Virus record (IMG/VR): IMGVR_UViG_3300037116_000074
Location: 1 to 64,000 of that record
Length of the DNA: 64,000 nt
Origin: a virus
Reading direction: 5' to 3' (one strand)
This document shows positions 1-64,000 of this stretch, in pieces. Numbering within the stretch: the first letter of the stretch is position 1; every line of letters begins with the position of its first letter. A program made the position numbers and the translations under genes. Below the pieces are notes generated by a model. That model searched no databases. It was not told where the DNA came from and was given only the letters and a program-made list of their open reading frames with translations.

Positions 1-996
1 AATAATAACTTTATTGCGGGTTCGTTGTAAGACTGTTGCTGCTGTGAAATCATTCTCTGTGCCAGTTTTAAAGGCTGTATCTAGTGATAAAATACGTGGC
101 GGTATTAAATCCTCATCCTTAATTTTTTCGATATGTAGCCATTCCCGCTGTACTATGTTACCAGTTGCGATATATGGCTTCTGCTGAAAAGTTCCTGCAA
201 ACATTCGCGGCTTGCTTTCTTTAATTCCTTCTAGGATTTCCTTACTCAGTACGGCGGGCCATAGTGCTTCACCCTTTTGTCTGAATTCTTCATCTTCCTC
301 AGCTAGGGCAGGGAAATTAAATATCGTCCAGTCTTCTACTTTATGCTGTTCTTCGGGATCTAATAACCATCCATGTATATCATCATCACGCCACCTAGTG
401 CCAATAATAACCAAACGTCCATGTGGACATTTAGCATCAGACATCAGCCGGTTATAACATTCTTCTTCATACCATGCGCGGGCGTTCTCACGGAAGGCCT
501 CTGAATCAGCCTCTTCACGTCCTGGTATTAAATCATCAATAATAAATAGATTGGCACCACGACCCGTAATTTGACCACCAATACCAGAGAATAATAGTGA
601 GCCGCCTTGTTTGAATGAGAAGTCAGCCTTGGCATGCGATGACACATCTAAATCCATATGTGGAAAGATGAGCTTGTATGCATCACTCTTAATAATATTG
701 CGACACTTATAACCAAATCTAGTGGCTAATTTTTGTGTACCAGATACTACCATAACTTCAGAGCCTGGATTACGTCCGGCGAAATATGCAGGGAATATAA
801 CTGATGATGTTTCCGACTTACCATGCCTTGGGGGGAATGTAATCATAACCCGCGTAAGTTCACCGCGTTCGACTGCATCCAGAATGGACATCAGTTTTTG
901 TAGGTGCCAGGGGAATTGATATTTTGGTTGGACAGCGCGGGCAAACGAAATTAATTTCGAACTGCACTTTTCAACATAGTCAAAATCAGTCGTCAT
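1..996 (-). CDS. terL: Terminase large subunit (N-terminal part; runs off the window edge)
   Basis: Not in the ORF track; translated by hand from ATG at 996: MTTDFDYVEKC... with Walker A ITFPPRHGKSE, GGQITGRGANLFIIDD (Walker B), IIGTRW motif and nuclease-domain start ILSLDTAFKTGTENDFTA. Confidence 0.95.
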   Translation of the reverse strand, partial: MTTDFDYVEKCSSKLISFARAVQPKYQFPWHLQKLMSILDAVERGELTRVMITFPPRHGKSETSSVIFPAYFAGRNPGSEVMVVSGTQKLATRFGYKCRNIIKSDAYKLIFPHMDLDVSSHAKADFSFKQGGSLLFSGIGGQITGRGANLFIIDDLIPGREEADSEAFRENARAWYEEECYNRLMSDAKCPHGRLVIIGTRWRDDDIHGWLLDPEEQHKVEDWTIFNFPALAEEDEEFRQKGEALWPAVLSKEILEGIKESKPRMFAGTFQQKPYIATGNIVQREWLHIEKIKDEDLIPPRILSLDTAFKTGTENDFTAATVLQRTRNKVII

Positions 997-1414
997 GAAT
1001 TGCTTCTAAAATTTGAGCATCAATGCTTTCAATGAGTTTTATATTACTCTGCACCTTGATATTCTCCGGCGCTAGCTGCTGCACTGCAATAAACGTATTC
1101 TGTTGCTGCCTATTGCCACTATATAATTCATATAAATATTTACTTGCAGGAAACCGTTGTTTGTTTTCTGGAGTACTATCAGATGCAACATCTTTAATAA
1201 TATTCAGATATTCAATCGATGCCTTAATCTTAGCCATCACATAAGTCCCAGCGGCCTCATTATCGCTATGCATTAAATTACGACAGGTTCTATCGGGAAT
1301 ACCTAACCACAGCGCCGTCTGAAATTCATTCAGATTATTTTCACCTGCTTCGTGTATTTTACGAAGTAGTTCTGATCGGTTTTGTTCTTCTAGGATTACT
1401 GGTAGGTCAGGCAT
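986..1414 (-). CDS. Probable terminase small subunit
   Basis: 142 aa, directly upstream of and overlapping TerL; HTH-like segment (FQTALWLGIPDRTCRN). Confidence 0.6.
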   Translation of the reverse strand: MPDLPVILEEQNRSELLRKIHEAGENNLNEFQTALWLGIPDRTCRNLMHSDNEAAGTYVMAKIKASIEYLNIIKDVASDSTPENKQRFPASKYLYELYSGNRQQQNTFIAVQQLAPENIKVQSNIKLIESIDAQILEAIHDD

Positions 1415-1415
1415 G

Positions 1416-1823
1416 TTACACCTGCTCTATACGTCGCTGTTGTTTCAATTCTGGCATCCATGTAATTGTGCAACATGGAGATATATTGTTCAGTACACCT
1501 TCGATTGCTAACGTTAACCCATGATACATTCCACCATCGAACATCCACATACCCAGAATGGGAGGATTGGCATTAAATATTAAACGCCCGTTTTGCATTA
1601 ATTCAACTGATTTCGTGTCTTTCGGGAAATAACCATTTTCATCTGGGATACCGTCATAAACAGTGATTGATCCCGTCCCTTGATGTGTATTTGCTAATGC
1701 TCTCCAGGTGCATGTTCCATGTTCTAGAATATAGAACCCAGCACTTTGAGCGCAGAAAATTTTATTACCTATTGGGGGCCTGGGTAAGTCTACGTGATAG
1801 ATGGGTACTTTGTTTAAGATCAC
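1416..1823 (-). CDS. Hypothetical beta-rich protein, paralog of 9928-10266
   Basis: Coupled between portal and TerS; shares motifs with the 9928 ORF (G.xSI.DG...GR.I...G...GL.......P...ITW). Confidence 0.6.
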   Translation of the reverse strand: MILNKVPIYHVDLPRPPIGNKIFCAQSAGFYILEHGTCTWRALANTHQGTGSITVYDGIPDENGYFPKDTKSVELMQNGRLIFNANPPILGMWMFDGGMYHGLTLAIEGVLNNISPCCTITWMPELKQQRRIEQV

Positions 1824-3538
1824 GAATTCCGCCTTGCCAATGGTGTATTCGGCGCAGCTTGTCCTTCGGCTAATAATTCACCAGCATCAGCTCCTGGTGT
1901 AACAGCTCTGTCTTCAATAGGTTGTGCATCGGGTTCTGGTTGTGAATCTGTACTGGTATCAGTATCTGTAATTGTTGGTTTGTCATCGGATTCTTCAACT
2001 AAATCTAGCTGCTTAGCTAAATATTGCGCTGCAAGTACTGGATCTATCAGTGGTGTCACTGGAATCATAGTAGCTGAACCATCAGCACCTTTACCGCCTG
2101 GTTTACTGTCAGCAGTGGCTTCAACAAATGCTGAAACTAAGAACTGTATTTCCTGTGCATCCGGTAGATATAGCGGTGGGAAGTCTAAGGTAAGTCCGTC
2201 GATGATAGCATCTTCAAATGTTTGCATTAATGGATGACCAGCCTCTCTGGCGGCTTTACAGATTTTCTTAACCAAACAGAGATAACCATATTCTCCATAT
2301 TGCAAGCGTAGTTCTTGTAATAAGTCTAAGAAATCTTCGTCTATGAGTTCAATGACTTTACCGGACATTGTACCTTTAATAGATTCAAGGTCTTTACGTG
2401 CAGTACATATTTGTTCAAAAGTTGTGTGTTTAAGACTAGATACGAAATCATCACTGGCTTTAGCAGCCGCTCCGTTAGTTTCTAATAGGAAGGCATCATG
2501 TCCGGTTGTAGAGGACATACCATCCATACCCTTCTCATCGGCAGACAAGCGAAGTAAATAAGCAGGATCGCGTGGAGTTTTTTCGGTATCATCACCTTGG
2601 GCTTCCGACCTAAAGTCTCCCTTCACAACCAATTGTGGTGCGGAGGCGTATTTTAATCCACGACTATTCTGCGATTTAGCATAGTCGATTTCAACGAAAT
2701 TATTCAGGGCATTTTCCCAGGTGCCTAAACCATCAGGAAATTTACCAGCAGTTAAGTTCTGAATCCAGACACCCTGCAAGAAGCCAAGGCCGTGTACCAT
2801 AGGATTTTGTTTATCGTCGAATGGATATACTACTAGCGCCGTACTGGCTGGTTCATATTTACCGCCATCTACAGGATTCCAATCATGTTCTTTGAGGGGG
2901 AAATAAATTGTTTCTGAGTTTGTATCATGAATTTTTGTATACCAATATTTGAGTCTGGCTTCAATTTTCTCACCATCACGATCTCTGGTCATATTGCGTT
3001 GTAACATTTCAGCACCGCTGACTAAATAGTGCTCCATGATGCCGGTGAGTTCTTCAAATTGATTAAAGATTGGTGTGCAGTATTGAGCTTTCTTAACTTC
3101 AACGACACCCTTAACGGTTTTTTGTTCACCGTTCACGACTTCTAAAAATTTAAATAGAACTAAAGTCGATCCTACAGAACCGCGTTTAACAGTTTCTAGC
3201 ATTTTAACAGGCATTTTAAGTTCCTGTACTAAGGCTTGAACTTTCAGTAAGAAATCTGGATTTTTATGCTTCAAGCGGGGTACATGTCTGCCACCAAATA
3301 GTTTACGGGCGCATAAGCCAGCTATAAAGGATGGAAAATTATGCTGTACAGCTGGACGACGGGTATGTAACGGATTGTAAGAGTTTCCCGTTTTTTCCTC
3401 ATTAAAGCTCAGCTTCATGGCATCATAGAAAGTACCATCAAGCCACCTATCCAGGAGCATGAGTCGTTCAAATCGGGTGTCTTTCATCCAGCGCGGGATA
3501 TCACTAGAGTAGTAATTGTCTTGAATATATTTGTACAT
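1820..3538 (-). CDS. Portal protein
   Basis: 572 aa next to the terminase genes; portal-like pattern (RGLKYASAPQLVVKG, MSGKVIE, LDFPPLY) and acidic disordered C-terminus. Confidence 0.8.
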   Translation of the reverse strand: MYKYIQDNYYSSDIPRWMKDTRFERLMLLDRWLDGTFYDAMKLSFNEEKTGNSYNPLHTRRPAVQHNFPSFIAGLCARKLFGGRHVPRLKHKNPDFLLKVQALVQELKMPVKMLETVKRGSVGSTLVLFKFLEVVNGEQKTVKGVVEVKKAQYCTPIFNQFEELTGIMEHYLVSGAEMLQRNMTRDRDGEKIEARLKYWYTKIHDTNSETIYFPLKEHDWNPVDGGKYEPASTALVVYPFDDKQNPMVHGLGFLQGVWIQNLTAGKFPDGLGTWENALNNFVEIDYAKSQNSRGLKYASAPQLVVKGDFRSEAQGDDTEKTPRDPAYLLRLSADEKGMDGMSSTTGHDAFLLETNGAAAKASDDFVSSLKHTTFEQICTARKDLESIKGTMSGKVIELIDEDFLDLLQELRLQYGEYGYLCLVKKICKAAREAGHPLMQTFEDAIIDGLTLDFPPLYLPDAQEIQFLVSAFVEATADSKPGGKGADGSATMIPVTPLIDPVLAAQYLAKQLDLVEESDDKPTITDTDTSTDSQPEPDAQPIEDRAVTPGADAGELLAEGQAAPNTPLARRNS

Positions 3539-3602
3539 CGTTAAATTATAACCTTATTTGTGCCTAATCTTAGTTGTTTCTGGTATCGATTAACATATAA
3601 TA

Positions 3603-3654
3603 AATCTCATAAGAGGTAACTGCTTTGTATTTTACTAATCTCATAAAAGGTTAC
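3603..3654. promoter_or_regulatory. 18-bp imperfect direct repeat in the divergent portal/endolysin intergenic region
   Basis: AATCTCATAAGAGGTAAC (3603-3620) and AATCTCATAAAAGGTTAC (3637-3654). Confidence 0.5.
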
Positions 3655-3658
3655 AATC

Positions 3659-4297
3659 GTGCTATCGCTCAACAACATTAAATTTGATGCTTCGCCTAAT
3701 TTTACACCAAGAGTACTGACTAAACCTCAGTTAATTATATTACATTGTCCGGTTGGCACTATGCAATCAGCTATTAATGTGTTTAAGAACAATCAGACTA
3801 AAGTTTCGGCACATTTTGTCGTTGGTCGGGATGGTTCAGTTGTACAGATGGTCAAATTAACCGATGCCGCCTGGCATGCGATGCACGTCCCTAATTATAT
3901 GAGTTTTGGTATCGAAATGGAAGATCGCTACCTAGTTGGTGGTCAATTAACCCGTGGGTGCATGAATGACCCCACATGGTTTACTGCCGTTGAATTAGAA
4001 ACAACTGCCGAATTAGTTGCTCAGTTAATGAAAGAATTTAATATTCCCTTAGACAAGGTTATGGGCCATAATGACCCATATTTACGCCAATTCGGTAATA
4101 ATCATCAAGACCCAGGCCCTTCGTTCCCGTGGGTGCATTTTAGAAGTATGGTGGCGGCTAATATGAAGTTATTAGAATTAGTCAAACAACAAGCTGTTCA
4201 AGCAACGGCTAGCATAGAATTGGCTGCGGCTAGTATTCTACTATCACCCAAAACCCGCAAACCCCGTGGTCGCCCATTAGGCAAGAGGCGCAAATGA
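3659..4297 (+). CDS. N-acetylmuramoyl-L-alanine amidase (Amidase_2-type endolysin)
   Basis: IILH, VSAHFVVGRDG, AWHA, SFGIEM, MGHN, HQDPGPSFPW motifs; basic C-terminal tail. Confidence 0.9.
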   Translation: MLSLNNIKFDASPNFTPRVLTKPQLIILHCPVGTMQSAINVFKNNQTKVSAHFVVGRDGSVVQMVKLTDAAWHAMHVPNYMSFGIEMEDRYLVGGQLTRGCMNDPTWFTAVELETTAELVAQLMKEFNIPLDKVMGHNDPYLRQFGNNHQDPGPSFPWVHFRSMVAANMKLLELVKQQAVQATASIELAAASILLSPKTRKPRGRPLGKRRK

Positions 4298-4455
4298 AAA
4301 ATCTAGTAACTTCGATTTTTCCTACTACCATTCTTTTCTTAGTAGTTGTCATCCTATCTGAACCTTGTTCTAAATATCTACGCAAGATTTATACCAATCG
4401 CTATATTAAACACCTCAAGAAATGTTTAGATTTACAGGAAAGTTCCAAGATTTAA
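4294..4455 (+). CDS. Small single-TM protein (possible lysis accessory)
   Basis: ATGA overlap with the amidase; MKNLVTSIFPTTILFLVVVILSEPC followed by a basic tail. Confidence 0.4.
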   Translation: MKNLVTSIFPTTILFLVVVILSEPCSKYLRKIYTNRYIKHLKKCLDLQESSKI

Positions 4456-4509
4456 TGTGCTATCTGCCAGAGTTCTATATAATTTACATACTTTAGTAAG
4501 GGAGTTTCT

Positions 4510-4812
4510 ATGACAGTTTTAAGGCCAAGTAAGATAGCCACTAAGCAAGAGTTTATTCAAGCTCTGCGCTCTGGTCAGTATGAACAGTGTAACGAAGTAA
4601 TGAAAAATGATGCCGGGCAACGATGTGCTTTAGGTGTGTTTCACGCCATTAGCGGAGATCCAGATGTGAATGACTTCCGCGCTTCTGATATCTTCCCAGC
4701 AAAGGTGTTTAGTAAAATCGCCCTACTTAATGATATCGGCAAAACATTTAATGAAATAGCAGATTTGTTAGAAATCGGTCTATCGGAAGATCTTCAAAGC
4801 TTTCACTATTAA
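4510..4812 (+). CDS. Phage hypothetical protein
   Basis: SD GGGAG; ALRSGQYEQ...CALGV...LNDxGKTFxEIADLLE pattern typical of phage small proteins. Confidence 0.65.
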   Translation: MTVLRPSKIATKQEFIQALRSGQYEQCNEVMKNDAGQRCALGVFHAISGDPDVNDFRASDIFPAKVFSKIALLNDIGKTFNEIADLLEIGLSEDLQSFHY

Positions 4813-4814
4813 AT

Positions 4815-5252
4815 ATGGCCATAGAAGTAGAAACAGTACCGGCCGGTTTTATACCGGAAGATAAGTACAAGGATTTTCGGGATGTCCGTTGTTGGCTAGC
4901 CCAGCTGTATAAGTACGCCCTGCAAGACCGTAAGCATCTGAAAACAAAGAAAGGCTTGGCCGTTGTTGATGCTGAGCATTTCGCAGTTCCTGCCCAGCAA
5001 TACACTCAAGAAGTTCAAAGCGTAACGACTGCTCTAATAGTTCTGGTATTACAGTTTAACGAAATGAAATGGCGTGATATAGACCTATCAACAACGCCCC
5101 CGCCGAAGATACCAGATTATTTATTATTAGGATTAATTAAACATTCATTGTTTTGTAATGAAGATATTGATACTGTTATCAAAGATGGCTTCAAACTTCG
5201 AACCCCGGAGAAAAAAGTTTTAAAGGAATTTGCCCTTAGGATGTGTGAATGA
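4815..5252 (+). CDS. Hypothetical protein
   Basis: 145 aa ORF in a tightly coupled operon. Confidence 0.55.
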   Translation: MAIEVETVPAGFIPEDKYKDFRDVRCWLAQLYKYALQDRKHLKTKKGLAVVDAEHFAVPAQQYTQEVQSVTTALIVLVLQFNEMKWRDIDLSTTPPPKIPDYLLLGLIKHSLFCNEDIDTVIKDGFKLRTPEKKVLKEFALRMCE

Positions 5253-5683
5253 AACTTCTATTAGATAAACAGAACAAAACTAATACAATCATTCTGGAGA
5301 AATTCAAGTTAACTAGTGAACAGGCCGGTGTGCTCTATAATTTTTGTAATACAGCATTAAATGTACCAGAAGTGATTGGTGGTATTTATTATCGTGATAT
5401 GCAGTCGCAAGACCATCTGATCGAATTAAATAATCAAATGTTATTCACTTTAGTATATACATTAAAATCTATGTCCTTGCGCTTACCTCTTGGGATTGTA
5501 TATGATACTGATTTAGTACCAATTCAGATGCTTGAAGTTATATTAAAGAAGCCAACTTGGGTGATTCAGTTATTACAATTTCTAGGCCTTCTTCCCCGCT
5601 TTCTACAATTCGGACATATGGAATTTAATCATGCTCCCAAGCCCAGCACACCAGTTTCTGACCCGATTCATCAATCGCCCTGA
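5249..5683 (+). CDS. Hypothetical protein
   Basis: ATGA-coupled 144 aa ORF. Confidence 0.5.
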   Translation: MKLLLDKQNKTNTIILEKFKLTSEQAGVLYNFCNTALNVPEVIGGIYYRDMQSQDHLIELNNQMLFTLVYTLKSMSLRLPLGIVYDTDLVPIQMLEVILKKPTWVIQLLQFLGLLPRFLQFGHMEFNHAPKPSTPVSDPIHQSP

Positions 5684-6503
5684 TGCTCATGCTCAGCAAT
5701 GGGCAGCACCCACTAGGCATGGCTATAAAGCCGTCTACGAACCGATTTCAGACCAGTTATTTGAAGATCACTTATTAGGTATTACAACTTTAGGAGTATA
5801 TACAACCAGCGCTGAAAACACTTGTCGGTGGCTGTGTATAGATGTGGATTCTGAGCAAGAAGAAGGTGTTATTACTGTTAGGACTTGGCTGGATAGTCAT
5901 GGAATTAGTAGTTTACGTGAGTCTAGGCGATTTGGCCGGTCGGGTCATATCTGGGTATTCTTCGATGCTCCAGTCCCAAGTACAATAACGTTTAATCTTG
6001 CCTGTTATCTGAGATATATCTCAGAATTAACAGCTGATATATTCCCTAAACAAGCTTCCCGTCCCGATAGTAGTTCGCCTGGCAATTTAGTAAGACTTCC
6101 ATTAGGGATGAATCAGAAACGTGATGCCCAAAACTGGGGTTTATTCGATGATTGTTCTAGCCAGGCCGTGGACCAGCAGCTCTTTTGGTTCTTAGAACAG
6201 CCTCTAAATTTGTCAGATAATATACTACATATTTCTAACAAAATACCGCCTCCAGTCGAAAAACCTTCAAAGCGGTCGAAAAGCCTTCAGACTATTAATT
6301 TATTAGCAGAATTCCCTATAGATTGGGGCATGCGTTCGTTACCATCGGGTGAAATTACGACCGGCTGCCCATGTTGTATAGAGTATGGTTTTGATAAAAC
6401 ACAGGATAATCTGTCAATTAAAGCCGATGGTAGCGCTCTGTTTTGCCACGGCGGCTGTAGTTTCGTAGATATTATGCAGTCTTTGCGTAAAGTTAAGATA
6501 TAA
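5631..6503 (+). CDS. Archaeo-eukaryotic primase/primase-polymerase (AEP) with C-terminal Zn-binding domain
   Basis: WLCIDVD (motif I), RSGHIWVFF (motif II), IFPKQ, GNLVRLPLG; C-terminal CPCC...FCHGGC. Confidence 0.8.
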   Translation: MLPSPAHQFLTRFINRPDAHAQQWAAPTRHGYKAVYEPISDQLFEDHLLGITTLGVYTTSAENTCRWLCIDVDSEQEEGVITVRTWLDSHGISSLRESRRFGRSGHIWVFFDAPVPSTITFNLACYLRYISELTADIFPKQASRPDSSSPGNLVRLPLGMNQKRDAQNWGLFDDCSSQAVDQQLFWFLEQPLNLSDNILHISNKIPPPVEKPSKRSKSLQTINLLAEFPIDWGMRSLPSGEITTGCPCCIEYGFDKTQDNLSIKADGSALFCHGGCSFVDIMQSLRKVKI

Positions 6504-6521
6504 TATATTCTATTATCAGGT

Positions 6522-7064
6522 TTGGTGTCCCATTTGAAAGGTTTTCTCCTATTATTTAGCTTCATATCGATAGGGAATTTCCTGTTACCTGCATATTGCA
6601 CAACTATTGCATGGAGTGGTACAGAACTAGCCTGCGACAGTCAATCAACTGGTAGCCATACTAAATACCATAGTGCTGTTCCTAAAATTATGTATAGCAA
6701 AACTAGACATGCTACTATCGCAGCTGCTGGTGATGTATCTGTTACAGCTCCAATTAAGAAATTTTTCATGTCTACCGACAAGCCATTATCAGAGTATAAG
6801 ATACCCGCAACTGCTAGAGATGGCTCTTTTGGTATCCTAATTATTTACGATGATGGTACGGCAGAAATATATTTAGCCAATTTGACAGATCCCGCCCCAG
6901 TTGATGCTCCGTTTGCACTTGGTAGTGGCGAAGATTTTGCGATGGCCGCAATGTTATGCGGTAAAACAGCAGCAGAAGCTGTTGAGATTGCTAAGCAGCT
7001 TGATCTTTATACTGGCGGCCATGTGTCTGTGTTACAGGCTCCTAAAGTAGCTGCAAGCCACTAA
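6522..7064 (+). CDS. HslV/proteasome-beta-like Ntn peptidase with N-terminal signal peptide
   Basis: TTIAW..ELACDSQ, VPKI, IAAAGD, FALGSG, AVEIAKQLDLYTGG; hydrophobic leader ending LPAYC. Confidence 0.75.
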   Translation: MVSHLKGFLLLFSFISIGNFLLPAYCTTIAWSGTELACDSQSTGSHTKYHSAVPKIMYSKTRHATIAAAGDVSVTAPIKKFFMSTDKPLSEYKIPATARDGSFGILIIYDDGTAEIYLANLTDPAPVDAPFALGSGEDFAMAAMLCGKTAAEAVEIAKQLDLYTGGHVSVLQAPKVAASH

Positions 7065-7902
7065 TAAATTCAGCATACAAGTTTAAGCCACCTGGACCAT
7101 ACCCGCCCCCACATGTTATTGCAAGGGGTATCTTCCGTACGGTTATTTGCCGTATAGTATCCCACCAGACTTCTATAAGCTCTGCTGCTAACATCTTGCC
7201 ATATTGCCCGAATAGAACATCATCTTGATACCAGTCGGTGCCGATGTTGAGGATGATTTTGTCTACGTTAGTGGGTATACACATAGGAAATACCTGTGGT
7301 GTTGATAGCGTTTCGGTGGTGAAATAAGACCTAGATAACCGTCCAGTTATATCACCATGTTTTTGGAGAATACCTTGGGGATGATGAACATCTATGATGT
7401 TAACCGTATCCCAATGATTATATCGATATTCGTCCCAAGTCCCTCCGCCAAAGTGAAAATCTAAATCTATAATCCCAATAGTTTTACCCTGTTCTAACTG
7501 ATAATCCACCGCCCAGATGATGTCGTTGATTAAGCTATAGGCATATCCTGTATTGGGATATTTCCCGGCATGGTGATAGCCGCCACCAAGGTTGATGCAG
7601 ATGGTGTCGGGAGTTGCAGATTGTAATGCACACATTGTATTAGTGACACGATTAGCTATACAGCATAGTAAGTTTTCGATTTCTAGATTATCCGGATCTA
7701 ATTGCCCTAATTCGAATGTTCGCTTTACATCGCCTAGATTAACTTCAAATTTATCGAAATATTCGAAATGGCATATTCCTTTAATATCAGTTAACTGATA
7801 CTTCTTCGCCAGTTCATGCATCGGCGCAAAGGGCATGCGAACATTAAGTGTTGCCCAGTCAATTGGTGTACAATCTCCGAAAATCTTTAAATTCATACTC
7901 AT
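7042..7902 (-). CDS. Histone deacetylase (HDAC/AcuC)-family Zn amidohydrolase
   Basis: GGGYHHA, INDI, IDLDFHFGGG, IGTDWYQDD and GGGY motifs. Confidence 0.9.
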   Translation of the reverse strand: MSMNLKIFGDCTPIDWATLNVRMPFAPMHELAKKYQLTDIKGICHFEYFDKFEVNLGDVKRTFELGQLDPDNLEIENLLCCIANRVTNTMCALQSATPDTICINLGGGYHHAGKYPNTGYAYSLINDIIWAVDYQLEQGKTIGIIDLDFHFGGGTWDEYRYNHWDTVNIIDVHHPQGILQKHGDITGRLSRSYFTTETLSTPQVFPMCIPTNVDKIILNIGTDWYQDDVLFGQYGKMLAAELIEVWWDTIRQITVRKIPLAITCGGGYGPGGLNLYAEFISGLQLL

Positions 7903-7978
7903 AATCTTAAACTACATTAACTTAGTTAGTCAATATAATTTGCTATCATTAACATATGAAATTTACAGGAGTCCGTTT

Positions 7979-9334
7979 GTGAAATATTCAATCCATTTAA
8001 AAAACAGCCCAGAGTCCGCCGAAGCAGTCATCGAACACCTAAAGATCGTCAAATACCTACGCCGTAAGGACATTAAGGCTGAACTCTGTGTTGGTAGGCC
8101 AATTATTAAATTCGAAGTTAATCAGCCAGGTATTATTACTCATCTTAAGAAACAATTTGATGACCAGATATTATGTGTTTTATCTAATAAACATGGTGAG
8201 GGGCAGTATAGACGTCCTAGTCAGCATGTTACAGCAGGCGCTGCACCAACCGCACTGATACCCTCTCAAGTAGCCAAAGCCTACAACTTTCCGGCCCCAG
8301 GCCCTACTATTAAACAGAAAGTCGTTGCCATCATAGAGCTAGGCGGTGGTTACAATCCATCCGATGTTTTAACTTACTGCAAACAGCAGAACATAGCCAT
8401 GCCTAGATTATGGGGGCATAATATCGACACTGGTTCTAATTCTCCCGATGGCCCAGAAGGTGCCGATGGAGAAGTAAGTTTAGATATAGATGTTGTGACC
8501 GCCATAGCCCCAGGGTGCCAAATCTTGGTTGTGTTTGCTCCTAATACCACTAATGGGATTATCGATGCTATAGCTAATATGAGTAACTATGTATTAAAAC
8601 CTGATGTGGTCAGTAATTCATGGGGTATGCCTGAAGGTGATTGGGACCCAGCTGTTATGCAGGCGATAAATAATGCTATCAAATCTTGTGTAGATAAAGG
8701 TATCAATTTCATAGCTGCCGCTGGCGATGATGGTAGTTCTGATGGCGCAAAAGGTAAAAATGTTGACTTCCCCGCTTCTAGTCCTTATGCTATTTCCTGT
8801 GGTGGTACTAGGTTAATATTAAATCCAGATGGTACTAGACAGAGCGAAGTTGTATGGAATGATTTAAAGAAAGGTGAAGGCGCTACAGGTGGTGGAATAT
8901 CCGCCGAACAAGTAGCAGATCCTATCCAAGGCAATGCACTAGGAGTAGAGCTTAGGCACTCTCCGGATATCTCAGGTAACGCAGATCCAGAATCCGGTTA
9001 TATTGTTGATGTTGATGGTAATATATCTTCCATTGGTGGTACTAGTGCAGTAGCTCCACTTTATGCCGGTTTAGCCGTTCTATTGGCTAGTAATTTAGAC
9101 GAACCATTACCCGATTTACGGAAGGTATTATATGCGAACCCTAATGTATGTTTCGATGTTGTTTCCGGGAATAATGGTGCTTACAGCGCTGGTCCTGGTT
9201 ACGATTGTTGTTCGGGACTTGGTGTTGTTGATGGAATGAAGTTGTTGAATGTTCTGAAACCGACAGCGACACAGAAGGTTATGAAATTTTTAAAACAACC
9301 AATTGGGGATTTGTTACGAAATATTTCACGTTGA
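7979..9334 (+). CDS. Sedolisin/kumamolisin (S53) serine-carboxyl protease
   Basis: GEVSLDID (catalytic Glu/Asp), SNSWG, AAAGDDG, FPASSPY, PDISGNADP, GGTSAVAP, YDCCSGLG; start placed at GTG 7979 after SD AGGAG. Confidence 0.93.
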   Translation: MKYSIHLKNSPESAEAVIEHLKIVKYLRRKDIKAELCVGRPIIKFEVNQPGIITHLKKQFDDQILCVLSNKHGEGQYRRPSQHVTAGAAPTALIPSQVAKAYNFPAPGPTIKQKVVAIIELGGGYNPSDVLTYCKQQNIAMPRLWGHNIDTGSNSPDGPEGADGEVSLDIDVVTAIAPGCQILVVFAPNTTNGIIDAIANMSNYVLKPDVVSNSWGMPEGDWDPAVMQAINNAIKSCVDKGINFIAAAGDDGSSDGAKGKNVDFPASSPYAISCGGTRLILNPDGTRQSEVVWNDLKKGEGATGGGISAEQVADPIQGNALGVELRHSPDISGNADPESGYIVDVDGNISSIGGTSAVAPLYAGLAVLLASNLDEPLPDLRKVLYANPNVCFDVVSGNNGAYSAGPGYDCCSGLGVVDGMKLLNVLKPTATQKVMKFLKQPIGDLLRNISR

Positions 9335-9401
9335 TTAATTGTTTTGTATATAAGTTTTTGTTCACGGTATAACTGTAGTAGTTAGCCATGAGGAATGAAC
9401 C

Positions 9402-9719
9402 ATGATCACTAAATCAACCAATCTAGATGCCTTAGCATCCAAATATGCAACACTCAAACACCAAATAGATGGACTGAAAGTCCAGTTTGAATCCGTCCGT
9501 GATGAATTGCTATTAGAGATGCATCCAGGAGATAAGATTGAAAATCCAGAATATAACGTTACTTGTTATGCGGGTAAGTCATCAGTCATTTGGACGAAAG
9601 CCGGTGAAGCGCATAAGAAGGAATTTCAAAACACATTAATTTCACAAGGCTTAATGGATATTAAGATTGGAGATCCGTTTGTACAAGTGCGGTTTGTGAA
9701 GCAAGCTGAGGCTGAGTAA
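9402..9719 (+). CDS. Hypothetical protein (coiled-coil N-terminus)
   Basis: SD GAGGA; 105 aa. Confidence 0.6.
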   Translation: MITKSTNLDALASKYATLKHQIDGLKVQFESVRDELLLEMHPGDKIENPEYNVTCYAGKSSVIWTKAGEAHKKEFQNTLISQGLMDIKIGDPFVQVRFVKQAEAE

Positions 9720-9724
9720 GCAAT

Positions 9725-9931
9725 ATGGAACTAACTAAATATCGACAGCTGGAGATAATTTTAGCTAAATATAATGAATGTATGATTGAATTATACGGCG
9801 AACTTATAGAACTAGTCCCACCCCAACATAAACCAATATTAATGCAAGGATTGAGATTAAGTTTAATTCAAGTAAGTGAGGCATTTAGAATCGTGTCAGA
9901 TATGATATTTCAAGATAAGATTAAGCCATGA
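9725..9931 (+). CDS. Hypothetical protein
   Basis: 68 aa ORF in a coupled operon. Confidence 0.5.
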   Translation: MELTKYRQLEIILAKYNECMIELYGELIELVPPQHKPILMQGLRLSLIQVSEAFRIVSDMIFQDKIKP

Positions 9932-10266
9932 AACAACCCTGTGAATATGTAGATATCGCTGAAGCCACTGGTACTATCATATTAGACCGTGGTCGTCATC
10001 GCTTTGAATGGAATGCTACAGCTCCAGGTACATTTAAATTATCCGGTGCTAAACATGTTAAATTCTACGCTATGACTAACTGGAAGAATAATGGACATTT
10101 GTCTATTATGGATGGGGTCGGAAGGGTTATTGCAAAGTGGCCATCATTGTTTACTGGTTCGTTCTGCCTGGAAGGCTACGCCGAAGGCGGCTTATATGTT
10201 CGGGTTGGTGCTGTAGGGTCTATAGCGCCGAAAGTTAATATTACGTGGTATGAAGCTGATGCCTGA
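9928..10266 (+). CDS. Hypothetical beta-rich protein, paralog of 1416-1823
   Basis: ATGA-coupled; aligns by eye with the 1416 ORF. Confidence 0.6.
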   Translation: MKQPCEYVDIAEATGTIILDRGRHRFEWNATAPGTFKLSGAKHVKFYAMTNWKNNGHLSIMDGVGRVIAKWPSLFTGSFCLEGYAEGGLYVRVGAVGSIAPKVNITWYEADA

Positions 10267-10720
10267 CCTCAACACAGCCGGATATCAAGCCAGGAGATCC
10301 TGGTCTGATGCTCATTTAACACAAGTCAAGCAAGCTCTTGGGCGGAAATTTATTATTGAAGCTAGTTTTAAACTAGATACTGAGTATGGTACTGATTTAG
10401 TAGTGCCAGATTTAAAATTTGCCGTTCGGTTACGCCAATCGAAATATTCGAATTATAGAGACTTTACACTCAGAAGCAGCGGCGGTGGAGAGCGTTCTGA
10501 ATATGCTAAATTATTAGACATTCATAAATCGCCAGATTTCCTATTCTACGGCTACGCCCTAGATAAAAATACTCTCATGGCCGGTTATCTTATTGACTTG
10601 CCAGCATGGCGTGCTAGTCTTATACTGCGTGAGATGAAGCCTGTGTTTAGAAGAAATAGCGATGGTAGTCATTTCGTGGCGTTTCCTTTCTTAGAATCAT
10701 ATAGTGAACAAATCATATGA
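10250..10720 (+). CDS. Possible PD-(D/E)XK-like nuclease
   Basis: DTEYGTDLVV...FAVRLR...DFTLRS...DFLFYGY. Confidence 0.45.
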   Translation: MKLMPDLNTAGYQARRSWSDAHLTQVKQALGRKFIIEASFKLDTEYGTDLVVPDLKFAVRLRQSKYSNYRDFTLRSSGGGERSEYAKLLDIHKSPDFLFYGYALDKNTLMAGYLIDLPAWRASLILREMKPVFRRNSDGSHFVAFPFLESYSEQII

Positions 10721-10983
10721 AATACATCGACGGCACCGCAATCTTAAATTACTTACAACCGTTAGTCGAAGCTAAACGCCAAGAGCGAAGAGATTTGTCG
10801 CTGAAAATAAGTGAAACAAAATACGGATTAGAGAGAATGGAGAAAGAATGGCTGAAAATTTATATTGAATGTAAACAATTGGAAGATACTATCGCGCCTA
10901 TACAAGTAGCTCAGAGTATGCAGAATGTTATTGCTCTGCCCGTTGAAGGGATTTATGAGGAACCGGATGATGCTTCCAAATGA
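10717..10983 (+). CDS. Hypothetical coiled-coil protein
   Basis: ATGA-coupled 88 aa ORF. Confidence 0.5.
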   Translation: MKYIDGTAILNYLQPLVEAKRQERRDLSLKISETKYGLERMEKEWLKIYIECKQLEDTIAPIQVAQSMQNVIALPVEGIYEEPDDASK

Positions 10984-12049
10984 TTACGGGATCGAAGCCC
11001 ATCACCTAAACCTCCACATTAATCAGGAACAATTCAATAATCAGGTCTTTACTGTTATTGGTCATGTTTCTGGTGTCGATCCAACAACTAATAAAATTAA
11101 GTGTGTCATTCCCACTTGGACCAATGACGATATGACCTATATGGAAACCGGCTGGATTCCATTAGGCACTATGAAGGCGGGTAATCAGGAGGGTATACAA
11201 ATACTGCCCTACGGTGGTGCTACTGTAACCGACCTAACTGGTCAAGCTAATAGTACTGGTAATCCCAAGCCACAACCTGAACAAGTTTTAGTTCATATTT
11301 TAGGACAGAAGAAAGCACTCTATGTAGTCGGTGTGCAAACATTCAACCTACAGGACGTTCCACCATCTGGATATCAAGATAAATCCGGCGTAGCTGCGCA
11401 AGCTGGTGAGTGGCTGTTTAAGCATGCTACTGGTGACTATTTGTATTTTAGTAATCAGAATGCTATTACTTTACTTAGTTATACTAACCCTGCTCCGGTT
11501 TTACAACCCCAAGACGCTCCCGCTGAATTAAATCAATCCATTACTCTTGGAGTGAATGCTATTGGTGCAAATTCTAATAGTAATGGTGATAAGCCAGCAA
11601 CCGTAAATTCAACCCTTATATTGCTTAATACGGCCACTAGTGGCCAAACAAATAATGCCAACACTAATGAAAATATTACCTCTGAGACTCAGGGTTTAGC
11701 GTCTAAGAGCCTGAACATTACAGCAGATAATACCCAGGGTACTGGACGCTACACGATTACTATTAATAGTAATGACTCTGATTTAACGATCAATATTGAA
11801 GGCAATAATAATACATACAACTTGAATGTAGCTGATGGTGTTGTTAATGTAGTCAGTGAAACTAGTAATATTCAATCTAATACAGTTAATTTAGGGACCG
11901 GAACGATGCAGCGCATCCTGAATCATGTTTTCACGCAATTCTTCAACAATCATGTGCATTCCGGTGTACAATCAGGTTCGGGCACTACAGGAACGCCAAC
12001 TATAGCTGCTGATTCCGATCAAGAAAGTCAGAATGCATATTCAAGTTAA
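10925..12049 (+). CDS. Baseplate central spike (gpV/gp45-like)
   Basis: N-terminal OB-like part (GHVSGVDP, ETGWIPL), Asn/Thr-rich beta-helix, C-terminal NNHVHSGVQSG HxH tip motif; true start probably near 10967. Confidence 0.85.
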   Translation: MLLLCPLKGFMRNRMMLPNDYGIEAHHLNLHINQEQFNNQVFTVIGHVSGVDPTTNKIKCVIPTWTNDDMTYMETGWIPLGTMKAGNQEGIQILPYGGATVTDLTGQANSTGNPKPQPEQVLVHILGQKKALYVVGVQTFNLQDVPPSGYQDKSGVAAQAGEWLFKHATGDYLYFSNQNAITLLSYTNPAPVLQPQDAPAELNQSITLGVNAIGANSNSNGDKPATVNSTLILLNTATSGQTNNANTNENITSETQGLASKSLNITADNTQGTGRYTITINSNDSDLTINIEGNNNTYNLNVADGVVNVVSETSNIQSNTVNLGTGTMQRILNHVFTQFFNNHVHSGVQSGSGTTGTPTIAADSDQESQNAYSS

Positions 12050-12061
12050 GGAGTATTATAT

Positions 12062-12214
12062 ATGGTAGTTTTTTTAGTAGTTTTAGTTCCGCTTGTCATA
12101 GCAACAGCAACATTCGATTTGGTTGTTGCAGAAACTGAAGTCGGCATGAAAAAAGTAGGACATGCAGTAGCTGCTTGTTGGCATAGACATCATGTGAAGA
12201 AAGCAGCTCAGTAG
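12062..12214 (+). CDS. Small membrane protein
   Basis: SD AAGGAG; MVVFLVVLVPLVIATAT... Confidence 0.5.
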   Translation: MVVFLVVLVPLVIATATFDLVVAETEVGMKKVGHAVAACWHRHHVKKAAQ

Positions 12215-12226
12215 TATAATAATTCT

Positions 12227-12288
12227 GTACGATTAGTTTAAGCAAGAACCTGATCATTGTAGGTCGGAGATACTCCTAGTATCGTATA
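12227..12288 (+). ncRNA. tRNA-like RNA lacking a T-loop (tRNA pseudogene or mimic)
   Basis: 7-bp acceptor stem GTACGAT/ATCGTAT plus discriminator A, TA at 8-9, D-arm GTTT-AAGCAA-GAAC, irregular anticodon arm around ATTGTA, T-arm reduced to ACTCCTAGT; begins 6 nt after TATAAT (12215-12220). Confidence 0.5.
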
Positions 12289-12374
12289 GATTAGATGGTA
12301 TTACAGCCATCATCAGAGTTAATGAAAAAAGGCCCATCTAAATAAGTCCTTTTCTAGTAATAGATAGTTATGGT

Positions 12375-12400
12375 GAGCCCTGGAGAGATCTGGGGCTTCT
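12375..12400 (+). terminator. GNRA-capped hairpin, possible terminator of the ncRNA locus
   Basis: AGCCCTGGA-GAGA-TCTGGGGCT followed by TCTCT. Confidence 0.45.
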
Positions 12401-12451
12401 CTGTGACTAATTTAGCGAAAGCGCCTAATTTACTGCACAGTAAATAATAGT

Positions 12452-12625
12452 AAAACCCCCCGGTCTTCAAACTCCGGCGGGCTAACGATTTACGGCTTAT
12501 CTGGGTTGCAACCCTAAATAGTTCCTATATCCTATCGGCACAGTCTACAGCCGTTACCGCTTTTTCAAATATAAGCATCCACCGTTACGAAATCTACGCT
12601 GCACTACTGTAAGTTCTCAGCGATT
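12452..12625 (-). ncRNA. Candidate structured small RNA ending in an intrinsic terminator
   Basis: On the minus strand: nested stems TAACGGT/ATCGTTA and ACGGCT/AGCCGT, GGGTTGCAACCC hairpin, then GC-rich hairpin plus TTTT; -10-like TATTAT/TATATT upstream. Confidence 0.35.
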
Positions 12626-12694
12626 AAAATATAATAACATAAACTACCCCCATAAAGTAAGGTAAAATAGGTTTAATTATTATGGAGTTTTACC

Positions 12695-13111
12695 TTGGCA
12701 CAACAACAGCTCTACTTAGAATGCGGCGGTGATTTCGTTTTAAATGGCAATGGTGGGCTACAGTGGGCTACGAATCCGTGGGATGTTATTCGCCAGAACT
12801 TTGAACGCTTCCTTTTTACCTCCCCAGCTCTTAATTCAGTATCCGGACAGCCTCAACCTGCTGATTGGATTTTCTTTCCTAAGTTTGGTCTGGGTGCTAG
12901 TCGTATGGTTGGACAAGTCTTTAACTCAGCTTATATTAATAAATTACAACAAATAGTCTATCAGGGTGCTCTGGCTGCCTCTACAGGTAACAGTAATGTA
13001 CCCCCTGTAGTAACCGTGACTCAAGGTCCAGTACCTAATCAATTAAACGTTCGGGTGGTCATTACACCAACCAATATGCCAGCACAGACGCTGAATGTGA
13101 CGTTGCCATGA
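12695..13111 (+). CDS. Baseplate wedge subunit (gp25/gpW-like)
   Basis: GGDFVL..NGGLQ, WIFFPKFGLG; lies before baseplate J; TTG start with SD GGAG. Confidence 0.75.
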   Translation: MAQQQLYLECGGDFVLNGNGGLQWATNPWDVIRQNFERFLFTSPALNSVSGQPQPADWIFFPKFGLGASRMVGQVFNSAYINKLQQIVYQGALAASTGNSNVPPVVTVTQGPVPNQLNVRVVITPTNMPAQTLNVTLP

Positions 13112-14262
13112 GTATTAACACCCAATCGCTCCAGGCATTCATCACTCAATTTATTTCAGCTTTCGCACAACAAACCGGTGTTACTCCAGTTCTGGGCATC
13201 GGCGATCCATTAGAAGGTCTGGCTAACGCCACCGCCGCTAACGCGATGTATCTACAATTCCAAGCGCAGCAAACTGTTTTCTTCGCCCGTTTACAGACAT
13301 GCTTTGGTCCAGATGTAGACAGCTTCTGTATGCAGTTCAACTTTCCGCGTGAAGGAGCACAATACGCTTCTGGACAAGTAACGCTGGCAGTACCACTACC
13401 AGTAGTAACGCAATTAGTTATTCCAATTGGAACTATCATACAAACGACAGGATCAACAGTACAGTATCAATTAGTAGCGGATACAGGTCAGGCAGCCTAT
13501 AACGTTGGCTTACAGGCTTACGTACTGGCATCCGGGGGACCAACAAGTATCACGGCATCTGTACAGGCTTTAGTGCCTGGTTCAGCTAGCAATGTTCAGA
13601 TTGGGCAGCTAGTTAATTATGGGACTTCTTCGTATGGTTTTACTAGTGTCACTAACTTAGCTCCTATTATTAATGGTGCTGATGCTGAAGCTGATGCTGC
13701 CTATAAAGCCCGCTTCGAAGAATACATTCAGTCCCTATCTAAGGCAACATATTTAGCCATTCTAGTCACATGTCAAACAGTCTTCCCGGATTTCACATAT
13801 ACGATTTTAAACAACACGACTCCATTTAATACTATAGTTCCAGGTTGGTTTACAGTCATAGCCAATAATCCTGGTGAGACAGTTACATCACCACAGTTAG
13901 CGGCACTTCTATTAGCTGTTCAAAATGTACGCGCCTTTACAATTGAATGCAGTGTTATAGCTGCTATACCAGTTAGACCTAATATTAATTTGAATGTATC
14001 AGTATTACCCAATACAGTCCTTAGCACTGTTGAAGCAGCAGTACAAACAGCAATTATTGGTTATGTTAATAGCTTACCTACTAATGCGAAATTATATCTA
14101 TCCGACCTAGTGAATGTGGCTTTCAGTGCATCAACTTTAATTACATCGGTGGAATGGTCATCAGTGACAATTAATGGCCAACCGGTAGATTTTCAACCAG
14201 CTATATTTCATGTTGTGCAGGCTAATGTTAATACGGTACTTGTTGGAATTTACGTCGGATGA
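13108..14262 (+). CDS. Baseplate J-like wedge protein
   Basis: FNFPREGAQYASGQVT, IPIGT, PGSASNV, NGADAEADAAYKARF. Confidence 0.92.
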   Translation: MSINTQSLQAFITQFISAFAQQTGVTPVLGIGDPLEGLANATAANAMYLQFQAQQTVFFARLQTCFGPDVDSFCMQFNFPREGAQYASGQVTLAVPLPVVTQLVIPIGTIIQTTGSTVQYQLVADTGQAAYNVGLQAYVLASGGPTSITASVQALVPGSASNVQIGQLVNYGTSSYGFTSVTNLAPIINGADAEADAAYKARFEEYIQSLSKATYLAILVTCQTVFPDFTYTILNNTTPFNTIVPGWFTVIANNPGETVTSPQLAALLLAVQNVRAFTIECSVIAAIPVRPNINLNVSVLPNTVLSTVEAAVQTAIIGYVNSLPTNAKLYLSDLVNVAFSASTLITSVEWSSVTINGQPVDFQPAIFHVVQANVNTVLVGIYVG

Positions 14263-16337
14263 CCGTTCTTATACCATCATTAGCCGTCGCGGGAGAAATT
14301 GTAAGCGTTCCTCATAACGCACAATCAATCGATGTTACTCTCCCTAATCTTGTATCGGATTATATTGTCTCAGGTCAACTGTCCACACCAACTACCTGCT
14401 GGCTTTCAGGAACTAATGGCAATATCGCAACATTCAGTTTTGGTTCGCCTGCTGATGCAGATGCAACTTTAACTGTTATCGCACTCCCGGCCGGGTTATC
14501 TGGATTAACGACTTTAGTTTTACCTGCTGGTACGCGCAGTTATTCGGTAACTGTACCTACGGGTCAATCAGTATTGCCGATCTGCCAGTGGAATACACAG
14601 GTATGGTATGTAATCGCCGGTAATACATGGACGTTTTATTTCTCCGCACCATCTAGTATCCCCAGTGTATTTTCATACTTAGTTGTAGGGCCTGGGCAGA
14701 ACACGCAAATCAATCAGCAGCCTGTTGATCCAGCTAGTTACACCTGGACGATTGATGCAGAGATGAGTGCTTTTTATCTTCCAATAGCAGCAGTTAGTTG
14801 GAATACGGCCATTGGTTTCATTCCCGATGAAGAAGCACAACGGGTAACTTTACAGTTTACTAACGGAGCACCGGCCTATGCCAGTACATCAGTACTAGTT
14901 GTTAGTCTCCCTATTAATGTATCTATATTCCCATTACCACAGCCAGCCGTTATTCAACAACCGACTCCCTGGATCGTGAGTGTCATCACTCCTGAAGACT
15001 GGGCACTTCGAATGATCGCATTCTTCCCTTATCCCTGGATTTCTGATTACGCCCGAAGTATAGCCGGGATATCGTACGCAATTTTCTTAGCCACTGGTAC
15101 AGAGTTGAATTACATTTCACAACAGTTATACTATGCATGGCAAGCATGTCGTTTACAAACCGCAGTTAACGGTGCCCTGGATTTATTCGCTCAGGATTAT
15201 TTCGGTAATAATCTGCCAAGACAATCTGGAGAAACAGACAATGCATATCGTATCCGTATTCAGGCACTATTATTCCAACCTCAAGTTACGCGGGAAGCGA
15301 TTGTTAATGCTGTTCAGTTTGCATATCCAGGGACCATTGTTCGCGCTCTTGAGCCTTGGGCTGTATCCGACACAGGTTACTTCGCAGACAACACATCAGA
15401 TTATAGTGGTAGTTATTACGACTATGACAGTCCGACTATCCCAAGTTTATATGGCAATCAGCAAGCGCGTTATCAAGGTTATTTCGAAATTCAATTAGCA
15501 CCGGCTACTGAATTATCTTATAGCCTCTGGGGATTCGATTTCGCCTCAGCTTATGATGCAGTAACAGGCTGGTTCTTCGAACCAGTGACAGCGCTACAGA
15601 CACAGATTGGCTTAATCAATAACTTAATCAATCAAATTACAGCACAGGGAACTCAGATATTTGTTAAGTATATTGCTGGAATTATCAATCCGTTTTCAGT
15701 GGGTGGTAGCTTCCCGATTGCCACCGGGAGATGGAATTTCACAGTCAATGTGCCAAACTCTATTGGATTTTATCTATTCTTCTGTCAACTAAGCCAACCA
15801 ATCAGTATCTGGGAAACATCCGCGCCGGCACTAAGTTTTGGACTGACATCATCGGCTCCAGTACCATCGGGAACGATATTAAACTATTTAGCTATAGAAA
15901 ATGCCACTCAAGGAGTGGGAATAGCAGCGATTAATCGTGGAGACACGGGATATCACTATTCGGGGGATGCTGTTAATAACATCGTATTAATTCAACCAGA
16001 GTGGAATACATCATATTTCTATACAGGGCGTTCAGTTAATGCGATTAACTTCGAATTTGGATCTCCGGCACCTGTTGGTACATTGGCTAATACCTTAAAA
16101 GTTCCTCTCAGTGGACAAGCAGGGTATGCCGCAGTTGCTGCGAATGCTCTAACTAAGACTATAGCCCTAACGGTAGACCAACAGAACATACCTTTATGCG
16201 TACCGAATTGGAATACAATCGTTGGTTGCACACCTGATCCGGTGAATAATCAGATTCACTTAACATTTTCAGTTCCTGCTCCGCCAGATTCATCAGGTGA
16301 AATTATGTTTATTGCTTACAACGTGACGCCAGTTTAA
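14259..16337 (+). CDS. Baseplate wedge gpI/gp48-like protein with repeated flanking beta modules
   Basis: Core RLQTAVNGALDLFAQDYFG..LPRQSGETDNAYRIRI flanked by about six WNT-type repeats. Confidence 0.75.
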   Translation: MTVLIPSLAVAGEIVSVPHNAQSIDVTLPNLVSDYIVSGQLSTPTTCWLSGTNGNIATFSFGSPADADATLTVIALPAGLSGLTTLVLPAGTRSYSVTVPTGQSVLPICQWNTQVWYVIAGNTWTFYFSAPSSIPSVFSYLVVGPGQNTQINQQPVDPASYTWTIDAEMSAFYLPIAAVSWNTAIGFIPDEEAQRVTLQFTNGAPAYASTSVLVVSLPINVSIFPLPQPAVIQQPTPWIVSVITPEDWALRMIAFFPYPWISDYARSIAGISYAIFLATGTELNYISQQLYYAWQACRLQTAVNGALDLFAQDYFGNNLPRQSGETDNAYRIRIQALLFQPQVTREAIVNAVQFAYPGTIVRALEPWAVSDTGYFADNTSDYSGSYYDYDSPTIPSLYGNQQARYQGYFEIQLAPATELSYSLWGFDFASAYDAVTGWFFEPVTALQTQIGLINNLINQITAQGTQIFVKYIAGIINPFSVGGSFPIATGRWNFTVNVPNSIGFYLFFCQLSQPISIWETSAPALSFGLTSSAPVPSGTILNYLAIENATQGVGIAAINRGDTGYHYSGDAVNNIVLIQPEWNTSYFYTGRSVNAINFEFGSPAPVGTLANTLKVPLSGQAGYAAVAANALTKTIALTVDQQNIPLCVPNWNTIVGCTPDPVNNQIHLTFSVPAPPDSSGEIMFIAYNVTPV

Positions 16338-16373
16338 GGTAGAATAGAGACTAACTTCGGGAGAAATTTCTTA

Positions 16374-17996
16374 ATGCAAGCTAGACCTATTGTTTACACC
16401 CTTGAACAGATCCAAAGCGCTGATATCCTTGGTGGATGGGTAGATACTCTTATCGGTGATGGGAACGGCTTACAAGTTGTTCTAGGTGCTACCGGTACAG
16501 TTATTTCCAATTTAGTAGTCACACCTACTATCGGTCCTAGCCTAACATTAAATATATCTAATGGCTTTATCGCTTCTCTGAACACTGTAGACCAATCGGC
16601 TTACGGTTCTTTAACAGCCAACACGACACAAGTTTTACAGCTAGGTGGTAATTTAGTAACATCTGTTTTAATAGATAATGCTGGCTTATCAGCAGGGCAA
16701 GCACAATATATATTGATTCAAGCTGGTTATATAGAACTAGATAGTGATCCTGTCGTTCTTCCTTACGTAAATATTTCGAATCCTTCCTCACCATTTTATG
16801 GACCATCGAATTCAGGTATCGCTCAAGACACTGTTAGAAACGCTGTCTGTGATATCCAAGTGAAATATGGTACTCCAGCAACGGCTGGTAGTGAAGTTCC
16901 TCCTTCACCAGATGCTAATTATGTCACAGTAGCTTATATAGATTTAGCTCATGGACAAGTAGCCATTACGGGTGGAGAAATCCTTAATCCTAATTTAGTC
17001 GCCGGCGGAACTGATTCACCAGTATTGGCGGGGTTATTAAACTCACATCATCACGGGATCGCTGGTGAGGCACCGCAAGTAGATTTAACTAGTGAAGTAC
17101 GTAATCTACTGCCAATGGCAAACTTGTTTGCTAGTAATATTATTGGAGCAGTAACAGCCTTCAGAACTGGTTCAGGTAATCCTAACGGAGTTCTGGCCGG
17201 AAATGCCAACCATAATGGAGTTTGTGATAGTTATTATGATGTAACTAATAATGCATTTTATATGTGTACAACAACCGGTAGTTCTAGCAGTGCTGTGTGG
17301 ACATCAACTAACTTACCTGCATCACATCAGTTTAATTTAAAAGTTTTTACAACATCAGGCAGTTATACACCATCAGTTGGTACCAAGTATATCTCAGTAG
17401 CTGTAACAGGCGCTGGTGGTTCTGGACAAGGAACTGTTCCTGGTTCTGCTGCTGGTTCTGGTGGTGGCGGTGGTGGCACTGCGTTATCTATATTACCAAC
17501 TACTGGATTAACATTCCCCGCAACGATTACAATTGGAACAGGGGCAGCTGGAAATTCTGGGCAAGGCGCTGGTAATAATGGTACTAATTCACAATTTGCC
17601 ACATCTGAAATCGGTACTAACTTAACCGGGTATGCCGGTGAAGGTTCTTATGGATTAACTTACTCACCACAACCTGGAGTAAACGGTGGGGCTGGCGGAG
17701 GTTCATGGCAAAGTGCTCCTGTAATGGGTACTATTACTGTAAATTCTGTAGCTTATCCTTTTATCAATCTCTTTGGTAGTCCAGGCGCTTGTGGCGATGG
17801 AGGTTCGGGTGGTAATGGTGGTGCTTCCATGTTCGGTGGTGGAGGTATTTCTGGTTCAGGACAAAACGGACCGGCTTCGCCTATACCTGGTGGTTTTGGC
17901 GGTGGTGGCGCAGGATACAATAATCTTGATGCAACACATACTGGATCTAATGGACAAAATGGTGTCTGTGTTGTTATTGAATTTGTAGGTAATTAA
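16374..17996 (+). CDS. Main tail fibre protein with glycine-rich C-terminal domain
   Basis: Follows the wedge genes; FTTSGSYTP...AVTGAGGSG...GQNGVCVVIEF Gly-rich domain; no signal peptide. Confidence 0.8.
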   Translation: MQARPIVYTLEQIQSADILGGWVDTLIGDGNGLQVVLGATGTVISNLVVTPTIGPSLTLNISNGFIASLNTVDQSAYGSLTANTTQVLQLGGNLVTSVLIDNAGLSAGQAQYILIQAGYIELDSDPVVLPYVNISNPSSPFYGPSNSGIAQDTVRNAVCDIQVKYGTPATAGSEVPPSPDANYVTVAYIDLAHGQVAITGGEILNPNLVAGGTDSPVLAGLLNSHHHGIAGEAPQVDLTSEVRNLLPMANLFASNIIGAVTAFRTGSGNPNGVLAGNANHNGVCDSYYDVTNNAFYMCTTTGSSSSAVWTSTNLPASHQFNLKVFTTSGSYTPSVGTKYISVAVTGAGGSGQGTVPGSAAGSGGGGGGTALSILPTTGLTFPATITIGTGAAGNSGQGAGNNGTNSQFATSEIGTNLTGYAGEGSYGLTYSPQPGVNGGAGGGSWQSAPVMGTITVNSVAYPFINLFGSPGACGDGGSGGNGGASMFGGGGISGSGQNGPASPIPGGFGGGGAGYNNLDATHTGSNGQNGVCVVIEFVGN

Positions 17997-17998
17997 TC

Positions 17999-18430
17999 AT
18001 GGCATTGTATCCTAATCCTCCTTCAGCATTTATGAGTCAGTATCATAGCTATGGACTAATTGGTATAGTTGGGCAAAATCCATCACAACCTAATTTTGAA
18101 TTACAATTTTCTAGTTCTGCTACTGATTCACAAAAAACTTTTGTAGAAACACAGGCTCAAACTTTTGATTGGATTCCTTATGTTCCAGCCCCTGGTCCAA
18201 ATGTATTAGGATTTACTAATACAGTTATGTCTGATGATACAATTCCAGCTCAAGCACAAATGGGTTTAGCGGCATGGTATCCACAGTTACAAATGTTTAT
18301 CAATAATTCATCTGTTATTAAATCCGGTTGGGCTAATTTAGTTTTAACATTTGAAAGCACTTGGTTGACTTCACAAGTACAAACGTCTGTGCTAGCATAT
18401 GCTTTAGAATTTAATATTCCATTAGTTTAA
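17999..18430 (+). CDS. Possible tail fibre assembly protein
   Basis: Position directly after the fibre gene; 143 aa. Confidence 0.4.
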   Translation: MALYPNPPSAFMSQYHSYGLIGIVGQNPSQPNFELQFSSSATDSQKTFVETQAQTFDWIPYVPAPGPNVLGFTNTVMSDDTIPAQAQMGLAAWYPQLQMFINNSSVIKSGWANLVLTFESTWLTSQVQTSVLAYALEFNIPLV

Positions 18431-18443
18431 TTTAGGAGCAATC

Positions 18444-19118
18444 ATGAAAAGTTTAATACTCACTTTAGCATTTATCGCAGGCACTCCATGCTTTGCACAA
18501 TCTTTATCTCCTGGTGATATTCCAGCGATTAATCTAGAATCAAATAATGCCCGCGGTGGTGTTACTGGTGTGCTTCCATTAGCCAATGGCGGTACTGGTG
18601 GTTCTGCTCCGAATATTAACTTAGCCACTCAAGTAACAGGTATACTATCTAATGCTAATGGTGGTAGTGGAGTGAGTGCGGCGGCAGTAACGAACGGTCA
18701 ATTATTAGTTGGTAAAACTTCAGATCATAGTTTGAATTTAGCAACATTAACAGCCGGTGCCAATGTAACAGTCACTAATGGTGCAGGAACGATTACAGTA
18801 GCTGCTGCCAATACCTATACTCCAACAGTCAGTCAACCAACAGCTTCAACGCTTGCGGCTGCTTTCGATAATGCATATCTTATAGATACAACTGCCAATG
18901 CCTGTGCAGTCACATTGCCAACAGCAGTGGGACATGCTGGACATCAGATAGTTGTTTTCTTACAAGTTAAGGGTGGAAGTAATGCCGTGACAATGGCATC
19001 TACATCATCACAAACTATTAATGCTGCTGCTGCTTCAGGGTTTGGCATATCTACCGCTAATAAATCTTATACATTCATGAGCGATGGTGCTAACTTTGTA
19101 GTTATTGCTTCTGAATAA
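18444..19118 (+). CDS. Fibre-like protein with signal peptide
   Basis: MKSLILTLAFIAGTPCFA|QS; VTGVLPLANGGTG shaft motif; C-terminal IDTT..VTLP..SDGAN module. Confidence 0.7.
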   Translation: MKSLILTLAFIAGTPCFAQSLSPGDIPAINLESNNARGGVTGVLPLANGGTGGSAPNINLATQVTGILSNANGGSGVSAAAVTNGQLLVGKTSDHSLNLATLTAGANVTVTNGAGTITVAAANTYTPTVSQPTASTLAAAFDNAYLIDTTANACAVTLPTAVGHAGHQIVVFLQVKGGSNAVTMASTSSQTINAAAASGFGISTANKSYTFMSDGANFVVIASE

Positions 19119-19127
19119 CAAGGAACT

Positions 19128-21185
19128 ATGAAATACTTATGGACACTATTAATAACTCTGAGTTTGTGTATATCAACAGTATACGCACAGTCGGGGTTAT
19201 TCATAGCTCCTAGTAGCTCAGTCATAACTTCACCCGTTACGGGGCAATCCTGGCTATTTAATAGTACGAATAATACTGTAAGTGTCTGGACCGGTGCATC
19301 CTATCTAACAAAGAGTGCTCCATTTAGTAATTTAGTTGCTACTACTAATCCAACATCTGCTAACGACAACACACAGAATTATGTAGTTGGTAGTTTCTGG
19401 ATTAATCAAACAACACAAACTTTATATATGGCTACAGCGGTTGGTACTAGTGCAGCTGTTTGGGTTGGTATGAATGTAGTTACATCATCTATCCCTCTAG
19501 CGAACATCCAGCAAGGTGGTGCTACAAATGGTCAATCTCTTATATGGAATAATGGCGGTGGGGTTTGGGGTCCGGCTAATCCGGTTATTGCTCTGGCTCA
19601 GTTATCGCAATCTGCTGCAACGTCTGGGCAAGTGCCTGCATGGAATGGTTCCGCGTGGGTAGCTAGTGATGCTGGAGCTGGTACGGTCACTTCGGTGTCG
19701 ACTGGTAATTTAAGTCCTTTATTTACAGCAGCAATAGCTAGTCCAACTTCTACACCGGCTTTAAGTTTTAGTTTAAGTACCTGTGCATCGAAAAGTATTC
19801 TGTCTAATATAACATCCGGTTCGGCTGCACCTGCATATAACGTATTAACGCTCACGGCTGGCACAGGTTTAACTGGCGGTGGGAACCTTGCAGATAGTCC
19901 AACAATTACTTTATCTACTCCTATATCAATTGCTCATGGAGGAACTGGAGCTGCTAGTGCTAGTGCAAATACATGGTTTGGTAATAATACTGGTTCCCCA
20001 GCTACGCCTGGGTTTGAAAGTCTAACAGCGGCAGATTTACCAACAACTACCGTTAACTCAGTTACGAATAGTTCTACATTAGTTACTGGTGCTATTAGTG
20101 GTCAAGCACTTACGCTATCAGATGCCCACGCTGCAATTCCTATTACAAGTGGTGGGACAGGTGCAATCACACGACCTTTAGCAATCCTGAGTCTTATAGC
20201 TGGATCTCCAACTACAGGACAGGCATTAGAATTTGATGGCACGAATTGGGTGCCTGCCACTGTTTCAGGAACCGGTACGGTTACAAGCTTTAGTTCGGGT
20301 AATGCATCACCCTTATTTAGTACATCAGTAGCAACAGCCACTACAACACCAGCACAAACATTTACTGTTAGTAATGCTGCGGCGCATACTATCTTATCGA
20401 ATGCGACTAGTGGTTCAGCAGCACCTGCCTACAATGTATTAAGTGTTATTGCTGGTACTGGTTTAAGTGGGGGTGGTACGTTAGATACTAATCCTACTAT
20501 TAATTTAACCGTCCCTGTTAGTAACAGTAATTTAGGTACAACGGTAGTTACCAGCGCTGGAAATTTAAGTCCGGTTTTTACTACTACAATCACAGCACAA
20601 ACATTAGGGTTTGCTTTAACTGCTGTAGCACCGCATGCATATTTAGGAAATCAAACCGGTAGTTCAGCAGCGCCGGCATATCAAGTAATCGATGCGGCTG
20701 ACTTACCTACAACAACAGTAAATACAACGGGTAATTTAAGTCCGTTGTTTACATCTAGTATTAGTGGACAAGCCTTAAGTTTTAGTCTTACCAATGCAGC
20801 GGGACATAGTATTTTATCTAATACATCAAGTAGTCCTGGAGCACCAGCCTATAATGTATTAAGTGTTACTGCTGGCACTGGTTTAACTGGTGGTGGTACA
20901 TTAGATACTAGTCCAACATTAAATTTAGATACACCAGTATCAGTAGCTCATGGTGGTACGGGTACTGCATTATTCACTTCGGGCCAAGCAACATTTCTAA
21001 CAGCAGGTAGCGTTGCCGTAGCAGATGCTAGTATAACCTCTAGTAGTATAGTAGTAGTATCAGTAGCAGGTAGCACAGCCCTAGCGGAAGAATTATCAGT
21101 AGCAGTATCCGCAGGTGTTGGATTTACAATTTATTCGACGAATGTAGTTTCAACAGCTGTAGTTAATTATATAAGGGTGAAATAA
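19128..21185 (+). CDS. Long fibre-like protein with signal peptide and internal repeats
   Basis: MKYLWTLLITLSLCISTVYA|QS; repeated GNLSPLF, SAAPAYNVL, AGTGLTGGG and HGGTG motifs. Confidence 0.75.
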   Translation: MKYLWTLLITLSLCISTVYAQSGLFIAPSSSVITSPVTGQSWLFNSTNNTVSVWTGASYLTKSAPFSNLVATTNPTSANDNTQNYVVGSFWINQTTQTLYMATAVGTSAAVWVGMNVVTSSIPLANIQQGGATNGQSLIWNNGGGVWGPANPVIALAQLSQSAATSGQVPAWNGSAWVASDAGAGTVTSVSTGNLSPLFTAAIASPTSTPALSFSLSTCASKSILSNITSGSAAPAYNVLTLTAGTGLTGGGNLADSPTITLSTPISIAHGGTGAASASANTWFGNNTGSPATPGFESLTAADLPTTTVNSVTNSSTLVTGAISGQALTLSDAHAAIPITSGGTGAITRPLAILSLIAGSPTTGQALEFDGTNWVPATVSGTGTVTSFSSGNASPLFSTSVATATTTPAQTFTVSNAAAHTILSNATSGSAAPAYNVLSVIAGTGLSGGGTLDTNPTINLTVPVSNSNLGTTVVTSAGNLSPVFTTTITAQTLGFALTAVAPHAYLGNQTGSSAAPAYQVIDAADLPTTTVNTTGNLSPLFTSSISGQALSFSLTNAAGHSILSNTSSSPGAPAYNVLSVTAGTGLTGGGTLDTSPTLNLDTPVSVAHGGTGTALFTSGQATFLTAGSVAVADASITSSSIVVVSVAGSTALAEELSVAVSAGVGFTIYSTNVVSTAVVNYIRVK

Positions 21186-21186
21186 T

Positions 21187-22911
21187 ATGCGTCAGTTAAT
21201 TCTTTCTAGTTTATGTTTCTTCCTGTTAATACAACCAGGCTATACGCAAGTTGGCTTATTTGTTCGACCTGATAGCAGTTCACTATCTGCTCCGGTTTCT
21301 GGACAAACTTGGTTATTCAACAGTACCAATAAGACTATGCAGGTCTATAACGGAAGTATATTTCAGGTAGCATCAGCGCCGCTTAATAACTTCGTTGCTT
21401 CAGTAGCACCTACTTCTAGTAATGACAATACACAGGGATATACTCCTGGCTCAGCTTGGTACAACACAGTAACGGGTTTTACTTATCAATTAGTGAATGC
21501 CGCTACTAGTGCCGCTGTTTGGGTTCAAACAAATAATTTAGGTGCTTTATCCATACCTCTAACTTCACTACAGGCTGGTGGCGCTAGCGTTGGTCAATCA
21601 TTATTATTTAATGGAACGCATTGGGCCCCTGGTAGTCCGGCTATTAATTTAAATCAACTAGTTAACTCAGGTGCCCTTGTCAGTCAAGTCCCCGTATGGA
21701 ATGGCACTAACTGGGTGCCTCAAACATTATCCGGAGGCGGCGGTGGTGGTGGATTACCTGTTGGTGGATCTGATAATAAGATATTAAGTTATGCCAGTAG
21801 CACTGCTGGTTGGTTTAATGGGTTGAGTACAGTCAGTTCTTTAACGGTAAATACAGGCGCAACATTAACAGTTAATTCGCCAAGTGTAATCGTTGTAGCA
21901 CCATCTGGTAGTGACCAAGTTCTATATTTACCAGTGGCATCGACCTGTTTGGGACAGATGTTCACCATAGTTCAAAGTTATACTTTTAGTTTATATGAAA
22001 CTACTATTGAAACACAGGGTAGTGATCATATTGAACTCTTTAATGGGTTATCGGGTACTCCGTTTGGAGGACAGTTAGTCATTGGTGGCAATGGTCATGG
22101 TATACCATATTCTGCACCAGTTACTGTTATTAGTGATGGTATTAACTGCTGGCATCAATTAGCACCTTCTCAACAACCATATGCACCGGCTCCATTGGCG
22201 CTGAATGTAGTTGCTCAATCTAGCGACTTCAATGCTCATACGCAGGAAGTAGATCTAGTAACACTAACATCAGCCAACGTAACTGCAACTTTGCCTGATG
22301 CAACTTTATATCCAGGACAACAATTAGTTGTTATTTTAAATCAGGGTAGTTCAAGTTCATATTCATTACTTTTCGCTACGACTGCCGGCCAGCTTATTAA
22401 TGCTAGTAACTTCTGGTATAACCAAGGGTTTAGCGGTGGAACGCAAGCAATTGTGTTTACTTTTATTAGCAATGGAACTAATTGGAATGCTTCTTTTAGT
22501 GGCGATATGTTAGCTGGATTATTTAACGGTCCTAATAACGGATACCAAACTGGACAAATAGCAATGTCTACTAACGGAAATACTATTCAACTGCAATCAA
22601 TTTTATCCGCACATTCTGTCAGTAGCGATACTCTTGCCTATAGTATGAATTCTTATTTTGTAGATACTAGCGGCGGTGACGTTGTTATAACCTTAGCGGA
22701 CGCAGTTGCGGAATCGGGACAGGAGATATCCGTAACCTATGCAGTAGCTGGCAACAATGTTAAATTCGCTTCAACCAGTTCGCAAACTATTAATGGTGGA
22801 GCAGCTACATTCTTCACGTATTTAACTGTCGTTGGATCAAGTGTGAGATTTGTTTCGGATGGTTCTAATTGGTGGTGTGTTGCCAATACATTCGGCGGTG
22901 TTGGACCATAA
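21187..22911 (+). CDS. Fibre-like protein with signal peptide; N-terminus paralogous to 19128
   Basis: MRQLILSSLCFFLLIQPGYT|QV; about 170 aa shared with 19128; three SDG.NW-type modules. Confidence 0.75.
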   Translation: MRQLILSSLCFFLLIQPGYTQVGLFVRPDSSSLSAPVSGQTWLFNSTNKTMQVYNGSIFQVASAPLNNFVASVAPTSSNDNTQGYTPGSAWYNTVTGFTYQLVNAATSAAVWVQTNNLGALSIPLTSLQAGGASVGQSLLFNGTHWAPGSPAINLNQLVNSGALVSQVPVWNGTNWVPQTLSGGGGGGGLPVGGSDNKILSYASSTAGWFNGLSTVSSLTVNTGATLTVNSPSVIVVAPSGSDQVLYLPVASTCLGQMFTIVQSYTFSLYETTIETQGSDHIELFNGLSGTPFGGQLVIGGNGHGIPYSAPVTVISDGINCWHQLAPSQQPYAPAPLALNVVAQSSDFNAHTQEVDLVTLTSANVTATLPDATLYPGQQLVVILNQGSSSSYSLLFATTAGQLINASNFWYNQGFSGGTQAIVFTFISNGTNWNASFSGDMLAGLFNGPNNGYQTGQIAMSTNGNTIQLQSILSAHSVSSDTLAYSMNSYFVDTSGGDVVITLADAVAESGQEISVTYAVAGNNVKFASTSSQTINGGAATFFTYLTVVGSSVRFVSDGSNWWCVANTFGGVGP

Positions 22912-22914
22912 TCT

Positions 22915-23061
22915 ATGACATTACTTCAATGGTTAGTAATTGGATTTTTAGTCTTTGTTATTAGTGTGACGTTTACATTAGGATTTTTAAATCTTAGTCA
23001 TCCTATATATCAAGAATCCGAAGATCCATACATACATAAACAATCATATCTGTTAATTTAA
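22915..23061 (+). CDS. Small single-TM protein
   Basis: MTLLQWLVIGFLVFVISVTFTLGFL..., 3 nt after the fibre gene. Confidence 0.4.
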   Translation: MTLLQWLVIGFLVFVISVTFTLGFLNLSHPIYQESEDPYIHKQSYLLI

Positions 23062-24155
23062 CTAACACCCTGTGTAATTTGATTGCACGTTAGGTGAGTC
23101 ATAAAGCCATCGCCTTCAGATGAACCATAATCAGGCATACTAAAGCTCTGCATTATCCCTACGATAAATAATTGCCTGTTATCTAATCCTAATAAATCGT
23201 TTGATTCGGCTTCGAATATTTTTACTTGGTCATTAATATTTAAACTAGAATCACCTTCAACGACCATTTTAACAACTAGATTTTTACGTTGAATTTCATC
23301 AGCTACTGCATTCCATAATTGTTCTGCATTCTGGGCATTAATATCTGGACGGTTCATGCTAATAAACTTACCTGTACCATCACCTACTGCATGTTCATAA
23401 ATGATCGTTGCCTTACCGTCTCTATCGTATCCATGTAGTCGTAAAGTGAAATTATTACATCGTCTAGATTGCTGCATGATAGATAATGTTAAAATTGGAA
23501 TTTGTGTGATATCGGCAGAGGATGGAGTCGGACGCCAATAATATTTATGTGAACTTGCACCCAGGCCTGGGGCGGCAAAATGTAATACTTTATGTTGATC
23601 TACGTAGGCAACATAACCTGCTTCGTCGGCTAATTGTGTGATAATCTTCCAGAGCGGCCTAGGTGACGTGCTCAGCGCCCAGTCTTCACCCTGGAATGTA
23701 GACGCCTTGATACCGGCCATGACAGAACTCACTTGAATATTGGCTTGTAAGCCATTGTCATCTGCAATGCTTTGCACTACCTGACTAACAGTTTGATTCA
23801 GATATTTATCCAAAGTTTCAGTCTTATCACGTAACACTGCACTATAATCCCGACCATTGATTTCAATTTCATCCGTTTCCCAGATGCCTTCAATCGTGTC
23901 AACAATACCATCAAAAATAATCTGCGAACTACCTTGAGTGCTATCAAGAAGAATAATTTGACATTCCATCGGATCAGTTTTTTGCTGATCGGCAAATATA
24001 TCATAATTGATTGATTTTAGTTGCTGAATAGAAGTCGTAACTTCAAATGTGCATAAATTACCATAGGAGGTGAGATGGCATTGCCAATGAAGAACTGGTA
24101 TTGTGTGTCCATTTAGAATCACTTGCGTTGTTAACTGTCGTACATTGTTGCTCAT
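23058..24155 (-). CDS. Baseplate hub protein (gpD/Mu gp44-like)
   Basis: IFDGIVD, INGRD, WKIITQLADEAG...LHF, VEGDSSL; position in the tail operon. Confidence 0.8.
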   Translation of the reverse strand: MSNNVRQLTTQVILNGHTIPVLHWQCHLTSYGNLCTFEVTTSIQQLKSINYDIFADQQKTDPMECQIILLDSTQGSSQIIFDGIVDTIEGIWETDEIEINGRDYSAVLRDKTETLDKYLNQTVSQVVQSIADDNGLQANIQVSSVMAGIKASTFQGEDWALSTSPRPLWKIITQLADEAGYVAYVDQHKVLHFAAPGLGASSHKYYWRPTPSSADITQIPILTLSIMQQSRRCNNFTLRLHGYDRDGKATIIYEHAVGDGTGKFISMNRPDINAQNAEQLWNAVADEIQRKNLVVKMVVEGDSSLNINDQVKIFEAESNDLLGLDNRQLFIVGIMQSFSMPDYGSSEGDGFMTHLTCNQITQGVS

Positions 24156-24298
24156 GGCCGATTCCGATATACTTGTTTCACTTCATACCAACCATCAAAT
24201 GGAGCAGCAATTATAGTCCTGACTACATAATCAGGATAGTCAACGACCATTAATCGAAGAAATAAAAATAGTCCAAACATAGTGCAATAATGTTTCAT
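24152..24298 (-). CDS. Small hypothetical protein
   Basis: 48 aa, ATGA overlaps with both neighbours. Confidence 0.5.
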   Translation of the reverse strand: MKHYCTMFGLFLFLRLMVVDYPDYVVRTIIAAPFDGWYEVKQVYRNRP

Positions 24299-25245
24299 GA
24301 TGTTGGTATTAGCGAAGTTTGAATACTGGTGGGTGGAATAGTTAAGGTAAACAATCCAATAGGAAGCACATCTTGTAAATTATTTTGTTGTGCTATTAAG
24401 GGCCATAACGTACTATCACCATAATATTGTGAAGCTAATTGCATGAGGTTCGGATTCGATACAACAATCGTAGCTATCGGAATAACTTGATTAACCATTA
24501 ATGTTTGGCTTAAAGTAAATAAGCTGGCTGATAGTGTAGCAGCAGCTGTTGCTTGGCCATAATCAGAACCATTAATAACAGGTTGTAATGTTATTTGTAC
24601 TGCTGTGATTTGTGCCTGTAGAGCAGTTTGCTGAGCATTCGTAATACTGGAAACATTACCATTAGCGGATATAACAGCTGCTGTAGCACTCTGAGCTACA
24701 AATGTTGCAGAGGCAATAATAATAGGAGGTAATAATAAGCCTGTTGTTGAAGTGACAGCAGCAGTCACACCAGTCTGTGCATTAAATACAGCAGCAGATG
24801 GAGAGGTAGTAGATGGTGGTTGATTGGATGTTGTTGTATAGTCAAATGTAGGAACTACTTTAATACGATACTGTAATTCCTGAGCCATCTTACCAGTGAT
24901 TTCGAATTCGTGAACTATGACATCATACTGGAAAGGACCCCATATAAGGCGCTGAACTGTACCGGTGACACGCATTGTATTAAGTAAGCTAGCGCGTTGA
25001 ATCGGTACGCTAGTGCCAGATTGAGTATCGCCCTGGAAAAATACTCCATGCCATTCAACACCATCGGCCGGAAACGAACCTAACTCCTGAACAGTTCTAG
25101 TGCCACCAGAAAAATCATGGACTGCTAATTTTTGAACGCCAAAGAGATTAGGTAAATCTTCTGGTACTTCAAATTGATAGAATGTAAAACTACCTAATTG
25201 AAGTGGTTGATAATTTGCGCCTAAACCTTGCAATATACTAGCCAT
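24295..25245 (-). CDS. Tail tube initiator-like protein with C-terminal LysM-like domain
   Basis: GVQKLAVHDFSGG (gpU-like) and NLMQLASQYYGDSTLWPLIAQQNNL (LysM/gpX-like). Confidence 0.75.
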   Translation of the reverse strand: MASILQGLGANYQPLQLGSFTFYQFEVPEDLPNLFGVQKLAVHDFSGGTRTVQELGSFPADGVEWHGVFFQGDTQSGTSVPIQRASLLNTMRVTGTVQRLIWGPFQYDVIVHEFEITGKMAQELQYRIKVVPTFDYTTTSNQPPSTTSPSAAVFNAQTGVTAAVTSTTGLLLPPIIIASATFVAQSATAAVISANGNVSSITNAQQTALQAQITAVQITLQPVINGSDYGQATAAATLSASLFTLSQTLMVNQVIPIATIVVSNPNLMQLASQYYGDSTLWPLIAQQNNLQDVLPIGLFTLTIPPTSIQTSLIPTS

Positions 25246-25663
25246 GATAAACTCCCAGCTTATTCAATAGTTGTTTTACTAATGGATACATAGCATTCAC
25301 AGTCATCGCATACAGTTCTCTATACTTAGGACGCTGACAATTAGCAGCATTATGACCGGGATCTAGTCCAGGGGTATAATATTTCGCTATGTACTTTAAA
25401 GCAGTTTGTGTATTGATAAGGGGGTCGAAGGCCTCATCAGGCGTTAGCTTACCTAGTTCACCATGTACATTTAATTGAAATAAACCAAATGATTGATAGT
25501 TATCGCCAACAACATACGGATTGAGTCCAGATTCTAAAGTGGCAATGCTAACAATAAAGATAGGGTCCAAGTGCGCTGCTACAGATTCACTTATGAGCAT
25601 CTGAATAATAGCTTTATGCTCTGGAGAAATAGAATTTTGCAATAATGTATCGATGAGTGGCAT
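25238..25663 (-). CDS. Lytic transglycosylase (SLT family)
   Basis: IATLESGLNP...SFGLFQLN...FDPLIN. Confidence 0.85.
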   Translation of the reverse strand: MPLIDTLLQNSISPEHKAIIQMLISESVAAHLDPIFIVSIATLESGLNPYVVGDNYQSFGLFQLNVHGELGKLTPDEAFDPLINTQTALKYIAKYYTPGLDPGHNAANCQRPKYRELYAMTVNAMYPLVKQLLNKLGVYHG

Positions 25664-27798
25664 TAATGACTTACTCCGTGGCTATAGATTTTCGGTGAAT
25701 AACTACCGCCGGGATTGCTAGCTGCATGATTCATCTTTTGGGCGGATTTGAGTTGCTTGCGTTCTACATGATGGCTAACGTGCTCTCCGATTTTCTTACC
25801 ATCCAGGTGGATATCGTTATGAATTGTAATCGGTTGTGGTGGTGGTGGATTAAGATTTAAGCGTCCAGATGATTTAAAAGATTTAGCTAAATTTGCATCA
25901 ACTAAAGATTCAACATGTGGTGGTGCGATCATATATTGACCTTGACCATGTGTTGCAGGTAAACCAGCTCCAAGTAAGGGTAGAAATGAAGATTTCATGC
26001 CGGGCGGGGGCGGTGGTACGTTTAATTTTCGATAATCAGCAGCCCAGTCTTTGCTACCAGATTTTGTATGTGTCGTTAAACGACCACCCTGACCAGCAAA
26101 ATGTTGGCCAACCTGACCGGCTTCAAATAAACGATCTCCCAGTGCATTACCAATCTGAGTACCAGGACGCATCAGGGCTTTTTCAGGACTGGCGTTTCCG
26201 GTAAGCCATGTGGCAATCGGTCCTACATTATCATTTAAAATTTTAATCAATGCACTTAATGTATCGATACCACTATTCAAAGCTGCAACAACTTGTTTAT
26301 TATCTCCCAGTGCATTACCAAACGCTTCAAACGCTGCCATCATCTTAGCCCAGCGATCTTCAACAGAAGTACTGGTAGCTAAAACCTGATCTAGATTTTT
26401 AGCACCCTTAACTCCAAGCTGTTGTTGTTTGACGGTCTTCTCATATCGTCCAGTCATGATTTCAATCACTTCACCAATGGCTTTTTGTGTAGCACCATAG
26501 AAGAATGTTCCAACCATGCGCTTCTGTTCGACATCTTTTTGTTTTTCGAATTCGCCAGGTTTAAGATGAAAATAACGCTCCATACCAGCTTTCACTGGTC
26601 CTTGTAAGAATCCAATACGATCAGATGCTGCCTGCTCATACCACGGTGGTGGTTTTTGAGCTAAATAATTATGATAAACATCTTTATTATAAGTATCACT
26701 ACCTGCGCCAGTTAGAGTACCACCATTATGCAACACATGCTTACCTGATGGCATATCTATATATGTAGAACGTCCACCGCGGCCTTTATGATGCTGAGCA
26801 AATTCTTCGATACCAGGAAACATACCTGCTTCTTTCCAGATACCAATCATCTGCTTAGACATAATACCTTGTGAGAATATTCTATCCAAGGCCAAGGCAG
26901 ACGAACCAACACCGCCCATTCCACCACCGCCGCCGCCTGCTGTTAATTGTTCACTGATACCGTGAAATAATTCTCCAAATAATGAGAATTTATTAGCTCC
27001 CAACTTAGCACCGCGTGATTGTTGTAATTGCCTAGAGAATTGTGATAATGGAACTTGTCCTCCATAATACCCTTCGTATTGAGCCAACAAATTAGCAGTC
27101 TCTGATTTTTGTTTAATAGTACGGTCGCCCATCTTTTCCCAGATTTGATTCATAAGCATGCCAGTAGCACCCTCTTTTGAATCTTCAACATTAAGCTTAC
27201 GCATACCTAAATCAATTCGATTCATTAATTCCATTGAATCAATTACACCCCTGGTGTCAGGTGAAATCGCTGCACCCTTAATTGCATAATCGACATTCTG
27301 TGCTGCATTCATGGTATATTTCCCGGACGAAGCTAATGACAACGCTTTACGCCTAATCTCAGCCTGTTCATCACCTGAATAGCGACTTAGTTTTAATCGT
27401 TGTGCATTCTTTTCAAAATCAACGGCATTACCACCTACAGCGCCTACGCCTTGGATAAGCTTATAAATTCCTAATAGGGGAGCAACTGTACGCATTAAGC
27501 CGCCCAGGGAAGCGCCTAACATTCCGACTTGTCTAGTAGCGCCTGTAGCGGCTGTACCAACGTTTCTAACGCCAGTATGTATATTCTGCAAGCCACGTTC
27601 TTTCCGGGTCACAGAATCGATGCTTTGACCCATAGCATGGAACTGCTGATTAACTTTCTTCTGCTGAGACTCCATCATAGATAAGGTTTTGTTCATCTTA
27701 GAGAACATACCATCCATTTTTTGGAGCATAGGCAAGATCACCTTTAACTGCTGTTCCAGGTTACTCTTTAATTGAAGCTCTATGCCTACTTTATCCAT
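25663..27798 (-). CDS. Tape measure protein
   Basis: 711 aa helical protein downstream of the frameshifted chaperone; C-terminal IHLDGKKIG motif. Confidence 0.8.
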   Translation of the reverse strand: MDKVGIELQLKSNLEQQLKVILPMLQKMDGMFSKMNKTLSMMESQQKKVNQQFHAMGQSIDSVTRKERGLQNIHTGVRNVGTAATGATRQVGMLGASLGGLMRTVAPLLGIYKLIQGVGAVGGNAVDFEKNAQRLKLSRYSGDEQAEIRRKALSLASSGKYTMNAAQNVDYAIKGAAISPDTRGVIDSMELMNRIDLGMRKLNVEDSKEGATGMLMNQIWEKMGDRTIKQKSETANLLAQYEGYYGGQVPLSQFSRQLQQSRGAKLGANKFSLFGELFHGISEQLTAGGGGGGMGGVGSSALALDRIFSQGIMSKQMIGIWKEAGMFPGIEEFAQHHKGRGGRSTYIDMPSGKHVLHNGGTLTGAGSDTYNKDVYHNYLAQKPPPWYEQAASDRIGFLQGPVKAGMERYFHLKPGEFEKQKDVEQKRMVGTFFYGATQKAIGEVIEIMTGRYEKTVKQQQLGVKGAKNLDQVLATSTSVEDRWAKMMAAFEAFGNALGDNKQVVAALNSGIDTLSALIKILNDNVGPIATWLTGNASPEKALMRPGTQIGNALGDRLFEAGQVGQHFAGQGGRLTTHTKSGSKDWAADYRKLNVPPPPPGMKSSFLPLLGAGLPATHGQGQYMIAPPHVESLVDANLAKSFKSSGRLNLNPPPPQPITIHNDIHLDGKKIGEHVSHHVERKQLKSAQKMNHAASNPGGSYSPKIYSHGVSH

Positions 27799-27812
27799 AT
27801 ATTAATTATAGG

Positions 27813-27989
27813 TTATTCATGGGTGATTTCACCCGTTTTCCAGTTGACATGCGCTCCCTTCTGTTGCTGGAAAATATAAACAAACGAAAGCCGCAAGAGT
27901 GGGTCTAGCTCTAGCGCATCATTTAATGAAAAACCATTCTGTATCAGAAACGCCACTTCATTCAGAAAGGCGCTATCTACTACTTTTTT
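27813..27989 (-). CDS. -1 frameshift extension of the tail assembly chaperone (gpGT-like)
   Basis: Slippery A AAA AAG at 27983-27989 just before TAG; the -1 frame reads VVDSAFLNEVAFLIQNGFS...NWKTGEITHE to TAA at 27813. Confidence 0.85.
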   Translation of the reverse strand, partial: KKVVDSAFLNEVAFLIQNGFSLNDALELDPLLRLSFVYIFQQQKGAHVNWKTGEITHE

Positions 27990-28399
27990 ATGATCTCAAG
28001 CTGGCTGGAGCTTAAGGGGGCGAAGTGATTAAAATAAACATCTAGAGCCAAGTCGCAGCCGTCTTCACCTAGTTGCTGCATGATAAGACCAACTTCAGCG
28101 GCGGAGCTTGGTAGGACCATAGGTTTGCCATCTATAGAGCGCACGAATAGGCACATCCGACTATTGAACTCATTACGGGCTGGATCGGATTTTTTGTCTG
28201 GATCGGTCATACTGGCGATGATACTAGGTAACAACATGGCACTTGGCACCGCTGGTTTACCCATGCGAATTACTCTCCCGTCTGGGAGTTTGAATTCTAC
28301 ATCTGGTCGAAGTTGTGAGGATTTCGGTGCTTCCTCTGGCTTGACTTCAGCTACCACTTCATCCTTTTTATCATTATCTTCATATTTAACTTCTGCCAT
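27980..28399 (-). CDS. Tail assembly chaperone (gpG-like)
   Basis: Lies between tube and TMP; ends in IKK on a slippery heptamer. Confidence 0.85.
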   Translation of the reverse strand: MAEVKYEDNDKKDEVVAEVKPEEAPKSSQLRPDVEFKLPDGRVIRMGKPAVPSAMLLPSIIASMTDPDKKSDPARNEFNSRMCLFVRSIDGKPMVLPSSAAEVGLIMQQLGEDGCDLALDVYFNHFAPLSSSQLEIIKK

Positions 28400-28479
28400 A
28401 GTAAACTCCTAATTTGTTATAACGAATTAAGTATAAGTAATTCTCATCCTTAATACATTACAAGCAATTCATATAAGTC

Positions 28480-28917
28480 TTATCTGAGCGATTTTAAATA
28501 AAAATTAGCTAATGTACCCTTATTAACCCATGAGCGTAAAACTATCTTCGCAGCCGGTTTGAACACTGGCCTGGGCGGCATTTTTGATGTCCCTCTCTCC
28601 GTGTACTGTGCGCTCTCAGCTTCACTAAAAATCTGTACCCTATTTCGGCCTACTAATCGATATTCAATACTTCGTTCAAAATCACCTTTCGCATACAATG
28701 GACTAGAAGCATCTCCACCCTTGCCCCATTTCTTGCGTTGCTTGGTTTCAACTGTACTACGTGCTAAATCTTTCCAGAATAGCTGATGCGTTCCAATCAT
28801 GCTCTGCACTTTCAACTGCACTTCAAAACCTAGCACAGTTAACGCAGCAGCATTCTGAACGGGTACTTGTTTAAGTTCGTACTGAATATCTGAGATTAAA
28901 TCAGATAGCTTTCGCAT
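28480..28917 (-). CDS. Tail completion / HK97 gp10-like protein
   Basis: WKDLARST, PLYAKGDFERSI, YTERGTSKMPPRPVF. Confidence 0.8.
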   Translation of the reverse strand: MRKLSDLISDIQYELKQVPVQNAAALTVLGFEVQLKVQSMIGTHQLFWKDLARSTVETKQRKKWGKGGDASSPLYAKGDFERSIEYRLVGRNRVQIFSEAESAQYTERGTSKMPPRPVFKPAAKIVLRSWVNKGTLANFYLKSLR

Positions 28918-29456
28918 TAGGGGTTGCCGTTAGAACCTGGAAGATTTCCTAAACTTGGAAGAGACGTAGGCATTTGACCGTTGATCAACATATTTTGACC
29001 TTCAAAGTGAATGCGTTGTTCAACACGGGCAATTTCTGCGAAACGTCCCATATCTACTTGAGATAGAACGCAATTTAAGAATGTATATGTATCGGTTGTT
29101 TGGGAAACGACATTATAGACAACAGCTTCAATATTGAAATAACTTTCATTACCCAGGTTATTGAATATACTCATAATAGATGCCATTAAGAGTGATGCAT
29201 TGCCATTGTAACGAACGAATTCTAAATCACCATTCCAACCTTGATAGATGTTACGTACTATACGGATACCACCATTATCAATTGGAGTTGCATTAACTTC
29301 TTGAATAACTGGATTAGCATTCATACCAACCAATCTACCTAAAGCATCAGATGTAAATCCACCACCAGCAGCCACACCAGCTAAGCCAACAGGAGTGAAT
29401 AGAACAAGACGTAAATCTTGACCGATTGTCATTCCAGTAATATTTGCAAAAGCCAT
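28917..29456 (-). CDS. Tail tube protein
   Basis: 179 aa directly after the sheath; GWNG.LEFVR, YTFLNCVL. Confidence 0.75.
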   Translation of the reverse strand: MAFANITGMTIGQDLRLVLFTPVGLAGVAAGGGFTSDALGRLVGMNANPVIQEVNATPIDNGGIRIVRNIYQGWNGDLEFVRYNGNASLLMASIMSIFNNLGNESYFNIEAVVYNVVSQTTDTYTFLNCVLSQVDMGRFAEIARVEQRIHFEGQNMLINGQMPTSLPSLGNLPGSNGNP

Positions 29457-29468
29457 TTTGATTTACTC

Positions 29469-31391
29469 CTATGAAGCCGGTTGAGACGATACTACATTTT
29501 GGACACTCACTGTAGTTCCGCCTTGTAGAGTGAATATTAAATACCAGATAGAAGACAAATATGTTGCGGCAACGAATACGCTACAAATATGTTTTGCAAT
29601 AGTTGTAGGAGTGTTGTAACCAGGACTGTTATTAGTTTGGCTAAATTCACACAGAGTTACATATGCATCCAACTGAGTGTTAGAGACTAGTTGCGCTAAG
29701 AATGAATTCAAATTAGATTTGATTGCAGATCTCACTGGATCTACAACTTGTTGTGACTGTAACTTACCAATGAACTGGCCTAAATTAGCACCAACTGATT
29801 GAATTAAGAAATTAGTCATGCGTGAGTATTCTATTGGTGCAGTACCAATATTATTTAAGGATGTATTCACAGCGGTAACAAACCCAAACTGAGGACCAGC
29901 TGGAATAGGATTGCTCACCAATGCGATACCGTTTGTATTAGCTAAACCAATATCGGCATCATCGTAAGGGCCAATATTAGCCAATCTAGATGTAGTGACA
30001 ACTGCCTGTAGCGATTTGTTTAATGGAGATTGTTCTGGGCTTAAAGCAGCAATTAAACCGCCCAAAGGACCAGTCGGAGGAACGTAGCGTAACAACCCAT
30101 TAACTGGATCAAACATTTGAGGCCAGTCTATGAAGCACATCACTTGATAATTATCAATACCGTAACTATTTAAATCAGCTACAGCTGCTGAAACAGTAGT
30201 ATCTATTGGTTCACAAATAGCCATCAGTATGCCATTTTGAGATCCAATCGCTTGAATTGTTGGAGCAACAGTCATATCAGCTAAGCCAACACACCATGCT
30301 TGCTGTACAGATGGAATACATTTTAAGAGAGCGTATAAACCCGATCCTTGAGCACTAGCGCCGCCAGTTGGAGAACCAACTAACATAGCTGAAGTAACTC
30401 CACTACGACCATCAAGGCCGCCGGTTAGTGGTGTTGCAACTTGTAACTGTGGAGCATGAGTTGAACTAGCAGCGACAAAGCGGGCTAATTGCGATGCTGG
30501 GCGGGTTGGACCAGCTCCACCACTTAAAACTGATGTTAAAGCTGCCCAGAAAGCAGAAGTATTTGGCAGTGCTTGATAAAATTCTTGAGACTTGCCGGCC
30601 CATGCGGTTAATAGAACATTCACTAAAGTCGAACTAGTGCCTGGAAGAATCGACATGCGAATTGCATTACCAAGGACGCCCGTATAAAGAGCTGTTAAAG
30701 TACCGCCAATAACGGCTGAAGGAGATGTAATGGTGATAGTTTCAGTATTACTCCCTATGGCATAGGTGATAACAGGAATGATATCTAAATCTGTAGAAGC
30801 TGTAACAGTAATTGTCAAAGATGTTGATGTGGCTTTAATACCAGCAGCGGTTAGTGCGGTATTTGCATTAATAGCATTTTTAAGAGCTACTGTAATCGTT
30901 GATAATGTATCGCCGGATAAAACAGTATAAGGTACAGTAACTGGACTACCAGTTATGGCGCTGTTTGTAAATACTAAATTTATAACATCGGCAGTAGTTT
31001 TACTTCCACCGACTAAAAGAGTTTGTGTATCTGCGGTATTGTCATTCACTACCAGACTGGCAGCATCATCTGTACCATCAGATACACGCACTTCTTGAAT
31101 AGATAAGCCTAGTTGACTAGCTTGTTGTAACGATGTCCATACGTCTGTAGCAGCATCATGAATATCAGTTAATGAAGCGGCACTCACTGGACCAAAGAGA
31201 ACATTTTGTGACGCCATATCACCAATCAGAGTTGCCTTATTTAAAGGACCCCAAGAGGCCGTACCAATCATACCTACCACAGAAGCCGGAGCGCCCGTAA
31301 TGGAGGCTTGCGGAGGCTGAACTACTAAATAAACCGCTGGAACCGTTAAGGCTGATGGGTTAATTTGATCGGGGTTGATAATTATCGGCAA
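29469..31391 (-). CDS. Tail sheath protein
   Basis: VPAVYL, IGTASWGPLN, VRVSDGTD, LTGGLDG, YVPPTG, LSPEQSPLNK; TTG start at 31391 after SD GGGAG. Confidence 0.92.
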   Translation of the reverse strand: MPIIINPDQINPSALTVPAVYLVVQPPQASITGAPASVVGMIGTASWGPLNKATLIGDMASQNVLFGPVSAASLTDIHDAATDVWTSLQQASQLGLSIQEVRVSDGTDDAASLVVNDNTADTQTLLVGGSKTTADVINLVFTNSAITGSPVTVPYTVLSGDTLSTITVALKNAINANTALTAAGIKATSTSLTITVTASTDLDIIPVITYAIGSNTETITITSPSAVIGGTLTALYTGVLGNAIRMSILPGTSSTLVNVLLTAWAGKSQEFYQALPNTSAFWAALTSVLSGGAGPTRPASQLARFVAASSTHAPQLQVATPLTGGLDGRSGVTSAMLVGSPTGGASAQGSGLYALLKCIPSVQQAWCVGLADMTVAPTIQAIGSQNGILMAICEPIDTTVSAAVADLNSYGIDNYQVMCFIDWPQMFDPVNGLLRYVPPTGPLGGLIAALSPEQSPLNKSLQAVVTTSRLANIGPYDDADIGLANTNGIALVSNPIPAGPQFGFVTAVNTSLNNIGTAPIEYSRMTNFLIQSVGANLGQFIGKLQSQQVVDPVRSAIKSNLNSFLAQLVSNTQLDAYVTLCEFSQTNNSPGYNTPTTIAKHICSVFVAATYLSSIWYLIFTLQGGTTVSVQNVVSSQPAS

Positions 31392-31453
31392 GGTAGTACA
31401 CTCCCAGAATGTTAGCAATTGTAACTCTGAGAATATTTTAACCTACTTTAGGG

Positions 31454-31987
31454 TTAATTACACGCTTTTAATATAAATCGGGCCGCAAACTCTCCATCAG
31501 TCATATCTGCCTTGGCTTTATTGTATGTTCTAGATGTCCACTGAAGATTTTCTAAACGAAAGATTAATTCTGGGGCGCGAATTTTCGGTATTTTATGATC
31601 TAAATCGACATTTTCTCCGGGAATCAATCGTTCGTTAGTATATGGACATCTAGGGGTGATGATTAATTGATTATATAAACCTTCTACTAAATATTCAATT
31701 TCATCGGCGGTAATCGGAGTATGATAGCGTTTTTTAGTAGCCCGAACCATCGCCTTCACAATATAATCAACCCAGCACTCAATACAGTAATCTTTTTTTC
31801 CAGCTTGAATCGTCGCTTGCTTTGGACAATAACGACATTTATTGATTAATTTCCATTTTGCATATAAGTTTTGCTTATATTTTTTTTGACATTGCTTACA
31901 TTGATGATCGCGCCCATCTGCTCTTGTTGATAAAGAAAAAAACATCGTAAAAGGCAAGTATTTATAACATGTATTGCATTGCTTCAT
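31454..31987 (-). CDS. HNH endonuclease (paralog family A)
   Basis: N-terminal CxxC pairs; CPYT..LIPGENVDLDHKIP...NLQWTS..YN..K.DMT. Confidence 0.85.
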   Translation of the reverse strand: MKQCNTCYKYLPFTMFFSLSTRADGRDHQCKQCQKKYKQNLYAKWKLINKCRYCPKQATIQAGKKDYCIECWVDYIVKAMVRATKKRYHTPITADEIEYLVEGLYNQLIITPRCPYTNERLIPGENVDLDHKIPKIRAPELIFRLENLQWTSRTYNKAKADMTDGEFAARFILKACN

Positions 31988-32083
31988 GTTAAGCATTATA
32001 TCAGGATCGGAAAGTGTTGACCCTTAGATGTCTTTAACCGAAATATTTTTCATGTATAATACAAAATAATCGAATTAGATACC

Positions 32084-32323
32084 GTGGAGGGTATAATGGC
32101 AGACGAATTAGAACCAAAACTAAATGTTGTGAATTTATCGGGAGAACTTGGTAAGTTAATGGCTTTGGTAGAAAAATTTAGCGATCCAGCAACCCTGGCT
32201 CAGCTTGAATCTGAAGGCAAATTAGCCTTAGATGATGCACAAAAGCTCATGGCAGATGCTCAACAAGCGTCCATAGACCTTAATGCCGCTTTGGCAGCAC
32301 TACGATTAGTAGCAGGTATATAA
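32084..32323 (+). CDS. Hypothetical helical protein
   Basis: SD GGAGG; likely start at MADELE. Confidence 0.55.
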   Translation: MEGIMADELEPKLNVVNLSGELGKLMALVEKFSDPATLAQLESEGKLALDDAQKLMADAQQASIDLNAALAALRLVAGI

Positions 32324-32412
32324 GATGCAAATGCTTTTACTGGACGCACTAGTAGCTGTATGTATGTTTAGCATGGGATTTCTTTTAACCCACATGGCTA
32401 TGCATAAATAAT

Positions 32413-32634
32413 ATGGTTGCCAACTTCATAGCCATTATTGCAATATTGACACTAGCGATATTAATCTTAAGTGTCACTATATTGCCATATTTTGCTGCGA
32501 TGCATCAAGTCACTTATATAGTAAATGACACACTGTTAACCGGTTGTATTGCATCACTAACAGGTATTATCAGCGCTATGGCCGTCAAGAAGATAACGCA
32601 ATGCCCCACTGAACCACCGAAAGATAATCATTAA
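32413..32634 (+). CDS. Two-TM protein, holin candidate
   Basis: Two hydrophobic segments and a charged C-terminus. Confidence 0.45.
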   Translation: MVANFIAIIAILTLAILILSVTILPYFAAMHQVTYIVNDTLLTGCIASLTGIISAMAVKKITQCPTEPPKDNH

Positions 32635-33122
32635 GGGTGCCAGTCGGGACCAAAAGAAGCAATCGGGTGACGAAAACATATAAATGTTTGCTGCCCGAAT
32701 TGGGTGAAAAATGTACACTTAACAGGCGTATGAACATTGCCAATATTGTGATGAATATGCATCGCATAATTAGGTTCTAGACCATCCATAGCCACAAAGC
32801 AATCGCCTAACTGAATACGCCCATTAAGATCACAATTAGGGTCTATATAGTACACAATTCCATTATTTAAGTGATAGCAAAAGCCTAAAGCAGATTTAAT
32901 ACGTTGAACTGAAGGCAATCGTAATTGTACCTTGGTAGGTTCTTCGGTTGGGATTTGCACTCTCATGTCCTGCCGAATGACCGGTTGTGCTACATCCTGA
33001 GATACTTGTCCCGTATAGGTTTGCGTGTTTACTTGCAGCGCAAAAAGTCCACCAAAAAGTCCACTGATGAATCTCATATTGGCCTCCATACGTTTAATCG
33101 CTTCTGATAACAGGCAGGGCAT
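32631..33122 (-). CDS. PDZ-like protein with hydrophobic N-terminus
   Basis: ALGFCY...IVYYIDPN..L..RIQLGDCFVAMDG...GNVHTPV; likely start MRFISGLFGGLFAL. Confidence 0.55.
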   Translation of the reverse strand: MPCLLSEAIKRMEANMRFISGLFGGLFALQVNTQTYTGQVSQDVAQPVIRQDMRVQIPTEEPTKVQLRLPSVQRIKSALGFCYHLNNGIVYYIDPNCDLNGRIQLGDCFVAMDGLEPNYAMHIHHNIGNVHTPVKCTFFTQFGQQTFICFRHPIASFGPDWHP

Positions 33123-33493
33123 TCAGAGTTTGGGGTACAAACTAGGCATTCCGGTCGATACTCCTGAGATCTAGGCTCAACCAAATCGCAATTATCGAAA
33201 CTAGCTAAGAAGCAAGCCTCTAGGTGTATATGACAACATTTTTTTACTGTTTCTATGTCTAGATTGGGATAGTCAATCTGACGACCACTACGTTCGAATA
33301 ACCATTTTAAACAAGCCCATTCCCGCCACTTGTTTCGGGCTTTCGTCAGCCAATAATGACGTATGCCTACTTCGGGAGTTGCATGAATCTTCAATGAACG
33401 TAACTCTTCAATTACATGTAAGCGTTCACTTTGATAGTGCTCTTCGATTACTGATTCATCAATATAGTCTACGAATTCAAATTCTTCATTCAT
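33074..33493 (-). CDS. Hypothetical Cys-rich protein
   Basis: SD GAGG; C-terminal CLVC...CPAC. Confidence 0.5.
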   Translation of the reverse strand: MNEEFEFVDYIDESVIEEHYQSERLHVIEELRSLKIHATPEVGIRHYWLTKARNKWREWACLKWLFERSGRQIDYPNLDIETVKKCCHIHLEACFLASFDNCDLVEPRSQEYRPECLVCTPNSECPACYQKRLNVWRPI

Positions 33494-33579
33494 TGTCTGT
33501 ACCTCTGTCTCAGTTATGACAGAAGGATAATATTACGTCGATGTTATTACGTAACAATGTAATATAACTTAATAATAAA

Positions 33580-33648
33580 GGGCTCTGGGCCGTGATTAAG
33601 CGTAAAGCGGGTTCAACGACATACCTGAACAAATCCTTACCAGGGCTT
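33580..33648 (+). ncRNA. Candidate small structured RNA (three-way junction)
   Basis: Closing stem GGGCTCTGG/CCAGGGCTT, inner stems CCGT/GCGG and GTTCA/TGAAC in an AT-rich intergenic gap. Confidence 0.35.
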
Positions 33649-33670
33649 CGGATTATAGGTGAATTATATA

Positions 33671-34570
33671 CTAATCTGTAGGTACTGGTGAAGCAAACCC
33701 TTGAGGGATCGTTTCTATTAAGAATCCTGGGATTGTATTTAAAACTGGATAAGATATTTGTAACATGAAGTCGTACCTATATATATCCTGTAACTGAGAA
33801 TCCTTCCAAATATGAAAATCGGTCATCGTCACCCGGCAAGCGGAATTGTCAGCCGCCAAGAACCCATAGTTCACTTCCATTTGCGCAAATAATTGCTCCA
33901 ATATATTGCCGTATTTCGAACGATCTGCTGGAGTTCTAGACCAAACCGTTACTTGGATATCTCTATCCCAACGGAAGCCTTCTTGAGTGAAGCTACCGAC
34001 ATTAACTACTTCGGACCAAACATCATAGCTAGCTGGGTTGCTATTAGTTACTGTAATGACATTACCAGTTCTACTGGCTACTATACCAGTCAGTAAGTTA
34101 ATTTGAGTTACCATACCGTCTAATGCATTAACCAATGTGTCTGTAACTAAGGCTGTATAGTTGGCAAAAAGTTGAAACTGATCGTCAGTACCAGCGGCTA
34201 ATGTTAAACAGAAAGCATCATTCACTAATGGCACTCCGCTTCCAGTTAAAGTGATAGTTTCACCGGCTGGTAAAAATGGTGTATTGAGTGTAAGAATAGC
34301 TCCTGGAGTTCCCAAGGTAGGTGGGAGTGCATAGAAGATAGGAATGGCGGTGGTGTTATTGCGTTCACCACCCTTATCAAATATTGAGATAATTGTTGGT
34401 ATCGCTCCTGAAGCTACCCCTGCTAAACTTTGTACGGGCGGCCAATCAGTTGCAAGTAATGGGAGTGGAAAAATGGCCGTTACTTGATTCGGTAATAATA
34501 AATTAGTTCCCTGAAATGCAGTTAAGATTTGTTGCTGTAATGCAGCCCATATCATATCAGTCGTTGCCAA
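33671..34570 (-). CDS. Tail terminator/neck protein with inserted domain
   Basis: Between the head-tail adaptors and the sheath; IQVTVWSRTPADR, IYRYDF. Confidence 0.65.
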   Translation of the reverse strand: MATTDMIWAALQQQILTAFQGTNLLLPNQVTAIFPLPLLATDWPPVQSLAGVASGAIPTIISIFDKGGERNNTTAIPIFYALPPTLGTPGAILTLNTPFLPAGETITLTGSGVPLVNDAFCLTLAAGTDDQFQLFANYTALVTDTLVNALDGMVTQINLLTGIVASRTGNVITVTNSNPASYDVWSEVVNVGSFTQEGFRWDRDIQVTVWSRTPADRSKYGNILEQLFAQMEVNYGFLAADNSACRVTMTDFHIWKDSQLQDIYRYDFMLQISYPVLNTIPGFLIETIPQGFASPVPTD

Positions 34571-34601
34571 AATTTACTCCTTATGTGTTATACTTTTTAA
34601 G

Positions 34602-35216
34602 ATGCTATCAAAAATCAAACAATGCTCCATATGTAAAATAGAAAAATCATTAGATTGTTTTCATAGTGTACCACGGGGTAAATATGGAAAATCTAGTAGA
34701 TGTAAAGTTTGCTGTAGTCAAACACAAGCGCAGGCTAGGTTGCAAAATCCTAAAAGATATCAGCAACAACTAGCAGCGTTAAACATAATACGGGATAAAT
34801 ATAAGGAAAAGAATTTATGTCGTTCATGCGGCGCTCCGACATTGCCAAATAAATCAAAATGTTTTTTCCATTGCGTAGGACAACGACTACGTTTTGCGGG
34901 ACGACATCTGAAATTACATAAAGAAATCTATATAAAAAATCTTACACAACCGGTATGTGATATGTTGACTAATAATCCTATTTGTCCGTACACTAAGCAA
35001 CCGCTGATTATAGGCGTTAATGCTCAGTTGGACCATAAACAACCAGTCAAGCACTATCCTGAGAAGGCCTTAGATCTAGATAATCTCCAGTGGGTATCCG
35101 AAGAATATAATGAACATAAGCTAGATATGACTGATGAACAATATTTGGAACACTGTAAAACTATCATTAAATCTTACGGATATATAATTACTGGCCCGAA
35201 CCCGTCAGATGTTTAG
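34602..35216 (+). CDS. HNH endonuclease (paralog family A)
   Basis: CPYTKQPLIIG.NAQLDHKQP...NLQWVSEEYN.HK.DMT. Confidence 0.85.
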   Translation: MLSKIKQCSICKIEKSLDCFHSVPRGKYGKSSRCKVCCSQTQAQARLQNPKRYQQQLAALNIIRDKYKEKNLCRSCGAPTLPNKSKCFFHCVGQRLRFAGRHLKLHKEIYIKNLTQPVCDMLTNNPICPYTKQPLIIGVNAQLDHKQPVKHYPEKALDLDNLQWVSEEYNEHKLDMTDEQYLEHCKTIIKSYGYIITGPNPSDV

Positions 35217-35991
35217 AGCATACGAATACATTCCCACTTGCACCCGAAGTCTGATGATAATTACTATCAATTCTATAACGGGACCCATCGCTAAAAACTA
35301 GCATATCGGCTGCTTTCGCTTGATAGCCATTTAATGGAGGTAGGTACACAAGCCGTTTTTCCACTGGTGGCATATTTGCTGTCGGCTGATTATAAATTTC
35401 GCCGCCATAAGATCGACGTGACATTACTCCAATAGGAATTAAAGCCGCTTCCTGCCCTGCATTTAATGGAATAAAATTTCCGTTCTGTAAAATAATAGGC
35501 ATCATATTAGGTAAAGTAGAGTCGTACAAATTTTGCTGCGGTATCAATCCTGATTGAGTTGTGGGATAAATATTCGGTGTATATAGTTGGGCTGTTGTAT
35601 TGATTCGTCCAAAAATTGGCTGCATCGTTGGCATATTCTCAGCTAAGCACATACCTACAAATTCAGTCGTTGGATATGGCGCTGTTACATCGCCGCGGTT
35701 GAATACTTTATCGTTGCTAACAAAAATATCGCCCACTTGAAATGGCAAACAATTACCTATAATTTCATACCAGAAACTCTGGAGTGCTTTATCGCCTTCG
35801 AATCCAGGATTAGAGCCTTTCATTGGGCGGCGGTCCATTAGAACATTGGTGCGGATTAGGTTTTGTGGTTGGATTACGTCACCACTTGAATTAGGTTGGA
35901 CTCTGTAGACCAACCAGGGAATACCCGTAACTTGTGCTAAAACATTATAGGCGTTCTGAAGAATACGATTTATGCTAATGTAATTAGCCAT
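35188..35991 (-). CDS. Head closure/neck protein
   Basis: Position in the neck module; DMLVFSDGSRYRI. Confidence 0.55.
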   Translation of the reverse strand: MANYISINRILQNAYNVLAQVTGIPWLVYRVQPNSSGDVIQPQNLIRTNVLMDRRPMKGSNPGFEGDKALQSFWYEIIGNCLPFQVGDIFVSNDKVFNRGDVTAPYPTTEFVGMCLAENMPTMQPIFGRINTTAQLYTPNIYPTTQSGLIPQQNLYDSTLPNMMPIILQNGNFIPLNAGQEAALIPIGVMSRRSYGGEIYNQPTANMPPVEKRLVYLPPLNGYQAKAADMLVFSDGSRYRIDSNYHQTSGASGNVFVCSKHLTGSGQ

Positions 35992-36860
35992 TAAACTATA
36001 CTCCAGTTACCTATAGTCATTGAGTTGGTAATAGCCCCATTATCAGGGTTCTTCATAATGCCTAAATAGACAGCCATACGATTGCAATACATCTTGAACA
36101 ATTTTTGCCTATCTTTCATTTCGGATACCCGCAATGTAGCATTGTTGCCTTTATAGACTGCTAAATTATCAGAAACCGATCCAACCATTTGGTCCTCTAG
36201 ATAATTGCATATAGGTAAATAGCCCCACACTACTGTAGGCGGATACGTAAGATTGCTAGTTAAAGATGGGTTTAGCGGAATACCTTGTTGAACAATCTGG
36301 GGAATGGTTTGACCAGAGCCAGTAACTGTAATTGTAAAAGCTTGTCCTGGAAATGGTGCCATAAAAGAAACAATTGGAAACGTAACTAATTGAGATGCAT
36401 TATTAGGTTGACCATTTGGACCGCTTCCAAAATCGTTAACAGCAATCATACCGGCACTACTGAATACACCATTCTGTGCAAATTGATTAGCAACTTTGCC
36501 GCAGATAGTTAAAAAGGTATCGCCATCCACTACAGTATAAGTTTCCGTCACAGGACTGGCTGACAAGATAGCCGATGCGATTGAAACTGTAAAAGTTGAG
36601 CCTGGGAAAACAGGAATTAAAGACATTACTGGGTTACCTTGAGAGAAGCCAATGGCTCCATAAGGCTTACCTGTTAAACGTGCTTCTTCATTGGGTTGAA
36701 GATTATTCATCTTGTATTCCAACTGCCCATAAGCATTAAAAAATCTAAATCCAGTATTGACGGGTGCTAGGGAACCGCCGACGGGGGACTGACGCCAAAG
36801 TCCGATCACAGAGTAATCTAGGAAGCGTCGTACATCGGATTTCTCTTGCTCTAATAGCAT
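35991..36860 (-). CDS. Head-tail adaptor protein with inserted domain
   Basis: EKSDVRRFLDY...GQLEYKMNNL; EMKDRQKLF...RMAVYLG. Confidence 0.65.
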   Translation of the reverse strand: MLLEQEKSDVRRFLDYSVIGLWRQSPVGGSLAPVNTGFRFFNAYGQLEYKMNNLQPNEEARLTGKPYGAIGFSQGNPVMSLIPVFPGSTFTVSIASAILSASPVTETYTVVDGDTFLTICGKVANQFAQNGVFSSAGMIAVNDFGSGPNGQPNNASQLVTFPIVSFMAPFPGQAFTITVTGSGQTIPQIVQQGIPLNPSLTSNLTYPPTVVWGYLPICNYLEDQMVGSVSDNLAVYKGNNATLRVSEMKDRQKLFKMYCNRMAVYLGIMKNPDNGAITNSMTIGNWSIV

Positions 36861-36936
36861 TAATTAATACTCCACACTTGTTGTATGAATATATTTTAAG
36901 CTATATACCAGTATTCCACTATGGTAATATGGACAT

Positions 36937-37515
36937 ATGATAAAAAAATACTGTATCAAATGCCAAGAAATGAGTGTAATTGAAAATTTCAGTAAAGACG
37001 TCCGTATGCAAGATGGCTTCTGTACTTATTGTCGAACTTGTAGACAAAAAGATCGCAAACAAGCCAGTTGGCGATACGCTGCAATGAATTTAAGACGTAA
37101 GCGGCAAAAGCAGGGCTTATGCCAACTTTGCTGTCAACCTACTGTTTCAGGTATAGTCATGTGTATTTATCATGCAATTTATAGAATTTTATACAAACAA
37201 GCTAAAACAAGGAAGCAGGTCAATTGGATGGACATGCCAATCCAAGATCGAAAATGTATGCTTGAACAATTAACACAAATGGCACAAGATACCTCCGTCT
37301 GTCCCTATACACAGCAACCTTTAATTTTCGGACAAAATATGCACTTGGACCATAAAACACCAGTGAGCCGCGATATAACTCAAATCTATACTTTAGATAA
37401 TCTGCAATGGGTTTCAGCTGAATACAACAGGCACAAACATGACAAAACAGACGCCGAATTCTTAGAATTCTGTAAGTTGATCGTCACCAATGCTGGCTAT
37501 ACAATTACTGGATGA
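36937..37515 (+). CDS. HNH endonuclease (paralog family A)
   Basis: CPYTQQPLIFGQNMHLDHKTP...NLQWVSAEYNRHK. Confidence 0.85.
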   Translation: MIKKYCIKCQEMSVIENFSKDVRMQDGFCTYCRTCRQKDRKQASWRYAAMNLRRKRQKQGLCQLCCQPTVSGIVMCIYHAIYRILYKQAKTRKQVNWMDMPIQDRKCMLEQLTQMAQDTSVCPYTQQPLIFGQNMHLDHKTPVSRDITQIYTLDNLQWVSAEYNRHKHDKTDAEFLEFCKLIVTNAGYTITG

Positions 37516-38003
37516 AACGCTGCTGCCGCTGTATGGACAGTAAACCATCGATTAAATTTAATAAAGATCGCCATGCAAAGGATGGATTAGATCACTATTG
37601 CCGACAATGTAATAGTGAACGACTTCAAGAGTATAGAAGTAAGACACAGAACTATGCAGATGAACCGATCGCCATGCAGTCTTACATCAGGGAAATACTA
37701 AGAACATGGATACAGGACCATAAAATCTTTATTCCAATAAAGAAACGAATTCGGCTATCGAAACAACTGTATAAGAAGCTCATAGAGAACCCTAGATGCC
37801 CTTATACACTAGAAAAATTGATTCCACGGGTGAATCTAAGTCTTGACCATATAAAGCCCATTAGCAGAGGCGGTAAGCATAGTATAAACAACTTGGAATG
37901 GATCTCCAGGCGGGCGAATCAAACTAAATGCGATATGACGCCAGATGAATTTTATAAGTTCTGCGAACTGGTCTTACATAACCGCACAGCCGGAAGCGAC
38001 TAA
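37512..38003 (+). CDS. HNH endonuclease (paralog family A)
   Basis: CPYTLEKLIPRVNLSLDHIKPISRGG...NLEWISRRANQTK.DMT. Confidence 0.88.
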   Translation: MKRCCRCMDSKPSIKFNKDRHAKDGLDHYCRQCNSERLQEYRSKTQNYADEPIAMQSYIREILRTWIQDHKIFIPIKKRIRLSKQLYKKLIENPRCPYTLEKLIPRVNLSLDHIKPISRGGKHSINNLEWISRRANQTKCDMTPDEFYKFCELVLHNRTAGSD

Positions 38004-38579
38004 ATTCGCTACCGTAGTACTATCAAGTAATACTGGTTGGCCTTGGCGTAAATTAAGGATATTCAAGCCTACGGAGGCTGAGAAATTAGATAATGGAATC
38101 ATCATTCCGCTACCACCGGTTAAATCACCAGAGGATGGAGTGAATACTTCACTGCCTGGAGAAACTGAAGTCGTAACGGAAGCAGAGTTACCAACTTCTC
38201 CTGGGACATTAAGAGTTAAAACACCATCTAAAGATGTTGCATAAATACCATAAGCTTGAGCAACTAGATTACTATTGACTAATGCGGCTAAGTTTTCGGC
38301 TAATGTAGCAAGTGTATCAGCACCATTGGTTGTGTAGGAAAAGGTTAATGACCCATCTGGCAAATTGTTGTTAGATAGAACTACATTCAAAACATCATCA
38401 TCTGCAACTGAGCTAGATAGAGTTAACGCCAAGCTAGCAGCAACGCGAACGTTAGCAGCTAAAAGTTGGCTGGGCGACAAGGATGTCACTACGGGACCTA
38501 GAACGCTAGGTTGATTGAAATTAGGTAATAGTGTTGGATTTTGGGCTGGATTAACCAATCCGTTAAAAGCTTCGCTCAT
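37974..38579 (-). CDS. Probable virion protein built around the shared inserted domain
   Basis: YTTNGADTLATLAENLAALVN...GIYATS motif, also present in the sheath and neck proteins. Confidence 0.55.
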   Translation of the reverse strand: MSEAFNGLVNPAQNPTLLPNFNQPSVLGPVVTSLSPSQLLAANVRVAASLALTLSSSVADDDVLNVVLSNNNLPDGSLTFSYTTNGADTLATLAENLAALVNSNLVAQAYGIYATSLDGVLTLNVPGEVGNSASVTTSVSPGSEVFTPSSGDLTGGSGMMIPLSNFSASVGLNILNLRQGQPVLLDSTTVANLVASGCAVM

Positions 38580-38791
38580 TATTCACTTACCTTTGTTAAT
38601 ATACCGGGACCTGGATTAAGTTCGAATGCAACGCTGTCTTGTAAACGTCGCGCATATCGCGTTGGAAAATCGCCTTTAAATGGAGATTCACCGAAAGCTT
38701 GTTCAATAGTAGAGCTACCCATAACCGTTTCGGGCATATTGGTTTTCAACTTACCTTGAACATGTATTACTTTTCCTGGTTTAGCTGACAT
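38579..38791 (-). CDS. Hypothetical protein
   Basis: SD GGAGG; lies in the capsid operon. Confidence 0.55.
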   Translation of the reverse strand: MSAKPGKVIHVQGKLKTNMPETVMGSSTIEQAFGESPFKGDFPTRYARRLQDSVAFELNPGPGILTKVSE

Positions 38792-38800
38792 AGCAACCTC

Positions 38801-39223
38801 CTAGAGAGAGCCAGCCGAAGCTACCCAGTTGGAACCATTACTAACTAATGAAAGACTAGTCGCAGGAGCAGTAAGCTTATATGAAGAATTGAACGAACTA
38901 GCAGAAAGAGTATTGATTGTTTGAGCAGTAGCGCTACCAAATGGAGCTACAGTTGCTAATGATACAGTATGGCTAGAACCCGTTTTAACCATCATAACTT
39001 TGAGTCCTTTACCGGCTGCTACTTGAGTAGCATCAGGAAGAGTCACAGTTATACTGGCAGCAGTTGCATCACAAACTAAGGTAGTTAATGGTGCAGCTAA
39101 AACAGCAGTAGCAGATACATTAACTAAAACGGAACCAGGCACATCACTAGGAGCCAAAGATTGAGCAAAGGCAGGTATGGATAAAGTTAAACTAGCTAAT
39201 AGAGAAAGTATTAACCGATTCAT
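38801..39223 (-). CDS. Signal-peptide protein consisting of one fibre-type module
   Basis: MNRLILSLLASLTLSIPAFA|QSLAPSDVP; CDAT..ITVTLPDA...LVSNGSNW; start 39223 after SD AGGAG. Confidence 0.7.
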   Translation of the reverse strand: MNRLILSLLASLTLSIPAFAQSLAPSDVPGSVLVNVSATAVLAAPLTTLVCDATAASITVTLPDATQVAAGKGLKVMMVKTGSSHTVSLATVAPFGSATAQTINTLSASSFNSSYKLTAPATSLSLVSNGSNWVASAGSL

Positions 39224-39224
39224 A

Positions 39225-39464
39225 TTATTCATCTCCTGAAACATGATCTAGACCGCCATTATCGACAGAATTGCCGAAAATAGAATCCATTTCTTTAGCA
39301 CATGGACGGAACGAACCTTCTTTCACTTCGCCTACGGCTGGTTGGATTTTGCCTTCACCAGGCAATCTCATATCAGCTGGAGACATTGGACGTTGGCGTC
39401 CAACACTATGGCCTTTCTTGGACATGTTTTGTGTATTTACGATTTGAGCTTTAGCGTCAGACAT
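39225..39464 (-). CDS. Hypothetical protein
   Basis: SD GGAGG; directly after the major capsid gene. Confidence 0.55.
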   Translation of the reverse strand: MSDAKAQIVNTQNMSKKGHSVGRQRPMSPADMRLPGEGKIQPAVGEVKEGSFRPCAKEMDSIFGNSVDNGGLDHVSGDE

Positions 39465-39480
39465 ATTTCCCTCCCAGGGT

Positions 39481-40890
39481 TTAGCAGTGTTCTATAACAA
39501 CAGCGCGTTTGTATGCAGCATTGCTAGCAGTAGGTATAATCGAAGGATTGGCAGTTAAGTCTGTTGGACATACCACACCGAATACGGATAAGTAAGTCAT
39601 TTGAACTTGACGACCCATATTGTCGATAGGAGCACGTACTATGTGAGCTATGTGATCAACCATATAGATATTACTGACTGAACCAACTGCTTCACCGCGT
39701 TGAGCGAAACTTTCTAATCCAGAGAAGTGTCCTTGGTACAAACCACCCATACCGGTAATCAATACACGGTGGATACTTGTTCCAGGAAGCAAGGCTTGCA
39801 TACCAGCAGCTGCGACAGATGCTTGTAAGTAAACTTCAGTTGTAGGTATGAAGGTCATGCCTAACAAAGTAAATACTTGGTTGTTTTGATACTCAGGGTT
39901 ATTACCACGACTTGCGTACATGATTTGGAACTGAGAATCTATAAGCAATTCAGTCATTGAATGATAATCAAGGTAGCAATGATATGTACCATCACGATGA
40001 CGGGGAATAGCATTTTGAGACAAACTTGCTTGAGCTGTTTGAAGCAAACTTATGCTTAACAAATCTTGCGAAGTAAGTTGGTTTGTACCTTGCTTGTTGT
40101 TTGGACGATAAACAGGAGATCCTAATGAGGATTGAAGGGCATCACCACCGACTGGTAATGTACCGGCAACTGGATTAATAGTTAAATAACCGGATATACC
40201 ATCTGATGCACTACCAACTACGGATGCTGGATATACAGAATTTGTCGGTACATCAGCTACAGCAGCTACAACATTGAATGTTTGAGTTACGCCACCATTA
40301 AATGCAACTTCTTGCACTGGAAGTGGATTATCAACAGCAACTGGAGTTGGAACACCATTGACCCAATTGACTTGGAATCCGCGAATGTCATCAACATAAA
40401 TCTTAGCTGTGGTTGGATCGGTTTCACCCATTGCAGCATTACGAATCCAGGTGTTGCCTGTATTGTATGCAGCGAACCATGTTTGTTTAAGAACACGTTC
40501 TATGGTTTGAGCAGCTTCAACACCATTAGTATGGGCTAAAGCCATTAATTGATCGGCAATACCTTCTTGTTCTTCTAACAAATCTAATTGCTTGTTACCA
40601 GCATATTGATTCACGTTATAAGTGTATTGTTCTAAACTTGGGGTTGTGGCAGTTAAACCATTATCTAAACCAGTAACATTGACTGGATTTAATGGTGTTG
40701 GTTGCGGTGGGGTACGACCTATTTTAGTCTTAGTGATACTATTACCTGCGCGTATAGGTATCATTTCGACAACAACATCATGAGAAAAAGCTGACTCTGA
40801 ATCAAGACCTTCTTCAAACGAACGGGCTAAAAAGCCTTGTTGGAATGCTATATTAAATGCGCTTCCTGGAGGAACTAAACCACCGGCCAT
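39481..40890 (-). CDS. Major capsid protein
   Basis: 469 aa after the scaffold gene; QQGFLARSFEEGL, LDNGLT, EQYTY, HIVRAPID, YKRAVVIEH. Confidence 0.85.
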   Translation of the reverse strand: MAGGLVPPGSAFNIAFQQGFLARSFEEGLDSESAFSHDVVVEMIPIRAGNSITKTKIGRTPPQPTPLNPVNVTGLDNGLTATTPSLEQYTYNVNQYAGNKQLDLLEEQEGIADQLMALAHTNGVEAAQTIERVLKQTWFAAYNTGNTWIRNAAMGETDPTTAKIYVDDIRGFQVNWVNGVPTPVAVDNPLPVQEVAFNGGVTQTFNVVAAVADVPTNSVYPASVVGSASDGISGYLTINPVAGTLPVGGDALQSSLGSPVYRPNNKQGTNQLTSQDLLSISLLQTAQASLSQNAIPRHRDGTYHCYLDYHSMTELLIDSQFQIMYASRGNNPEYQNNQVFTLLGMTFIPTTEVYLQASVAAAGMQALLPGTSIHRVLITGMGGLYQGHFSGLESFAQRGEAVGSVSNIYMVDHIAHIVRAPIDNMGRQVQMTYLSVFGVVCPTDLTANPSIIPTASNAAYKRAVVIEHC

Positions 40891-40897
40891 AATAAAT

Positions 40898-40949
40898 ACC
40901 TCTTTAACTCCTGACGTTTATAAAACTTAATCTTGGAGTTTAAAAAGGC
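40898..40949 (-). promoter_or_regulatory. Hairpin overlapping the capsid gene Shine-Dalgarno
   Basis: mRNA GCCUUUUUAAACUCC pairs with GGAGUUAAAGAGGU, which contains the SD. Confidence 0.45.
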
Positions 40950-41105
40950 TTCTAGCCGAACAACGTTATCTAACGTAAAAACTCTTATGAATGTACATAG
41001 TTTAACATAATTTTTCGTTAATGTATAAATGTTTACTCATAAAAGAACCCAGGAAGATAATAAATACGATCCTGGGCACACTTCCCCGCTACGATTTTTA
41101 TTACA

Positions 41106-41807
41106 TTAAAACGTAGAGTTTTTGGTTGCTTGTCTAAATTCAGCTTCAACTTGTGACAATGGAACCTTGCGATCTAACGCATTAAAATGCGTCGGTTGTA
41201 CGCCTGGTTGCGGTGCAATACCAGGTTGACCGGTTGGTCTAACGCTTGGAGCCACAACTGGCGCTACGGGAGCTGGAGTAGGTGCTTCATCTGCTTTAAA
41301 CAATAATGGTTTGTCTTGTTTGAGACGCGCCACTAATTCAGCAGCCTTAGATGGATCTGCCTTAAGTTCGTCACCATATTTAGCTTGTAATGCTGTAGAC
41401 AGTAAATCCGTTTCTAAAGCTCCAGCAGCAAGCATTTCGCGCTCAAGGCTGGATTGAACCGCCTGTCTGGAGAATTTTTCTTCCAGTTCACGAACTTTAG
41501 CTTCGGCTTTATGAGCTAATTCTTTATATTCACCTTGTTCAGTTAAGCGTTTTGTTTCGGCTTCCTGTTCTTTATTAAGCATTTCAGTGAGTTTAGTTTC
41601 AGCTTTGCGGGCTTTTTCATCGGCTACACGATAATTTCTTTCATAATTTTGCTTATCACCCAGCGCCTTTTCGAATAGCTCACGCAATTCTGGTTCCAGA
41701 CTAGCTAAACGTGCTTCTAAATGATGTGGTTTGCCTTTAAGGGCTGCATCATCTAATGGAGGTGGACCGTTAGGGTCAGCACCTGGTTGATTTCTATCAC
41801 CGCTCAT
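41106..41807 (-). CDS. Capsid scaffolding protein
   Basis: Charged coiled coil (EQGEYKELA), LKQDKPLLF, Pro-rich tail; upstream of the capsid gene. Confidence 0.85.
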   Translation of the reverse strand: MSGDRNQPGADPNGPPPLDDAALKGKPHHLEARLASLEPELRELFEKALGDKQNYERNYRVADEKARKAETKLTEMLNKEQEAETKRLTEQGEYKELAHKAEAKVRELEEKFSRQAVQSSLEREMLAAGALETDLLSTALQAKYGDELKADPSKAAELVARLKQDKPLLFKADEAPTPAPVAPVVAPSVRPTGQPGIAPQPGVQPTHFNALDRKVPLSQVEAEFRQATKNSTF

Positions 41808-41876
41808 ATTGTCTCCTTGAGGGCTATGCCCTAATAAATGCCATCAGGCATAAGTTGTTATGTACAGATTAAAATT

Positions 41877-42272
41877 TTAAGGGGCTACCGCCGAAATATT
41901 AACGTTTAAATTACCACCGGTTGGATCGCCAGTTTGTACTGCCTTAATCCATCTAACACCGGGCCAAGATACGAATGTAATACCTAAAGCTGTTATCGCT
42001 GAACCAAGTACAAAGCCAGTAGCTCCGCTTACGGATGGATTATCATCGCTTAATGAACCCCAGAACTGAACTGAAATAATAGCAGTAGCACCGCCAGAAA
42101 GTTCAATCGCTGCACGACTAAACGCCCGAAAGTCTACCCAGTTAGAGGTATCAGCTACAACAGTATCATTAATTAAATCATAAGCAATAGACGAAGAAAC
42201 AGCCAAAGCATTGACTGGATTGGGTGGATGGACGTCATAAGGTATTTGTCCATCGGATGCGTTAGTTGCCAT
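41877..42272 (-). CDS. Probable virion beta-sandwich protein
   Basis: SD AGGAG; VQFWGSLS, VRWIKAV. Confidence 0.5.
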   Translation of the reverse strand: MATNASDGQIPYDVHPPNPVNALAVSSSIAYDLINDTVVADTSNWVDFRAFSRAAIELSGGATAIISVQFWGSLSDDNPSVSGATGFVLGSAITALGITFVSWPGVRWIKAVQTGDPTGGNLNVNISAVAP

Positions 42273-42308
42273 AAAAATCTCCTGAAGGGTATTGATAGTT
42301 TAACATGG

Positions 42309-43517
42309 TTATAGAATTTGCGCTAGGGTCGCTGATCCTGCTCCACCTGCACCGCCAGTACCACCTTGAGTATTAGCTTTAACACCACCAGTACCACCAT
42401 TAGCTTGCACAGTTCCAGTATTAGATAGTGTACCTTGATAAAATATCCAAACTGCGCCACCACCTGCGCCGCCGCCGCCTGATGAACCGCCTATACCATC
42501 ACCACCAGTACCACCATTTCCTCCATTTCCTCCATTTGAAGATATAACTCCGCTACTTCCTATAGTAAGATTTCCACCAACAATTAGAACAAGATAGCCA
42601 CCACCTCCGCCGCCGCCTGTACTGCCAGATGTACCAGCTGAACCAGTTCCACCTGACCCACCAGGATTACCAGCACCACCACCTGCTCCAGGGCCATTAG
42701 CACAATTAGCTCCAGCACCGCCAGTACCACCATTAGTAGATGCATTACCACCAGTTACACCATTATAAGATCCGCCACCCCCGCCAGATCCACCACAAAA
42801 AGATGTACCAGCAGTACCATTACCACCAGCTGCATTAAATCCACTACCGCCACCACCACCACCACCGGGTGCATTAGTTGACGTTCCACCAGCTGAACCA
42901 GTTGTAGCTGGAATAGCACTAGCACCAGCACCACCAGATCCACCTGTAGCCGGTGTATTGTATGTAGTAGTTGTTACTGGCCCAACACCTGTAGTTATAC
43001 CATCTGTTGCAGATGAATATTCAATAATATTGGTAGATGAACCAGAAGCATTAGCCCCTAAACCATTCATACTTATTGTGCCATTGACTGTACAGTTTCC
43101 AGTGACGTAAATAATTAAACCTTTACATCTATTCGATACACTTAATATCTGCCCACTATTAACGGTTAACGAACTGTAATTTTGAATAATAGCCGGGCCA
43201 TCAGTTATAGAAGTTAAATTTGTACTACTACTAATAGTAACTGCACCATCGGCACCCGTACCAAAATAATTACTTGCAGCGGCTGCTGGCACCCAGTTAG
43301 TGCCGTTATATACTACTATGTTCCCAACACTGGGACTGCCAGTAATTAAATTATTAATAGCCGCGGTCCCCGTAGTAGCAGCTGTACCACCGCAATTAAC
43401 AGGTAAAGTACCAATCGTTGGAGACGAAGCGGTGGGATGGTAATCAGCCCCAGGAATCCCGGCGAAGCACTGAGTGCTAAATATTAAACATATTAATAGA
43501 CTGATTAGTTTTTTCAT
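42309..43517 (-). CDS. Glycine-rich fibre/spike-like protein with signal peptide
   Basis: MKKLISLLICLIFSTQCFA|GI; YFGTGADGAVTI, NYSSLTVN, long GGxG tracts. Confidence 0.75.
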   Translation of the reverse strand: MKKLISLLICLIFSTQCFAGIPGADYHPTASSPTIGTLPVNCGGTAATTGTAAINNLITGSPSVGNIVVYNGTNWVPAAAASNYFGTGADGAVTISSSTNLTSITDGPAIIQNYSSLTVNSGQILSVSNRCKGLIIYVTGNCTVNGTISMNGLGANASGSSTNIIEYSSATDGITTGVGPVTTTTYNTPATGGSGGAGASAIPATTGSAGGTSTNAPGGGGGGGSGFNAAGGNGTAGTSFCGGSGGGGGSYNGVTGGNASTNGGTGGAGANCANGPGAGGGAGNPGGSGGTGSAGTSGSTGGGGGGGYLVLIVGGNLTIGSSGVISSNGGNGGNGGTGGDGIGGSSGGGGAGGGAVWIFYQGTLSNTGTVQANGGTGGVKANTQGGTGGAGGAGSATLAQIL

Positions 43518-43565
43518 ATACCGTATTATATCCATATTCGATACTGTCGAACAGTAAGATTATTT

Positions 43566-44777
43566 TTAGGCTATTGTAGTCACGTTGCCAATTATTACTT
43601 GTAGTTCGGTTGTAGTCACAGCAATTCCTAAACTTTGAACCAAATCGCCGCTAGATGAAGGAGCTGTAGCTGTTACTGCTCCAGCGGTTCCAAGGAAATA
43701 ACGTGTTCCAACTGTTAAACTAGATTGTTGCGTATTAGGAGCACTACCAATTACAATTGTAATCGCTCCAGAAGCAGCACCTGTAAGAGCAAAACCATCA
43801 GCTTGTTTTGTAACATCTGTATTATCGGCATTACGAACTTTTAAGCCAGAAGAAGCCCATAAATTAATCATTGCTCCAGCTGCTATTGTTTCAGTAACAG
43901 TAACAGACATTGTTTGATAACCATTAGCTAATGGAAGAAATCCCGATACAGCACCCGAAGCACCTAAAGCAACTGCTCCAAAAGCAGGATCGGCCGAAGA
44001 ACCGGCTGAAACTAAAGCTAATCCAGCAGTAGCACTAGGCGCTACCTGATCGATTGGACCAGTACCTTCACCAATTAATACGGCATATTGAGTAAGTGAA
44101 GTGCGTCCAGTACCACCACCGGCTACGACGGCGGTAGAAAATGAAGGAGTAGACGAAGAACCTTGGCTAACTAATGGGATACCAGTAGTTGATGTTGGGG
44201 CGGCTAGGGCAACATTGCCAGTACCATTACCTACCACGACATTACCAGCGGTAATTGTAGCTAATCCTGTACCACCATGAGGTACACGTAACGTATTCGT
44301 AACATTAGCCACTAAATCAATGACTGGTTGAATAGTCCACCAATTAGCGCCATCGGACACGAAGAAATAGGTTTGATCTACAATAGATAACGTAGGTAAG
44401 GAAGCAGCGGAGGCAGCATTAATGGTTTGCGAACTCACGGTTGCGAAGGCAACATGATTTGTCCCATCAGCCGTAGATACTTGTACTAATAATGTTTGAC
44501 CAGAAAATGCTGTTGCATCAGGTAAGGTAGCAGTAACAGTAGCAGCAGCCGTTACGATATCAACAGATTCAAAATGAGCAATTAAAGCAGAAAAGCTAGC
44601 AGTATCAGTTCTAGGAGTAAAACTTGATGCTATAGCAGGTAGCATCGAACTATCAATTAAACCGGAGGAATTTAACGAAACAATCTTATTTGCATCTCCA
44701 GCGCCTGCTGAAGAGTTATTGGATGCTAAGAGTTCATCAGTTCCGGATGATAAAGTGAGATATTTATTACCAGCGAT
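43566..44777 (-). CDS. Head fibre/decoration-like protein, apparently initiating at ATC
   Basis: The frame stays open 44 codons upstream of the ATG at 44645, to ATC 44777 after SD AAGGAAGG; the extension is homologous to the N-terminus of the 44834 ORF. Confidence 0.7.
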   Translation of the reverse strand: MAGNKYLTLSSGTDELLASNNSSAGAGDANKIVSLNSSGLIDSSMLPAIASSFTPRTDTASFSALIAHFESVDIVTAAATVTATLPDATAFSGQTLLVQVSTADGTNHVAFATVSSQTINAASAASLPTLSIVDQTYFFVSDGANWWTIQPVIDLVANVTNTLRVPHGGTGLATITAGNVVVGNGTGNVALAAPTSTTGIPLVSQGSSSTPSFSTAVVAGGGTGRTSLTQYAVLIGEGTGPIDQVAPSATAGLALVSAGSSADPAFGAVALGASGAVSGFLPLANGYQTMSVTVTETIAAGAMINLWASSGLKVRNADNTDVTKQADGFALTGAASGAITIVIGSAPNTQQSSLTVGTRYFLGTAGAVTATAPSSSGDLVQSLGIAVTTTELQVIIGNVTTIA

Positions 44778-44833
44778 ATTATTCCTTCCTTATTAATGTA
44801 GGTAAGAATATTATAATACGCACCAGGCGGATT

Positions 44834-45877
44834 TTAACCTAAGACTACTGGAGGTTGCAATATTACTTGTAATTCAGTGGTAGATATGGCTACACCGACT
44901 TTTTGGACTATATATCCAGTCGTTGAGGGGAGGGTAGAGGTAACTGTTCCGGCCGTACTGAGATAATAGTCAGAACCGACTGTCAAACTAGATAGACCAG
45001 CGTTTGGACCATTACCCATTACAACTTGTCCTACAACAGTAGCTGATATAGCTAATGGAGCAAAACCTGTGGTTTTTTTAGGGGTAGAGTTGTCGGCTAA
45101 TTGAATCAGACCAGAAGAATCTATATATATCATTGCATTGGCGGGAATACTAGTAGAGCCTGCGGTTGCAGTCATCACTCCAGGTCCATTCAGGACTGGA
45201 AGAACACCAGTTACAGCAACGGATACATCTAAAGCTTGGAATGAAGGATCGGACGATGCGCCGTTAGAAACAAGGGCAAAATGTGTAGCGGAAGGGGCAA
45301 CTAATGTAACTGCACTTGTACCATTACCTAAAATTACATTATGAACTGTAAGCGATGTTTGTCCTGTACCACCATTAGCGACAGACAGATCGCCGGTAAC
45401 ATTATGGGCTAAATCAGTGACTGGGCTTACGGTCCACCAATTAGAACCATCTGAAATAAAGAAATATGTTTGATCGACATTAACCAGTACCGGCAATGAA
45501 GCAGGCGCAGAACCATTAACTGTCTGTGATGATACTGTTGCAAAAACTACATGATGAGAAGCGCTTACCGTAGAAACTTGAACAATTAATGTTTCTCCTG
45601 AATAAGCTGTAGCATCAGGCAAAGTTGCGGTTACGTTGGCAGCGGCCGTAGCTAAATCTACTGATTCAAAATAATTGATTAGAGCGGAAAAACTAGATGT
45701 ATCGGTTCTAGGGGTATAGCTGGCAGCAAGTGCTGGCAATAAAGAGCTGTCGATTTTTGCTGAGCCATTAAGGGCAACGATATCACCACTGACGGCACCT
45801 GAGCTTGTAGTTTGGCCTTCATATTGTTGGAGATCGCCACTGGCGTTTAAATTTACAAACTTAGTATTACTAGCCAT
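44834..45877 (-). CDS. Head fibre/decoration-like protein (paralog of 43566)
   Basis: Shared PRTDT.SFSALI, TLPDATA.SG, SDG.NWW and C-terminal ADN...GFA...LTVG..Y.L.TAG...VQ..G.A.STTELQV. Confidence 0.7.
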   Translation of the reverse strand: MASNTKFVNLNASGDLQQYEGQTTSSGAVSGDIVALNGSAKIDSSLLPALAASYTPRTDTSSFSALINYFESVDLATAAANVTATLPDATAYSGETLIVQVSTVSASHHVVFATVSSQTVNGSAPASLPVLVNVDQTYFFISDGSNWWTVSPVTDLAHNVTGDLSVANGGTGQTSLTVHNVILGNGTSAVTLVAPSATHFALVSNGASSDPSFQALDVSVAVTGVLPVLNGPGVMTATAGSTSIPANAMIYIDSSGLIQLADNSTPKKTTGFAPLAISATVVGQVVMGNGPNAGLSSLTVGSDYYLSTAGTVTSTLPSTTGYIVQKVGVAISTTELQVILQPPVVLG

Positions 45878-45917
45878 CTGAACTCCTTACAATAAATCTA
45901 AGAATATTTTAACATGA

Positions 45918-46391
45918 TTAACCTAAAACAATACTGATTGAGCTAACTAAAATCAAACTAGTTGAACTTTGAGCAGTTCCAATATAACGCATCCAAGTAG
46001 AACCTACCGCCAAGGGTGTTGTCGATAAAACACCTAGTAAACCGACAAAATAACGACTACCAACCGTTAAGCCGGTCGTATTTAGTTGCCCCAACTGATT
46101 AACTGTTATAAGATGTCCGGTTAACCCTGCTTCGGTTGAAATACCAACGTATAATCCGGCTAATGTAACGTTCGTAGGATCGGCTGGATATAAAAGACCA
46201 CCGACTAAAACGCAAGCAATACCAGCAGCTATGTTAACGCCGCATTGGGCCGTAACAGCACTGCCACTGCCTGGAGGGCCGGCTGGGCCTTGAGCACCTA
46301 TAGATACGACCTGAATAGGTCCAGGAATTACTGTGACGGTTGAATCGCCCAGTAGAGAACTAATAGTAACTGTTCCTTCGACTAGGCTCAT
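45918..46391 (-). CDS. Decoration-like protein sharing the C-terminal domain of 43566/44834
   Basis: PAD...GLTVGSRYFVG..G.LSTT....IGTA.S.T; short GPAGPPG linker. Confidence 0.6.
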   Translation of the reverse strand: MSLVEGTVTISSLLGDSTVTVIPGPIQVVSIGAQGPAGPPGSGSAVTAQCGVNIAAGIACVLVGGLLYPADPTNVTLAGLYVGISTEAGLTGHLITVNQLGQLNTTGLTVGSRYFVGLLGVLSTTPLAVGSTWMRYIGTAQSSTSLILVSSISIVLG

Positions 46392-46786
46392 GGACTTGTT
46401 ACGCCACTGAGCGCAGCTGCTGACCCTTGCAGGAATCCATCAACGGCAGGACCTCCACCTGGATATAACAACAGATCATAATCCATGAATAATTGACCAC
46501 CAACCATATACGGACCAAAAGCAGCTTCGATATCAGCTTGGGTAACATTTAAAAATATTTGCCCAGCCGTTGGATTAAATGTAATCGCTGGACTCATTCC
46601 GGTACTGGAAAGTGTTAAATAGATAGTAACCGGCGGAATAGAGCTTCCAAACGACATTTTGGCATTGTAGCCAGTTAAATTAACCGGATTGCCAGTGGTA
46701 GAATCAGTATAAGTTAATGTGTAATTAAAGTCCGAATTGAGCTTAATTGCAAACTGTCCAGAAAAACTAAAGACTCCAGCTGCCAT
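46388..46786 (-). CDS. Probable virion structural protein (BppU N-terminal-like)
   Basis: NPVNLTGYNAKM...GQIFLNVT...YDLLL...LQG. Confidence 0.55.
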   Translation of the reverse strand: MAAGVFSFSGQFAIKLNSDFNYTLTYTDSTTGNPVNLTGYNAKMSFGSSIPPVTIYLTLSSTGMSPAITFNPTAGQIFLNVTQADIEAAFGPYMVGGQLFMDYDLLLYPGGGPAVDGFLQGSAAALSGVTSP

Positions 46787-46788
46787 CC

Positions 46789-47016
46789 TTAAACCTCAAT
46801 AACAGTCCCTAACTCTTGTCCTTCTTGTACGAATTCACCCTCATGAACAAGCAGCTCTAGTTTACCATTCAATTCATTAGTAACTTCATAAAATAGCTTC
46901 ATAACTTCAATGTTGAGAATTAACTCATCTACCTTGACTATAGAGCCCGAAGGCATTAGTATTTGAGATACAATTCCTGAAACTGGTGAAAATAAGGTTT
47001 CTTTACGCATATGCAT
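46789..47016 (-). CDS. Stand-alone biotinyl/lipoyl carrier domain
   Basis: SPVSGIV....G.IVKVDE.ILNIEVMKL.YEV....NG.....V.EGEFVQEGQEL, with the E-x-M-K attachment lysine. Confidence 0.88.
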   Translation of the reverse strand: MHMRKETLFSPVSGIVSQILMPSGSIVKVDELILNIEVMKLFYEVTNELNGKLELLVHEGEFVQEGQELGTVIEV

Positions 47017-47532
47017 CCCGATTTAATAGCTGAACAATTATACAACGCTATGCAGCAACCGCCCGATAGAAAAACGTGGAGACGGTTTTTGCGTAAATTT
47101 AGTCTACCTGATGAAAATGCATGCTGGGAATGGAAAGCATACCTGAATCCTGCATATTATGGACAATTTAGATTGCGTAATTATAAACATGGGTTAGATT
47201 TGGCGACTAGGGTTATTATGACATGGCTATATGGACCTATCCAAGCAACATTGGTCGTTGATCATATGATGTGTAATAATCCTCCCTGTATTAATCCACA
47301 ACATCTGCATATCACTAGTCAAAGGGAAAATTTATTACGCTCTGATCAGACCTTAGCTGGGAAATGTATACGTAAAACTCATTGCCCACAAGGACATGCA
47401 TATTCTTTCATGAATACCCGGATAAGTTATAAGCGGGGATGTCCAGGCCGTACATGTCGTAAGTGTGATGCAATCAAGCAGGCTCTAAAACGACAGCACA
47501 TCAAGAGGGGTGACTTGTTATTACAATTATAG
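47011..47532 (+). CDS. HNH endonuclease (His-Me finger, HNH_3-like)
   Basis: CWEW, YGQF, VVDHMMCNNPPCINPQHL....REN, KTHCPQGH. Confidence 0.88.
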   Translation: MHPDLIAEQLYNAMQQPPDRKTWRRFLRKFSLPDENACWEWKAYLNPAYYGQFRLRNYKHGLDLATRVIMTWLYGPIQATLVVDHMMCNNPPCINPQHLHITSQRENLLRSDQTLAGKCIRKTHCPQGHAYSFMNTRISYKRGCPGRTCRKCDAIKQALKRQHIKRGDLLLQL

Positions 47533-48071
47533 TCAGTGATCTAAAATCTCTAGCCGCTGATACACTGTTTACCGCTAGTGATGTGAAGGTTTACAATCGC
47601 TCCAAGATTAAAATCATCCGACAACATGCAATCGCAAGTTGTGGAGATGAAACTGATGGAGTTCGCTTTGAACGATGGTTTTTTGAACAAGGCGGAGAAA
47701 GTTTTTTGTGTGAGGGAGAATTTTCAGTCATTGTTATGACGAAGGAAAGATTCTTAATTGGTGAAACACTAGATGACTTAAAAGAACTTCGCAAGATGTG
47801 GCAACCGGGACGGAAGTTGGGATTAGGAATGGCTAATGCCGTTGCTGCTGCTGAGATTCTAATGAAAGAAGCAAATTATAATGCTCATAAAGCTGCTTAC
47901 GCAGCAGCGGGGTATAATACACACTGCGGTATGCCAATATACTCCATTACGAAAACTCAATTACGAAATATTAGTCCAGATTTTGCCGGATGGTGGATAG
48001 GTGATTATCAAACACCAATTAATAAAATGAATAACTTTCTTATCTCTCACAAGCAATGGTTAAAAACATGA
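47520..48071 (+). CDS. Second HslV/proteasome-beta-like Ntn protein, apparently initiating at ATT
   Basis: The frame is open upstream of GTG 47583 to ATT 47520 (SD GAGGGG), giving (M)TIIVSDLKSLAADT...SKI...IASCGD, which aligns with the 6522 peptidase. Confidence 0.6.
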   Translation: MTIIVSDLKSLAADTLFTASDVKVYNRSKIKIIRQHAIASCGDETDGVRFERWFFEQGGESFLCEGEFSVIVMTKERFLIGETLDDLKELRKMWQPGRKLGLGMANAVAAAEILMKEANYNAHKAAYAAAGYNTHCGMPIYSITKTQLRNISPDFAGWWIGDYQTPINKMNNFLISHKQWLKT

Positions 48072-48613
48072 CCCCAGGGCCTTACATAACTGCCGTTATC
48101 GGCGCACGTAAGAGTGGGAAAACTACTGCTTGCGAAATTTTAAACAGCATGCATCCGGATTCGGAACGCATATCCATGATGGGTTATGGTATTCGGGCCT
48201 TTGCCGATCTGCATGACATTCGACTGGAAGCATTCTGGCAAGAACGCACCAGGGAAGAGAATCGATCCTTATATAATGTATTCAGTGAACATCAACGTAA
48301 GCAAAATCCACGGATTTTCTTGGATCCAATCTTGGCATTTATTAAATCTAAAACGCATGTCATTATTGATGATATTTTTTATTACAATGAGTTACAAGCC
48401 CTTGTAGAATGCCGGGCACATATTCTATTATTAGAGGTTCCAGATGATACCAGACTCACTAGGGGCTGGACTAAGAGTATGAATCAACAACCGATGGAAC
48501 AGGAAGTAGCCGCTATTAAAGGCGATACTATTAAACATTGGCGAAACGTGGAAATAATACAAAATACAATGGCTATTAATGAATTTCGTTTTATTTTGAG
48601 TAATTGCAAATGA
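48056..48613 (+). CDS. P-loop kinase (dNMP kinase / phosphomevalonate-kinase-like)
   Basis: GARKSGKTT, VIIDDIFYYNE, TRLTRG. Confidence 0.7.
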   Translation: MVKNMTPGPYITAVIGARKSGKTTACEILNSMHPDSERISMMGYGIRAFADLHDIRLEAFWQERTREENRSLYNVFSEHQRKQNPRIFLDPILAFIKSKTHVIIDDIFYYNELQALVECRAHILLLEVPDDTRLTRGWTKSMNQQPMEQEVAAIKGDTIKHWRNVEIIQNTMAINEFRFILSNCK

Positions 48614-48816
48614 GTATAAGAATTAAAATTCTAACAGATCATGGGCAGGCACTTTACTTTGGTGACTATGCTACTGTGAGTAGTGCTATTCAAGCAATCA
48701 GTATTGTGGAAAATTTTCATACTTTTCGGGATCGTATGTTTGTAGAGCATAAATTAAGTACATTGGAACAAACGGTTACGCCTGAAGCGGAACGAATACA
48801 ACTTTATCCATTATGA
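48604..48816 (+). CDS. Hypothetical protein
   Basis: Coupled small ORF. Confidence 0.45.
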   Translation: MQMSIRIKILTDHGQALYFGDYATVSSAIQAISIVENFHTFRDRMFVEHKLSTLEQTVTPEAERIQLYPL

Positions 48817-49172
48817 AATTGCTCTTATTAACTAGCTGCATAATATTAGCAACATATTATGGAGGTGTTTCTGTGGGGCATGGTAAGCCGGGGCGCATTG
48901 GTATTAAGTATGATCCAGTGCGCCATCAAATAGTGCATGTGTATAGACATACGCCAGCTGCTGAAGCAGATTTAAAGCCGGGAGATATCATACTGCATGT
49001 GAATGCGGCCGATATTACTGGAGAAGCATTTACTTTTGTTAACTTGACGATTAAACGTAAGAATGTAATATTTAATGTCGAAATAGAACGTATACCGAAT
49101 GAGTGGGTTCATGAGCAACAAGAAGCCCCTGACACAGAAATCGACCCAAGAATCACGCCCAAAACAGCGTAA
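48813..49172 (+). CDS. Exported PDZ-domain protein
   Basis: MKLLLLTSCIILA leader; GRIGIKY...VYRHTPAAEADLKPGDIILHVN. Confidence 0.8.
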   Translation: MKLLLLTSCIILATYYGGVSVGHGKPGRIGIKYDPVRHQIVHVYRHTPAAEADLKPGDIILHVNAADITGEAFTFVNLTIKRKNVIFNVEIERIPNEWVHEQQEAPDTEIDPRITPKTA

Positions 49173-49539
49173 GACTATTTATTTAGCCGGGCAAATGTCC
49201 GGTGTGAAAAATCATAACTATCCTAAATTCTTCAGAGGGCAGGCTAGGCTGGAGAAAGCTGGCTATGAAGTAATTAATCCAGCCAGATTAAACACCGTAG
49301 GTGATGCCTGGAGCGATTGTTTGCGGAATGACATTCTACATATTGTAAAATATTGTGACGGAATTGCCCTCCTGGATGACTGGATGTTATCACGGGGTGC
49401 TAGATTAGAGTTAGCAATTGCATTAAGATTAGAAATGTTTGTAATTTCAGCGCACACGCTAAAACCAATGCATATTACATTAGATAAATTGTTCTTACAT
49501 CGCAAGAGGGGTGGATATGTCGCAAGATACAAAGGATAA
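49099..49539 (+). CDS. DUF4406 / nucleoside 2-deoxyribosyltransferase-like protein
   Basis: IYLAGQMSG..NYPKF, VINPA, CDGIALL..W..SRGARLE. Confidence 0.85.
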   Translation: MSGFMSNKKPLTQKSTQESRPKQRKTIYLAGQMSGVKNHNYPKFFRGQARLEKAGYEVINPARLNTVGDAWSDCLRNDILHIVKYCDGIALLDDWMLSRGARLELAIALRLEMFVISAHTLKPMHITLDKLFLHRKRGGYVARYKG

Positions 49540-50023
49540 GAAGCGTACAATACGACCACTGAATCAACGGTTGAAAGATGCAGCTAATCTACTAGCTGCG
49601 CCTAAATTATTTAGACCAATATTAGATAAGAATATATATGGTAATAATTCATTTGAAGATTTAGATGTACCAAAAGTTCATATCACTATCACTCCCGATC
49701 CGAACTATGATACCGGTGCAAAGAAAAACGATTCCGGTAAACTCCCTATTGATCTCATACCAGTACGCCCCTTATTGGATTTAGCAGCTGTTTTACAACA
49801 CGGGCAAATTAAATATGATGCCAACAACTGGCGTAATGGGTTTTTGTTTAGCCGTACCTATGCAGCAGCACAACGACATCTCCTAGCTTGGCATAGTGGT
49901 GAGGATAACGATTCTGATTCGGGGCTTAGTCATTTAATGCATGCAGCTTGTAATTTATTTTTTCTTTCAGAATTTATGACAACACATAAGGAATTAGATG
50001 ACAGGGTAAAACAAAATGACTAA
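49511..50023 (+). CDS. dATP/dGTP diphosphohydrolase-like protein (DUF5664)
   Basis: KNDSGKLPIDLIP, GQIKYDANNWRNG, AAQRHL, DSDSGLSHLMHAACN. Confidence 0.88.
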   Translation: MDMSQDTKDKKRTIRPLNQRLKDAANLLAAPKLFRPILDKNIYGNNSFEDLDVPKVHITITPDPNYDTGAKKNDSGKLPIDLIPVRPLLDLAAVLQHGQIKYDANNWRNGFLFSRTYAAAQRHLLAWHSGEDNDSDSGLSHLMHAACNLFFLSEFMTTHKELDDRVKQND

Positions 50024-50204
50024 AAATGAATTGAAATTAATCAAGAAAACTACATTAGTAGCGGCAATTGAATTGGTATGCCTTCACTTTCATGGACAAG
50101 GTGCTACTGAAGCTGAGCAGGCTGATTATTGGATTCGAAAAGCAATTATAGGTAAGAAAGGAATAGAAATTAATGCCGAAGAAACACAACCAGTATCTGA
50201 ATAA
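50016..50204 (+). CDS. Hypothetical protein
   Basis: Coupled small ORF. Confidence 0.45.
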   Translation: MTKNELKLIKKTTLVAAIELVCLHFHGQGATEAEQADYWIRKAIIGKKGIEINAEETQPVSE

Positions 50205-50691
50205 ACTCCTATTACTGATAACTCTGTTCGTAATTTGCGTACCATCATACGCAGAGTGCGTAACTATCCAGCGCGTCATAGATGGCGATACTGTTGTCAC
50301 CGAAGCTGGCGAACATGTACGCTTAGCGGAGATAGACGCTCCAGAGCATAATCAACGATTCGGGTATGAGTCCACACAATATCTTATTCATCTATTGGCA
50401 GTAACGGATAATGTTGTAGAACTAGATCGTGGCGATCACGATCGCTATGGACGAACTATTGGATTTTTGAATAGTAAGACTATAGGTTGCTTAAATTCTT
50501 TAATGGTTATGGATGGATACGCCTGGGTATATGTGAAATATGCTCACGATGCCGGTGTTTGGTATAGAGCAGAGAATCAGGCTAAATTTAATCATCTGGG
50601 GTTATGGATCGATAGAAATCCAGTGCCACCTTGGACGTTTAGGTTAATGGAGAAGCAACACTCTCCCATGCTGTATAGGATAAGACAATGA
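50173..50691 (+). CDS. Thermonuclease (SNase) with signal peptide
   Basis: RVIDGDTV, VRLAEIDAPE, DRYGRTIG, GLW....PPW; leader ending VPSYA. Confidence 0.93.
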   Translation: MPKKHNQYLNKLLLLITLFVICVPSYAECVTIQRVIDGDTVVTEAGEHVRLAEIDAPEHNQRFGYESTQYLIHLLAVTDNVVELDRGDHDRYGRTIGFLNSKTIGCLNSLMVMDGYAWVYVKYAHDAGVWYRAENQAKFNHLGLWIDRNPVPPWTFRLMEKQHSPMLYRIRQ

Positions 50692-50870
50692 ATAGGCTTG
50701 AAAAACAAGAACGATTATTCGCTATTACACAGCTAGCTAAAGCTATCTTCATAGAGAAAGCAAAACAAATTAGCTTTACGCAAGATGTGGATGTAAGCTT
50801 AATGGTAGCAGAATGTTTTATAGCGGCGGAGCAATTTCTAGATGGGCAAGAGGCTTATGCTAAAAAATAA
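50688..50870 (+). CDS. Hypothetical protein
   Basis: ATGA-coupled ORF. Confidence 0.45.
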   Translation: MNRLEKQERLFAITQLAKAIFIEKAKQISFTQDVDVSLMVAECFIAAEQFLDGQEAYAKK

Positions 50871-51306
50871 TAAATTATTAGTTCTTTTATTCCTAGTAAC
50901 TTTTATGTTACCAGCGACTGCCAGGCCGGCTATGCAAATATTCTATGGTGCCAAGGTGATGCATATCTGTAATGCCAATACCATTATTGTGAATGATTTA
51001 TACACGCATGAATTAGAGACAGTAATTATAGCCGGTACAATAGCACCGACTAATTTTAATCAGGATGATAATGGGAAGCGATACCTTACTACTATGATAC
51101 TGGGGCAAGAAGTAGATGTCTTGTCGTATGGGCACGACAAGTATGGTCGTGTTGTCGCAGATTTGAAAGATCATCGAAATTTATGGATATCATACGATTT
51201 GATTGCAGGTGGGTTCGTATATTGGAATAGAAGTCTAGGGTATGACTATACAGCAGAGCACTGTGAGAACTTTGCTAGGAAGCATCATAGTGGGGTGTGG
51301 AGGTAG
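50842..51306 (+). CDS. Degenerate thermonuclease paralog with signal peptide
   Basis: DKYGRVVA and GVW are retained; DGDT becomes NANT and RLxxIDAPE becomes IIAGTIAPT. Confidence 0.75.
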   Translation: MGKRLMLKNNKLLVLLFLVTFMLPATARPAMQIFYGAKVMHICNANTIIVNDLYTHELETVIIAGTIAPTNFNQDDNGKRYLTTMILGQEVDVLSYGHDKYGRVVADLKDHRNLWISYDLIAGGFVYWNRSLGYDYTAEHCENFARKHHSGVWR

Positions 51307-51308
51307 AT

Positions 51309-51824
51309 ATGCGTAATATCAATACATGCACATCCACAAATAATATCGCCAGAGCTGCTATTGATGATGGAAGAACGATAGATCTCATTGTAGCTCAGAA
51401 GCAAACGCATGCTTATGGTCGTAATCAGGATACTAAGTGGTATTCACCAGCAGGTGCTGGTATCTATATGTCAATCATAGTGCGGGAACCTAAGGGATAC
51501 TTAGTTACGGAAGACTGGTTTATCACAGAACGTATCGGGCATGCGCTGAAATGGAGTTTACGGACATTAACGCGATTGAATATCGAACAACGCGGAGTGA
51601 ATGATCTATTTGTAGATAATCGTAAAGTCGGTGGGGTACTATGTGAGATACATAAGGGATATCTAATTATAGGAATTGGTATTAATTTGTTCAGACCGAA
51701 GCGTGTTCCAGCGCCATATAACAAAACGGCTATCTGGTTGGATGAATTATTGCGGGCTGATGCAATCAGTGTGAAATATTACATAGATTCAATATTAAAT
51801 GAAGTCGTGAGGCTGGTAGTATAA
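51309..51824 (+). CDS. birA: Biotin-protein ligase (BirA catalytic domain only)
   Basis: STN, AQKQTHAYGR....WYSP..GIYMS, ND.....RKVGGVLCE, IIGIGINL; start ATG 51309 after SD GGAGG. Confidence 0.85.
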   Translation: MRNINTCTSTNNIARAAIDDGRTIDLIVAQKQTHAYGRNQDTKWYSPAGAGIYMSIIVREPKGYLVTEDWFITERIGHALKWSLRTLTRLNIEQRGVNDLFVDNRKVGGVLCEIHKGYLIIGIGINLFRPKRVPAPYNKTAIWLDELLRADAISVKYYIDSILNEVVRLVV

Positions 51825-51825
51825 G

Positions 51826-52080
51826 ATGCCGTACATCGAAAAACTAATGCGCAATGCAATTTTGCATCACACACTAGATGAGCTATGTGATGAAACGTGG
51901 ACGGATGGAGAAATCAATTATATGATTTCTATTTTACTGAAACGACAATTTTTTAATAACAAATGCTATGCAACTGCTAACAAATTAATTGGAGCAGTGG
52001 AATGTGCTAAACAAGAGTTTATTCGGCGATACTTGAATGCAATGGAGGATGAAAAGATAATCCAGAATGGCGACATCTAA
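51826..52080 (+). CDS. Conserved phage protein (DUF6899-like)
   Basis: MPYI...GEINY.I......IGAVECAKQEF.RR....ED.KI.QNGD. Confidence 0.7.
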   Translation: MPYIEKLMRNAILHHTLDELCDETWTDGEINYMISILLKRQFFNNKCYATANKLIGAVECAKQEFIRRYLNAMEDEKIIQNGDI

Positions 52081-52155
52081 TTGCTTATATTGTCAACTTT
52101 GTAAGAATTGTCATTTTGAAGAATATGATTTTAATCGTAGGAGGGATATCTAATC

Positions 52156-52314
52156 ATGGAAAATTGTACAAAATTTGCTGTTTGCTGGAATGATTATAGT
52201 AAAGTAGATCCTAATCAACGCGAATACTTCGAAACTATTGAAGATGCTATAGAATTTATAGCCAATGCTCCGGAAGATCTCCAGAAGTTCATGGTTATTA
52301 GGGAGTGCTATTAA
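52156..52314 (+). CDS. Small hypothetical protein
   Basis: SD GGAGG; MENCTKFAVCWNDY... Confidence 0.5.
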   Translation: MENCTKFAVCWNDYSKVDPNQREYFETIEDAIEFIANAPEDLQKFMVIRECY

Positions 52315-52898
52315 TGCGTGGTCGGCCGCTAAAAGTAATTGAATATCCCTTGAAGGAGTGTTTGGACTGTCATTACCGCAAGCCTTTGGATGATTTTGTT
52401 TGCTCCAGGTATAAATACGAAACGGTTTGTCGAATATACTACAGTTCGTTTTGTAGACATTGTGGCCGCTTGCGCCATGCAGAGACAATTCGAACACCTG
52501 AATCCATCACTAGGTTTCGAAAAAACTACAGAGCCAAGCAGAAGGCTAGAAATGGATGTTATACATGTGGAGTTAAGTTAGCCCAAACCCCGCCCAATCT
52601 ATGTGTTGGGTGTTATGTATCTGCGTGGATGTATAAGAATAAGCATTATATGAGGGTGCAGTATAAGGCAGTTCAGACGGTTCAAGCTAGTTTGACAGAC
52701 CTGTTGTCATTACCTGGATCTCATAAGTACCCGGAATACAGGTTGATGCTGAAAATCCCGCCTTCTGTTAAGTTGAATTTAATATTAACAGCTAATGATT
52801 TCTTCTGGACAGATAAGCGTCCAAAGCATAGAATACTTAATTATGATAAAGCCACATGGGCACAGCGGTTTAAGAAAAAGGAATTGGTGTTATGTTAG
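52305..52898 (+). CDS. Zn-ribbon protein, degenerate relative of HNH family A
   Basis: Same CxxC...F...CxxC...CxxC...CxxC N-terminus; the HNH motif is eroded (MLKIPP...NDFFWT). Confidence 0.55.
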   Translation: MLLMRGRPLKVIEYPLKECLDCHYRKPLDDFVCSRYKYETVCRIYYSSFCRHCGRLRHAETIRTPESITRFRKNYRAKQKARNGCYTCGVKLAQTPPNLCVGCYVSAWMYKNKHYMRVQYKAVQTVQASLTDLLSLPGSHKYPEYRLMLKIPPSVKLNLILTANDFFWTDKRPKHRILNYDKATWAQRFKKKELVLC

Positions 52899-53095
52899 AA
52901 GAAGATCCGTATACAGTTGTGTGGACAAAGAAAGAGCTTATCGATAACTTGAATAAGATTGCCAAGCAGTATGGGTTCGATGATTACGTAGGTTTGCAAG
53001 GCTATATTCATAATCTGAAGTCATTAGATTGTTTAAAAGCGCCACTATTATTAACGGCTGAAAGTTGTTTTCACTTATTAGGTGAACAATGCTAA
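52892..53095 (+). CDS. Hypothetical protein
   Basis: Coupled small ORF. Confidence 0.45.
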   Translation: MLEEDPYTVVWTKKELIDNLNKIAKQYGFDDYVGLQGYIHNLKSLDCLKAPLLLTAESCFHLLGEQC

Positions 53096-53328
53096 GAGTC
53101 ACAGTAGAACTATTTCCCCACGGACAAGTTAAGCGCGGCATAATACTCAGTCAGGTGTTTATTACAAATGATGGTAGTGGTACACCGAAGCTGGGTAATT
53201 ATCATGTGACGGATAGTGTTCATAGTATTGGAGTGGCGGGACATGCTAGGGCGAAGAATGTCTTATCATTGGTGGGTAAGGCTTTGATGAAGTTAGCAAG
53301 AACAAAGGTGGCTGTATATGAATCATAG
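53089..53328 (+). CDS. Phage hypothetical protein
   Basis: MLRVTVEL.P.G....I.NDGSGT...GNY. Confidence 0.55.
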   Translation: MLRVTVELFPHGQVKRGIILSQVFITNDGSGTPKLGNYHVTDSVHSIGVAGHARAKNVLSLVGKALMKLARTKVAVYES

Positions 53329-53608
53329 TCCGGAGCCGTGGTCTATCGGTGGGGAGTGTTGGGTTATGCCTGATGGGGTTGATCTGAATAATAATATTTC
53401 AGGTGATGATGGATTATCGGTTTGTAGGGATATATTGCAACCCAATGCTGAGCGTATCGTGGCTTGTGTAAATGCCTGTCGGGGCATACCAACAAAGCAT
53501 TTGGAGGAAGTAATTTGGACTGGCAAAAGACAATATGCGGATGAGTATCAACGTGCGGTTCGATTTGGGCTTAAGTATGACCCCTTTCCTGAAGAGCAGG
53601 GAGAATGA
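53318..53608 (+). CDS. Phage hypothetical protein
   Basis: HSPEPW...NAERIVACVNAC.GIPT. Confidence 0.6.
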   Translation: MNHSPEPWSIGGECWVMPDGVDLNNNISGDDGLSVCRDILQPNAERIVACVNACRGIPTKHLEEVIWTGKRQYADEYQRAVRFGLKYDPFPEEQGE

Positions 53609-54204
53609 ACTGGTGACATTTTGTAACCAACTGGCTTGTCGGGGAAAGTGTCGGGATTAGATGGGACCCGAAACGTAATCAGGAGTTCGGTTTCGAAGTT
53701 TTTTGAAAATTTTACTATGACCACCCTAAACGGATTTCGATTTTCCAAATAAAAGTTTTTTCAAAAATAAGGGACCCGAACGTTGTTCTGGGACCCCCTC
53801 CCACCTGTGAGAAGCTGCATATAAGTGACCTACCCCCCCCCTCCCCGTACCCCTAACCCGCACTGCGCCAGGCTATCAGCTCACCATACACCACATATGG
53901 TGGCATACATACGCATACCATACAGCACACATATGTATACATAGCTATATATAACTGTGTTAAGACACAGCACACAGCGTTACCTATACAGTAACGTTAC
54001 ATGCTGTCACTTAACTACTACTATGTGTACATATGTGACGTACAATGCTTAATAACTGTTGGCTATGCAGTGGTGCATGAGATGATAATCATATACACAC
54101 GGGGACAATACAATGATTAACTTACTACTATCTATATTAAGCAGGCTATTATACAAGCCCGCATGCAAGCAAGGGGTATGCTCTACCACATGGCGACCTA
54201 TTGA

Positions 54205-54246
54205 ACCCACGCTTAAACGCTAATCACCCACGCTTAAACGCTGATT
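54205..54246. repeat. 21-bp tandem repeat
   Basis: ACCCACGCTTAAACGCT(A/G)AT twice in tandem. Confidence 0.7.
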
Positions 54247-54544
54247 ACCAAGTGGTCATGCTGGCAGGGATGCTAGAGTGCGGGGCAGTACCGCAAGCAG
54301 CGAACATATAAAATGTAACGTTATTGCCGGATATCTATCAAGATATCTGGCATATGCGTTACATAAGAGGGCACTTGTACATATTGGTTGTCAAGTGCTG
54401 TACAAAGTGGGTAGGTTTGTATCAATTAAGGTAAACTATGCCACTTGACAAGTGTGCGTATTGTCGACAATATGAATGAAATATGCCTTATTGAGAATAG
54501 GTCTTATTGAGAATAACTTATGCGAAAAAGGGGCAAAAAGGGGC

Positions 54545-54840
54545 TGCACAAAGATCCGCACAAATAATGCGCACAGTAGTATATAAGTGACATATTAAAG
54601 CGCGAAAGCGCCACGGGCTGGCAAAGTAGAAAGAATTAGGGTAAATGTAGAGTAGTGGAATAAGTGAGAATGTGCGGATCTTTGGGTATATTAGTGTTTA
54701 TATTACATTAAGTCTCTTTTTTCTTTACATAGTACTATAGTAATAATGCGCACAATGCGCACATTAATGCTGGCAACAGTACATATATGGGCAATACAAG
54801 AATGTGCGCATTATTTAAAGTACTGCACAATAGCGCACAA
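54545..54840. repeat. Iteron-like GCACA cluster with long inverted repeats
   Basis: AAAGATCCGCACA ... TGTGCGGATCTTT; AAATAATGCGCACA ... TGTGCGCATTATTT; AATGCGCACAATGCGCACA. Confidence 0.65.
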
Positions 54841-54894
54841 AGGGCTTAAACGTAATTAAATTGATTAAATTCATTTATTAAGTATAATTTTCAT

Positions 54895-55350
54895 ATGAAT
54901 ACTTCAATTCAGTTAAAACTATTACCCATAGCTTATCTATTAACCCTAATATCATTACCTATAAGTTATGCTGCTCCGATATCTGGCTATGTATCTAATG
55001 ATCCCGCGCTGTGTAAACAAATAGCAGTACCAGATAAGCGATGTCCTATTAAGACAGGTAAGTTATCAGTCACTCAGATAAGGGGCTTCATTGGCATACG
55101 TTACGAATATGCGACAGGTAGAATAACTTACGAATATCCCGAAACAGATCTACGTCACTTTGATATTCATGTTGGTGACTATATTGTTAAAATTGAAAAG
55201 GAATTATATCAGCCATGTCGCATGACAAATATCGTTCTCTATCCTGCCGGTTTTATACTTTCATTAACAATTCGAACTAAAGAAGGGAAAATCAGAACTA
55301 TTCCCGTGAAATTAATACCTATGAGTAATTTTAAGCAGGATGACTCATGA
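54895..55350 (+). CDS. Exported PDZ-like protein
   Basis: Leader ending LPISYA; GFIGIRY...IHVGDYIVKI...LTIRT. Confidence 0.6.
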   Translation: MNTSIQLKLLPIAYLLTLISLPISYAAPISGYVSNDPALCKQIAVPDKRCPIKTGKLSVTQIRGFIGIRYEYATGRITYEYPETDLRHFDIHVGDYIVKIEKELYQPCRMTNIVLYPAGFILSLTIRTKEGKIRTIPVKLIPMSNFKQDDS

Positions 55351-55460
55351 ATAACATAATAGAACATCTTCCCAGCCCTTGTATTCAATTTAAACAGTAT
55401 TAGGTAGACCTCTATCAAGCAGTCAATCATATCGTGCCTTTAACGGGCAGTTAGCTCACC

Positions 55461-55499
55461 TATGCGTAATTACGCATAACCCATTAATACTTACGCATA
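55461..55499. promoter_or_regulatory. Perfect 18-bp palindrome plus a half-site (operator-like)
   Basis: TATGCGTAATTACGCATA at 55461-55478 and TTACGCATA at 55491-55499, upstream of the small-gene cluster. Confidence 0.55.
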
Positions 55500-55592
55500 A
55501 TCATTAAGTTATAAGCTATCAATCATTAATATTGCTTGCAATGTAGACTTGGATACTACATAGTGGATATACGTCACTAAGGAGTAGACAAC

Positions 55593-55784
55593 ATGAAAAC
55601 AAAAGCAATCGCCGTATTAGGCAGACCTACTAATGTCAGCGTAATAGCTAGACAAGAAATGTATGAACATAAGCAGCACATAAAGGGCTTGGAAAATAGA
55701 ATTGAAGTTCTAACAATGCACATGAGAGATAACGATAAGCTAATAACACTAGCCGATAACTATAGATCTAGAACCATTGGATAA
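55593..55784 (+). CDS. Small early-type hypothetical protein
   Basis: Strong SD TAAGGAG. Confidence 0.6.
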   Translation: MKTKAIAVLGRPTNVSVIARQEMYEHKQHIKGLENRIEVLTMHMRDNDKLITLADNYRSRTIG

Positions 55785-55810
55785 TCAATTGATGACAACT
55801 AATAATGCCT

Positions 55811-55842
55811 AGGGCAGTGATGTAATGTTACTGCCCTTATTA
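55811..55842 (+). terminator. Intrinsic terminator-like hairpin
   Basis: AGGGCAGTGA...TTACTGCCCT followed by TATTATT. Confidence 0.55.
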
Positions 55843-56019
55843 TTACGATATGTAAACAGATTATTAACTAATCACCATGTAAGCATAGCCGCTTGATATA
55901 ACAGAAGTATCGAAGCAATGAGGTGCAACAAACATGAAAGACTTAAGCTTACAAGCAATTTTAGACCGATACTTACTACAAATAGAATCAAACTGGTTAA
56001 TCAGTAAAGCAGGCATATA

Positions 56020-56304
56020 ATGCTATCAACAGGACTACAACAAAGCGGCAAGCAAGGTTATATTAACCTAGTTGAACAATTAGAGACTGCAAAATTAGCA
56101 TTAGATAATGCCGCTAGTATTGTCTACACATCTGATTCTCAATTTATATTCGATAAATACCATACTGTATTACATAATTTAGCTTGCGACGTCGCTAGTA
56201 TTAGCGGCGCAATGGATAGATTAGGCTATCGGTCTGATACCGATATTACTCATATAGCCATTGGCGGTATGGATCGTAGTACATGGGAACACCTACGCAA
56301 ATAA
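56020..56304 (+). CDS. Hypothetical protein
   Basis: 94 aa ORF in the small-gene cluster. Confidence 0.5.
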   Translation: MLSTGLQQSGKQGYINLVEQLETAKLALDNAASIVYTSDSQFIFDKYHTVLHNLACDVASISGAMDRLGYRSDTDITHIAIGGMDRSTWEHLRK

Positions 56305-56316
56305 GAGGTTATTAAC

Positions 56317-56508
56317 ATGCTCACACATGAATACATTAAACAAGAGTTCGAACAAGTTCAAAGCCTAGGCTGTAATCCAGAACGCGAATTATATTTAGAT
56401 TTTTTTAAAGCAGTCAGCACTAAGCAGGATGACTTAGCCAATACATTAGGCGCTCTATTGAAAGTGCAACAATTACTATGCTTAGATGAATATGTTATAA
56501 GGAGTTAA
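56317..56508 (+). CDS. Hypothetical protein
   Basis: SD GAGG. Confidence 0.55.
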   Translation: MLTHEYIKQEFEQVQSLGCNPERELYLDFFKAVSTKQDDLANTLGALLKVQQLLCLDEYVIRS

Positions 56509-56512
56509 GAAT

Positions 56513-56683
56513 ATGAAAACAATTTGCCTACTCAAAGCAAACAACCATTGGATTACTATAAAAGAATTATTAGGTACATATCTAATATTCTTGAATGATC
56601 AACAGTTTGATATGCCCTTCATAGACCGTATGGATGCTTTTATAAGTGCCACTAGATTACAGAAAATACTATTAAGAAAATAA
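56513..56683 (+). CDS. Hypothetical protein
   Basis: SD AAGGAG; 56 aa. Confidence 0.5.
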   Translation: MKTICLLKANNHWITIKELLGTYLIFLNDQQFDMPFIDRMDAFISATRLQKILLRK

Positions 56684-56692
56684 GAGGATATT

Positions 56693-57088
56693 ATGTTGGT
56701 TAGAATTATTGCTCTATTGATTATCTTCAGTTTAGTTCATCTACCAGCGCTAGCGGATTTTATTACTACCGCTAATCCAAAATGGATTGGTGTTAGTGTA
56801 AGAATATCATCAGATGCATGTAATGGTCATAATGATACCATAGCGGTCAAAACGATAGATTCGTTCACTGAGATTCTTATGGCTAGTCAATGCCATGATG
56901 ATAATCATGTAAAACAATTATTTGCGCAAGGTCACGCTATGCTATTAGCCCCTAATACACTAGGTATTGTGGAAGGCGTACAGGGTAGTTGCTATTATGT
57001 TTATATTGGTACTGGACAATGGGCACATCAATATGTATGGATTCTGGATAATGGTCATCCCCTGCACACATTTAAAATATATCAATAA
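56693..57088 (+). CDS. Exported protein
   Basis: MLVRIIALLIIFSLVHLPALA| signal peptide. Confidence 0.65.
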   Translation: MLVRIIALLIIFSLVHLPALADFITTANPKWIGVSVRISSDACNGHNDTIAVKTIDSFTEILMASQCHDDNHVKQLFAQGHAMLLAPNTLGIVEGVQGSCYYVYIGTGQWAHQYVWILDNGHPLHTFKIYQ

Positions 57089-57097
57089 GGAGTACTC

Positions 57098-57454
57098 ATG
57101 CTAGCCGATAGTTACTTACATCCAGATCAACGACGACGCGACAGAGAAGCCGCTAGTCAACAACCAGTTAATCGCGCCGTTTATCTAGGCAATGATCAAA
57201 CGGGTATGTCAGCGCATTACAATAATGTTGCCGTCAATACATTCGATGAATTGAAGCCTGTTATCCACCGCAATACTACCTGGCACACATTACCAGCATT
57301 GCAAGCGTTAAGACCTAATGGCCCTAGAATGAGCGATCTTGTACGTAGTGATAAACGCGCCAACTTTTGGGAAGCATATAAAGACTTACGCTATGCGGGC
57401 TTATCGCGCAGAAAAACGTTATTGTATATCTTAGAACATGGGACTAGTGAATAA
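57098..57454 (+). CDS. Hypothetical protein
   Basis: SD TAAGGAG. Confidence 0.55.
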   Translation: MLADSYLHPDQRRRDREAASQQPVNRAVYLGNDQTGMSAHYNNVAVNTFDELKPVIHRNTTWHTLPALQALRPNGPRMSDLVRSDKRANFWEAYKDLRYAGLSRRKTLLYILEHGTSE

Positions 57455-57534
57455 TGATTTACAAAACTATATTAATACACACATAAAGCAATGCACTTTG
57501 ATATAACAGTAATATAGACAAAAGGGATACGATA

Positions 57535-57741
57535 ATGAAAACTAAAATATATTCTATCCAATCGGTATGGACTGGATCATATGAAAAGGAATTATGTCAA
57601 GCACATAAAGCACCATATAAAGCCGATCAATTTCTATTGGCTGAATGTGATCTATTAGAACCAAAAGGAATGTGTGAAGATTGTGAATTAGAAATTGTCG
57701 AAACAAACTATATCAAACGCATATGTGGGACATTAGATTAA
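57535..57741 (+). CDS. Small Cys-containing protein
   Basis: CxxH...CxxC. Confidence 0.5.
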   Translation: MKTKIYSIQSVWTGSYEKELCQAHKAPYKADQFLLAECDLLEPKGMCEDCELEIVETNYIKRICGTLD

Positions 57742-58091
57742 AGGGGATTATAGAAATGATTACTAATAAAATTACTCAAGAAATAGATACCATAGCGCTA
57801 GATGATTTACGTTTATTCATTGATAATGAAGCAACTTTACATCATAATCGCGTGGTGCCAATGATAAAAAACGTAGCACGTAAGCTCAAAAATGGTACTT
57901 ATGATGCTAACTTAGCTCCAAAATTATGGATATATTTAGTTGACGCTGGCATTGAACTATATATTAAAGACTTTGGTGGCAATAAGAAAATGTTCCCCAA
58001 ACCCTTGCGCTACGAATTAGCTAAACAATATGCCGAATATTATTTAGAAGAAATTAAATTAGGTAATTACAGTATGTTATTAGGTGAATAA
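57723..58091 (+). CDS. Phage hypothetical protein
   Basis: LFIDNE.LH.....IKN.ARK...G.YD...A.KLW.YLVD.G pattern. Confidence 0.6.
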   Translation: MWDIRLKGIIEMITNKITQEIDTIALDDLRLFIDNEATLHHNRVVPMIKNVARKLKNGTYDANLAPKLWIYLVDAGIELYIKDFGGNKKMFPKPLRYELAKQYAEYYLEEIKLGNYSMLLGE

Positions 58092-58093
58092 TC

Positions 58094-58408
58094 ATGAGCA
58101 GAAAATTAGAAATATTTATTGATTTACTACCGCACAATTACAAATTAACATCTATCGATAACGGTAAAATTAAGTGGGTTAAAAAACCTAAGCAACAAAT
58201 ATACATCGGAGTAATGCCTGATTCTTATCAAATATTTAGATCTGATCTAACACCAACACTTGAAAGCCACGGGCATTTATATAACGCTGTAATCGGCGCT
58301 TTCAAAACACTGCGCGGCGCAAAATTCATGCGTCAATATGGCAAAGGTAATCCACATTGCACTACCGTTGATGAAGCGGAAAGGTTAGGTAAAATATATG
58401 CTAAGTAA
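58094..58408 (+). CDS. Hypothetical protein
   Basis: Coupled ORF. Confidence 0.55.
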   Translation: MSRKLEIFIDLLPHNYKLTSIDNGKIKWVKKPKQQIYIGVMPDSYQIFRSDLTPTLESHGHLYNAVIGAFKTLRGAKFMRQYGKGNPHCTTVDEAERLGKIYAK

Positions 58409-58706
58409 AATAGATAAATTACTATATTGGAACGGTAATTATGTTATTAACTTCGAAATGACACTAGATCAAGCCGAACAAGTATCACATTCAGGCGATT
58501 GTTTAGACGACGTTGAAGCACTCTTGAGAGTACCTGAAATTATCAAACAATTTGATGCTATTGATCCTGATAAGATTCGCCTAGAGATTAAAGAGACCGG
58601 CGCTTGGGATGAAACAGAATTACAAGATACACATATGAATAAAGTTCGTTTTTTATGGATAGTTGGTAATGACCTGGCAGAGCAAGAGGTTAGCGATCAT
58701 GACTAA
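58398..58706 (+). CDS. Acidic phage hypothetical protein
   Basis: SHSGDC..DV....E.GAWD..EL.D...N..R.LW. Confidence 0.6.
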   Translation: MLSKIDKLLYWNGNYVINFEMTLDQAEQVSHSGDCLDDVEALLRVPEIIKQFDAIDPDKIRLEIKETGAWDETELQDTHMNKVRFLWIVGNDLAEQEVSDHD

Positions 58707-58941
58707 AGATAAATTCAAAAACAAAAATGGTTCACTAACTATATATAGTTTTGCATGTGGCTATATTGAGCGCTTCATTCATAACAATATACAAGTAGAT
58801 TTATATCTAGACGGTTGTTGGCATGTCAGAGCGCATGACTTCAACAAACATCAGCGCCTAACATGGGAGTCAGTACCTACATTAACACAGGCTAGACGGT
58901 ATTTTAGTTCTATTAAGCAAGAGGTTAAACAATTAGTATGA
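58663..58941 (+). CDS. Phage hypothetical protein
   Basis: G.LT.YSFACGYIE; likely start MTKDKF. Confidence 0.55.
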   Translation: MVMTWQSKRLAIMTKDKFKNKNGSLTIYSFACGYIERFIHNNIQVDLYLDGCWHVRAHDFNKHQRLTWESVPTLTQARRYFSSIKQEVKQLV

Positions 58942-59141
58942 CTAACGAAACTGCCTGGGCAGAGTTCGAAGCAAGCAAAACAGAGCCACCACCCGAATAT
59001 GTATGCGATGAATATTACTGCCAGGTATGCCACAAAACATGGGAATTAGATCCTAGCGATGAGTCCCCGCTAGCAGATATAAACTTTACTAATAAAAATG
59101 GGATTATGGTCGGTTGGTGTAATGATTGTGGGGACTATTAA
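58938..59141 (+). CDS. Small Zn-ribbon-like protein
   Basis: CQVC...CNDC. Confidence 0.5.
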   Translation: MTNETAWAEFEASKTEPPPEYVCDEYYCQVCHKTWELDPSDESPLADINFTNKNGIMVGWCNDCGDY

Positions 59142-59372
59142 ATGCACACAGTAATAATAAGAGATACACAATTTAACGTAAGCACTGTTGAATTAGAGCG
59201 CTTACTACAAACAAGTTACTACAATAGATTTAAAACTCATAGTAACGGTTCACAAAGGCAAATAGATATTAAGGGTATCGATACATTCAGTATCGTTACG
59301 CCACATTGCCTAGATACGGCAATGGAATTAGTCAAACAATATTGTCACCCATTTTTAAAGGCAGGTCATTAA
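59142..59372 (+). CDS. Hypothetical protein
   Basis: Coupled ORF. Confidence 0.5.
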   Translation: MHTVIIRDTQFNVSTVELERLLQTSYYNRFKTHSNGSQRQIDIKGIDTFSIVTPHCLDTAMELVKQYCHPFLKAGH

Positions 59373-59373
59373 C

Positions 59374-59625
59374 ATGTGTATAACAACAGATGAACTCACA
59401 TTCAGAATTGAAAGCTTTGAATTTTGGTCTATGGTGCCCACTAGTACAGATCGTGATGGCTTACCATGTTTTGAAGCCTATTTTAGTAAAATCCCATGCG
59501 ATATTTGTAATAGTATATTGTATGGTGACAGGTATGATTATACTTGTAAAAATAGATTCGAAGATACTACTAGCATACATACTTTCAGTATTTGTGTAGA
59601 TTGTATGCAATTGATTGAGAGGTAA
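59374..59625 (+). CDS. Small Zn-ribbon-like protein
   Basis: FS..PCDIC...L.GDRY...ICVDC. Confidence 0.55.
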   Translation: MCITTDELTFRIESFEFWSMVPTSTDRDGLPCFEAYFSKIPCDICNSILYGDRYDYTCKNRFEDTTSIHTFSICVDCMQLIER

Positions 59626-59659
59626 ATAACATCGATGCTATTTATAAGGAGTAATTAAA

Positions 59660-59965
59660 ATGAAAACACAAACAATAAACAGTATCACATTACTATTAGA
59701 TGATTGTCGCGGTATCTATATACCAAGAGACTTTGCCAATTTCGATTTAACAGACTGGGACGGCATAGATCCCGATGATATCGAAATATGTAAGCAACCA
59801 GATCATGAGTATTACTGGGATGCTTGGCAAAACATATTAGATCATGCCAAACATAAAAAACATGGTCATAGTTTATATCAAGATGGATCTCTATGGGCAG
59901 TGAACTACGATACTATAACAGACGATGAATATAAGGAATTTTTTGGAGAGGATAGAATATCATGA
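59660..59965 (+). CDS. Acidic phage hypothetical protein
   Basis: SD TAAGGAG; RGIYIP..F...PDHEYYWDAW..IL...LYQDG.LW. Confidence 0.65.
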   Translation: MKTQTINSITLLLDDCRGIYIPRDFANFDLTDWDGIDPDDIEICKQPDHEYYWDAWQNILDHAKHKKHGHSLYQDGSLWAVNYDTITDDEYKEFFGEDRIS

Positions 59966-60186
59966 TTAAACAAAGAGCACAATTAGGCATAGACGGTAAC
60001 TGTGGATTCGCATTATTAGGCGAAAACCTCCAAGAGGGTGAAGCCGAATTTGTAGAAATAGAAGAGCCACGCACATCAGACAATGAGCGACAAGCAGCGG
60101 GCATAGCATTTCGGAAATTACAAGTACGCTTAAATAGACCTGACTTATCATACTATTTTGGTATATCCCACCCTTTTGGAGATTAA
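59962..60186 (+). CDS. Hypothetical protein
   Basis: ATGA-coupled; GIDGN...LLGENLQEG. Confidence 0.55.
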   Translation: MIKQRAQLGIDGNCGFALLGENLQEGEAEFVEIEEPRTSDNERQAAGIAFRKLQVRLNRPDLSYYFGISHPFGD

Positions 60187-60191
60187 CAATC

Positions 60192-60398
60192 ATGCTCAAA
60201 CTAAGTAAAATAACCCTAGATCCCGGTGAAGTGGTATTATGCGACCATTGCAAGCAACCATTAACCGATGAGGTCGCGGAAATAGGTACGCCAGGATATT
60301 ATCATCAATCATGCGCTTTTGATTTGACAGATATCAATTTAGATTACATGGCATTTATGGATGATGCTCAAGAATACGCCAAGAGCAAGGGTGAGTGA
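60192..60398 (+). CDS. Small Zn-binding-like protein
   Basis: CDHC...HQSC. Confidence 0.5.
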   Translation: MLKLSKITLDPGEVVLCDHCKQPLTDEVAEIGTPGYYHQSCAFDLTDINLDYMAFMDDAQEYAKSKGE

Positions 60399-60583
60399 TG
60401 AAAGCCAAACATGAACATACTATTTTGCATGAGGCATGCCTTGATTGCTGGACATCTGCGACTAGTGACATGAGCCACTGTATAATATGTCATCGCTATT
60501 TTACCGGCGGCAAAGTCAATTTATGTATTAGTTGTCTAGAGTCGGAATATTTACGTTTAAAGGGGCTGGCTAATGAAGACTGA
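60395..60583 (+). CDS. Small Cys-rich protein
   Basis: Three CxxC pairs. Confidence 0.45.
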   Translation: MMKAKHEHTILHEACLDCWTSATSDMSHCIICHRYFTGGKVNLCISCLESEYLRLKGLANED

Positions 60584-60767
60584 TCCCTATATGGATGAAT
60601 TAGCTAACGATATTCAAAAGCTTGCGCAGTTAATAGCTAAATATGAAAACATACCCTTTGCTGATCATAGATATAGCTATCTAGTAGATCATAAGCGGGA
60701 ATTAATTGGCTTTAAGGTGGATATTAGTAGTGCATTAGAATATTTAATTAGGACTATAGAATCATGA
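60573..60767 (+). CDS. Hypothetical protein
   Basis: Coupled ORF. Confidence 0.45.
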   Translation: MKTDPYMDELANDIQKLAQLIAKYENIPFADHRYSYLVDHKRELIGFKVDISSALEYLIRTIES

Positions 60768-60777
60768 AACCAGAAAT

Positions 60778-61302
60778 ATGGCTCCTTTACATTTCATTCT
60801 ATTTAAGCGCTATAATAATGCGACTACATGGTTACCTATGATTACACAGGAAATAGTCAAAGAATTATTGGATTACAATCCCCTAACCGGGATTGTAACT
60901 TGGCGTACCAGCGGTCATAAACGAACCAAAGGTGCTATAGCTGGCTCACTCAATCAGCCCTTAAATCGATACTATATCAGTATTCATTACAAACAATATG
61001 CTTTAGCTAGAGTTATCTGGTTATATTATTATGGAATTTGGGCAAAGATAGACATTGATCACATCAATCAAAACCCATTAGATAATAGGATAGAAAATTT
61101 ACGCACGGCTAGCAGAAGCCTAAATTGTCATAATTCTAAGATTAGTACGCGCAATACATCGGGACACAAAGGGGTAAGCTATTGCCCGCGCGGACAATAT
61201 TGGATATCAGATGTTACAATAGAACATTGTCGTATTCAGAAATATTTTAAAACAAAACAAGAAGCCATTAAACATCGTCAATCAATCCAGGTGCCAACAT
61301 GA
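60778..61302 (+). CDS. HNH homing endonuclease with AP2-like C-terminus
   Basis: LLDYNP.TG, IDHINQNPLDNRIENLR, NTSGHKGVSY; likely start MITQE (60838). Confidence 0.88.
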   Translation: MAPLHFILFKRYNNATTWLPMITQEIVKELLDYNPLTGIVTWRTSGHKRTKGAIAGSLNQPLNRYYISIHYKQYALARVIWLYYYGIWAKIDIDHINQNPLDNRIENLRTASRSLNCHNSKISTRNTSGHKGVSYCPRGQYWISDVTIEHCRIQKYFKTKQEAIKHRQSIQVPT

Positions 61303-61973
61303 ATACCTGGTTTACAAGCGATCAACATTTTTTTCATACAAATATTATTAGGCTTGCCAATAGACCTTTCAATAGCATTGAAGAAATGCATGAAATGTTA
61401 ATCACTAATTGGCAACAAGTAGTGCAAGAAGATGACCTAGTTTATGTATGTGGAGATTTTTCGTGGCGGTATGATCAGATACCCCAATTATTAAAACGTT
61501 TACCAGGCAGAAAAGTTCTTATAGCGGGGAATCATGAGAAATGTTTTAAAGAACTGCATGGCATATCAACATATCGAAAATATACAGACTTCTATCTTAA
61601 AGCAGGCTTTGAAGCTATCTACACAAATTTAGTCATCGAAATAGCCGGGCAACCAGTCAATCTATCCCACTTTCCCTATCGTTCAGAACAACCGAATCCA
61701 GAATATGATGACCGCTATCGGGAAATGCGGTTAGTTAATGATGGCAGGTTTTTGGTGCACGGTCACATCCACCAACGGGGGCTGTATAGGAATAAAATGA
61801 TCAACGTTAGTGTTGAAATGCATAACTACAGTCCAGTTTCAATCGACACGATAGCAAAACATATTCAAGATAACCCTAATGGAATTGAAAACGATAACCA
61901 TTCCCTTAACATATCGTCACAAAACTTAACATCTCTTAACAATGAGCCGGAAGAGAGCGATCCGACCCTGTGA
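61299..61973 (+). CDS. Calcineurin-like metallophosphoesterase
   Basis: WFTSDQHFFH, CGDFS, GNHE, SHFP, HGHIH. Confidence 0.92.
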   Translation: MNTWFTSDQHFFHTNIIRLANRPFNSIEEMHEMLITNWQQVVQEDDLVYVCGDFSWRYDQIPQLLKRLPGRKVLIAGNHEKCFKELHGISTYRKYTDFYLKAGFEAIYTNLVIEIAGQPVNLSHFPYRSEQPNPEYDDRYREMRLVNDGRFLVHGHIHQRGLYRNKMINVSVEMHNYSPVSIDTIAKHIQDNPNGIENDNHSLNISSQNLTSLNNEPEESDPTL

Positions 61974-62031
61974 ATCTAATAGATTTTACCGGGAGAAAAA
62001 AAATTTTTGGAAAAAATAGGAGGGTGCCCGG

Positions 62032-63483
62032 TTAATTATAGACAGCATGGGCCTGTGTTAATATTTTCTTACGATATACTTCTGTTAATTTAATCCCAAC
62101 CCGAACGCGTGTTCCACCACCTAATTGGCTAGATTTAAGATTTCCATTATTAAGCATACGACCGAATGCATTCTTGGATGGAGCATCGTGATTATTTTCA
62201 TTACACCAAATCATAAATGCATCATATAATGCTTTCATTGGTTCGCTGTCATATACTTCGCTAGTGCAAGCATCAGCAATAAATTGCGCCAACAAATCAT
62301 TTTCATTCATATAGCTACTACCGGCACTATCTACGATTGCAACTTTAATTAGAGATTTCTTAGATAATACCTGCTGAGCAAAGTACATCATTCTATTTAA
62401 TATATAAGGTGCTTCGGCACGTAGAACAGACTTATCGAAATCTTTAATGCGATTAGCTTCACTAATCTGGTGGGCAAATGGTAATATTTTTAAGCGTCTA
62501 GCAAACCCTGCATCAGCACCGTCTACTGGAGGTTTATTATTACTGGTGAATAATAGTTTGCATACCGGCATAAAATTAATGGTTTTACCATGCATCTCAC
62601 GGGCAGTTATCGGATTACCGCTGGTAATAGCTTTAATTTTTGCTTCATTAAATTTTCCCTTCAGCTCATCAATGAATACGAATCGTTTACCAATTAAACG
62701 CATATCTTGTTCTGGATGTGGCGTGTTGTATGTATCGGCAAATTGCGCTTGTGGTGCTAAGTACCCATATTCATTTAAAATATATAACCAGACGCCAGCC
62801 AATGATGATTTACCAGTACTTGCTAGACCGTGAAACCAGTAAAACTCCTGCTGAAATGTTTCGCCAGTTAATATATATCCGGATAACTCTTCCAGATATT
62901 GTTCCATTTCGGGGTCACCGTGGGCCATGAATTTTATATGATTAATATAATTCGGACACAGAGAGCCATCTTGATCATCGTTTGGTGCAACCGTAGTAAT
63001 TTGCCTACAGAAATTAGATGCTGCCTGCTCTAACAATGTATTTGTTAATAAATTATATAGTCCTTCGGGGGTATTCAGTAGTAATGAGTTAGTGTCAAAT
63101 TCCTGTGGGAGAATTTGCATTCTGAGATCTCTTTGTAAGATATTTATTACATTGTCTGTAAATGTAGGTCCATGAGCCTTAGACAATCCAGTCATAAACT
63201 GTGGCATGCCCTTCTTGGCTTGCAAATCACGCTTCATTTCGGCGATAACATCGCGTAATACCATATACAAGCTATTATTTTGCTGCCAATGCGTTCCTGT
63301 GAATGAATACCATGCATTTGAGCATGGTTCATATCGGAACATAGGGCTTAATAGTGGTATTAATATATCCGCCACCAAATTAGCCGAAAAAACATGGTGG
63401 CCGTTTTCGTTTTGGTGGGTTTCACGGCCCTCTATATTGACATAATTTTCGTACCACTTATGTCCCGATGGAAGTAGTTTCAT
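62032..63483 (-). CDS. D5-like (P4-family) SF3 helicase without a primase domain
   Basis: LLNTPEG..NL.T (D5_N), HGLASTGKS, KRFVFIDE, ITSGNPITAREMH, FTSNNKP, RRLKILPF. Confidence 0.92.
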   Translation of the reverse strand: MKLLPSGHKWYENYVNIEGRETHQNENGHHVFSANLVADILIPLLSPMFRYEPCSNAWYSFTGTHWQQNNSLYMVLRDVIAEMKRDLQAKKGMPQFMTGLSKAHGPTFTDNVINILQRDLRMQILPQEFDTNSLLLNTPEGLYNLLTNTLLEQAASNFCRQITTVAPNDDQDGSLCPNYINHIKFMAHGDPEMEQYLEELSGYILTGETFQQEFYWFHGLASTGKSSLAGVWLYILNEYGYLAPQAQFADTYNTPHPEQDMRLIGKRFVFIDELKGKFNEAKIKAITSGNPITAREMHGKTINFMPVCKLLFTSNNKPPVDGADAGFARRLKILPFAHQISEANRIKDFDKSVLRAEAPYILNRMMYFAQQVLSKKSLIKVAIVDSAGSSYMNENDLLAQFIADACTSEVYDSEPMKALYDAFMIWCNENNHDAPSKNAFGRMLNNGNLKSSQLGGGTRVRVGIKLTEVYRKKILTQAHAVYN

Positions 63484-63886
63484 CCGGTTCCCCTAATAGT
63501 TGCTGTGCTTGGTCTATACTACTGATTATATGGGCAAAACCGCCTTGAGCATTAATTAAATCTCTCATATCGATTTGTTCTGGTGTAGTACGCCCCTGGC
63601 CGTCGAATCGTTTTAATTCCATAGCGCAGAATTGGGCGATAGTTTGACCGACCATATCTGGTGTAATTGTTAATTGTCTCCACCCTATGTAGTCAGGCAT
63701 CCCATCGGGGCCACATCCAGCCTTTAAGCGCCTGGCGAAACCTAATACGACTGAAGAGCCATTATGTTTAATAAGTTTGCCTGCGTAGAAGTTTCCGCGC
63801 AGATTGGAGAATAGCTTAACCCGTGGTAGTTTAGTAATAAGGCGTTCGAAGGCGACTTTAGATTCGTTCTCAGGAGTTTTTTGCAT
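63458..63886 (-). CDS. VRR-NUC-type nuclease
   Basis: GMPDYIGW, FCAMELKR, TPEQ......INAQGG. Confidence 0.8.
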   Translation of the reverse strand: MQKTPENESKVAFERLITKLPRVKLFSNLRGNFYAGKLIKHNGSSVVLGFARRLKAGCGPDGMPDYIGWRQLTITPDMVGQTIAQFCAMELKRFDGQGRTTPEQIDMRDLINAQGGFAHIISSIDQAQQLLGEPDETTSIGT

Positions 63887-64000
63887 CTACCCTCCTAACG
63901 AATCGTTAGCCAGTAAGTCAGTGATTTCCTGACTTGCTGGTGAGTATTTTGGCTCTAATTCTGTTTTAGCTTCTTGATAGAATTTATATACAATTTCATC
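63887..64000 (-). CDS. 3' end of an unidentified gene (truncated by the window)
   Basis: Open frame ...DEIVYKFYQEAKTELEPKYSP...DSLGG, stop abutting the VRR-NUC start. Confidence 0.45.
   Translation of the reverse strand, partial: DEIVYKFYQEAKTELEPKYSPASQEITDLLANDSLGG

What the first reader, a model, noticed from the sequence alone, without database searches (positions are those of the whole stretch)
1..64000. Apparent complete absence of the non-palindromic 4-mer CGAG/CTCG
Seen: reading through the window I found hundreds of CGAA, CGAC, CGAT and ATCG, GTCG, TTCG sites but no CGAG or CTCG, in coding and non-coding DNA alike, including the HNH genes. GATC, GGCC, CCGG, CTAG and TCGA all occur freely. 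Base composition alone would give on the order of a hundred or more sites per strand (rough estimate). The scan was manual, so a few sites could have been missed. Inference: strong, long-lasting selection against an asymmetric 4-bp target, either by a host defence (restriction- or modification-guided) or because the phage's own nuclease cuts host DNA at this motif.
Basis: seen in the sequence. Interest (0 to 1): 0.8.

Follow-up and report, generated by a model that had tools for sequence, protein, structure and literature searches.

The report
Phage clade purged of CGAG
An uncultured peat-soil phage and all its close relatives have removed every copy of the four-letter word CGAG, on both DNA strands, from about 240,000 bases; this is most likely an unusually complete escape from a DNA-cutting defence that reads this word.

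Summary
CGAG/CTCG occurs 0 times in the window and 0 times in the whole 72,375-bp phage genome. Nulls give about 150-210 sites, and it is the only absent 4-mer. Codon usage does not explain it. GAG, CGA, CTC and TCG are all used freely, but never in the one neighbour context that would make the word. Synonymous-codon shuffles give 167±12 sites.

The purge is clade-wide. All 11 related records at 40-46% GC (about 240 kb) have zero sites and form one capsid clade (100/98 support). All 25 rows outside the clade are normal. Other avoided restriction-type words differ from record to record.

CG(m6A)G is a documented Type III methylation motif (PMC4525171, PMC9044749). So the best reading (about 0.5) is long-standing avoidance of a host CGAG-reading defence. 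The purge of both orientations goes beyond what Type III logic requires.

The HNH and SNase genes are not conserved in the clade. A clade-specific restriction-endonuclease-like protein (10250-10720) remains a candidate for a self-imposed purge (about 0.2). The host is unknown.

Earlier notes of this scan report CGAG-related purges on other DNA (e1-6073327, e1-5878018); I did not check them.

The parts
1..64000 (.). Whole window, part of a 72,375-bp circularly assembled myovirus-like phage genome at 40% GC, with no CGAG or CTCG on either strand.
   Evidence: counts and nulls; codon-context table; synonymous shuffle 166.8 +/- 12 vs 0; intergenic 0 vs 17.5-26.7.
10250..10720 (+). 156-aa protein of an uncatalogued family with a restriction-endonuclease-like (PD-(D/E)XK-like) predicted fold and a predicted symmetric homodimer. 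It is the candidate agent of a self-imposed purge, or alternatively the phage's junction resolvase.
   Evidence: No Pfam, PHROGs or PADLOC hit. AF2 pLDDT 84.5. VIA-align: DpnI Z 6.9, NhoI 5.6, D212 5.4, PvuII 5.3, Hjc 4.8, all under the tool's caution line of 8. Homodimer ipSAE 0.73 vs best control 0.34. Present in 4 of 4 CGAG-free records and in no other held sequence.
4510..9334 (.).
   Evidence: tblastn presence/absence table; Pfam: AEP-TOTE for 5631-6503.
47011..47532 (+). HNH endonuclease gene. It is not conserved in the CGAG-free relatives, so it is unlikely to be the agent.
   Evidence: HNH_3 / phrog_826; no homologue in G001, G003 or G004.
60778..61302 (+). Second HNH endonuclease gene, also not conserved in the clade.
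   Evidence: phrog_99, HNH_3 2.2e-11; absent from the table of shared genes.
50173..51306 (+). Two SNase-like nuclease genes (50173-50691, 50842-51306), not conserved in the clade.
   Evidence: PF00565; no homologue in any held relative.

Best explanation
The phage lineage has been under continuous selection against any CGAG site in its double-stranded DNA. The most likely agent is a host-encoded DNA-targeting defence that recognises CGAG, a restriction-modification system of Type III or a related kind. Each new site exposes the incoming genome to cleavage, so mutations that create one are removed. All pre-existing sites have been replaced by synonymous or neutral alternatives. Shown: the purge, its independence from codon usage, its presence in non-coding DNA, its clade-wide extent, and the fact that CG(m6A)G is a real R-M methylation motif in other organisms. 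Inferred: that the host of this clade carries such a system, and that cleavage is the selective force.
For: (1) 0 sites against 149-210 expected in the window, and CGAG is the only absent 4-mer. (2) Context-dependent synonymous choice: GAG is used 202 times but 0 of 123 Glu codons after a C-ending codon. CGA is used 95 times but 0 of 198 Arg codons before G. CTC is used 107 times but 0 of 624 Leu codons before G. TCG is used 155 times but 0 of 223 Ser codons after C. xCG|AG and xCT|CG both occur 0 times. The synonymous shuffle gives 167 +/- 12. (3) Both words are missing from both strands and from intergenic DNA, which fits a duplex-DNA reader better than an RNA reader. (4) Zero copies rules out any role that needs at least one copy (origin, pac site, promoter). 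(5) All 11 related records at 40-46% GC (about 240.7 kb) have zero sites. They form one capsid clade (6 of 6 rows; support 100/98), and all 25 rows outside it are normal. (6) The same genomes also avoid classical restriction-type palindromes, and these differ between records (CTGCAG, CCATGG and GGTACC in G000; CGCG, GCCGGC and GCATGC in G001; TGCGCA in G003; ACATGT and GAAGAC in G004). Site avoidance is therefore this lineage's general anti-restriction habit. (7) CG(m6A)G is the published motif of Type III ModA4 of H. influenzae (PMC4525171, passages), of a Type III system of P. thermosuccinogenes (PMC9044749, Table 1) and of M.MaeV of M. aeolicus (PMC10113651, passages). (8) Gene blocks have inverted relative to each other within the clade. 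A 'keep one orientation' escape from a Type III enzyme would therefore be unstable, and a two-strand purge is the stable end point.
Against: The host is unknown, so no CGAG-reading system has been seen in it. Type III enzymes are described as needing inversely oriented site pairs, so removing one orientation would be enough (PMC6286503, Discussion passages). Here both orientations are gone in every record. A survey of phage genomes found avoidance of Type III sites only rarely (PMC6286503, abstract). R-M specificities usually vary between strains, as the other avoided words here do. Yet the CGAG purge is complete and universal across a clade as deep as 43-45% capsid identity. That points to an unusually stable agent or to one the phages carry themselves. 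I found no unrelated phage with a CGAG-only purge among 235 held loci of 4 kb or more. So there is no independent sign that the pressure comes from a shared host. The purge, the low GC and a set of clade-specific genes all arose on the same branch and cannot be separated.
Confidence: 0.5

Rival explanations
1. Self-imposed purge. The clade-specific restriction-endonuclease-like protein (10250-10720) cuts or nicks DNA at CGAG and is used against host or competitor DNA. In prophages its relatives sit beside a methyltransferase, but in this clade the gene stands without one, and the phage protects itself by having no sites.
For: The family is present in 4 of 4 CGAG-free records (G000, G001, G003, G004). 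It is absent from G005, G006, G007 and from every other held sequence by HMM search. All of the best 14 structural matches are PD-(D/E)XK nucleases: DpnI Z 6.9, NhoI 5.6, D212 5.4, PvuII 5.3; Foldseek's best hit is the Eco15I N-terminal domain, E 3.6e-4. In 3 of 3 bacterial prophage contexts found among 401 genomes, the homologue lies directly beside an MT-A70 adenine methyltransferase, and those regions have no absent 4-mer. Two of these three regions are syntenic, so they count as about two independent arrangements. In G000 its neighbours are small unknown ORFs, not a methyltransferase. A phage-borne agent would explain why this purge is universal and complete while the other avoided words vary.
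Against: The co-occurrence is fully confounded by phylogeny: one clade, one origin. The Z scores are all under 8, where the tool warns of common arrangements. A canonical (D/E)xK motif was not identified in the alignment. The protein is predicted to be a symmetric homodimer (ipSAE 0.73, best control 0.34; the mark was reached by 20 of 30 solved pairs of one chain and 1 of 23 single chains; runs agree in at least 94% of contacts; partner pLDDT at least 79). That fits a palindrome or a four-way junction better than an asymmetric word. G000 has no detectable VRR_NUC, Hjc, RusA or RuvC, so this protein may simply be the phage's junction resolvase. I recall no precedent for a phage nuclease tolerated through site avoidance alone, and I made no literature search for that specific point.
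Confidence: 0.2
2. Methylation-dependent restriction. The phage's own Dam-family adenine methyltransferase (genome 71294-71737, outside the window) methylates phage DNA broadly. A host modification-dependent nuclease that reads m6A in a CG(m6A)G or G(m6A)G context then selects against that word.
For: The methyltransferase matches PF05869 (E 1e-29, 103.8 bits) and a PADLOC orphan-MTase model (6.8e-48). It is conserved in G003 and G004. A G(m6A)G-binding protein that binds GCG(m6A)G and CG(m6A)G well has been described (bioRxiv 10.1101/2025.05.22.655678, abstract and passages). A single modified site in either orientation would be enough, which fits the two-strand purge. An unrelated phage lineage that shares only this methyltransferase (L237/L239) has almost no GAG/CTC at all: 3 of 248 and 4 of 179 expected.
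Against: The methyltransferase's specificity is unknown; that members of this family can be non-specific is my recollection and was not confirmed in PMC3299994. About 20 other loci that carry a related methyltransferase have normal GAG and CGAG counts. The described protein is a binder from Vibrio, and no nuclease activity or phage restriction is claimed in the abstract I read. G001 is only 55% complete and its methyltransferase status is unknown.
Confidence: 0.1
3. The absence has no selective cause at DNA level: codon usage, mutational bias, RNA-level cleavage, or an assembly or sequencing artefact.
For: GAG is the most under-represented trinucleotide in the window (896 vs 1,251), and GAG is also low in CGAG-normal GC-rich relatives (0.37-0.52 of order-0 expectation).
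Against: Synonymous shuffles that keep codon usage give 167 +/- 12 sites. The avoidance is specific to neighbour context. Intergenic DNA is purged as well. An RNA-level agent would need only the sense word, but both CGAG and CTCG are missing from genes on both strands. There are 4,600 one-substitution neighbours in the genome, so a mutational bias alone could not hold the count at zero. Records from several collections all show the purge with intact reading frames, and I left their samples unidentified.
Confidence: 0.03

Closest known systems
Restriction-site avoidance in virulent dsDNA phages (survey: Rusinov et al. 2018, PMC6286503)
   Same: Short words that are targets of DNA-cutting defences are eliminated or strongly depleted, in coding and non-coding DNA, through synonymous choices. 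The same genomes here also avoid classical 6-bp palindromes.
   Different: [quoted passage not shown] Here the word is a 4-bp asymmetric one, eliminated completely on both strands, and the purge is fixed across a deep clade rather than in single genomes. The survey's tables for asymmetric Type II sites are in a supplement I could not open.
Type III R-M systems with the 4-base motif CG(m6A)G: ModA4/M.HinC486I of H. influenzae (PMC4525171); a Type III system of P. thermosuccinogenes (PMC9044749); M.MaeV of M. aeolicus (PMC10113651)
   Same: Exactly the same word. It is asymmetric with a single adenine, so only one strand can carry m6A.
   Different: Those are methylation motifs read from methylomes of unrelated organisms. 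No phage restriction at CGAG was shown in the passages I read, and none of those organisms is the likely host of a peat phage with an amidase endolysin. Type III logic predicts that purging one orientation is enough.
One-orientation escape from inverted-pair-dependent systems (T7/EcoP15I as summarised in PMC6286503; MANTIS, bioRxiv 10.64898/2026.09.23.753747, abstract only)
   Same: Asymmetric hemimethylated short words drive depletion in virulent phages. The MANTIS abstract states that single sites and direct repeats are still restricted, only less efficiently, which would keep some pressure on both orientations.
   Different: Those cases show strand-biased depletion. Here there is no strand bias, because both orientations are at zero. 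MANTIS words are 6 bp.
Phage-encoded restriction-type nucleases paired with methyltransferases (prophage modules found here: family member next to MT-A70)
   Same: The 156-aa protein of this clade belongs to the same uncatalogued family (35% identity to the G034 copy).
   Different: In this clade the gene is not next to a methyltransferase, and the genome lacks one word completely. The prophage regions have no absent 4-mer.

Membership tests
Restriction-site avoidance by a phage | The word count lies far below composition-, Markov- and codon-preserving nulls | tested here: met
   0 vs 210 +/- 14, 149 and 166.8 +/- 12 in coding DNA.
Restriction-site avoidance by a phage | Avoidance holds in non-coding DNA and in all codon phases (a DNA-level cause) | tested here: met
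   Intergenic 0 vs 17.5-26.7; six context classes all at zero.
Restriction-site avoidance by a phage | The avoided word is the recognition site of a system present in the host | not testable with these tools
   The host is unknown. There are no tRNA genes. The nearest cultured-phage relatives infect Ralstonia and Komagataeibacter at 33% capsid identity. Runs that hold the DNA are labelled peat and permafrost metagenomes.
Restriction-site avoidance by a phage | The word is a known R-M recognition or methylation motif somewhere | tested here: met
   CG(m6A)G: PMC4525171, PMC9044749, PMC10113651.
Target of a classical Type III R-M system | Short asymmetric word with an adenine on one strand only | tested here: met
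   CGAG has one A and CTCG has none (read from the sequence).
Target of a classical Type III R-M system | Escape is achievable by removing one orientation, so strand-biased depletion is expected | tested here: not met
   Both orientations are at 0 in G000, G001, G003 and G004. Block inversions within the clade could make a one-orientation solution unstable, so this lowers the Type III reading but does not exclude it.
PD-(D/E)XK restriction endonuclease (for 10250-10720) | Restriction-endonuclease-like core fold | tested here: inconclusive
   The best 14 VIA-align matches are all PD-(D/E)XK nucleases, but with Z 4.3-6.9, under the caution line of 8. Foldseek gave 1 hit at E <= 0.001, with TM 0.34.
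PD-(D/E)XK restriction endonuclease (for 10250-10720) | Catalytic D...(D/E)xK residues | tested here: inconclusive
   Residues invariant across the wide family are D, D, D, R, R, R, E and Y, with K nearly invariant. No canonical (D/E)xK strand motif could be assigned from the alignments.
PD-(D/E)XK restriction endonuclease (for 10250-10720) | Cognate methyltransferase gene adjacent | tested here: not met
   In G000 the neighbours 9928-10266 and 10717-10983 have no methyltransferase signature. Bacterial prophage homologues do have an adjacent MT-A70, in 3 of 3 contexts.
Holliday-junction resolvase (Hjc / VRR_NUC type) for 10250-10720 | Match to a resolvase family model | tested here: not met
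   No VRR_NUC, Hjc, RusA or RuvC match anywhere in G000 at E <= 0.1. The fold match to Hjc has Z 4.8 only.
Holliday-junction resolvase (Hjc / VRR_NUC type) for 10250-10720 | Symmetric homodimer | tested here: met
   Prediction only: ipSAE 0.73 vs best control 0.34; the mark was reached by 20 of 30 solved pairs of one chain and 1 of 23 single chains; at least 94% contact agreement; partner pLDDT at least 79.
PF05869 Dam-family N6-adenine methyltransferase (genome 71294-71737) | Match above Pfam's gathering score, with an NPPY motif | tested here: met
   103.8 bits vs cut-off 28.1; NPPY is seen in the translation.

The most novel reading that the evidence does not exclude
The purge is self-imposed. 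A small restriction-type nuclease that in prophages is paired with an MT-A70 methylase has, in this phage clade, shed its methylase. It is tolerated only because the phage genome contains no CGAG at all. This would be a weapon against host or rival DNA in which 'self' is defined by the complete absence of a 4-base word rather than by methylation.
Probability: 0.17. Interest if true: 0.85.

Novelty: new variant of a known kind. Interest (0 to 1): 0.6.

Why it matters
Restriction-site avoidance is textbook for palindromic Type II sites. A large survey found it only rarely for Type III sites (PMC6286503). Here an asymmetric 4-base word, known elsewhere as a Type III methylation motif, has been removed completely from both strands and kept out during a divergence as deep as 43-45% capsid identity.

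That implies one of two things. Either a remarkably stable CGAG-reading defence exists in an uncultured peat bacterium, one that acts on single sites or on either orientation. Or the agent travels with the phages themselves. Both are testable.

The word also gives a simple signature. Zero CGAG at about 41% GC could be used to recognise members of this phage group, and perhaps their host's other phages, in metagenomes. The uncatalogued nuclease-like family (1,609 representative clusters) that sits beside MT-A70 methylases in prophages deserves characterisation in its own right.

Tried and rejected
Codon usage as the cause: rejected.

HNH and SNase genes as the agent: rejected because they are not conserved in CGAG-free relatives.

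Z-genome or other hypermodification as an explanation: a MazZ-like domain (PF18909) and DUF4406 are present. No PurZ-sized homologue was seen among the ORFs, and base modification would not remove a word from the assembled sequence. Not pursued.

Strand-biased words: no convincing case. The best is CAACTC, 0 vs 16 in G000, p 3e-5 among about 2,600 words.

CGAG strand asymmetry in other loci bearing the methyltransferase (for example L225, 62:6): matched by synonymous shuffles, so it is codon usage.

Host identification all failed or was uninformative:
- no tRNA genes;
- cultured-phage tblastn with the capsid, three tail proteins and the endolysin gave only distant hits to phages of Ralstonia, Komagataeibacter, Dinoroseobacter, Actinobacteria and others;
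- megablast of 10 kb found nothing;
- the protein atlas on the endolysin returned viral clusters;
- the genome-contig scan gave only GC-rich proteobacterial prophages at 40% capsid identity or less.

My idea that the variable avoided palindromes resemble cyanobacterial R-M repertoires rests on recall only and was not tested.

The 156-aa family has no match in 50,697 phage records with two queries, in PADLOC, in Pfam or PHROGs, or in PDB sequences (best E 0.33).

The MCP tree used 31 of 154 distinct capsid rows: those with at least 37.5% identity to G000 or from loci under 50% GC. The other 123, all from loci at 50% GC or more, were left out.

Literature searches for a phage-wide CGAG purge or a CGAG/CTCG-cutting enzyme found none. 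The one paper holding 'CGAG', 'bacteriophage' and 'avoidance' uses CGAG only as a control word. Additional file 6 of PMC6286503 (asymmetric Type II sites) and the supplements of PMC4525171 may bear on how unusual this is.

Full report
OBSERVATION

CGAG and CTCG each occur 0 times on the + strand of the 64,000-base window. CGAA, CGAC, CGAT, ATCG, GTCG and TTCG occur 98-254 times each.

Three nulls for the window:
- 100 dinucleotide-preserving shuffles give 210 ± 14 sites on both strands.
- The maximal-order Markov expectation is 149.
- CGAG/CTCG is the only one of the 256 tetranucleotides that is absent.

The window is part of a 72,375-bp record with a 26-bp terminal overlap. The tool reports it as a virus record with direct terminal repeats, 100% complete. 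The remaining 8.4 kb also has no site.

NOT CODON USAGE

In 116 ORFs (66,930 coding nt) the codons that could contribute are all in use: GAG 202, CGA 95, CTC 107 and TCG 155 times. Each drops to zero in exactly the neighbour context that would make the word:
- 0 of 123 Glu codons after a C-ending codon are GAG. After A, G or T the GAG counts are 85 of 296, 41 of 144 and 76 of 388.
- 0 of 198 Arg codons before a G-starting codon are CGA.
- 0 of 624 Leu codons before G are CTC.
- 0 of 223 Ser codons after C are TCG.
- xCG is never followed by AG.
- xCT is never followed by CG.

Shuffling synonymous codons within each gene keeps the proteins and the (already biased) codon usage. It gives 166.8 ± 12.0 sites, minimum 133 in 200 shuffles. 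The 6,767 nt of intergenic DNA has 0 sites against 17.5-26.7 expected.

The genome holds 4,600 words one substitution away from CGAG, so new sites must arise constantly and be removed. Both words are missing from genes on both strands and from spacers. That fits a reader of duplex DNA rather than of mRNA. A count of zero excludes any role that needs at least one copy.

WHAT THE GENOME IS

It is a myovirus-like phage of 40% GC. It has a terminase, portal, sheath, baseplate and fibre genes, a capsid gene (39481-40890), an Amidase_2 endolysin and an AEP primase-polymerase. It also has a D5-type helicase, a ResIII/SNF2 helicase and a Cas4-like exonuclease. Two HNH genes, two SNase-like genes and a Dam-family (PF05869) methyltransferase complete the list; the methyltransferase is at genome 71294-71737, outside the window.

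There are no tRNA genes. The nearest cultured phages, of Ralstonia and Komagataeibacter, share 33% capsid identity. Runs that hold the DNA are labelled peat and permafrost metagenomes: X1-X4, with shares 1.00 to 0.29, and X1 may be the source. The host is unknown.

THE PURGE IS A CLADE TRAIT

I collected relatives through the capsid, sheath, S53 peptidase, helicase and methyltransferase genes.

Every relative at 40-46% GC that belongs to the capsid clade, or shares its sheath or accessory genes at 53% identity or more, has zero CGAG/CTCG:
- G001 (39,659 bp; capsid 43-45% identical);
- G003 (61,843 bp; 67%);
- G004 (30,218 bp);
- L001, L178, L179, L161, L162, L163 and L168.

With G000 that makes 11 records and about 240.7 kb. 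Some fragments may belong to one genome. In each of the four large records CGAG/CTCG is the only absent 4-mer.

Of the first 160 loci, only L001 and L006 had an observed/expected ratio of 0. The next lowest was 0.72 and the median 1.07. L026 (43% GC, outside the clade) has 79 sites against 80 expected.

In a maximum-likelihood capsid tree of 31 rows the six CGAG-free rows form one clade (support 100/98), with G001's row (L006) as its deepest branch. The rows were chosen as at least 37.5% identical to G000 or from loci under 50% GC, out of 154 distinct rows. All 25 rows outside the clade are normal. The purge, the drop to about 41% GC and a set of accessory genes therefore arose on the same branch.

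OTHER AVOIDED WORDS VARY

- G000 lacks or nearly lacks CTGCAG, CCATGG, GGTACC, GGCGCC and GGATCC.
- G001 has CGCG 12/149, CACG 40/127, GCCGGC 2/22, GCATGC 0/9 and CTGCAG 0/18.
- G003 keeps CTGCAG at the expected level in the two stretches tested (28 vs 29 in L180, 14 vs 17 in L184), but has GGCC 54/242 and TGCGCA 4/20.
- G004 lacks ACATGT, GAAGAC and GGCGCC.
- GGCC and GATC are moderately low in all four.

This is the usual picture of changing restriction pressures. Against it, CGAG stands out as the one complete and universal purge.

Among the 12 one-substitution neighbours of CGAG, only CGCG (0.71-0.84; 0.08 in G001) and CGTG (0.75-0.86; 0.31 in G001) are low in all four records. CGGG is not (1.05-1.19). 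This could mean relaxed reading of the third position, or separate systems.

WHAT READS CGAG?

CG(m6A)G is a documented methylation motif:
- Type III ModA4 (M.HinC486I) of H. influenzae, noted by its authors as unusual for being four bases long (PMC4525171, passages);
- a system listed as Type III in P. thermosuccinogenes (PMC9044749, text and Table 1);
- M.MaeV of Methanococcus aeolicus, single-strand m6A (PMC10113651, passages);
- a review table that repeats the ModA motif (PMC10073500).

A host Type III-like system is thus the simplest agent. Two things do not fit neatly.

First, Type III enzymes are described as needing head-to-head site pairs, so excluding one strand's sites would be enough. 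A survey also found Type III site avoidance to be rare (PMC6286503, abstract and Discussion passages). Here both orientations are at zero everywhere.

Two considerations soften this. Gene blocks have inverted relative to one another between G000 and G001 and, in two small blocks (3 genes), between G000 and G003, so a one-orientation solution would be broken by each inversion or mosaic exchange. For a related inverted-pair-dependent system, single sites and direct repeats are reported to be restricted, only less efficiently (MANTIS, bioRxiv 10.64898/2026.09.23.753747, abstract only).

Second, the stability of this one specificity across so deep a clade is unlike the turnover shown by the other words.

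THE PHAGE'S OWN NUCLEASES

The HNH genes (47011-47532, 60778-61302) and the SNase-like genes (50173-51306) have no homologue in G001, G003 or G004. They cannot explain a clade-wide trait.

It is one of five genes present in all four CGAG-free records and not found in G005 or G007. A direct search also missed it in G006. An HMM search of all held sequences finds it only in the four CGAG-free records.

It has no Pfam, PHROGs, PADLOC or PDB-sequence match. Its AlphaFold model (pLDDT 84.5) resembles PD-(D/E)XK nucleases. The scores are DpnI Z 6.9 (rmsd 4.1 Å over 117 residues), NhoI 5.6, the D212 nuclease 5.4, PvuII 5.3 and Hjc 4.8. All lie under the tool's caution line of 8. Foldseek's best hit is the Eco15I N-terminal domain, E 3.6e-4, TM 0.34.

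A profile search shows a much wider, uncatalogued family: 1,609 representative clusters at E ≤ 0.001. Forty-five sampled members match nothing relevant in Pfam (two unrelated families, one member each, at E about 0.005-0.007) and nothing in PHROGs. Two queries found nothing in 50,697 phage records.

In 401 genomes of one bacterial phylum the family occurs in 3. Each time it is in a prophage-like replication module, directly beside an MT-A70 adenine methyltransferase and near a ResIII/SNF2 helicase and a Cas4-like nuclease. Two of the three are syntenic, so there are about two independent arrangements. Those regions have no absent 4-mer (CGAG 110/151 and 85/119). In G000 the gene has no methyltransferase neighbour.

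This pattern is what a 'nuclease that lost its methylase and is tolerated through site absence' would look like. But it is one phylogenetic event. The protein is predicted to form a symmetric homodimer (ipSAE 0.73 against a best control of 0.34; the mark was reached by 20 of 30 solved pairs of one chain and 1 of 23 single chains; runs agree in at least 94% of contacts; partner pLDDT at least 79). That suits palindromes or junctions rather than an asymmetric word. G000 has no recognisable VRR_NUC, Hjc, RusA or RuvC, so the protein may simply be its resolvase.

A THIRD POSSIBILITY

This rival involves the conserved Dam-family methyltransferase. If it methylates adenines broadly, a modification-dependent nuclease that reads G(m6A)G contexts would select against such words. 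A protein binding GCG(m6A)G and CG(m6A)G has been described (bioRxiv 10.1101/2025.05.22.655678).

In passing, I found an unrelated phage lineage (L237/L239) that shares only this methyltransferase and has almost no GAG/CTC at all. About 20 other loci that bear the methyltransferase are normal.

VERDICT

The inference of strong, long-lasting selection on an asymmetric 4-bp DNA word is supported. The agent is unresolved. I give 0.5 to a host CGAG-reading defence (Type III-like or a single-site relative), 0.2 to a self-imposed purge tied to the 156-aa nuclease-like protein, 0.1 to modification-dependent restriction, and little to non-selective causes.

In kind this is restriction-site avoidance. 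In form it is a variant that I did not find in print: asymmetric, four bases, both strands, complete, and fixed across a deep clade.

Earlier notes of this scan report a one-strand CGAG purge in another soil phage (e1-6073327) and a near-absence in a marine phage (e1-5878018). I did not test them. If they hold, CGAG-directed pressure is not confined to this clade.

Noticed in passing
L237:1-9811 and L239:1-7207 (IMG/VR contigs; 97.9% identical over 3.3 kb, so one lineage): A phage unrelated to this clade, sharing only the Dam-family methyltransferase, has almost no GAG/CTC trinucleotide: 3 vs 248 and 4 vs 179 expected. Glu is GAA 212: GAG 1, and CTC Leu codons number 0. CTAG, GGCC, CGCG and CCCG/CGGG are also absent, TA O/E is 0.42 and GC O/E is 0.57. 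This is a 3-base purge with the same GAG core.
   Followed up: partly
window 10250-10720; L249:14634-15146 (-); L253:6124-6594 (+): The 156-aa protein belongs to a large family absent from Pfam and PHROGs (1,609 representative clusters). In three bacterial prophage regions it sits directly beside an MT-A70 methyltransferase, near a ResIII/SNF2 helicase and a Cas4-like nuclease. This may be an undescribed nuclease-methylase module of phage replication regions.
   Followed up: partly
G001 record (L176+L177), whole length: The deepest CGAG-free relative also has CGCG at 12 vs 149 expected and the asymmetric word CACG/CGTG at 40 vs 127. So CG[A/C/T]G words are all low while CGGG is normal.
   Followed up: partly
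G000 genome, whole length: CAACTC occurs 0 times on the + strand and 16 times on the - strand (p 3e-5 among about 2,600 words tested, borderline). This may be a one-orientation avoidance.
   Followed up: no
window 48056-50023: A nucleotide-metabolism cluster: a kinase-like P-loop protein, DUF4406 (nucleoside deoxyribosyltransferase-like) and a MazZ-like dATP/dGTP diphosphohydrolase domain (PF18909, 5.7e-32). No PurZ-sized partner was seen, and the phage has no DNA polymerase gene among the ORFs scanned.
   Followed up: no
L253:6450-9044 (+): The ResIII/SNF2 helicase in one bacterial prophage context carries an intein (Intein_splicing 1.5e-11, Hint_2).
   Followed up: no
G005 and G007 records (GC-rich relatives): The CGAG-normal sister phages show their own strong purges. 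G005 has CCAGG 4/147, CGATCG 8/123 and GGCGCC 2/111. G007 has GACTC 12/56, GTCGAC 4/47, and CCCGGG and AGGCCT at 0/27. Site avoidance is thus a family-wide habit.
   Followed up: no

What the first reader, a model, noticed from the sequence alone, without database searches (positions are those of the whole stretch)
18444..43517. Fibre/decoration-type proteins carrying Sec signal peptides: a possible exported virion-appendage or surface-decoy system
Seen: five proteins in the structural operons begin with classic signal peptides (basic start, hydrophobic core, small-residue cleavage site). They are 18444 (MKSLILTLAFIAGTPCFA|QSLSPGDIP), 19128 (...STVYA|QSGLF), 21187 (...QPGYT|QVGLF), 39223 (...SIPAFA|QSLAPSDVP) and 43517 (...STQCFA|GIP). 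The rest of each protein is made of fibre-type motifs (VLPxANGGTG, WNGxxWVP, TLPDA...SDGxNW, Gly-rich domain). The same modules occur without a leader in 16374, 43566 and 44834. The first mature residues are conserved in pairs (QSLxPxDxP; QxGLF), suggesting the processed N-terminus matters. Established: tailed-phage fibres assemble in the cytoplasm and normally lack signal peptides. Inference: these proteins are exported and either join the virion in the periplasm or at lysis, or act as secreted receptor-blocking decoys or adhesins.
Basis: partly seen in the sequence, partly recalled or inferred. Interest (0 to 1): 0.88.

Follow-up and report, generated by a model that had tools for sequence, protein, structure and literature searches.

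The report
Phage fibre proteins with export signals
In an uncultured 72-kb contractile-tailed phage, five proteins built from tail-fibre and knob modules begin with genuine-looking bacterial secretion signals, so they seem to leave the cytoplasm where phage particles are built, and where they end up is still open.

Summary
The window is the first 64 kb of a complete 72,375-bp myovirus-like genome. All five named proteins start with a basic residue, an uncharged hydrophobic core and a small-residue cleavage site. Four of the five start codons have a Shine-Dalgarno motif.

Relatives keep the leader but not its sequence. In the 19128/21187 family, 20 of 20 aligned members have one. Leader identity is 29.7% against 64.1% for the first 20 mature residues.

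The shared 'TLPDA...SDGxNW' module folds like the gp10-type XD/knob domain of phage receptor-binding complexes (Z 13.8).

One side claim fell. The likeness to 16374 is only glycine-rich composition.

New here: the small knob protein after the capsid gene is leaderless in three relatives, and its +1 glutamine occurs only where a leader is present.

Export is well supported by sequence (about 0.85) but was not tested with a trained predictor or at the bench. The destination is open. My best guess (0.4) is accessory virion appendages that meet the particle at lysis. The main rival (0.3) is fibres acting at the host envelope, like Bdellovibrio MAT fibres.

This scan has noted signal-peptide-led tail fibres before, on other uncultured phages.

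The parts
18444..19118 (+). 224-aa protein: leader (about residues 1-18), conserved mature start QSLSPGDIP, fibre repeat (NGGTG), C-terminal XD/knob domain (residues 125-224)
   Evidence: Translation. GGAG at -10. The orthologue in L006 has a different leader and the mature start QTLAPLDIP. AF2 gives pLDDT 86-94 for 140-224. Fold match to CBA120 TSP4 residues 79-178: Z 13.8, rmsd 1.9 over 96 residues.
19128..21185 (+). 685-aa fibre: leader 1-20, conserved beta-rich N-domain (about 21-117), long GTVTxFSxGNLSPLFT-type repeats, C-terminal end whose counterpart in homologue P0007 matches K1-lyase_C
   Evidence: 20 of 20 aligned family members have a leader and Q at +1. Homologue P0007 matches PF24146 at 28.6 bits against a cut-off of 27. 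AF2 model of residues 1-160: mean pLDDT 76, with a helix at residues 2-13.
21187..22911 (+). 574-aa paralogue: leader 1-20, same N-domain (50% identical to 19128 over 176 aa), two XD/knob domains (about 343-436 and 479-567)
   Evidence: Orthologues in L011 and L013 keep a leader ending CYA or CFA before QVGLF.
38801..39223 (-). 140-aa protein directly after the capsid gene: leader 1-20, N-terminal arm QSLAPSDVPGSVLVNV, one XD/knob domain
   Evidence: GGAG at -14 before 39223, none before 39244. 8 of 10 database homologues have a leader and 2 do not. The G001 orthologue is leaderless.
42309..43517 (-). 402-aa protein in the head operon: leader 1-19, conserved mature module GIPGADYHPTA...TLPVNCGGT, WNGTNWVP segment, glycine-rich body
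   Evidence: All 4 close homologues with the N-module (P0285, P0286, P0287, P0296) keep the leader but have different bodies of 409-663 aa. No SD motif before either candidate ATG.
43566..44645 (-). Leaderless fibre-like protein with an XD/knob domain near the N-terminus and a distal tip shared with 44834 and 45918
Evidence: Its tip is 47% identical to the tip of the leader-led P0018.
44834..45877 (-). Leaderless paralogue of 43566 (46% identity) with the same XD/knob domain
16374..17996 (+). Leaderless main tail fibre, in the usual place after the baseplate J and I-like genes. It is not demonstrably related to the five.
   Evidence: phrog_863 and phrog_6202, tail fibre. No composition-corrected match to the five.
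13108..14262 (+). Baseplate J-like wedge protein, context that marks the baseplate operon
   Evidence: PF04865, E 9.4e-23. phrog_6, E 4.8e-35.
39481..40890 (-). Major capsid protein, context that marks the head operon
   Evidence: phrog_1357, E 3.2e-15. 26-33% identical to the capsid proteins of 7 cultured phage records.

Best explanation
The five proteins are made late, together with the baseplate and head genes. They are exported by Sec, and signal peptidase I cuts them just before the conserved residues (Q-S-L..., Q-x-G-L-F..., G-I-P-G-A...). They fold outside the cytoplasm into trimeric fibres or knobs built from the same modules as virion receptor-binding proteins.

My most likely reading is that they are accessory, non-essential virion appendages: extra fibres and a small knob. 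Their freed N-terminal arms or domains would dock on the finished particle only when cytoplasm and periplasm mix at lysis. The essential baseplate and main fibre are leaderless and would be built in the cytoplasm as in studied tailed phages.

Shown: the signal-peptide features, their conservation pattern, the module content, the XD/knob fold, the operon position, and the leaderless orthologues.

Inferred: export itself, the cleavage site, trimer formation, and above all attachment to the particle.
For: Export:
- Leaders differ in length (19-26 aa) and sequence (29.7% identity), while the next 20 residues are 64.1% identical. 20 of 20 family members have A, T or G at -1 and Q at +1.
- The same pattern holds for the 38801 family and the 42309 family.
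- Four of the five leader ATGs have an SD motif.

Virion link:
- The genes sit 1-13 nt from their neighbours at the end of the baseplate/fibre operon, and inside the head operon. Relatives L006 and L011 keep the same positions.
- The shared module has the fold of CBA120 TSP4 XD (Z 13.8), a Klebsiella phage baseplate protein (Z 11.5) and the Pa223 capsid-spike knob (Z 10.2). Foldseek also lists T4 gp9 and gp10.
- Conserved N-modules carry swapped distal parts, as virion fibres do.
- The orthologue of 38801 is leaderless at the same position after the capsid gene in G001, with an in-frame stop two codons upstream. P0281 and P0282 are also leaderless as called. The protein therefore appears to work whether or not it is exported, which fits something that binds the outside of a finished particle.
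- Pa223's capsid spike is anchored to the capsid by its N-terminal 40 residues alone (passages read).
Against: - I know of no tailed phage, and found none in five literature searches (for the Q-rule), that adds exported proteins to its particle. The time available at lysis is short.
- 19128 and 21187 lack the usual leaderless fibre N-terminus. In 13 IMG/VR fibres and one MAG protein (14 of the 16 complete ORFs examined), that N-terminus or other leaderless sequence precedes the same core motif. So the known way of docking on a baseplate is absent.
- The layout of signal peptide, conserved beta-rich N-domain, fibre and variable tip is that of Bdellovibrio MAT fibres, which sit on the producer cell.
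- Mature cysteine counts are 1, 1, 3, 1 and 5. They give no sign of a need for disulfide bonds that would explain export.
- The upstream DNA of leaderless P0281 and P0282 could not be checked.
- SignalP was not run and no experiment exists.
Confidence: 0.4

Rival explanations
1. The proteins are exported but never join the particle. They act at the envelope or outside the infected cell. They could be fibres anchored to the host surface or periplasm by their conserved N-modules, in the manner of MAT fibres. Or they could mask receptors on the cell and its debris, so that progeny or competing phages do not adsorb there.
For: [quoted passage not shown] The MAT N-domain is thought to bind a surface element of the producer (passages read).
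- The canonical baseplate-docking N-terminus is replaced.
- Many uncultured homologues carry signal-peptide-like starts: 73 of 116 M-starting hits, and 29 of 136 M-starting hits.
- Porphyromonas phages encode signal-peptide proteins that their authors read as envelope modifiers (passages read).
- From recall, not from a call: envelope proteins lie beside fibre genes in known phages (T5 Llp, lambda Lom, Cor).
Against: - The genes are packed inside late structural operons with gaps of 1-13 nt. Their products would appear only shortly before lysis, whereas known exclusion proteins are made early or from the prophage (recall).
- Intact leaderless orthologues of 38801 exist in three relatives. A function confined to the periplasm does not explain them.
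- None of the five has a lipobox, by my reading of the N-termini.
- The only in-genome hint of a copy of the phage's own fibre tip (42309 versus 16374) is compositional.
- Direct terminal repeats and the phage's own replication genes suggest a virulent phage. That is an inference.
Confidence: 0.3
2. The hydrophobic N-termini are not export signals. They might be wrong start codons, uncleaved membrane tethers used during assembly in the cytoplasm, or segments removed by a phage protease.
For: - The public gene call for 19128 starts 100 residues downstream (P0001).
- No SD motif precedes 43517 or 43535.
- Matrishin et al. note that signal-peptide predictions on capsid proteins may reflect cleavage by the prohead protease.
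- No trained predictor was run here.
Against: - Homologues cover the full N-terminus, and conservation begins exactly at +1 rather than at a downstream methionine.
- A structural segment would be conserved in sequence, but the leaders are 29.7% identical against 64.1% just after them, and they differ in length.
- Four of the five leader ATGs have an SD motif.
- An uncharged helix of 10-14 residues after a basic start would be taken up by Sec/SRP in any case (general knowledge).
Confidence: 0.07

Closest known systems
Bdellovibrio bacteriovorus MAT (mosaic adhesive trimer) fibres (Caulton et al. 2024, PMC10769870; passages read)
   Same: Both have a signal peptide, followed directly by a conserved beta-rich N-domain (about 130 aa in MATs, about 100-115 aa in 19128 and 21187), then a phage-fibre-like trimeric shaft with swapped, diverse tips.
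   Different: MATs are chromosomal genes of a predatory bacterium and are displayed on its own surface. These genes lie inside the structural operons of a phage. Homology between the two N-domains could not be tested because no MAT sequence was within reach. No S74 domain was found in the five.
gp10-type XD domains of branched receptor-binding complexes (CBA120 TSP4-N, PDB 7rej; T4 gp10 and gp9)
   Same: The shared 'TLPDA...SDGxNW' module superposes on TSP4 residues 79-178 (Z 13.8, rmsd 1.9, 96 aligned, 21% identity). Foldseek also lists T4 gp9 and gp10.
   Different: In those phages the proteins have no signal peptide, and the domains lie near the N-terminus as docking platforms (function recalled, papers not read). 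Here the domain is C-terminal in the three leader-led proteins and N-proximal only in the leaderless 43566 and 44834.
Pseudomonas phage Pa223 capsid spike gp52 (bioRxiv 10.1101/2025.06.11.659172; passages read; PDB 9ny6)
   Same: It is a trimer held on the capsid by a short N-terminal arm and ending in a knob. The knob matches the module found here (Z 10.2). The 38801 protein is an arm plus a knob and lies next to the capsid gene.
   Different: gp52 has no signal peptide and has a long beta-helix between arm and knob. Capsid binding of 38801 is only a guess.
Signal-peptide proteins of Porphyromonas gingivalis phages that obey the Bacteroidetes Q-rule (Matrishin et al. 2023, PMC10367356; passages read)
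   Same: These are phage genes whose predicted signal-peptidase cut exposes an N-terminal glutamine.
   Different: In the passages I read they are of unknown function and are not described as fibre-like. Their list is in a supplement I could not open. The host here is probably not a Bacteroidota member: an SD motif precedes 26 of 54 starts, and 0 of 6 other signal-peptide ORFs have Q at +1.
Envelope proteins encoded beside fibre genes (T5 Llp, lambda Lom, Cor); recalled, no call
   Same: They are exported phage proteins encoded next to receptor-binding genes.
   Different: Those are lipoproteins or outer-membrane barrels unrelated to fibres. These five have no lipobox and are built from fibre and knob modules.

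Membership tests
Sec / signal peptidase I (SPI) signal peptide | Basic n-region, uncharged hydrophobic h-region of about 10-15 residues, small residues at -3 and -1 | tested here: met
   All five meet it by eye and by my heuristic (which flagged 14 of 120 ORFs genome-wide). SignalP was not available.
Sec / signal peptidase I (SPI) signal peptide | Across homologues the leader varies in sequence and length while the cleavage site and mature start are conserved | tested here: met
   29.7% against 64.1% identity, leader length 19-26, 20 of 20 sequences. The same holds.
Sec / signal peptidase I (SPI) signal peptide | Actual translocation and cleavage | not testable with these tools
   This needs PhoA or BlaM fusions, or N-terminal proteomics.
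Lipoprotein (SPII) or Tat signal | Lipobox [LVI][ASTVI][GAS]C, or a twin-arginine motif | tested here: not met
   By my reading, no such motif is in the five N-termini printed (for example GTPC, LSLC, STQC); no pattern scan was run.
gp10-type XD / knob domain | Fold of about 95 residues superposable on solved members | tested here: met
   Z 13.8, 13.3, 12.4, 11.5 and 10.2 to 7rej, 7rfv, 24qj, 9f4a and 9ny6. Model pLDDT is 86-94 over residues 140-224.
gp10-type XD / knob domain | Forms a trimer and serves as a docking site for another fibre | not tested
Bdellovibrio MAT fibres | Signal peptide followed at once by a conserved beta-rich N-domain | tested here: met
   19128 and 21187: the leader, then strands at 25-115 in the AF2 model, 50% identical between the two paralogues. 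This shows the same layout, not homology.
Bdellovibrio MAT fibres | Sequence or fold homology of the N-domain to the MAT N-domain | not testable with these tools
   No MAT sequence was within reach, and the MAT N-domain is unsolved. The best PDB match for my model was Z 4.8.
Bdellovibrio MAT fibres | Display on the surface of the producing cell | not testable with these tools
   This needs microscopy or cell fractionation.
Trimeric autotransporter adhesin (a label that one source gives to homologues P0005 and P0009) | C-terminal YadA-type membrane anchor | tested here: not met
   Pfam found no family on 19128 at E up to 0.01. The C-terminus of homologue P0007 matches K1-lyase_C instead.
Bacteroidetes Q-rule substrates | Gln at +1 after the SPI cut | tested here: met
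   Four of the five. 20 of 20 in A3. All 8 leader-led database homologues of 38801 have it and none of the 3 leaderless ones does.
Bacteroidetes Q-rule substrates | Host belongs to Bacteroidota | tested here: inconclusive
   The host is unknown. An SD-type motif precedes 26 of 54 starts, and 0 of 6 other signal-peptide ORFs have Q at +1. Both argue against, but neither is proof.

The most novel reading that the evidence does not exclude
Assembly of a tailed phage in two compartments. The essential particle is built in the cytoplasm. A set of accessory fibres and a knob is exported by Sec, trimmed by signal peptidase so that the docking N-termini are freed (with a +1 glutamine that could cyclise), folded in the periplasm, and snapped onto the particle only when the compartments mix at lysis. 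The leader would be an evolutionarily optional switch that decides where a given appendage matures, as the leaderless orthologues of 38801 suggest.
Probability: 0.3. Interest if true: 0.9.

Novelty: new variant of a known kind. Interest (0 to 1): 0.6.

Why it matters
Textbook assembly of tailed phages takes place wholly in the cytoplasm. If receptor-binding appendages are routinely exported, several things follow. Virion proteomes, host-range prediction and phage engineering would have to allow for a periplasmic step. Start-codon calls that skip the leader, as for this very gene (P0001), would be systematically wrong.

If instead the proteins stay on the host envelope, they are phage-borne counterparts of predator adhesins. 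They could change how infected cells or their debris bind phages or other cells.

Either way the family is large and uncultured. There are 1,917 representative proteins at E up to 0.001 for the 18444 modules, and many homologues have leaders. It is also easy to test with PhoA fusions and particle proteomics.

The leaderless and leader-led orthologue pairs found here offer a natural experiment.

Tried and rejected
Cultured relatives:
- blastn of 16000-23000 found nothing in the phage collection.
- tblastn of 19128, 18444 and the leader-led homologue P0064 also found nothing.
- So no particle proteome can be borrowed from a cultured relative.

Host:
- The window holds no tRNA.
- The one genome-contig scan gave a single weak hit, 36% identity over residues 57-120, in a Candidatus Dojkabacteria MAG, inside a leaderless 459-aa protein.
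- Cluster look-up gave no organism names.
- The Atlas gave only viral clusters below 0.9 for the N-domain, and viral clusters for the deacetylase-like gene.

Fold and family of the 19128 N-domain:
- No clear PDB match. The best was Z 4.8 to collagen XV/XVIII trimerisation domains, under the tool's own noise level.
- PDB sequence searches of 19128, 21187 and 42309 gave nothing meaningful.
- Pfam found nothing on the five.

Moron-like promoter or terminator around 38801, which has gaps of 257 and 221 nt on either side: the scan gave no more sites than shuffled sequence. One search was likewise uninformative.

Receptor-decoy argument from 42309 versus 16374: rejected, because the match disappears with composition correction.

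Disulfide-driven export: rejected as a motive. Mature proteins have 1, 1, 3, 1 and 5 cysteines, and the cysteines of the 42309 body also occur in leaderless homologues.

Leaderless P0281 and P0282: I tried to fetch their DNA through the one metagenome scan. Only leader-bearing L029 and distant loci came back, so their start codons remain unchecked.

Literature: searches found no paper describing signal-peptide-led fibres of tailed phages. Papers PMC3517404 and PMC3426561 were opened for passages and proved irrelevant. Supplements are closed, and Supplementary Data 4 of PMC10367356 may list which Porphyromonas phage genes carry signal peptides.

Complex prediction was not used. There were many possible arm/knob pairs, only one job, and a negative result would have said nothing.

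The look-up of sequencing runs and read laying were not used, because expression would not tell location.

Full report
**What the window is**

The window is bases 1-64000 of a 72,375-bp IMG/VR virus record with direct terminal repeats, rated complete. G+C is 35-44%, and there is no tRNA.

It encodes a contractile-tail phage:
- a baseplate J-like protein at 13108-14262 (PF04865, E 9.4e-23; phrog_6)
- a spike with an Apex motif at 10925-12049
- a sheath at 29469-31418 and a tape-measure-like protein at 25663-27798
- a major capsid protein at 39481-40890, which is 26-33% identical to the capsid proteins of 7 cultured phage records

The collection of cultured phages holds nothing closer.

**The observation**

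Each has a basic residue at position 2-3, then 10-14 uncharged hydrophobic residues, then a small-residue site (CFA, VYA, GYT, AFA, CFA). By my reading of these N-termini there is no lipobox and no twin arginine; no pattern scan was run.

SignalP was not on hand, so I wrote a crude rule-based test. It flags 14 of 120 ORFs of at least 60 aa in the whole genome. I judge 3 of those 14 false by eye. Five of the 9 fibre-module proteins are flagged against 9 of the other 111 (Fisher p = 0.001).

A GGAG-type motif sits 7-14 nt before 4 of the 5 leader ATGs. For 38801 it favours 39223 over 39244. Neither 43517 nor 43535 has one.

**Do relatives keep the leader?**

Yes, and in the manner of real signal peptides.

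- 19128: of 151 database homologues I read 17. An alignment of 20 family members has a leader in 20 of 20. That alignment holds the two window paralogues, two proteins from relative L011 and 16 database proteins. Leader length is 19-26, with A, T or G at -1 and Q at +1. Mean pairwise identity is 29.7% in the leader against 64.1% in the next 20 residues. One further homologue, P0016, starts inside what looks like the end of a leader.
- 18444: the orthologue in L006 has a different leader before QTLAPLDIP.
- 38801: 8 of 10 database homologues have a leader, as do L009 and L029.
- 42309: the four homologues that share its mature N-module all have the leader.

AlphaFold models the 19128 leader as a helix (residues 2-13) ahead of the strand-rich domain and leaves the 18444 leader at low confidence (pLDDT 43-50 over the first 20 residues).

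The public gene call for 19128 itself starts 100 residues downstream (P0001). The homologues show that start to be wrong.

**What the proteins are made of**

With composition-corrected BLAST:
- 19128 and 21187 share a 176-residue N-terminal region (50% identity).
- A module of about 90 residues ('TLPDA...SDGxNW') is shared by 18444, 21187 (two copies), 38801 and the leaderless 43566 and 44834.
- 19128 and 42309 share a WNGxxWVP segment.
- 16374, the leaderless main fibre (phrog_863 and phrog_6202), shares nothing significant.

The E of 4e-19 that I first obtained between 16374 and 42309 without correction falls to 0.46 with it.

**The fold of the shared module**

I modelled 18444 from a 22-row alignment. 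Mean pLDDT was 71, and 86-94 over residues 140-224. The C-terminal module matches:
- CBA120 tailspike 4 residues 79-178: Z 13.8, rmsd 1.9 A, 96 residues aligned, 21% identity
- the Acinetobacter phage Solidus tailspike: Z 12.4
- a Klebsiella phage KP1 baseplate protein: Z 11.5
- the knob of the Pseudomonas phage Pa223 capsid spike: Z 10.2

Foldseek adds T4 gp9 and gp10.

This is the gp10-type XD/knob fold of phage receptor-binding assemblies. In solved cases it serves either as a docking platform near the N-terminus (recalled for CBA120 and T4, papers not read) or as a distal knob (Pa223, passages read).

The N-domain of 19128 modelled at mean pLDDT 76 but has no convincing solved counterpart (best Z 4.8).

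**Genomic setting**

18444, 19128 and 21187 close the baseplate/fibre operon, with gaps of 13, 9 and 1 nt. 42309 and 38801 lie inside the head operon, and 38801 directly follows the capsid gene.

Relatives keep this layout (L006; L011/G001). G001 lacks an 18444 orthologue.

**New points**

First, the leader is optional in one family. In G001 the capsid protein is 67% identical to the window's. There the gene after the capsid gene encodes a 118-aa orthologue of 38801 (35% identity over nearly its whole length). It keeps the arm motif TIAPLDVP but begins with ten hydrophilic residues. An in-frame stop lies two codons upstream, and it has its own GGAG motif. P0281 and P0282 are also leaderless as called, but I could not fetch their DNA.

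Second, Q at +1 is present in all 8 leader-led database homologues and in none of the three leaderless ones. The glutamine therefore goes with processing, not with the arm.

Third, N-modules are portable. The leader plus the GIPGA...CGGT module heads bodies of 402, 409, 487, 496 and 663 aa.

Fourth, tips move between leader-led and leaderless fibres:
- The tip of P0016 is 35% identical over 269 aa to the tip of the leaderless main fibre of L006.
- The tip of P0018 is 47% identical to that of leaderless 43566.

Fifth, the core of the 19128 N-domain (about residues 67-113) occurs in ordinary leaderless fibres of other viral contigs. There it follows a conventional N-terminus or lies deeper in the protein. 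Of the 16 of 20 loci with a complete ORF over the match, 14 have no leader: 13 IMG/VR fibres and the Dojkabacteria MAG protein. The two with a leader belong to the close clade.

**How common it is**

- Of 123 proteins held from the 19128 search, 116 start with M, and 73 of those are flagged as signal-peptide-like, 39 with Q at +1.
- Of 149 representatives from the exhaustive 18444 search, 136 start with M and 29 are flagged. That search found 1,917 proteins at E up to 0.001.
- The heuristic is crude. Its false-positive rate in the phage's own genome is roughly 3 in 109.
- This scan has noted signal peptides on tail fibres of other uncultured phages several times, mostly short-tailed ones. Later checks upheld the observation and gave the 'exported virion parts' reading 6-30%. 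Those are unchecked AI notes, not evidence.

**Host**

The host is unknown.

Most signal peptidase I substrates of Bacteroidetes expose N-terminal Gln, the Q-rule (PMC5837995, abstract only). Porphyromonas phages carry such genes (PMC10367356, passages).

Here, however, an SD-type motif precedes 26 of 54 listed starts. None of the six other signal-peptide ORFs in the genome has Q at +1. I therefore think the glutamine is a trait of these protein families rather than a mark of a Bacteroidota host.

**How it most likely works**

Export and cleavage are well supported by sequence (about 0.85). The destination is inferred.

I favour accessory appendages that dock on the finished particle at lysis (0.4), for four reasons:
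- The genes are packed inside late structural operons.
- They are built from virion receptor-binding modules, with conserved proximal parts and swapped distal parts.
- The XD/knob fold is known from baseplates, tailspikes and a capsid spike that is held on by its N-terminal arm alone.
- The same protein works with or without a leader in sister phages, which points to a target that can be reached after lysis.

Against this reading:
- There is no precedent, and little time is available at lysis.
- The canonical fibre anchor is missing.
- The layout closely matches that of Bdellovibrio MAT fibres, which stay on the producer's surface.

The rival reading, that the proteins act at the envelope or on debris and never join the particle, gets 0.3. 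That the leaders are not export signals at all gets 0.07. The rest is unassigned.

**Verdict**

The reading as exported proteins is supported, but their final role is not settled. It is a new variant of known kinds (phage fibres; secreted MAT-type fibres). It is not unique in this scan. What this case adds is a contractile-tailed example in which only accessory parts carry leaders, the identification of the shared module as an XD/knob domain, and natural pairs of leader-led and leaderless orthologues.

Noticed in passing
window 6522-7064, 48813-49172, 50173-50691, 50842-51306, 54895-55350, 56693-57088; beyond the window, genome 64285-64599 and 65513-65737: Six to eight further ORFs outside the structural genes also start with signal-peptide-like leaders, so about a tenth of this phage's genes do. 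One (50173) matches phage endonuclease families (phrog_452, E 1.4e-14). None has Gln at +1.
   Followed up: partly
window 19128-21185 (database protein P0001): The public gene call for this gene starts at an internal Met 100 residues downstream (585 aa against 685 aa). That call drops the leader and most of the N-domain. Gene callers may systematically hide such leaders.
   Followed up: partly
L006 1123-1680: A close relative has an extra 185-aa gene inserted between the baseplate J-like and I-like genes. Its main fibre (600 aa) carries a different tip from the window's 540-aa fibre.
   Followed up: no
L042 (G001) 1176-1739: In relative G001 a leaderless 187-aa ORF with 56% identity to an 86-residue stretch of 19128 sits between the 42309 orthologue and the next head-operon gene (the 41877 orthologue). 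The window has no gene there.
   Followed up: no
window 17999-18430: A 143-aa protein follows the main fibre, in the place where a fibre chaperone would be expected. Its C-terminal 35 residues are nearly identical in L006. It matches no Pfam or PHROG family and is absent from G001 together with 18444.
   Followed up: no
window 38580-38800 and 39224-39480: 38801 is flanked by unusually long non-coding gaps of 221 and 257 nt. The 257-nt gap is also present in G001. Simple promoter and terminator scans found nothing above chance.
   Followed up: partly
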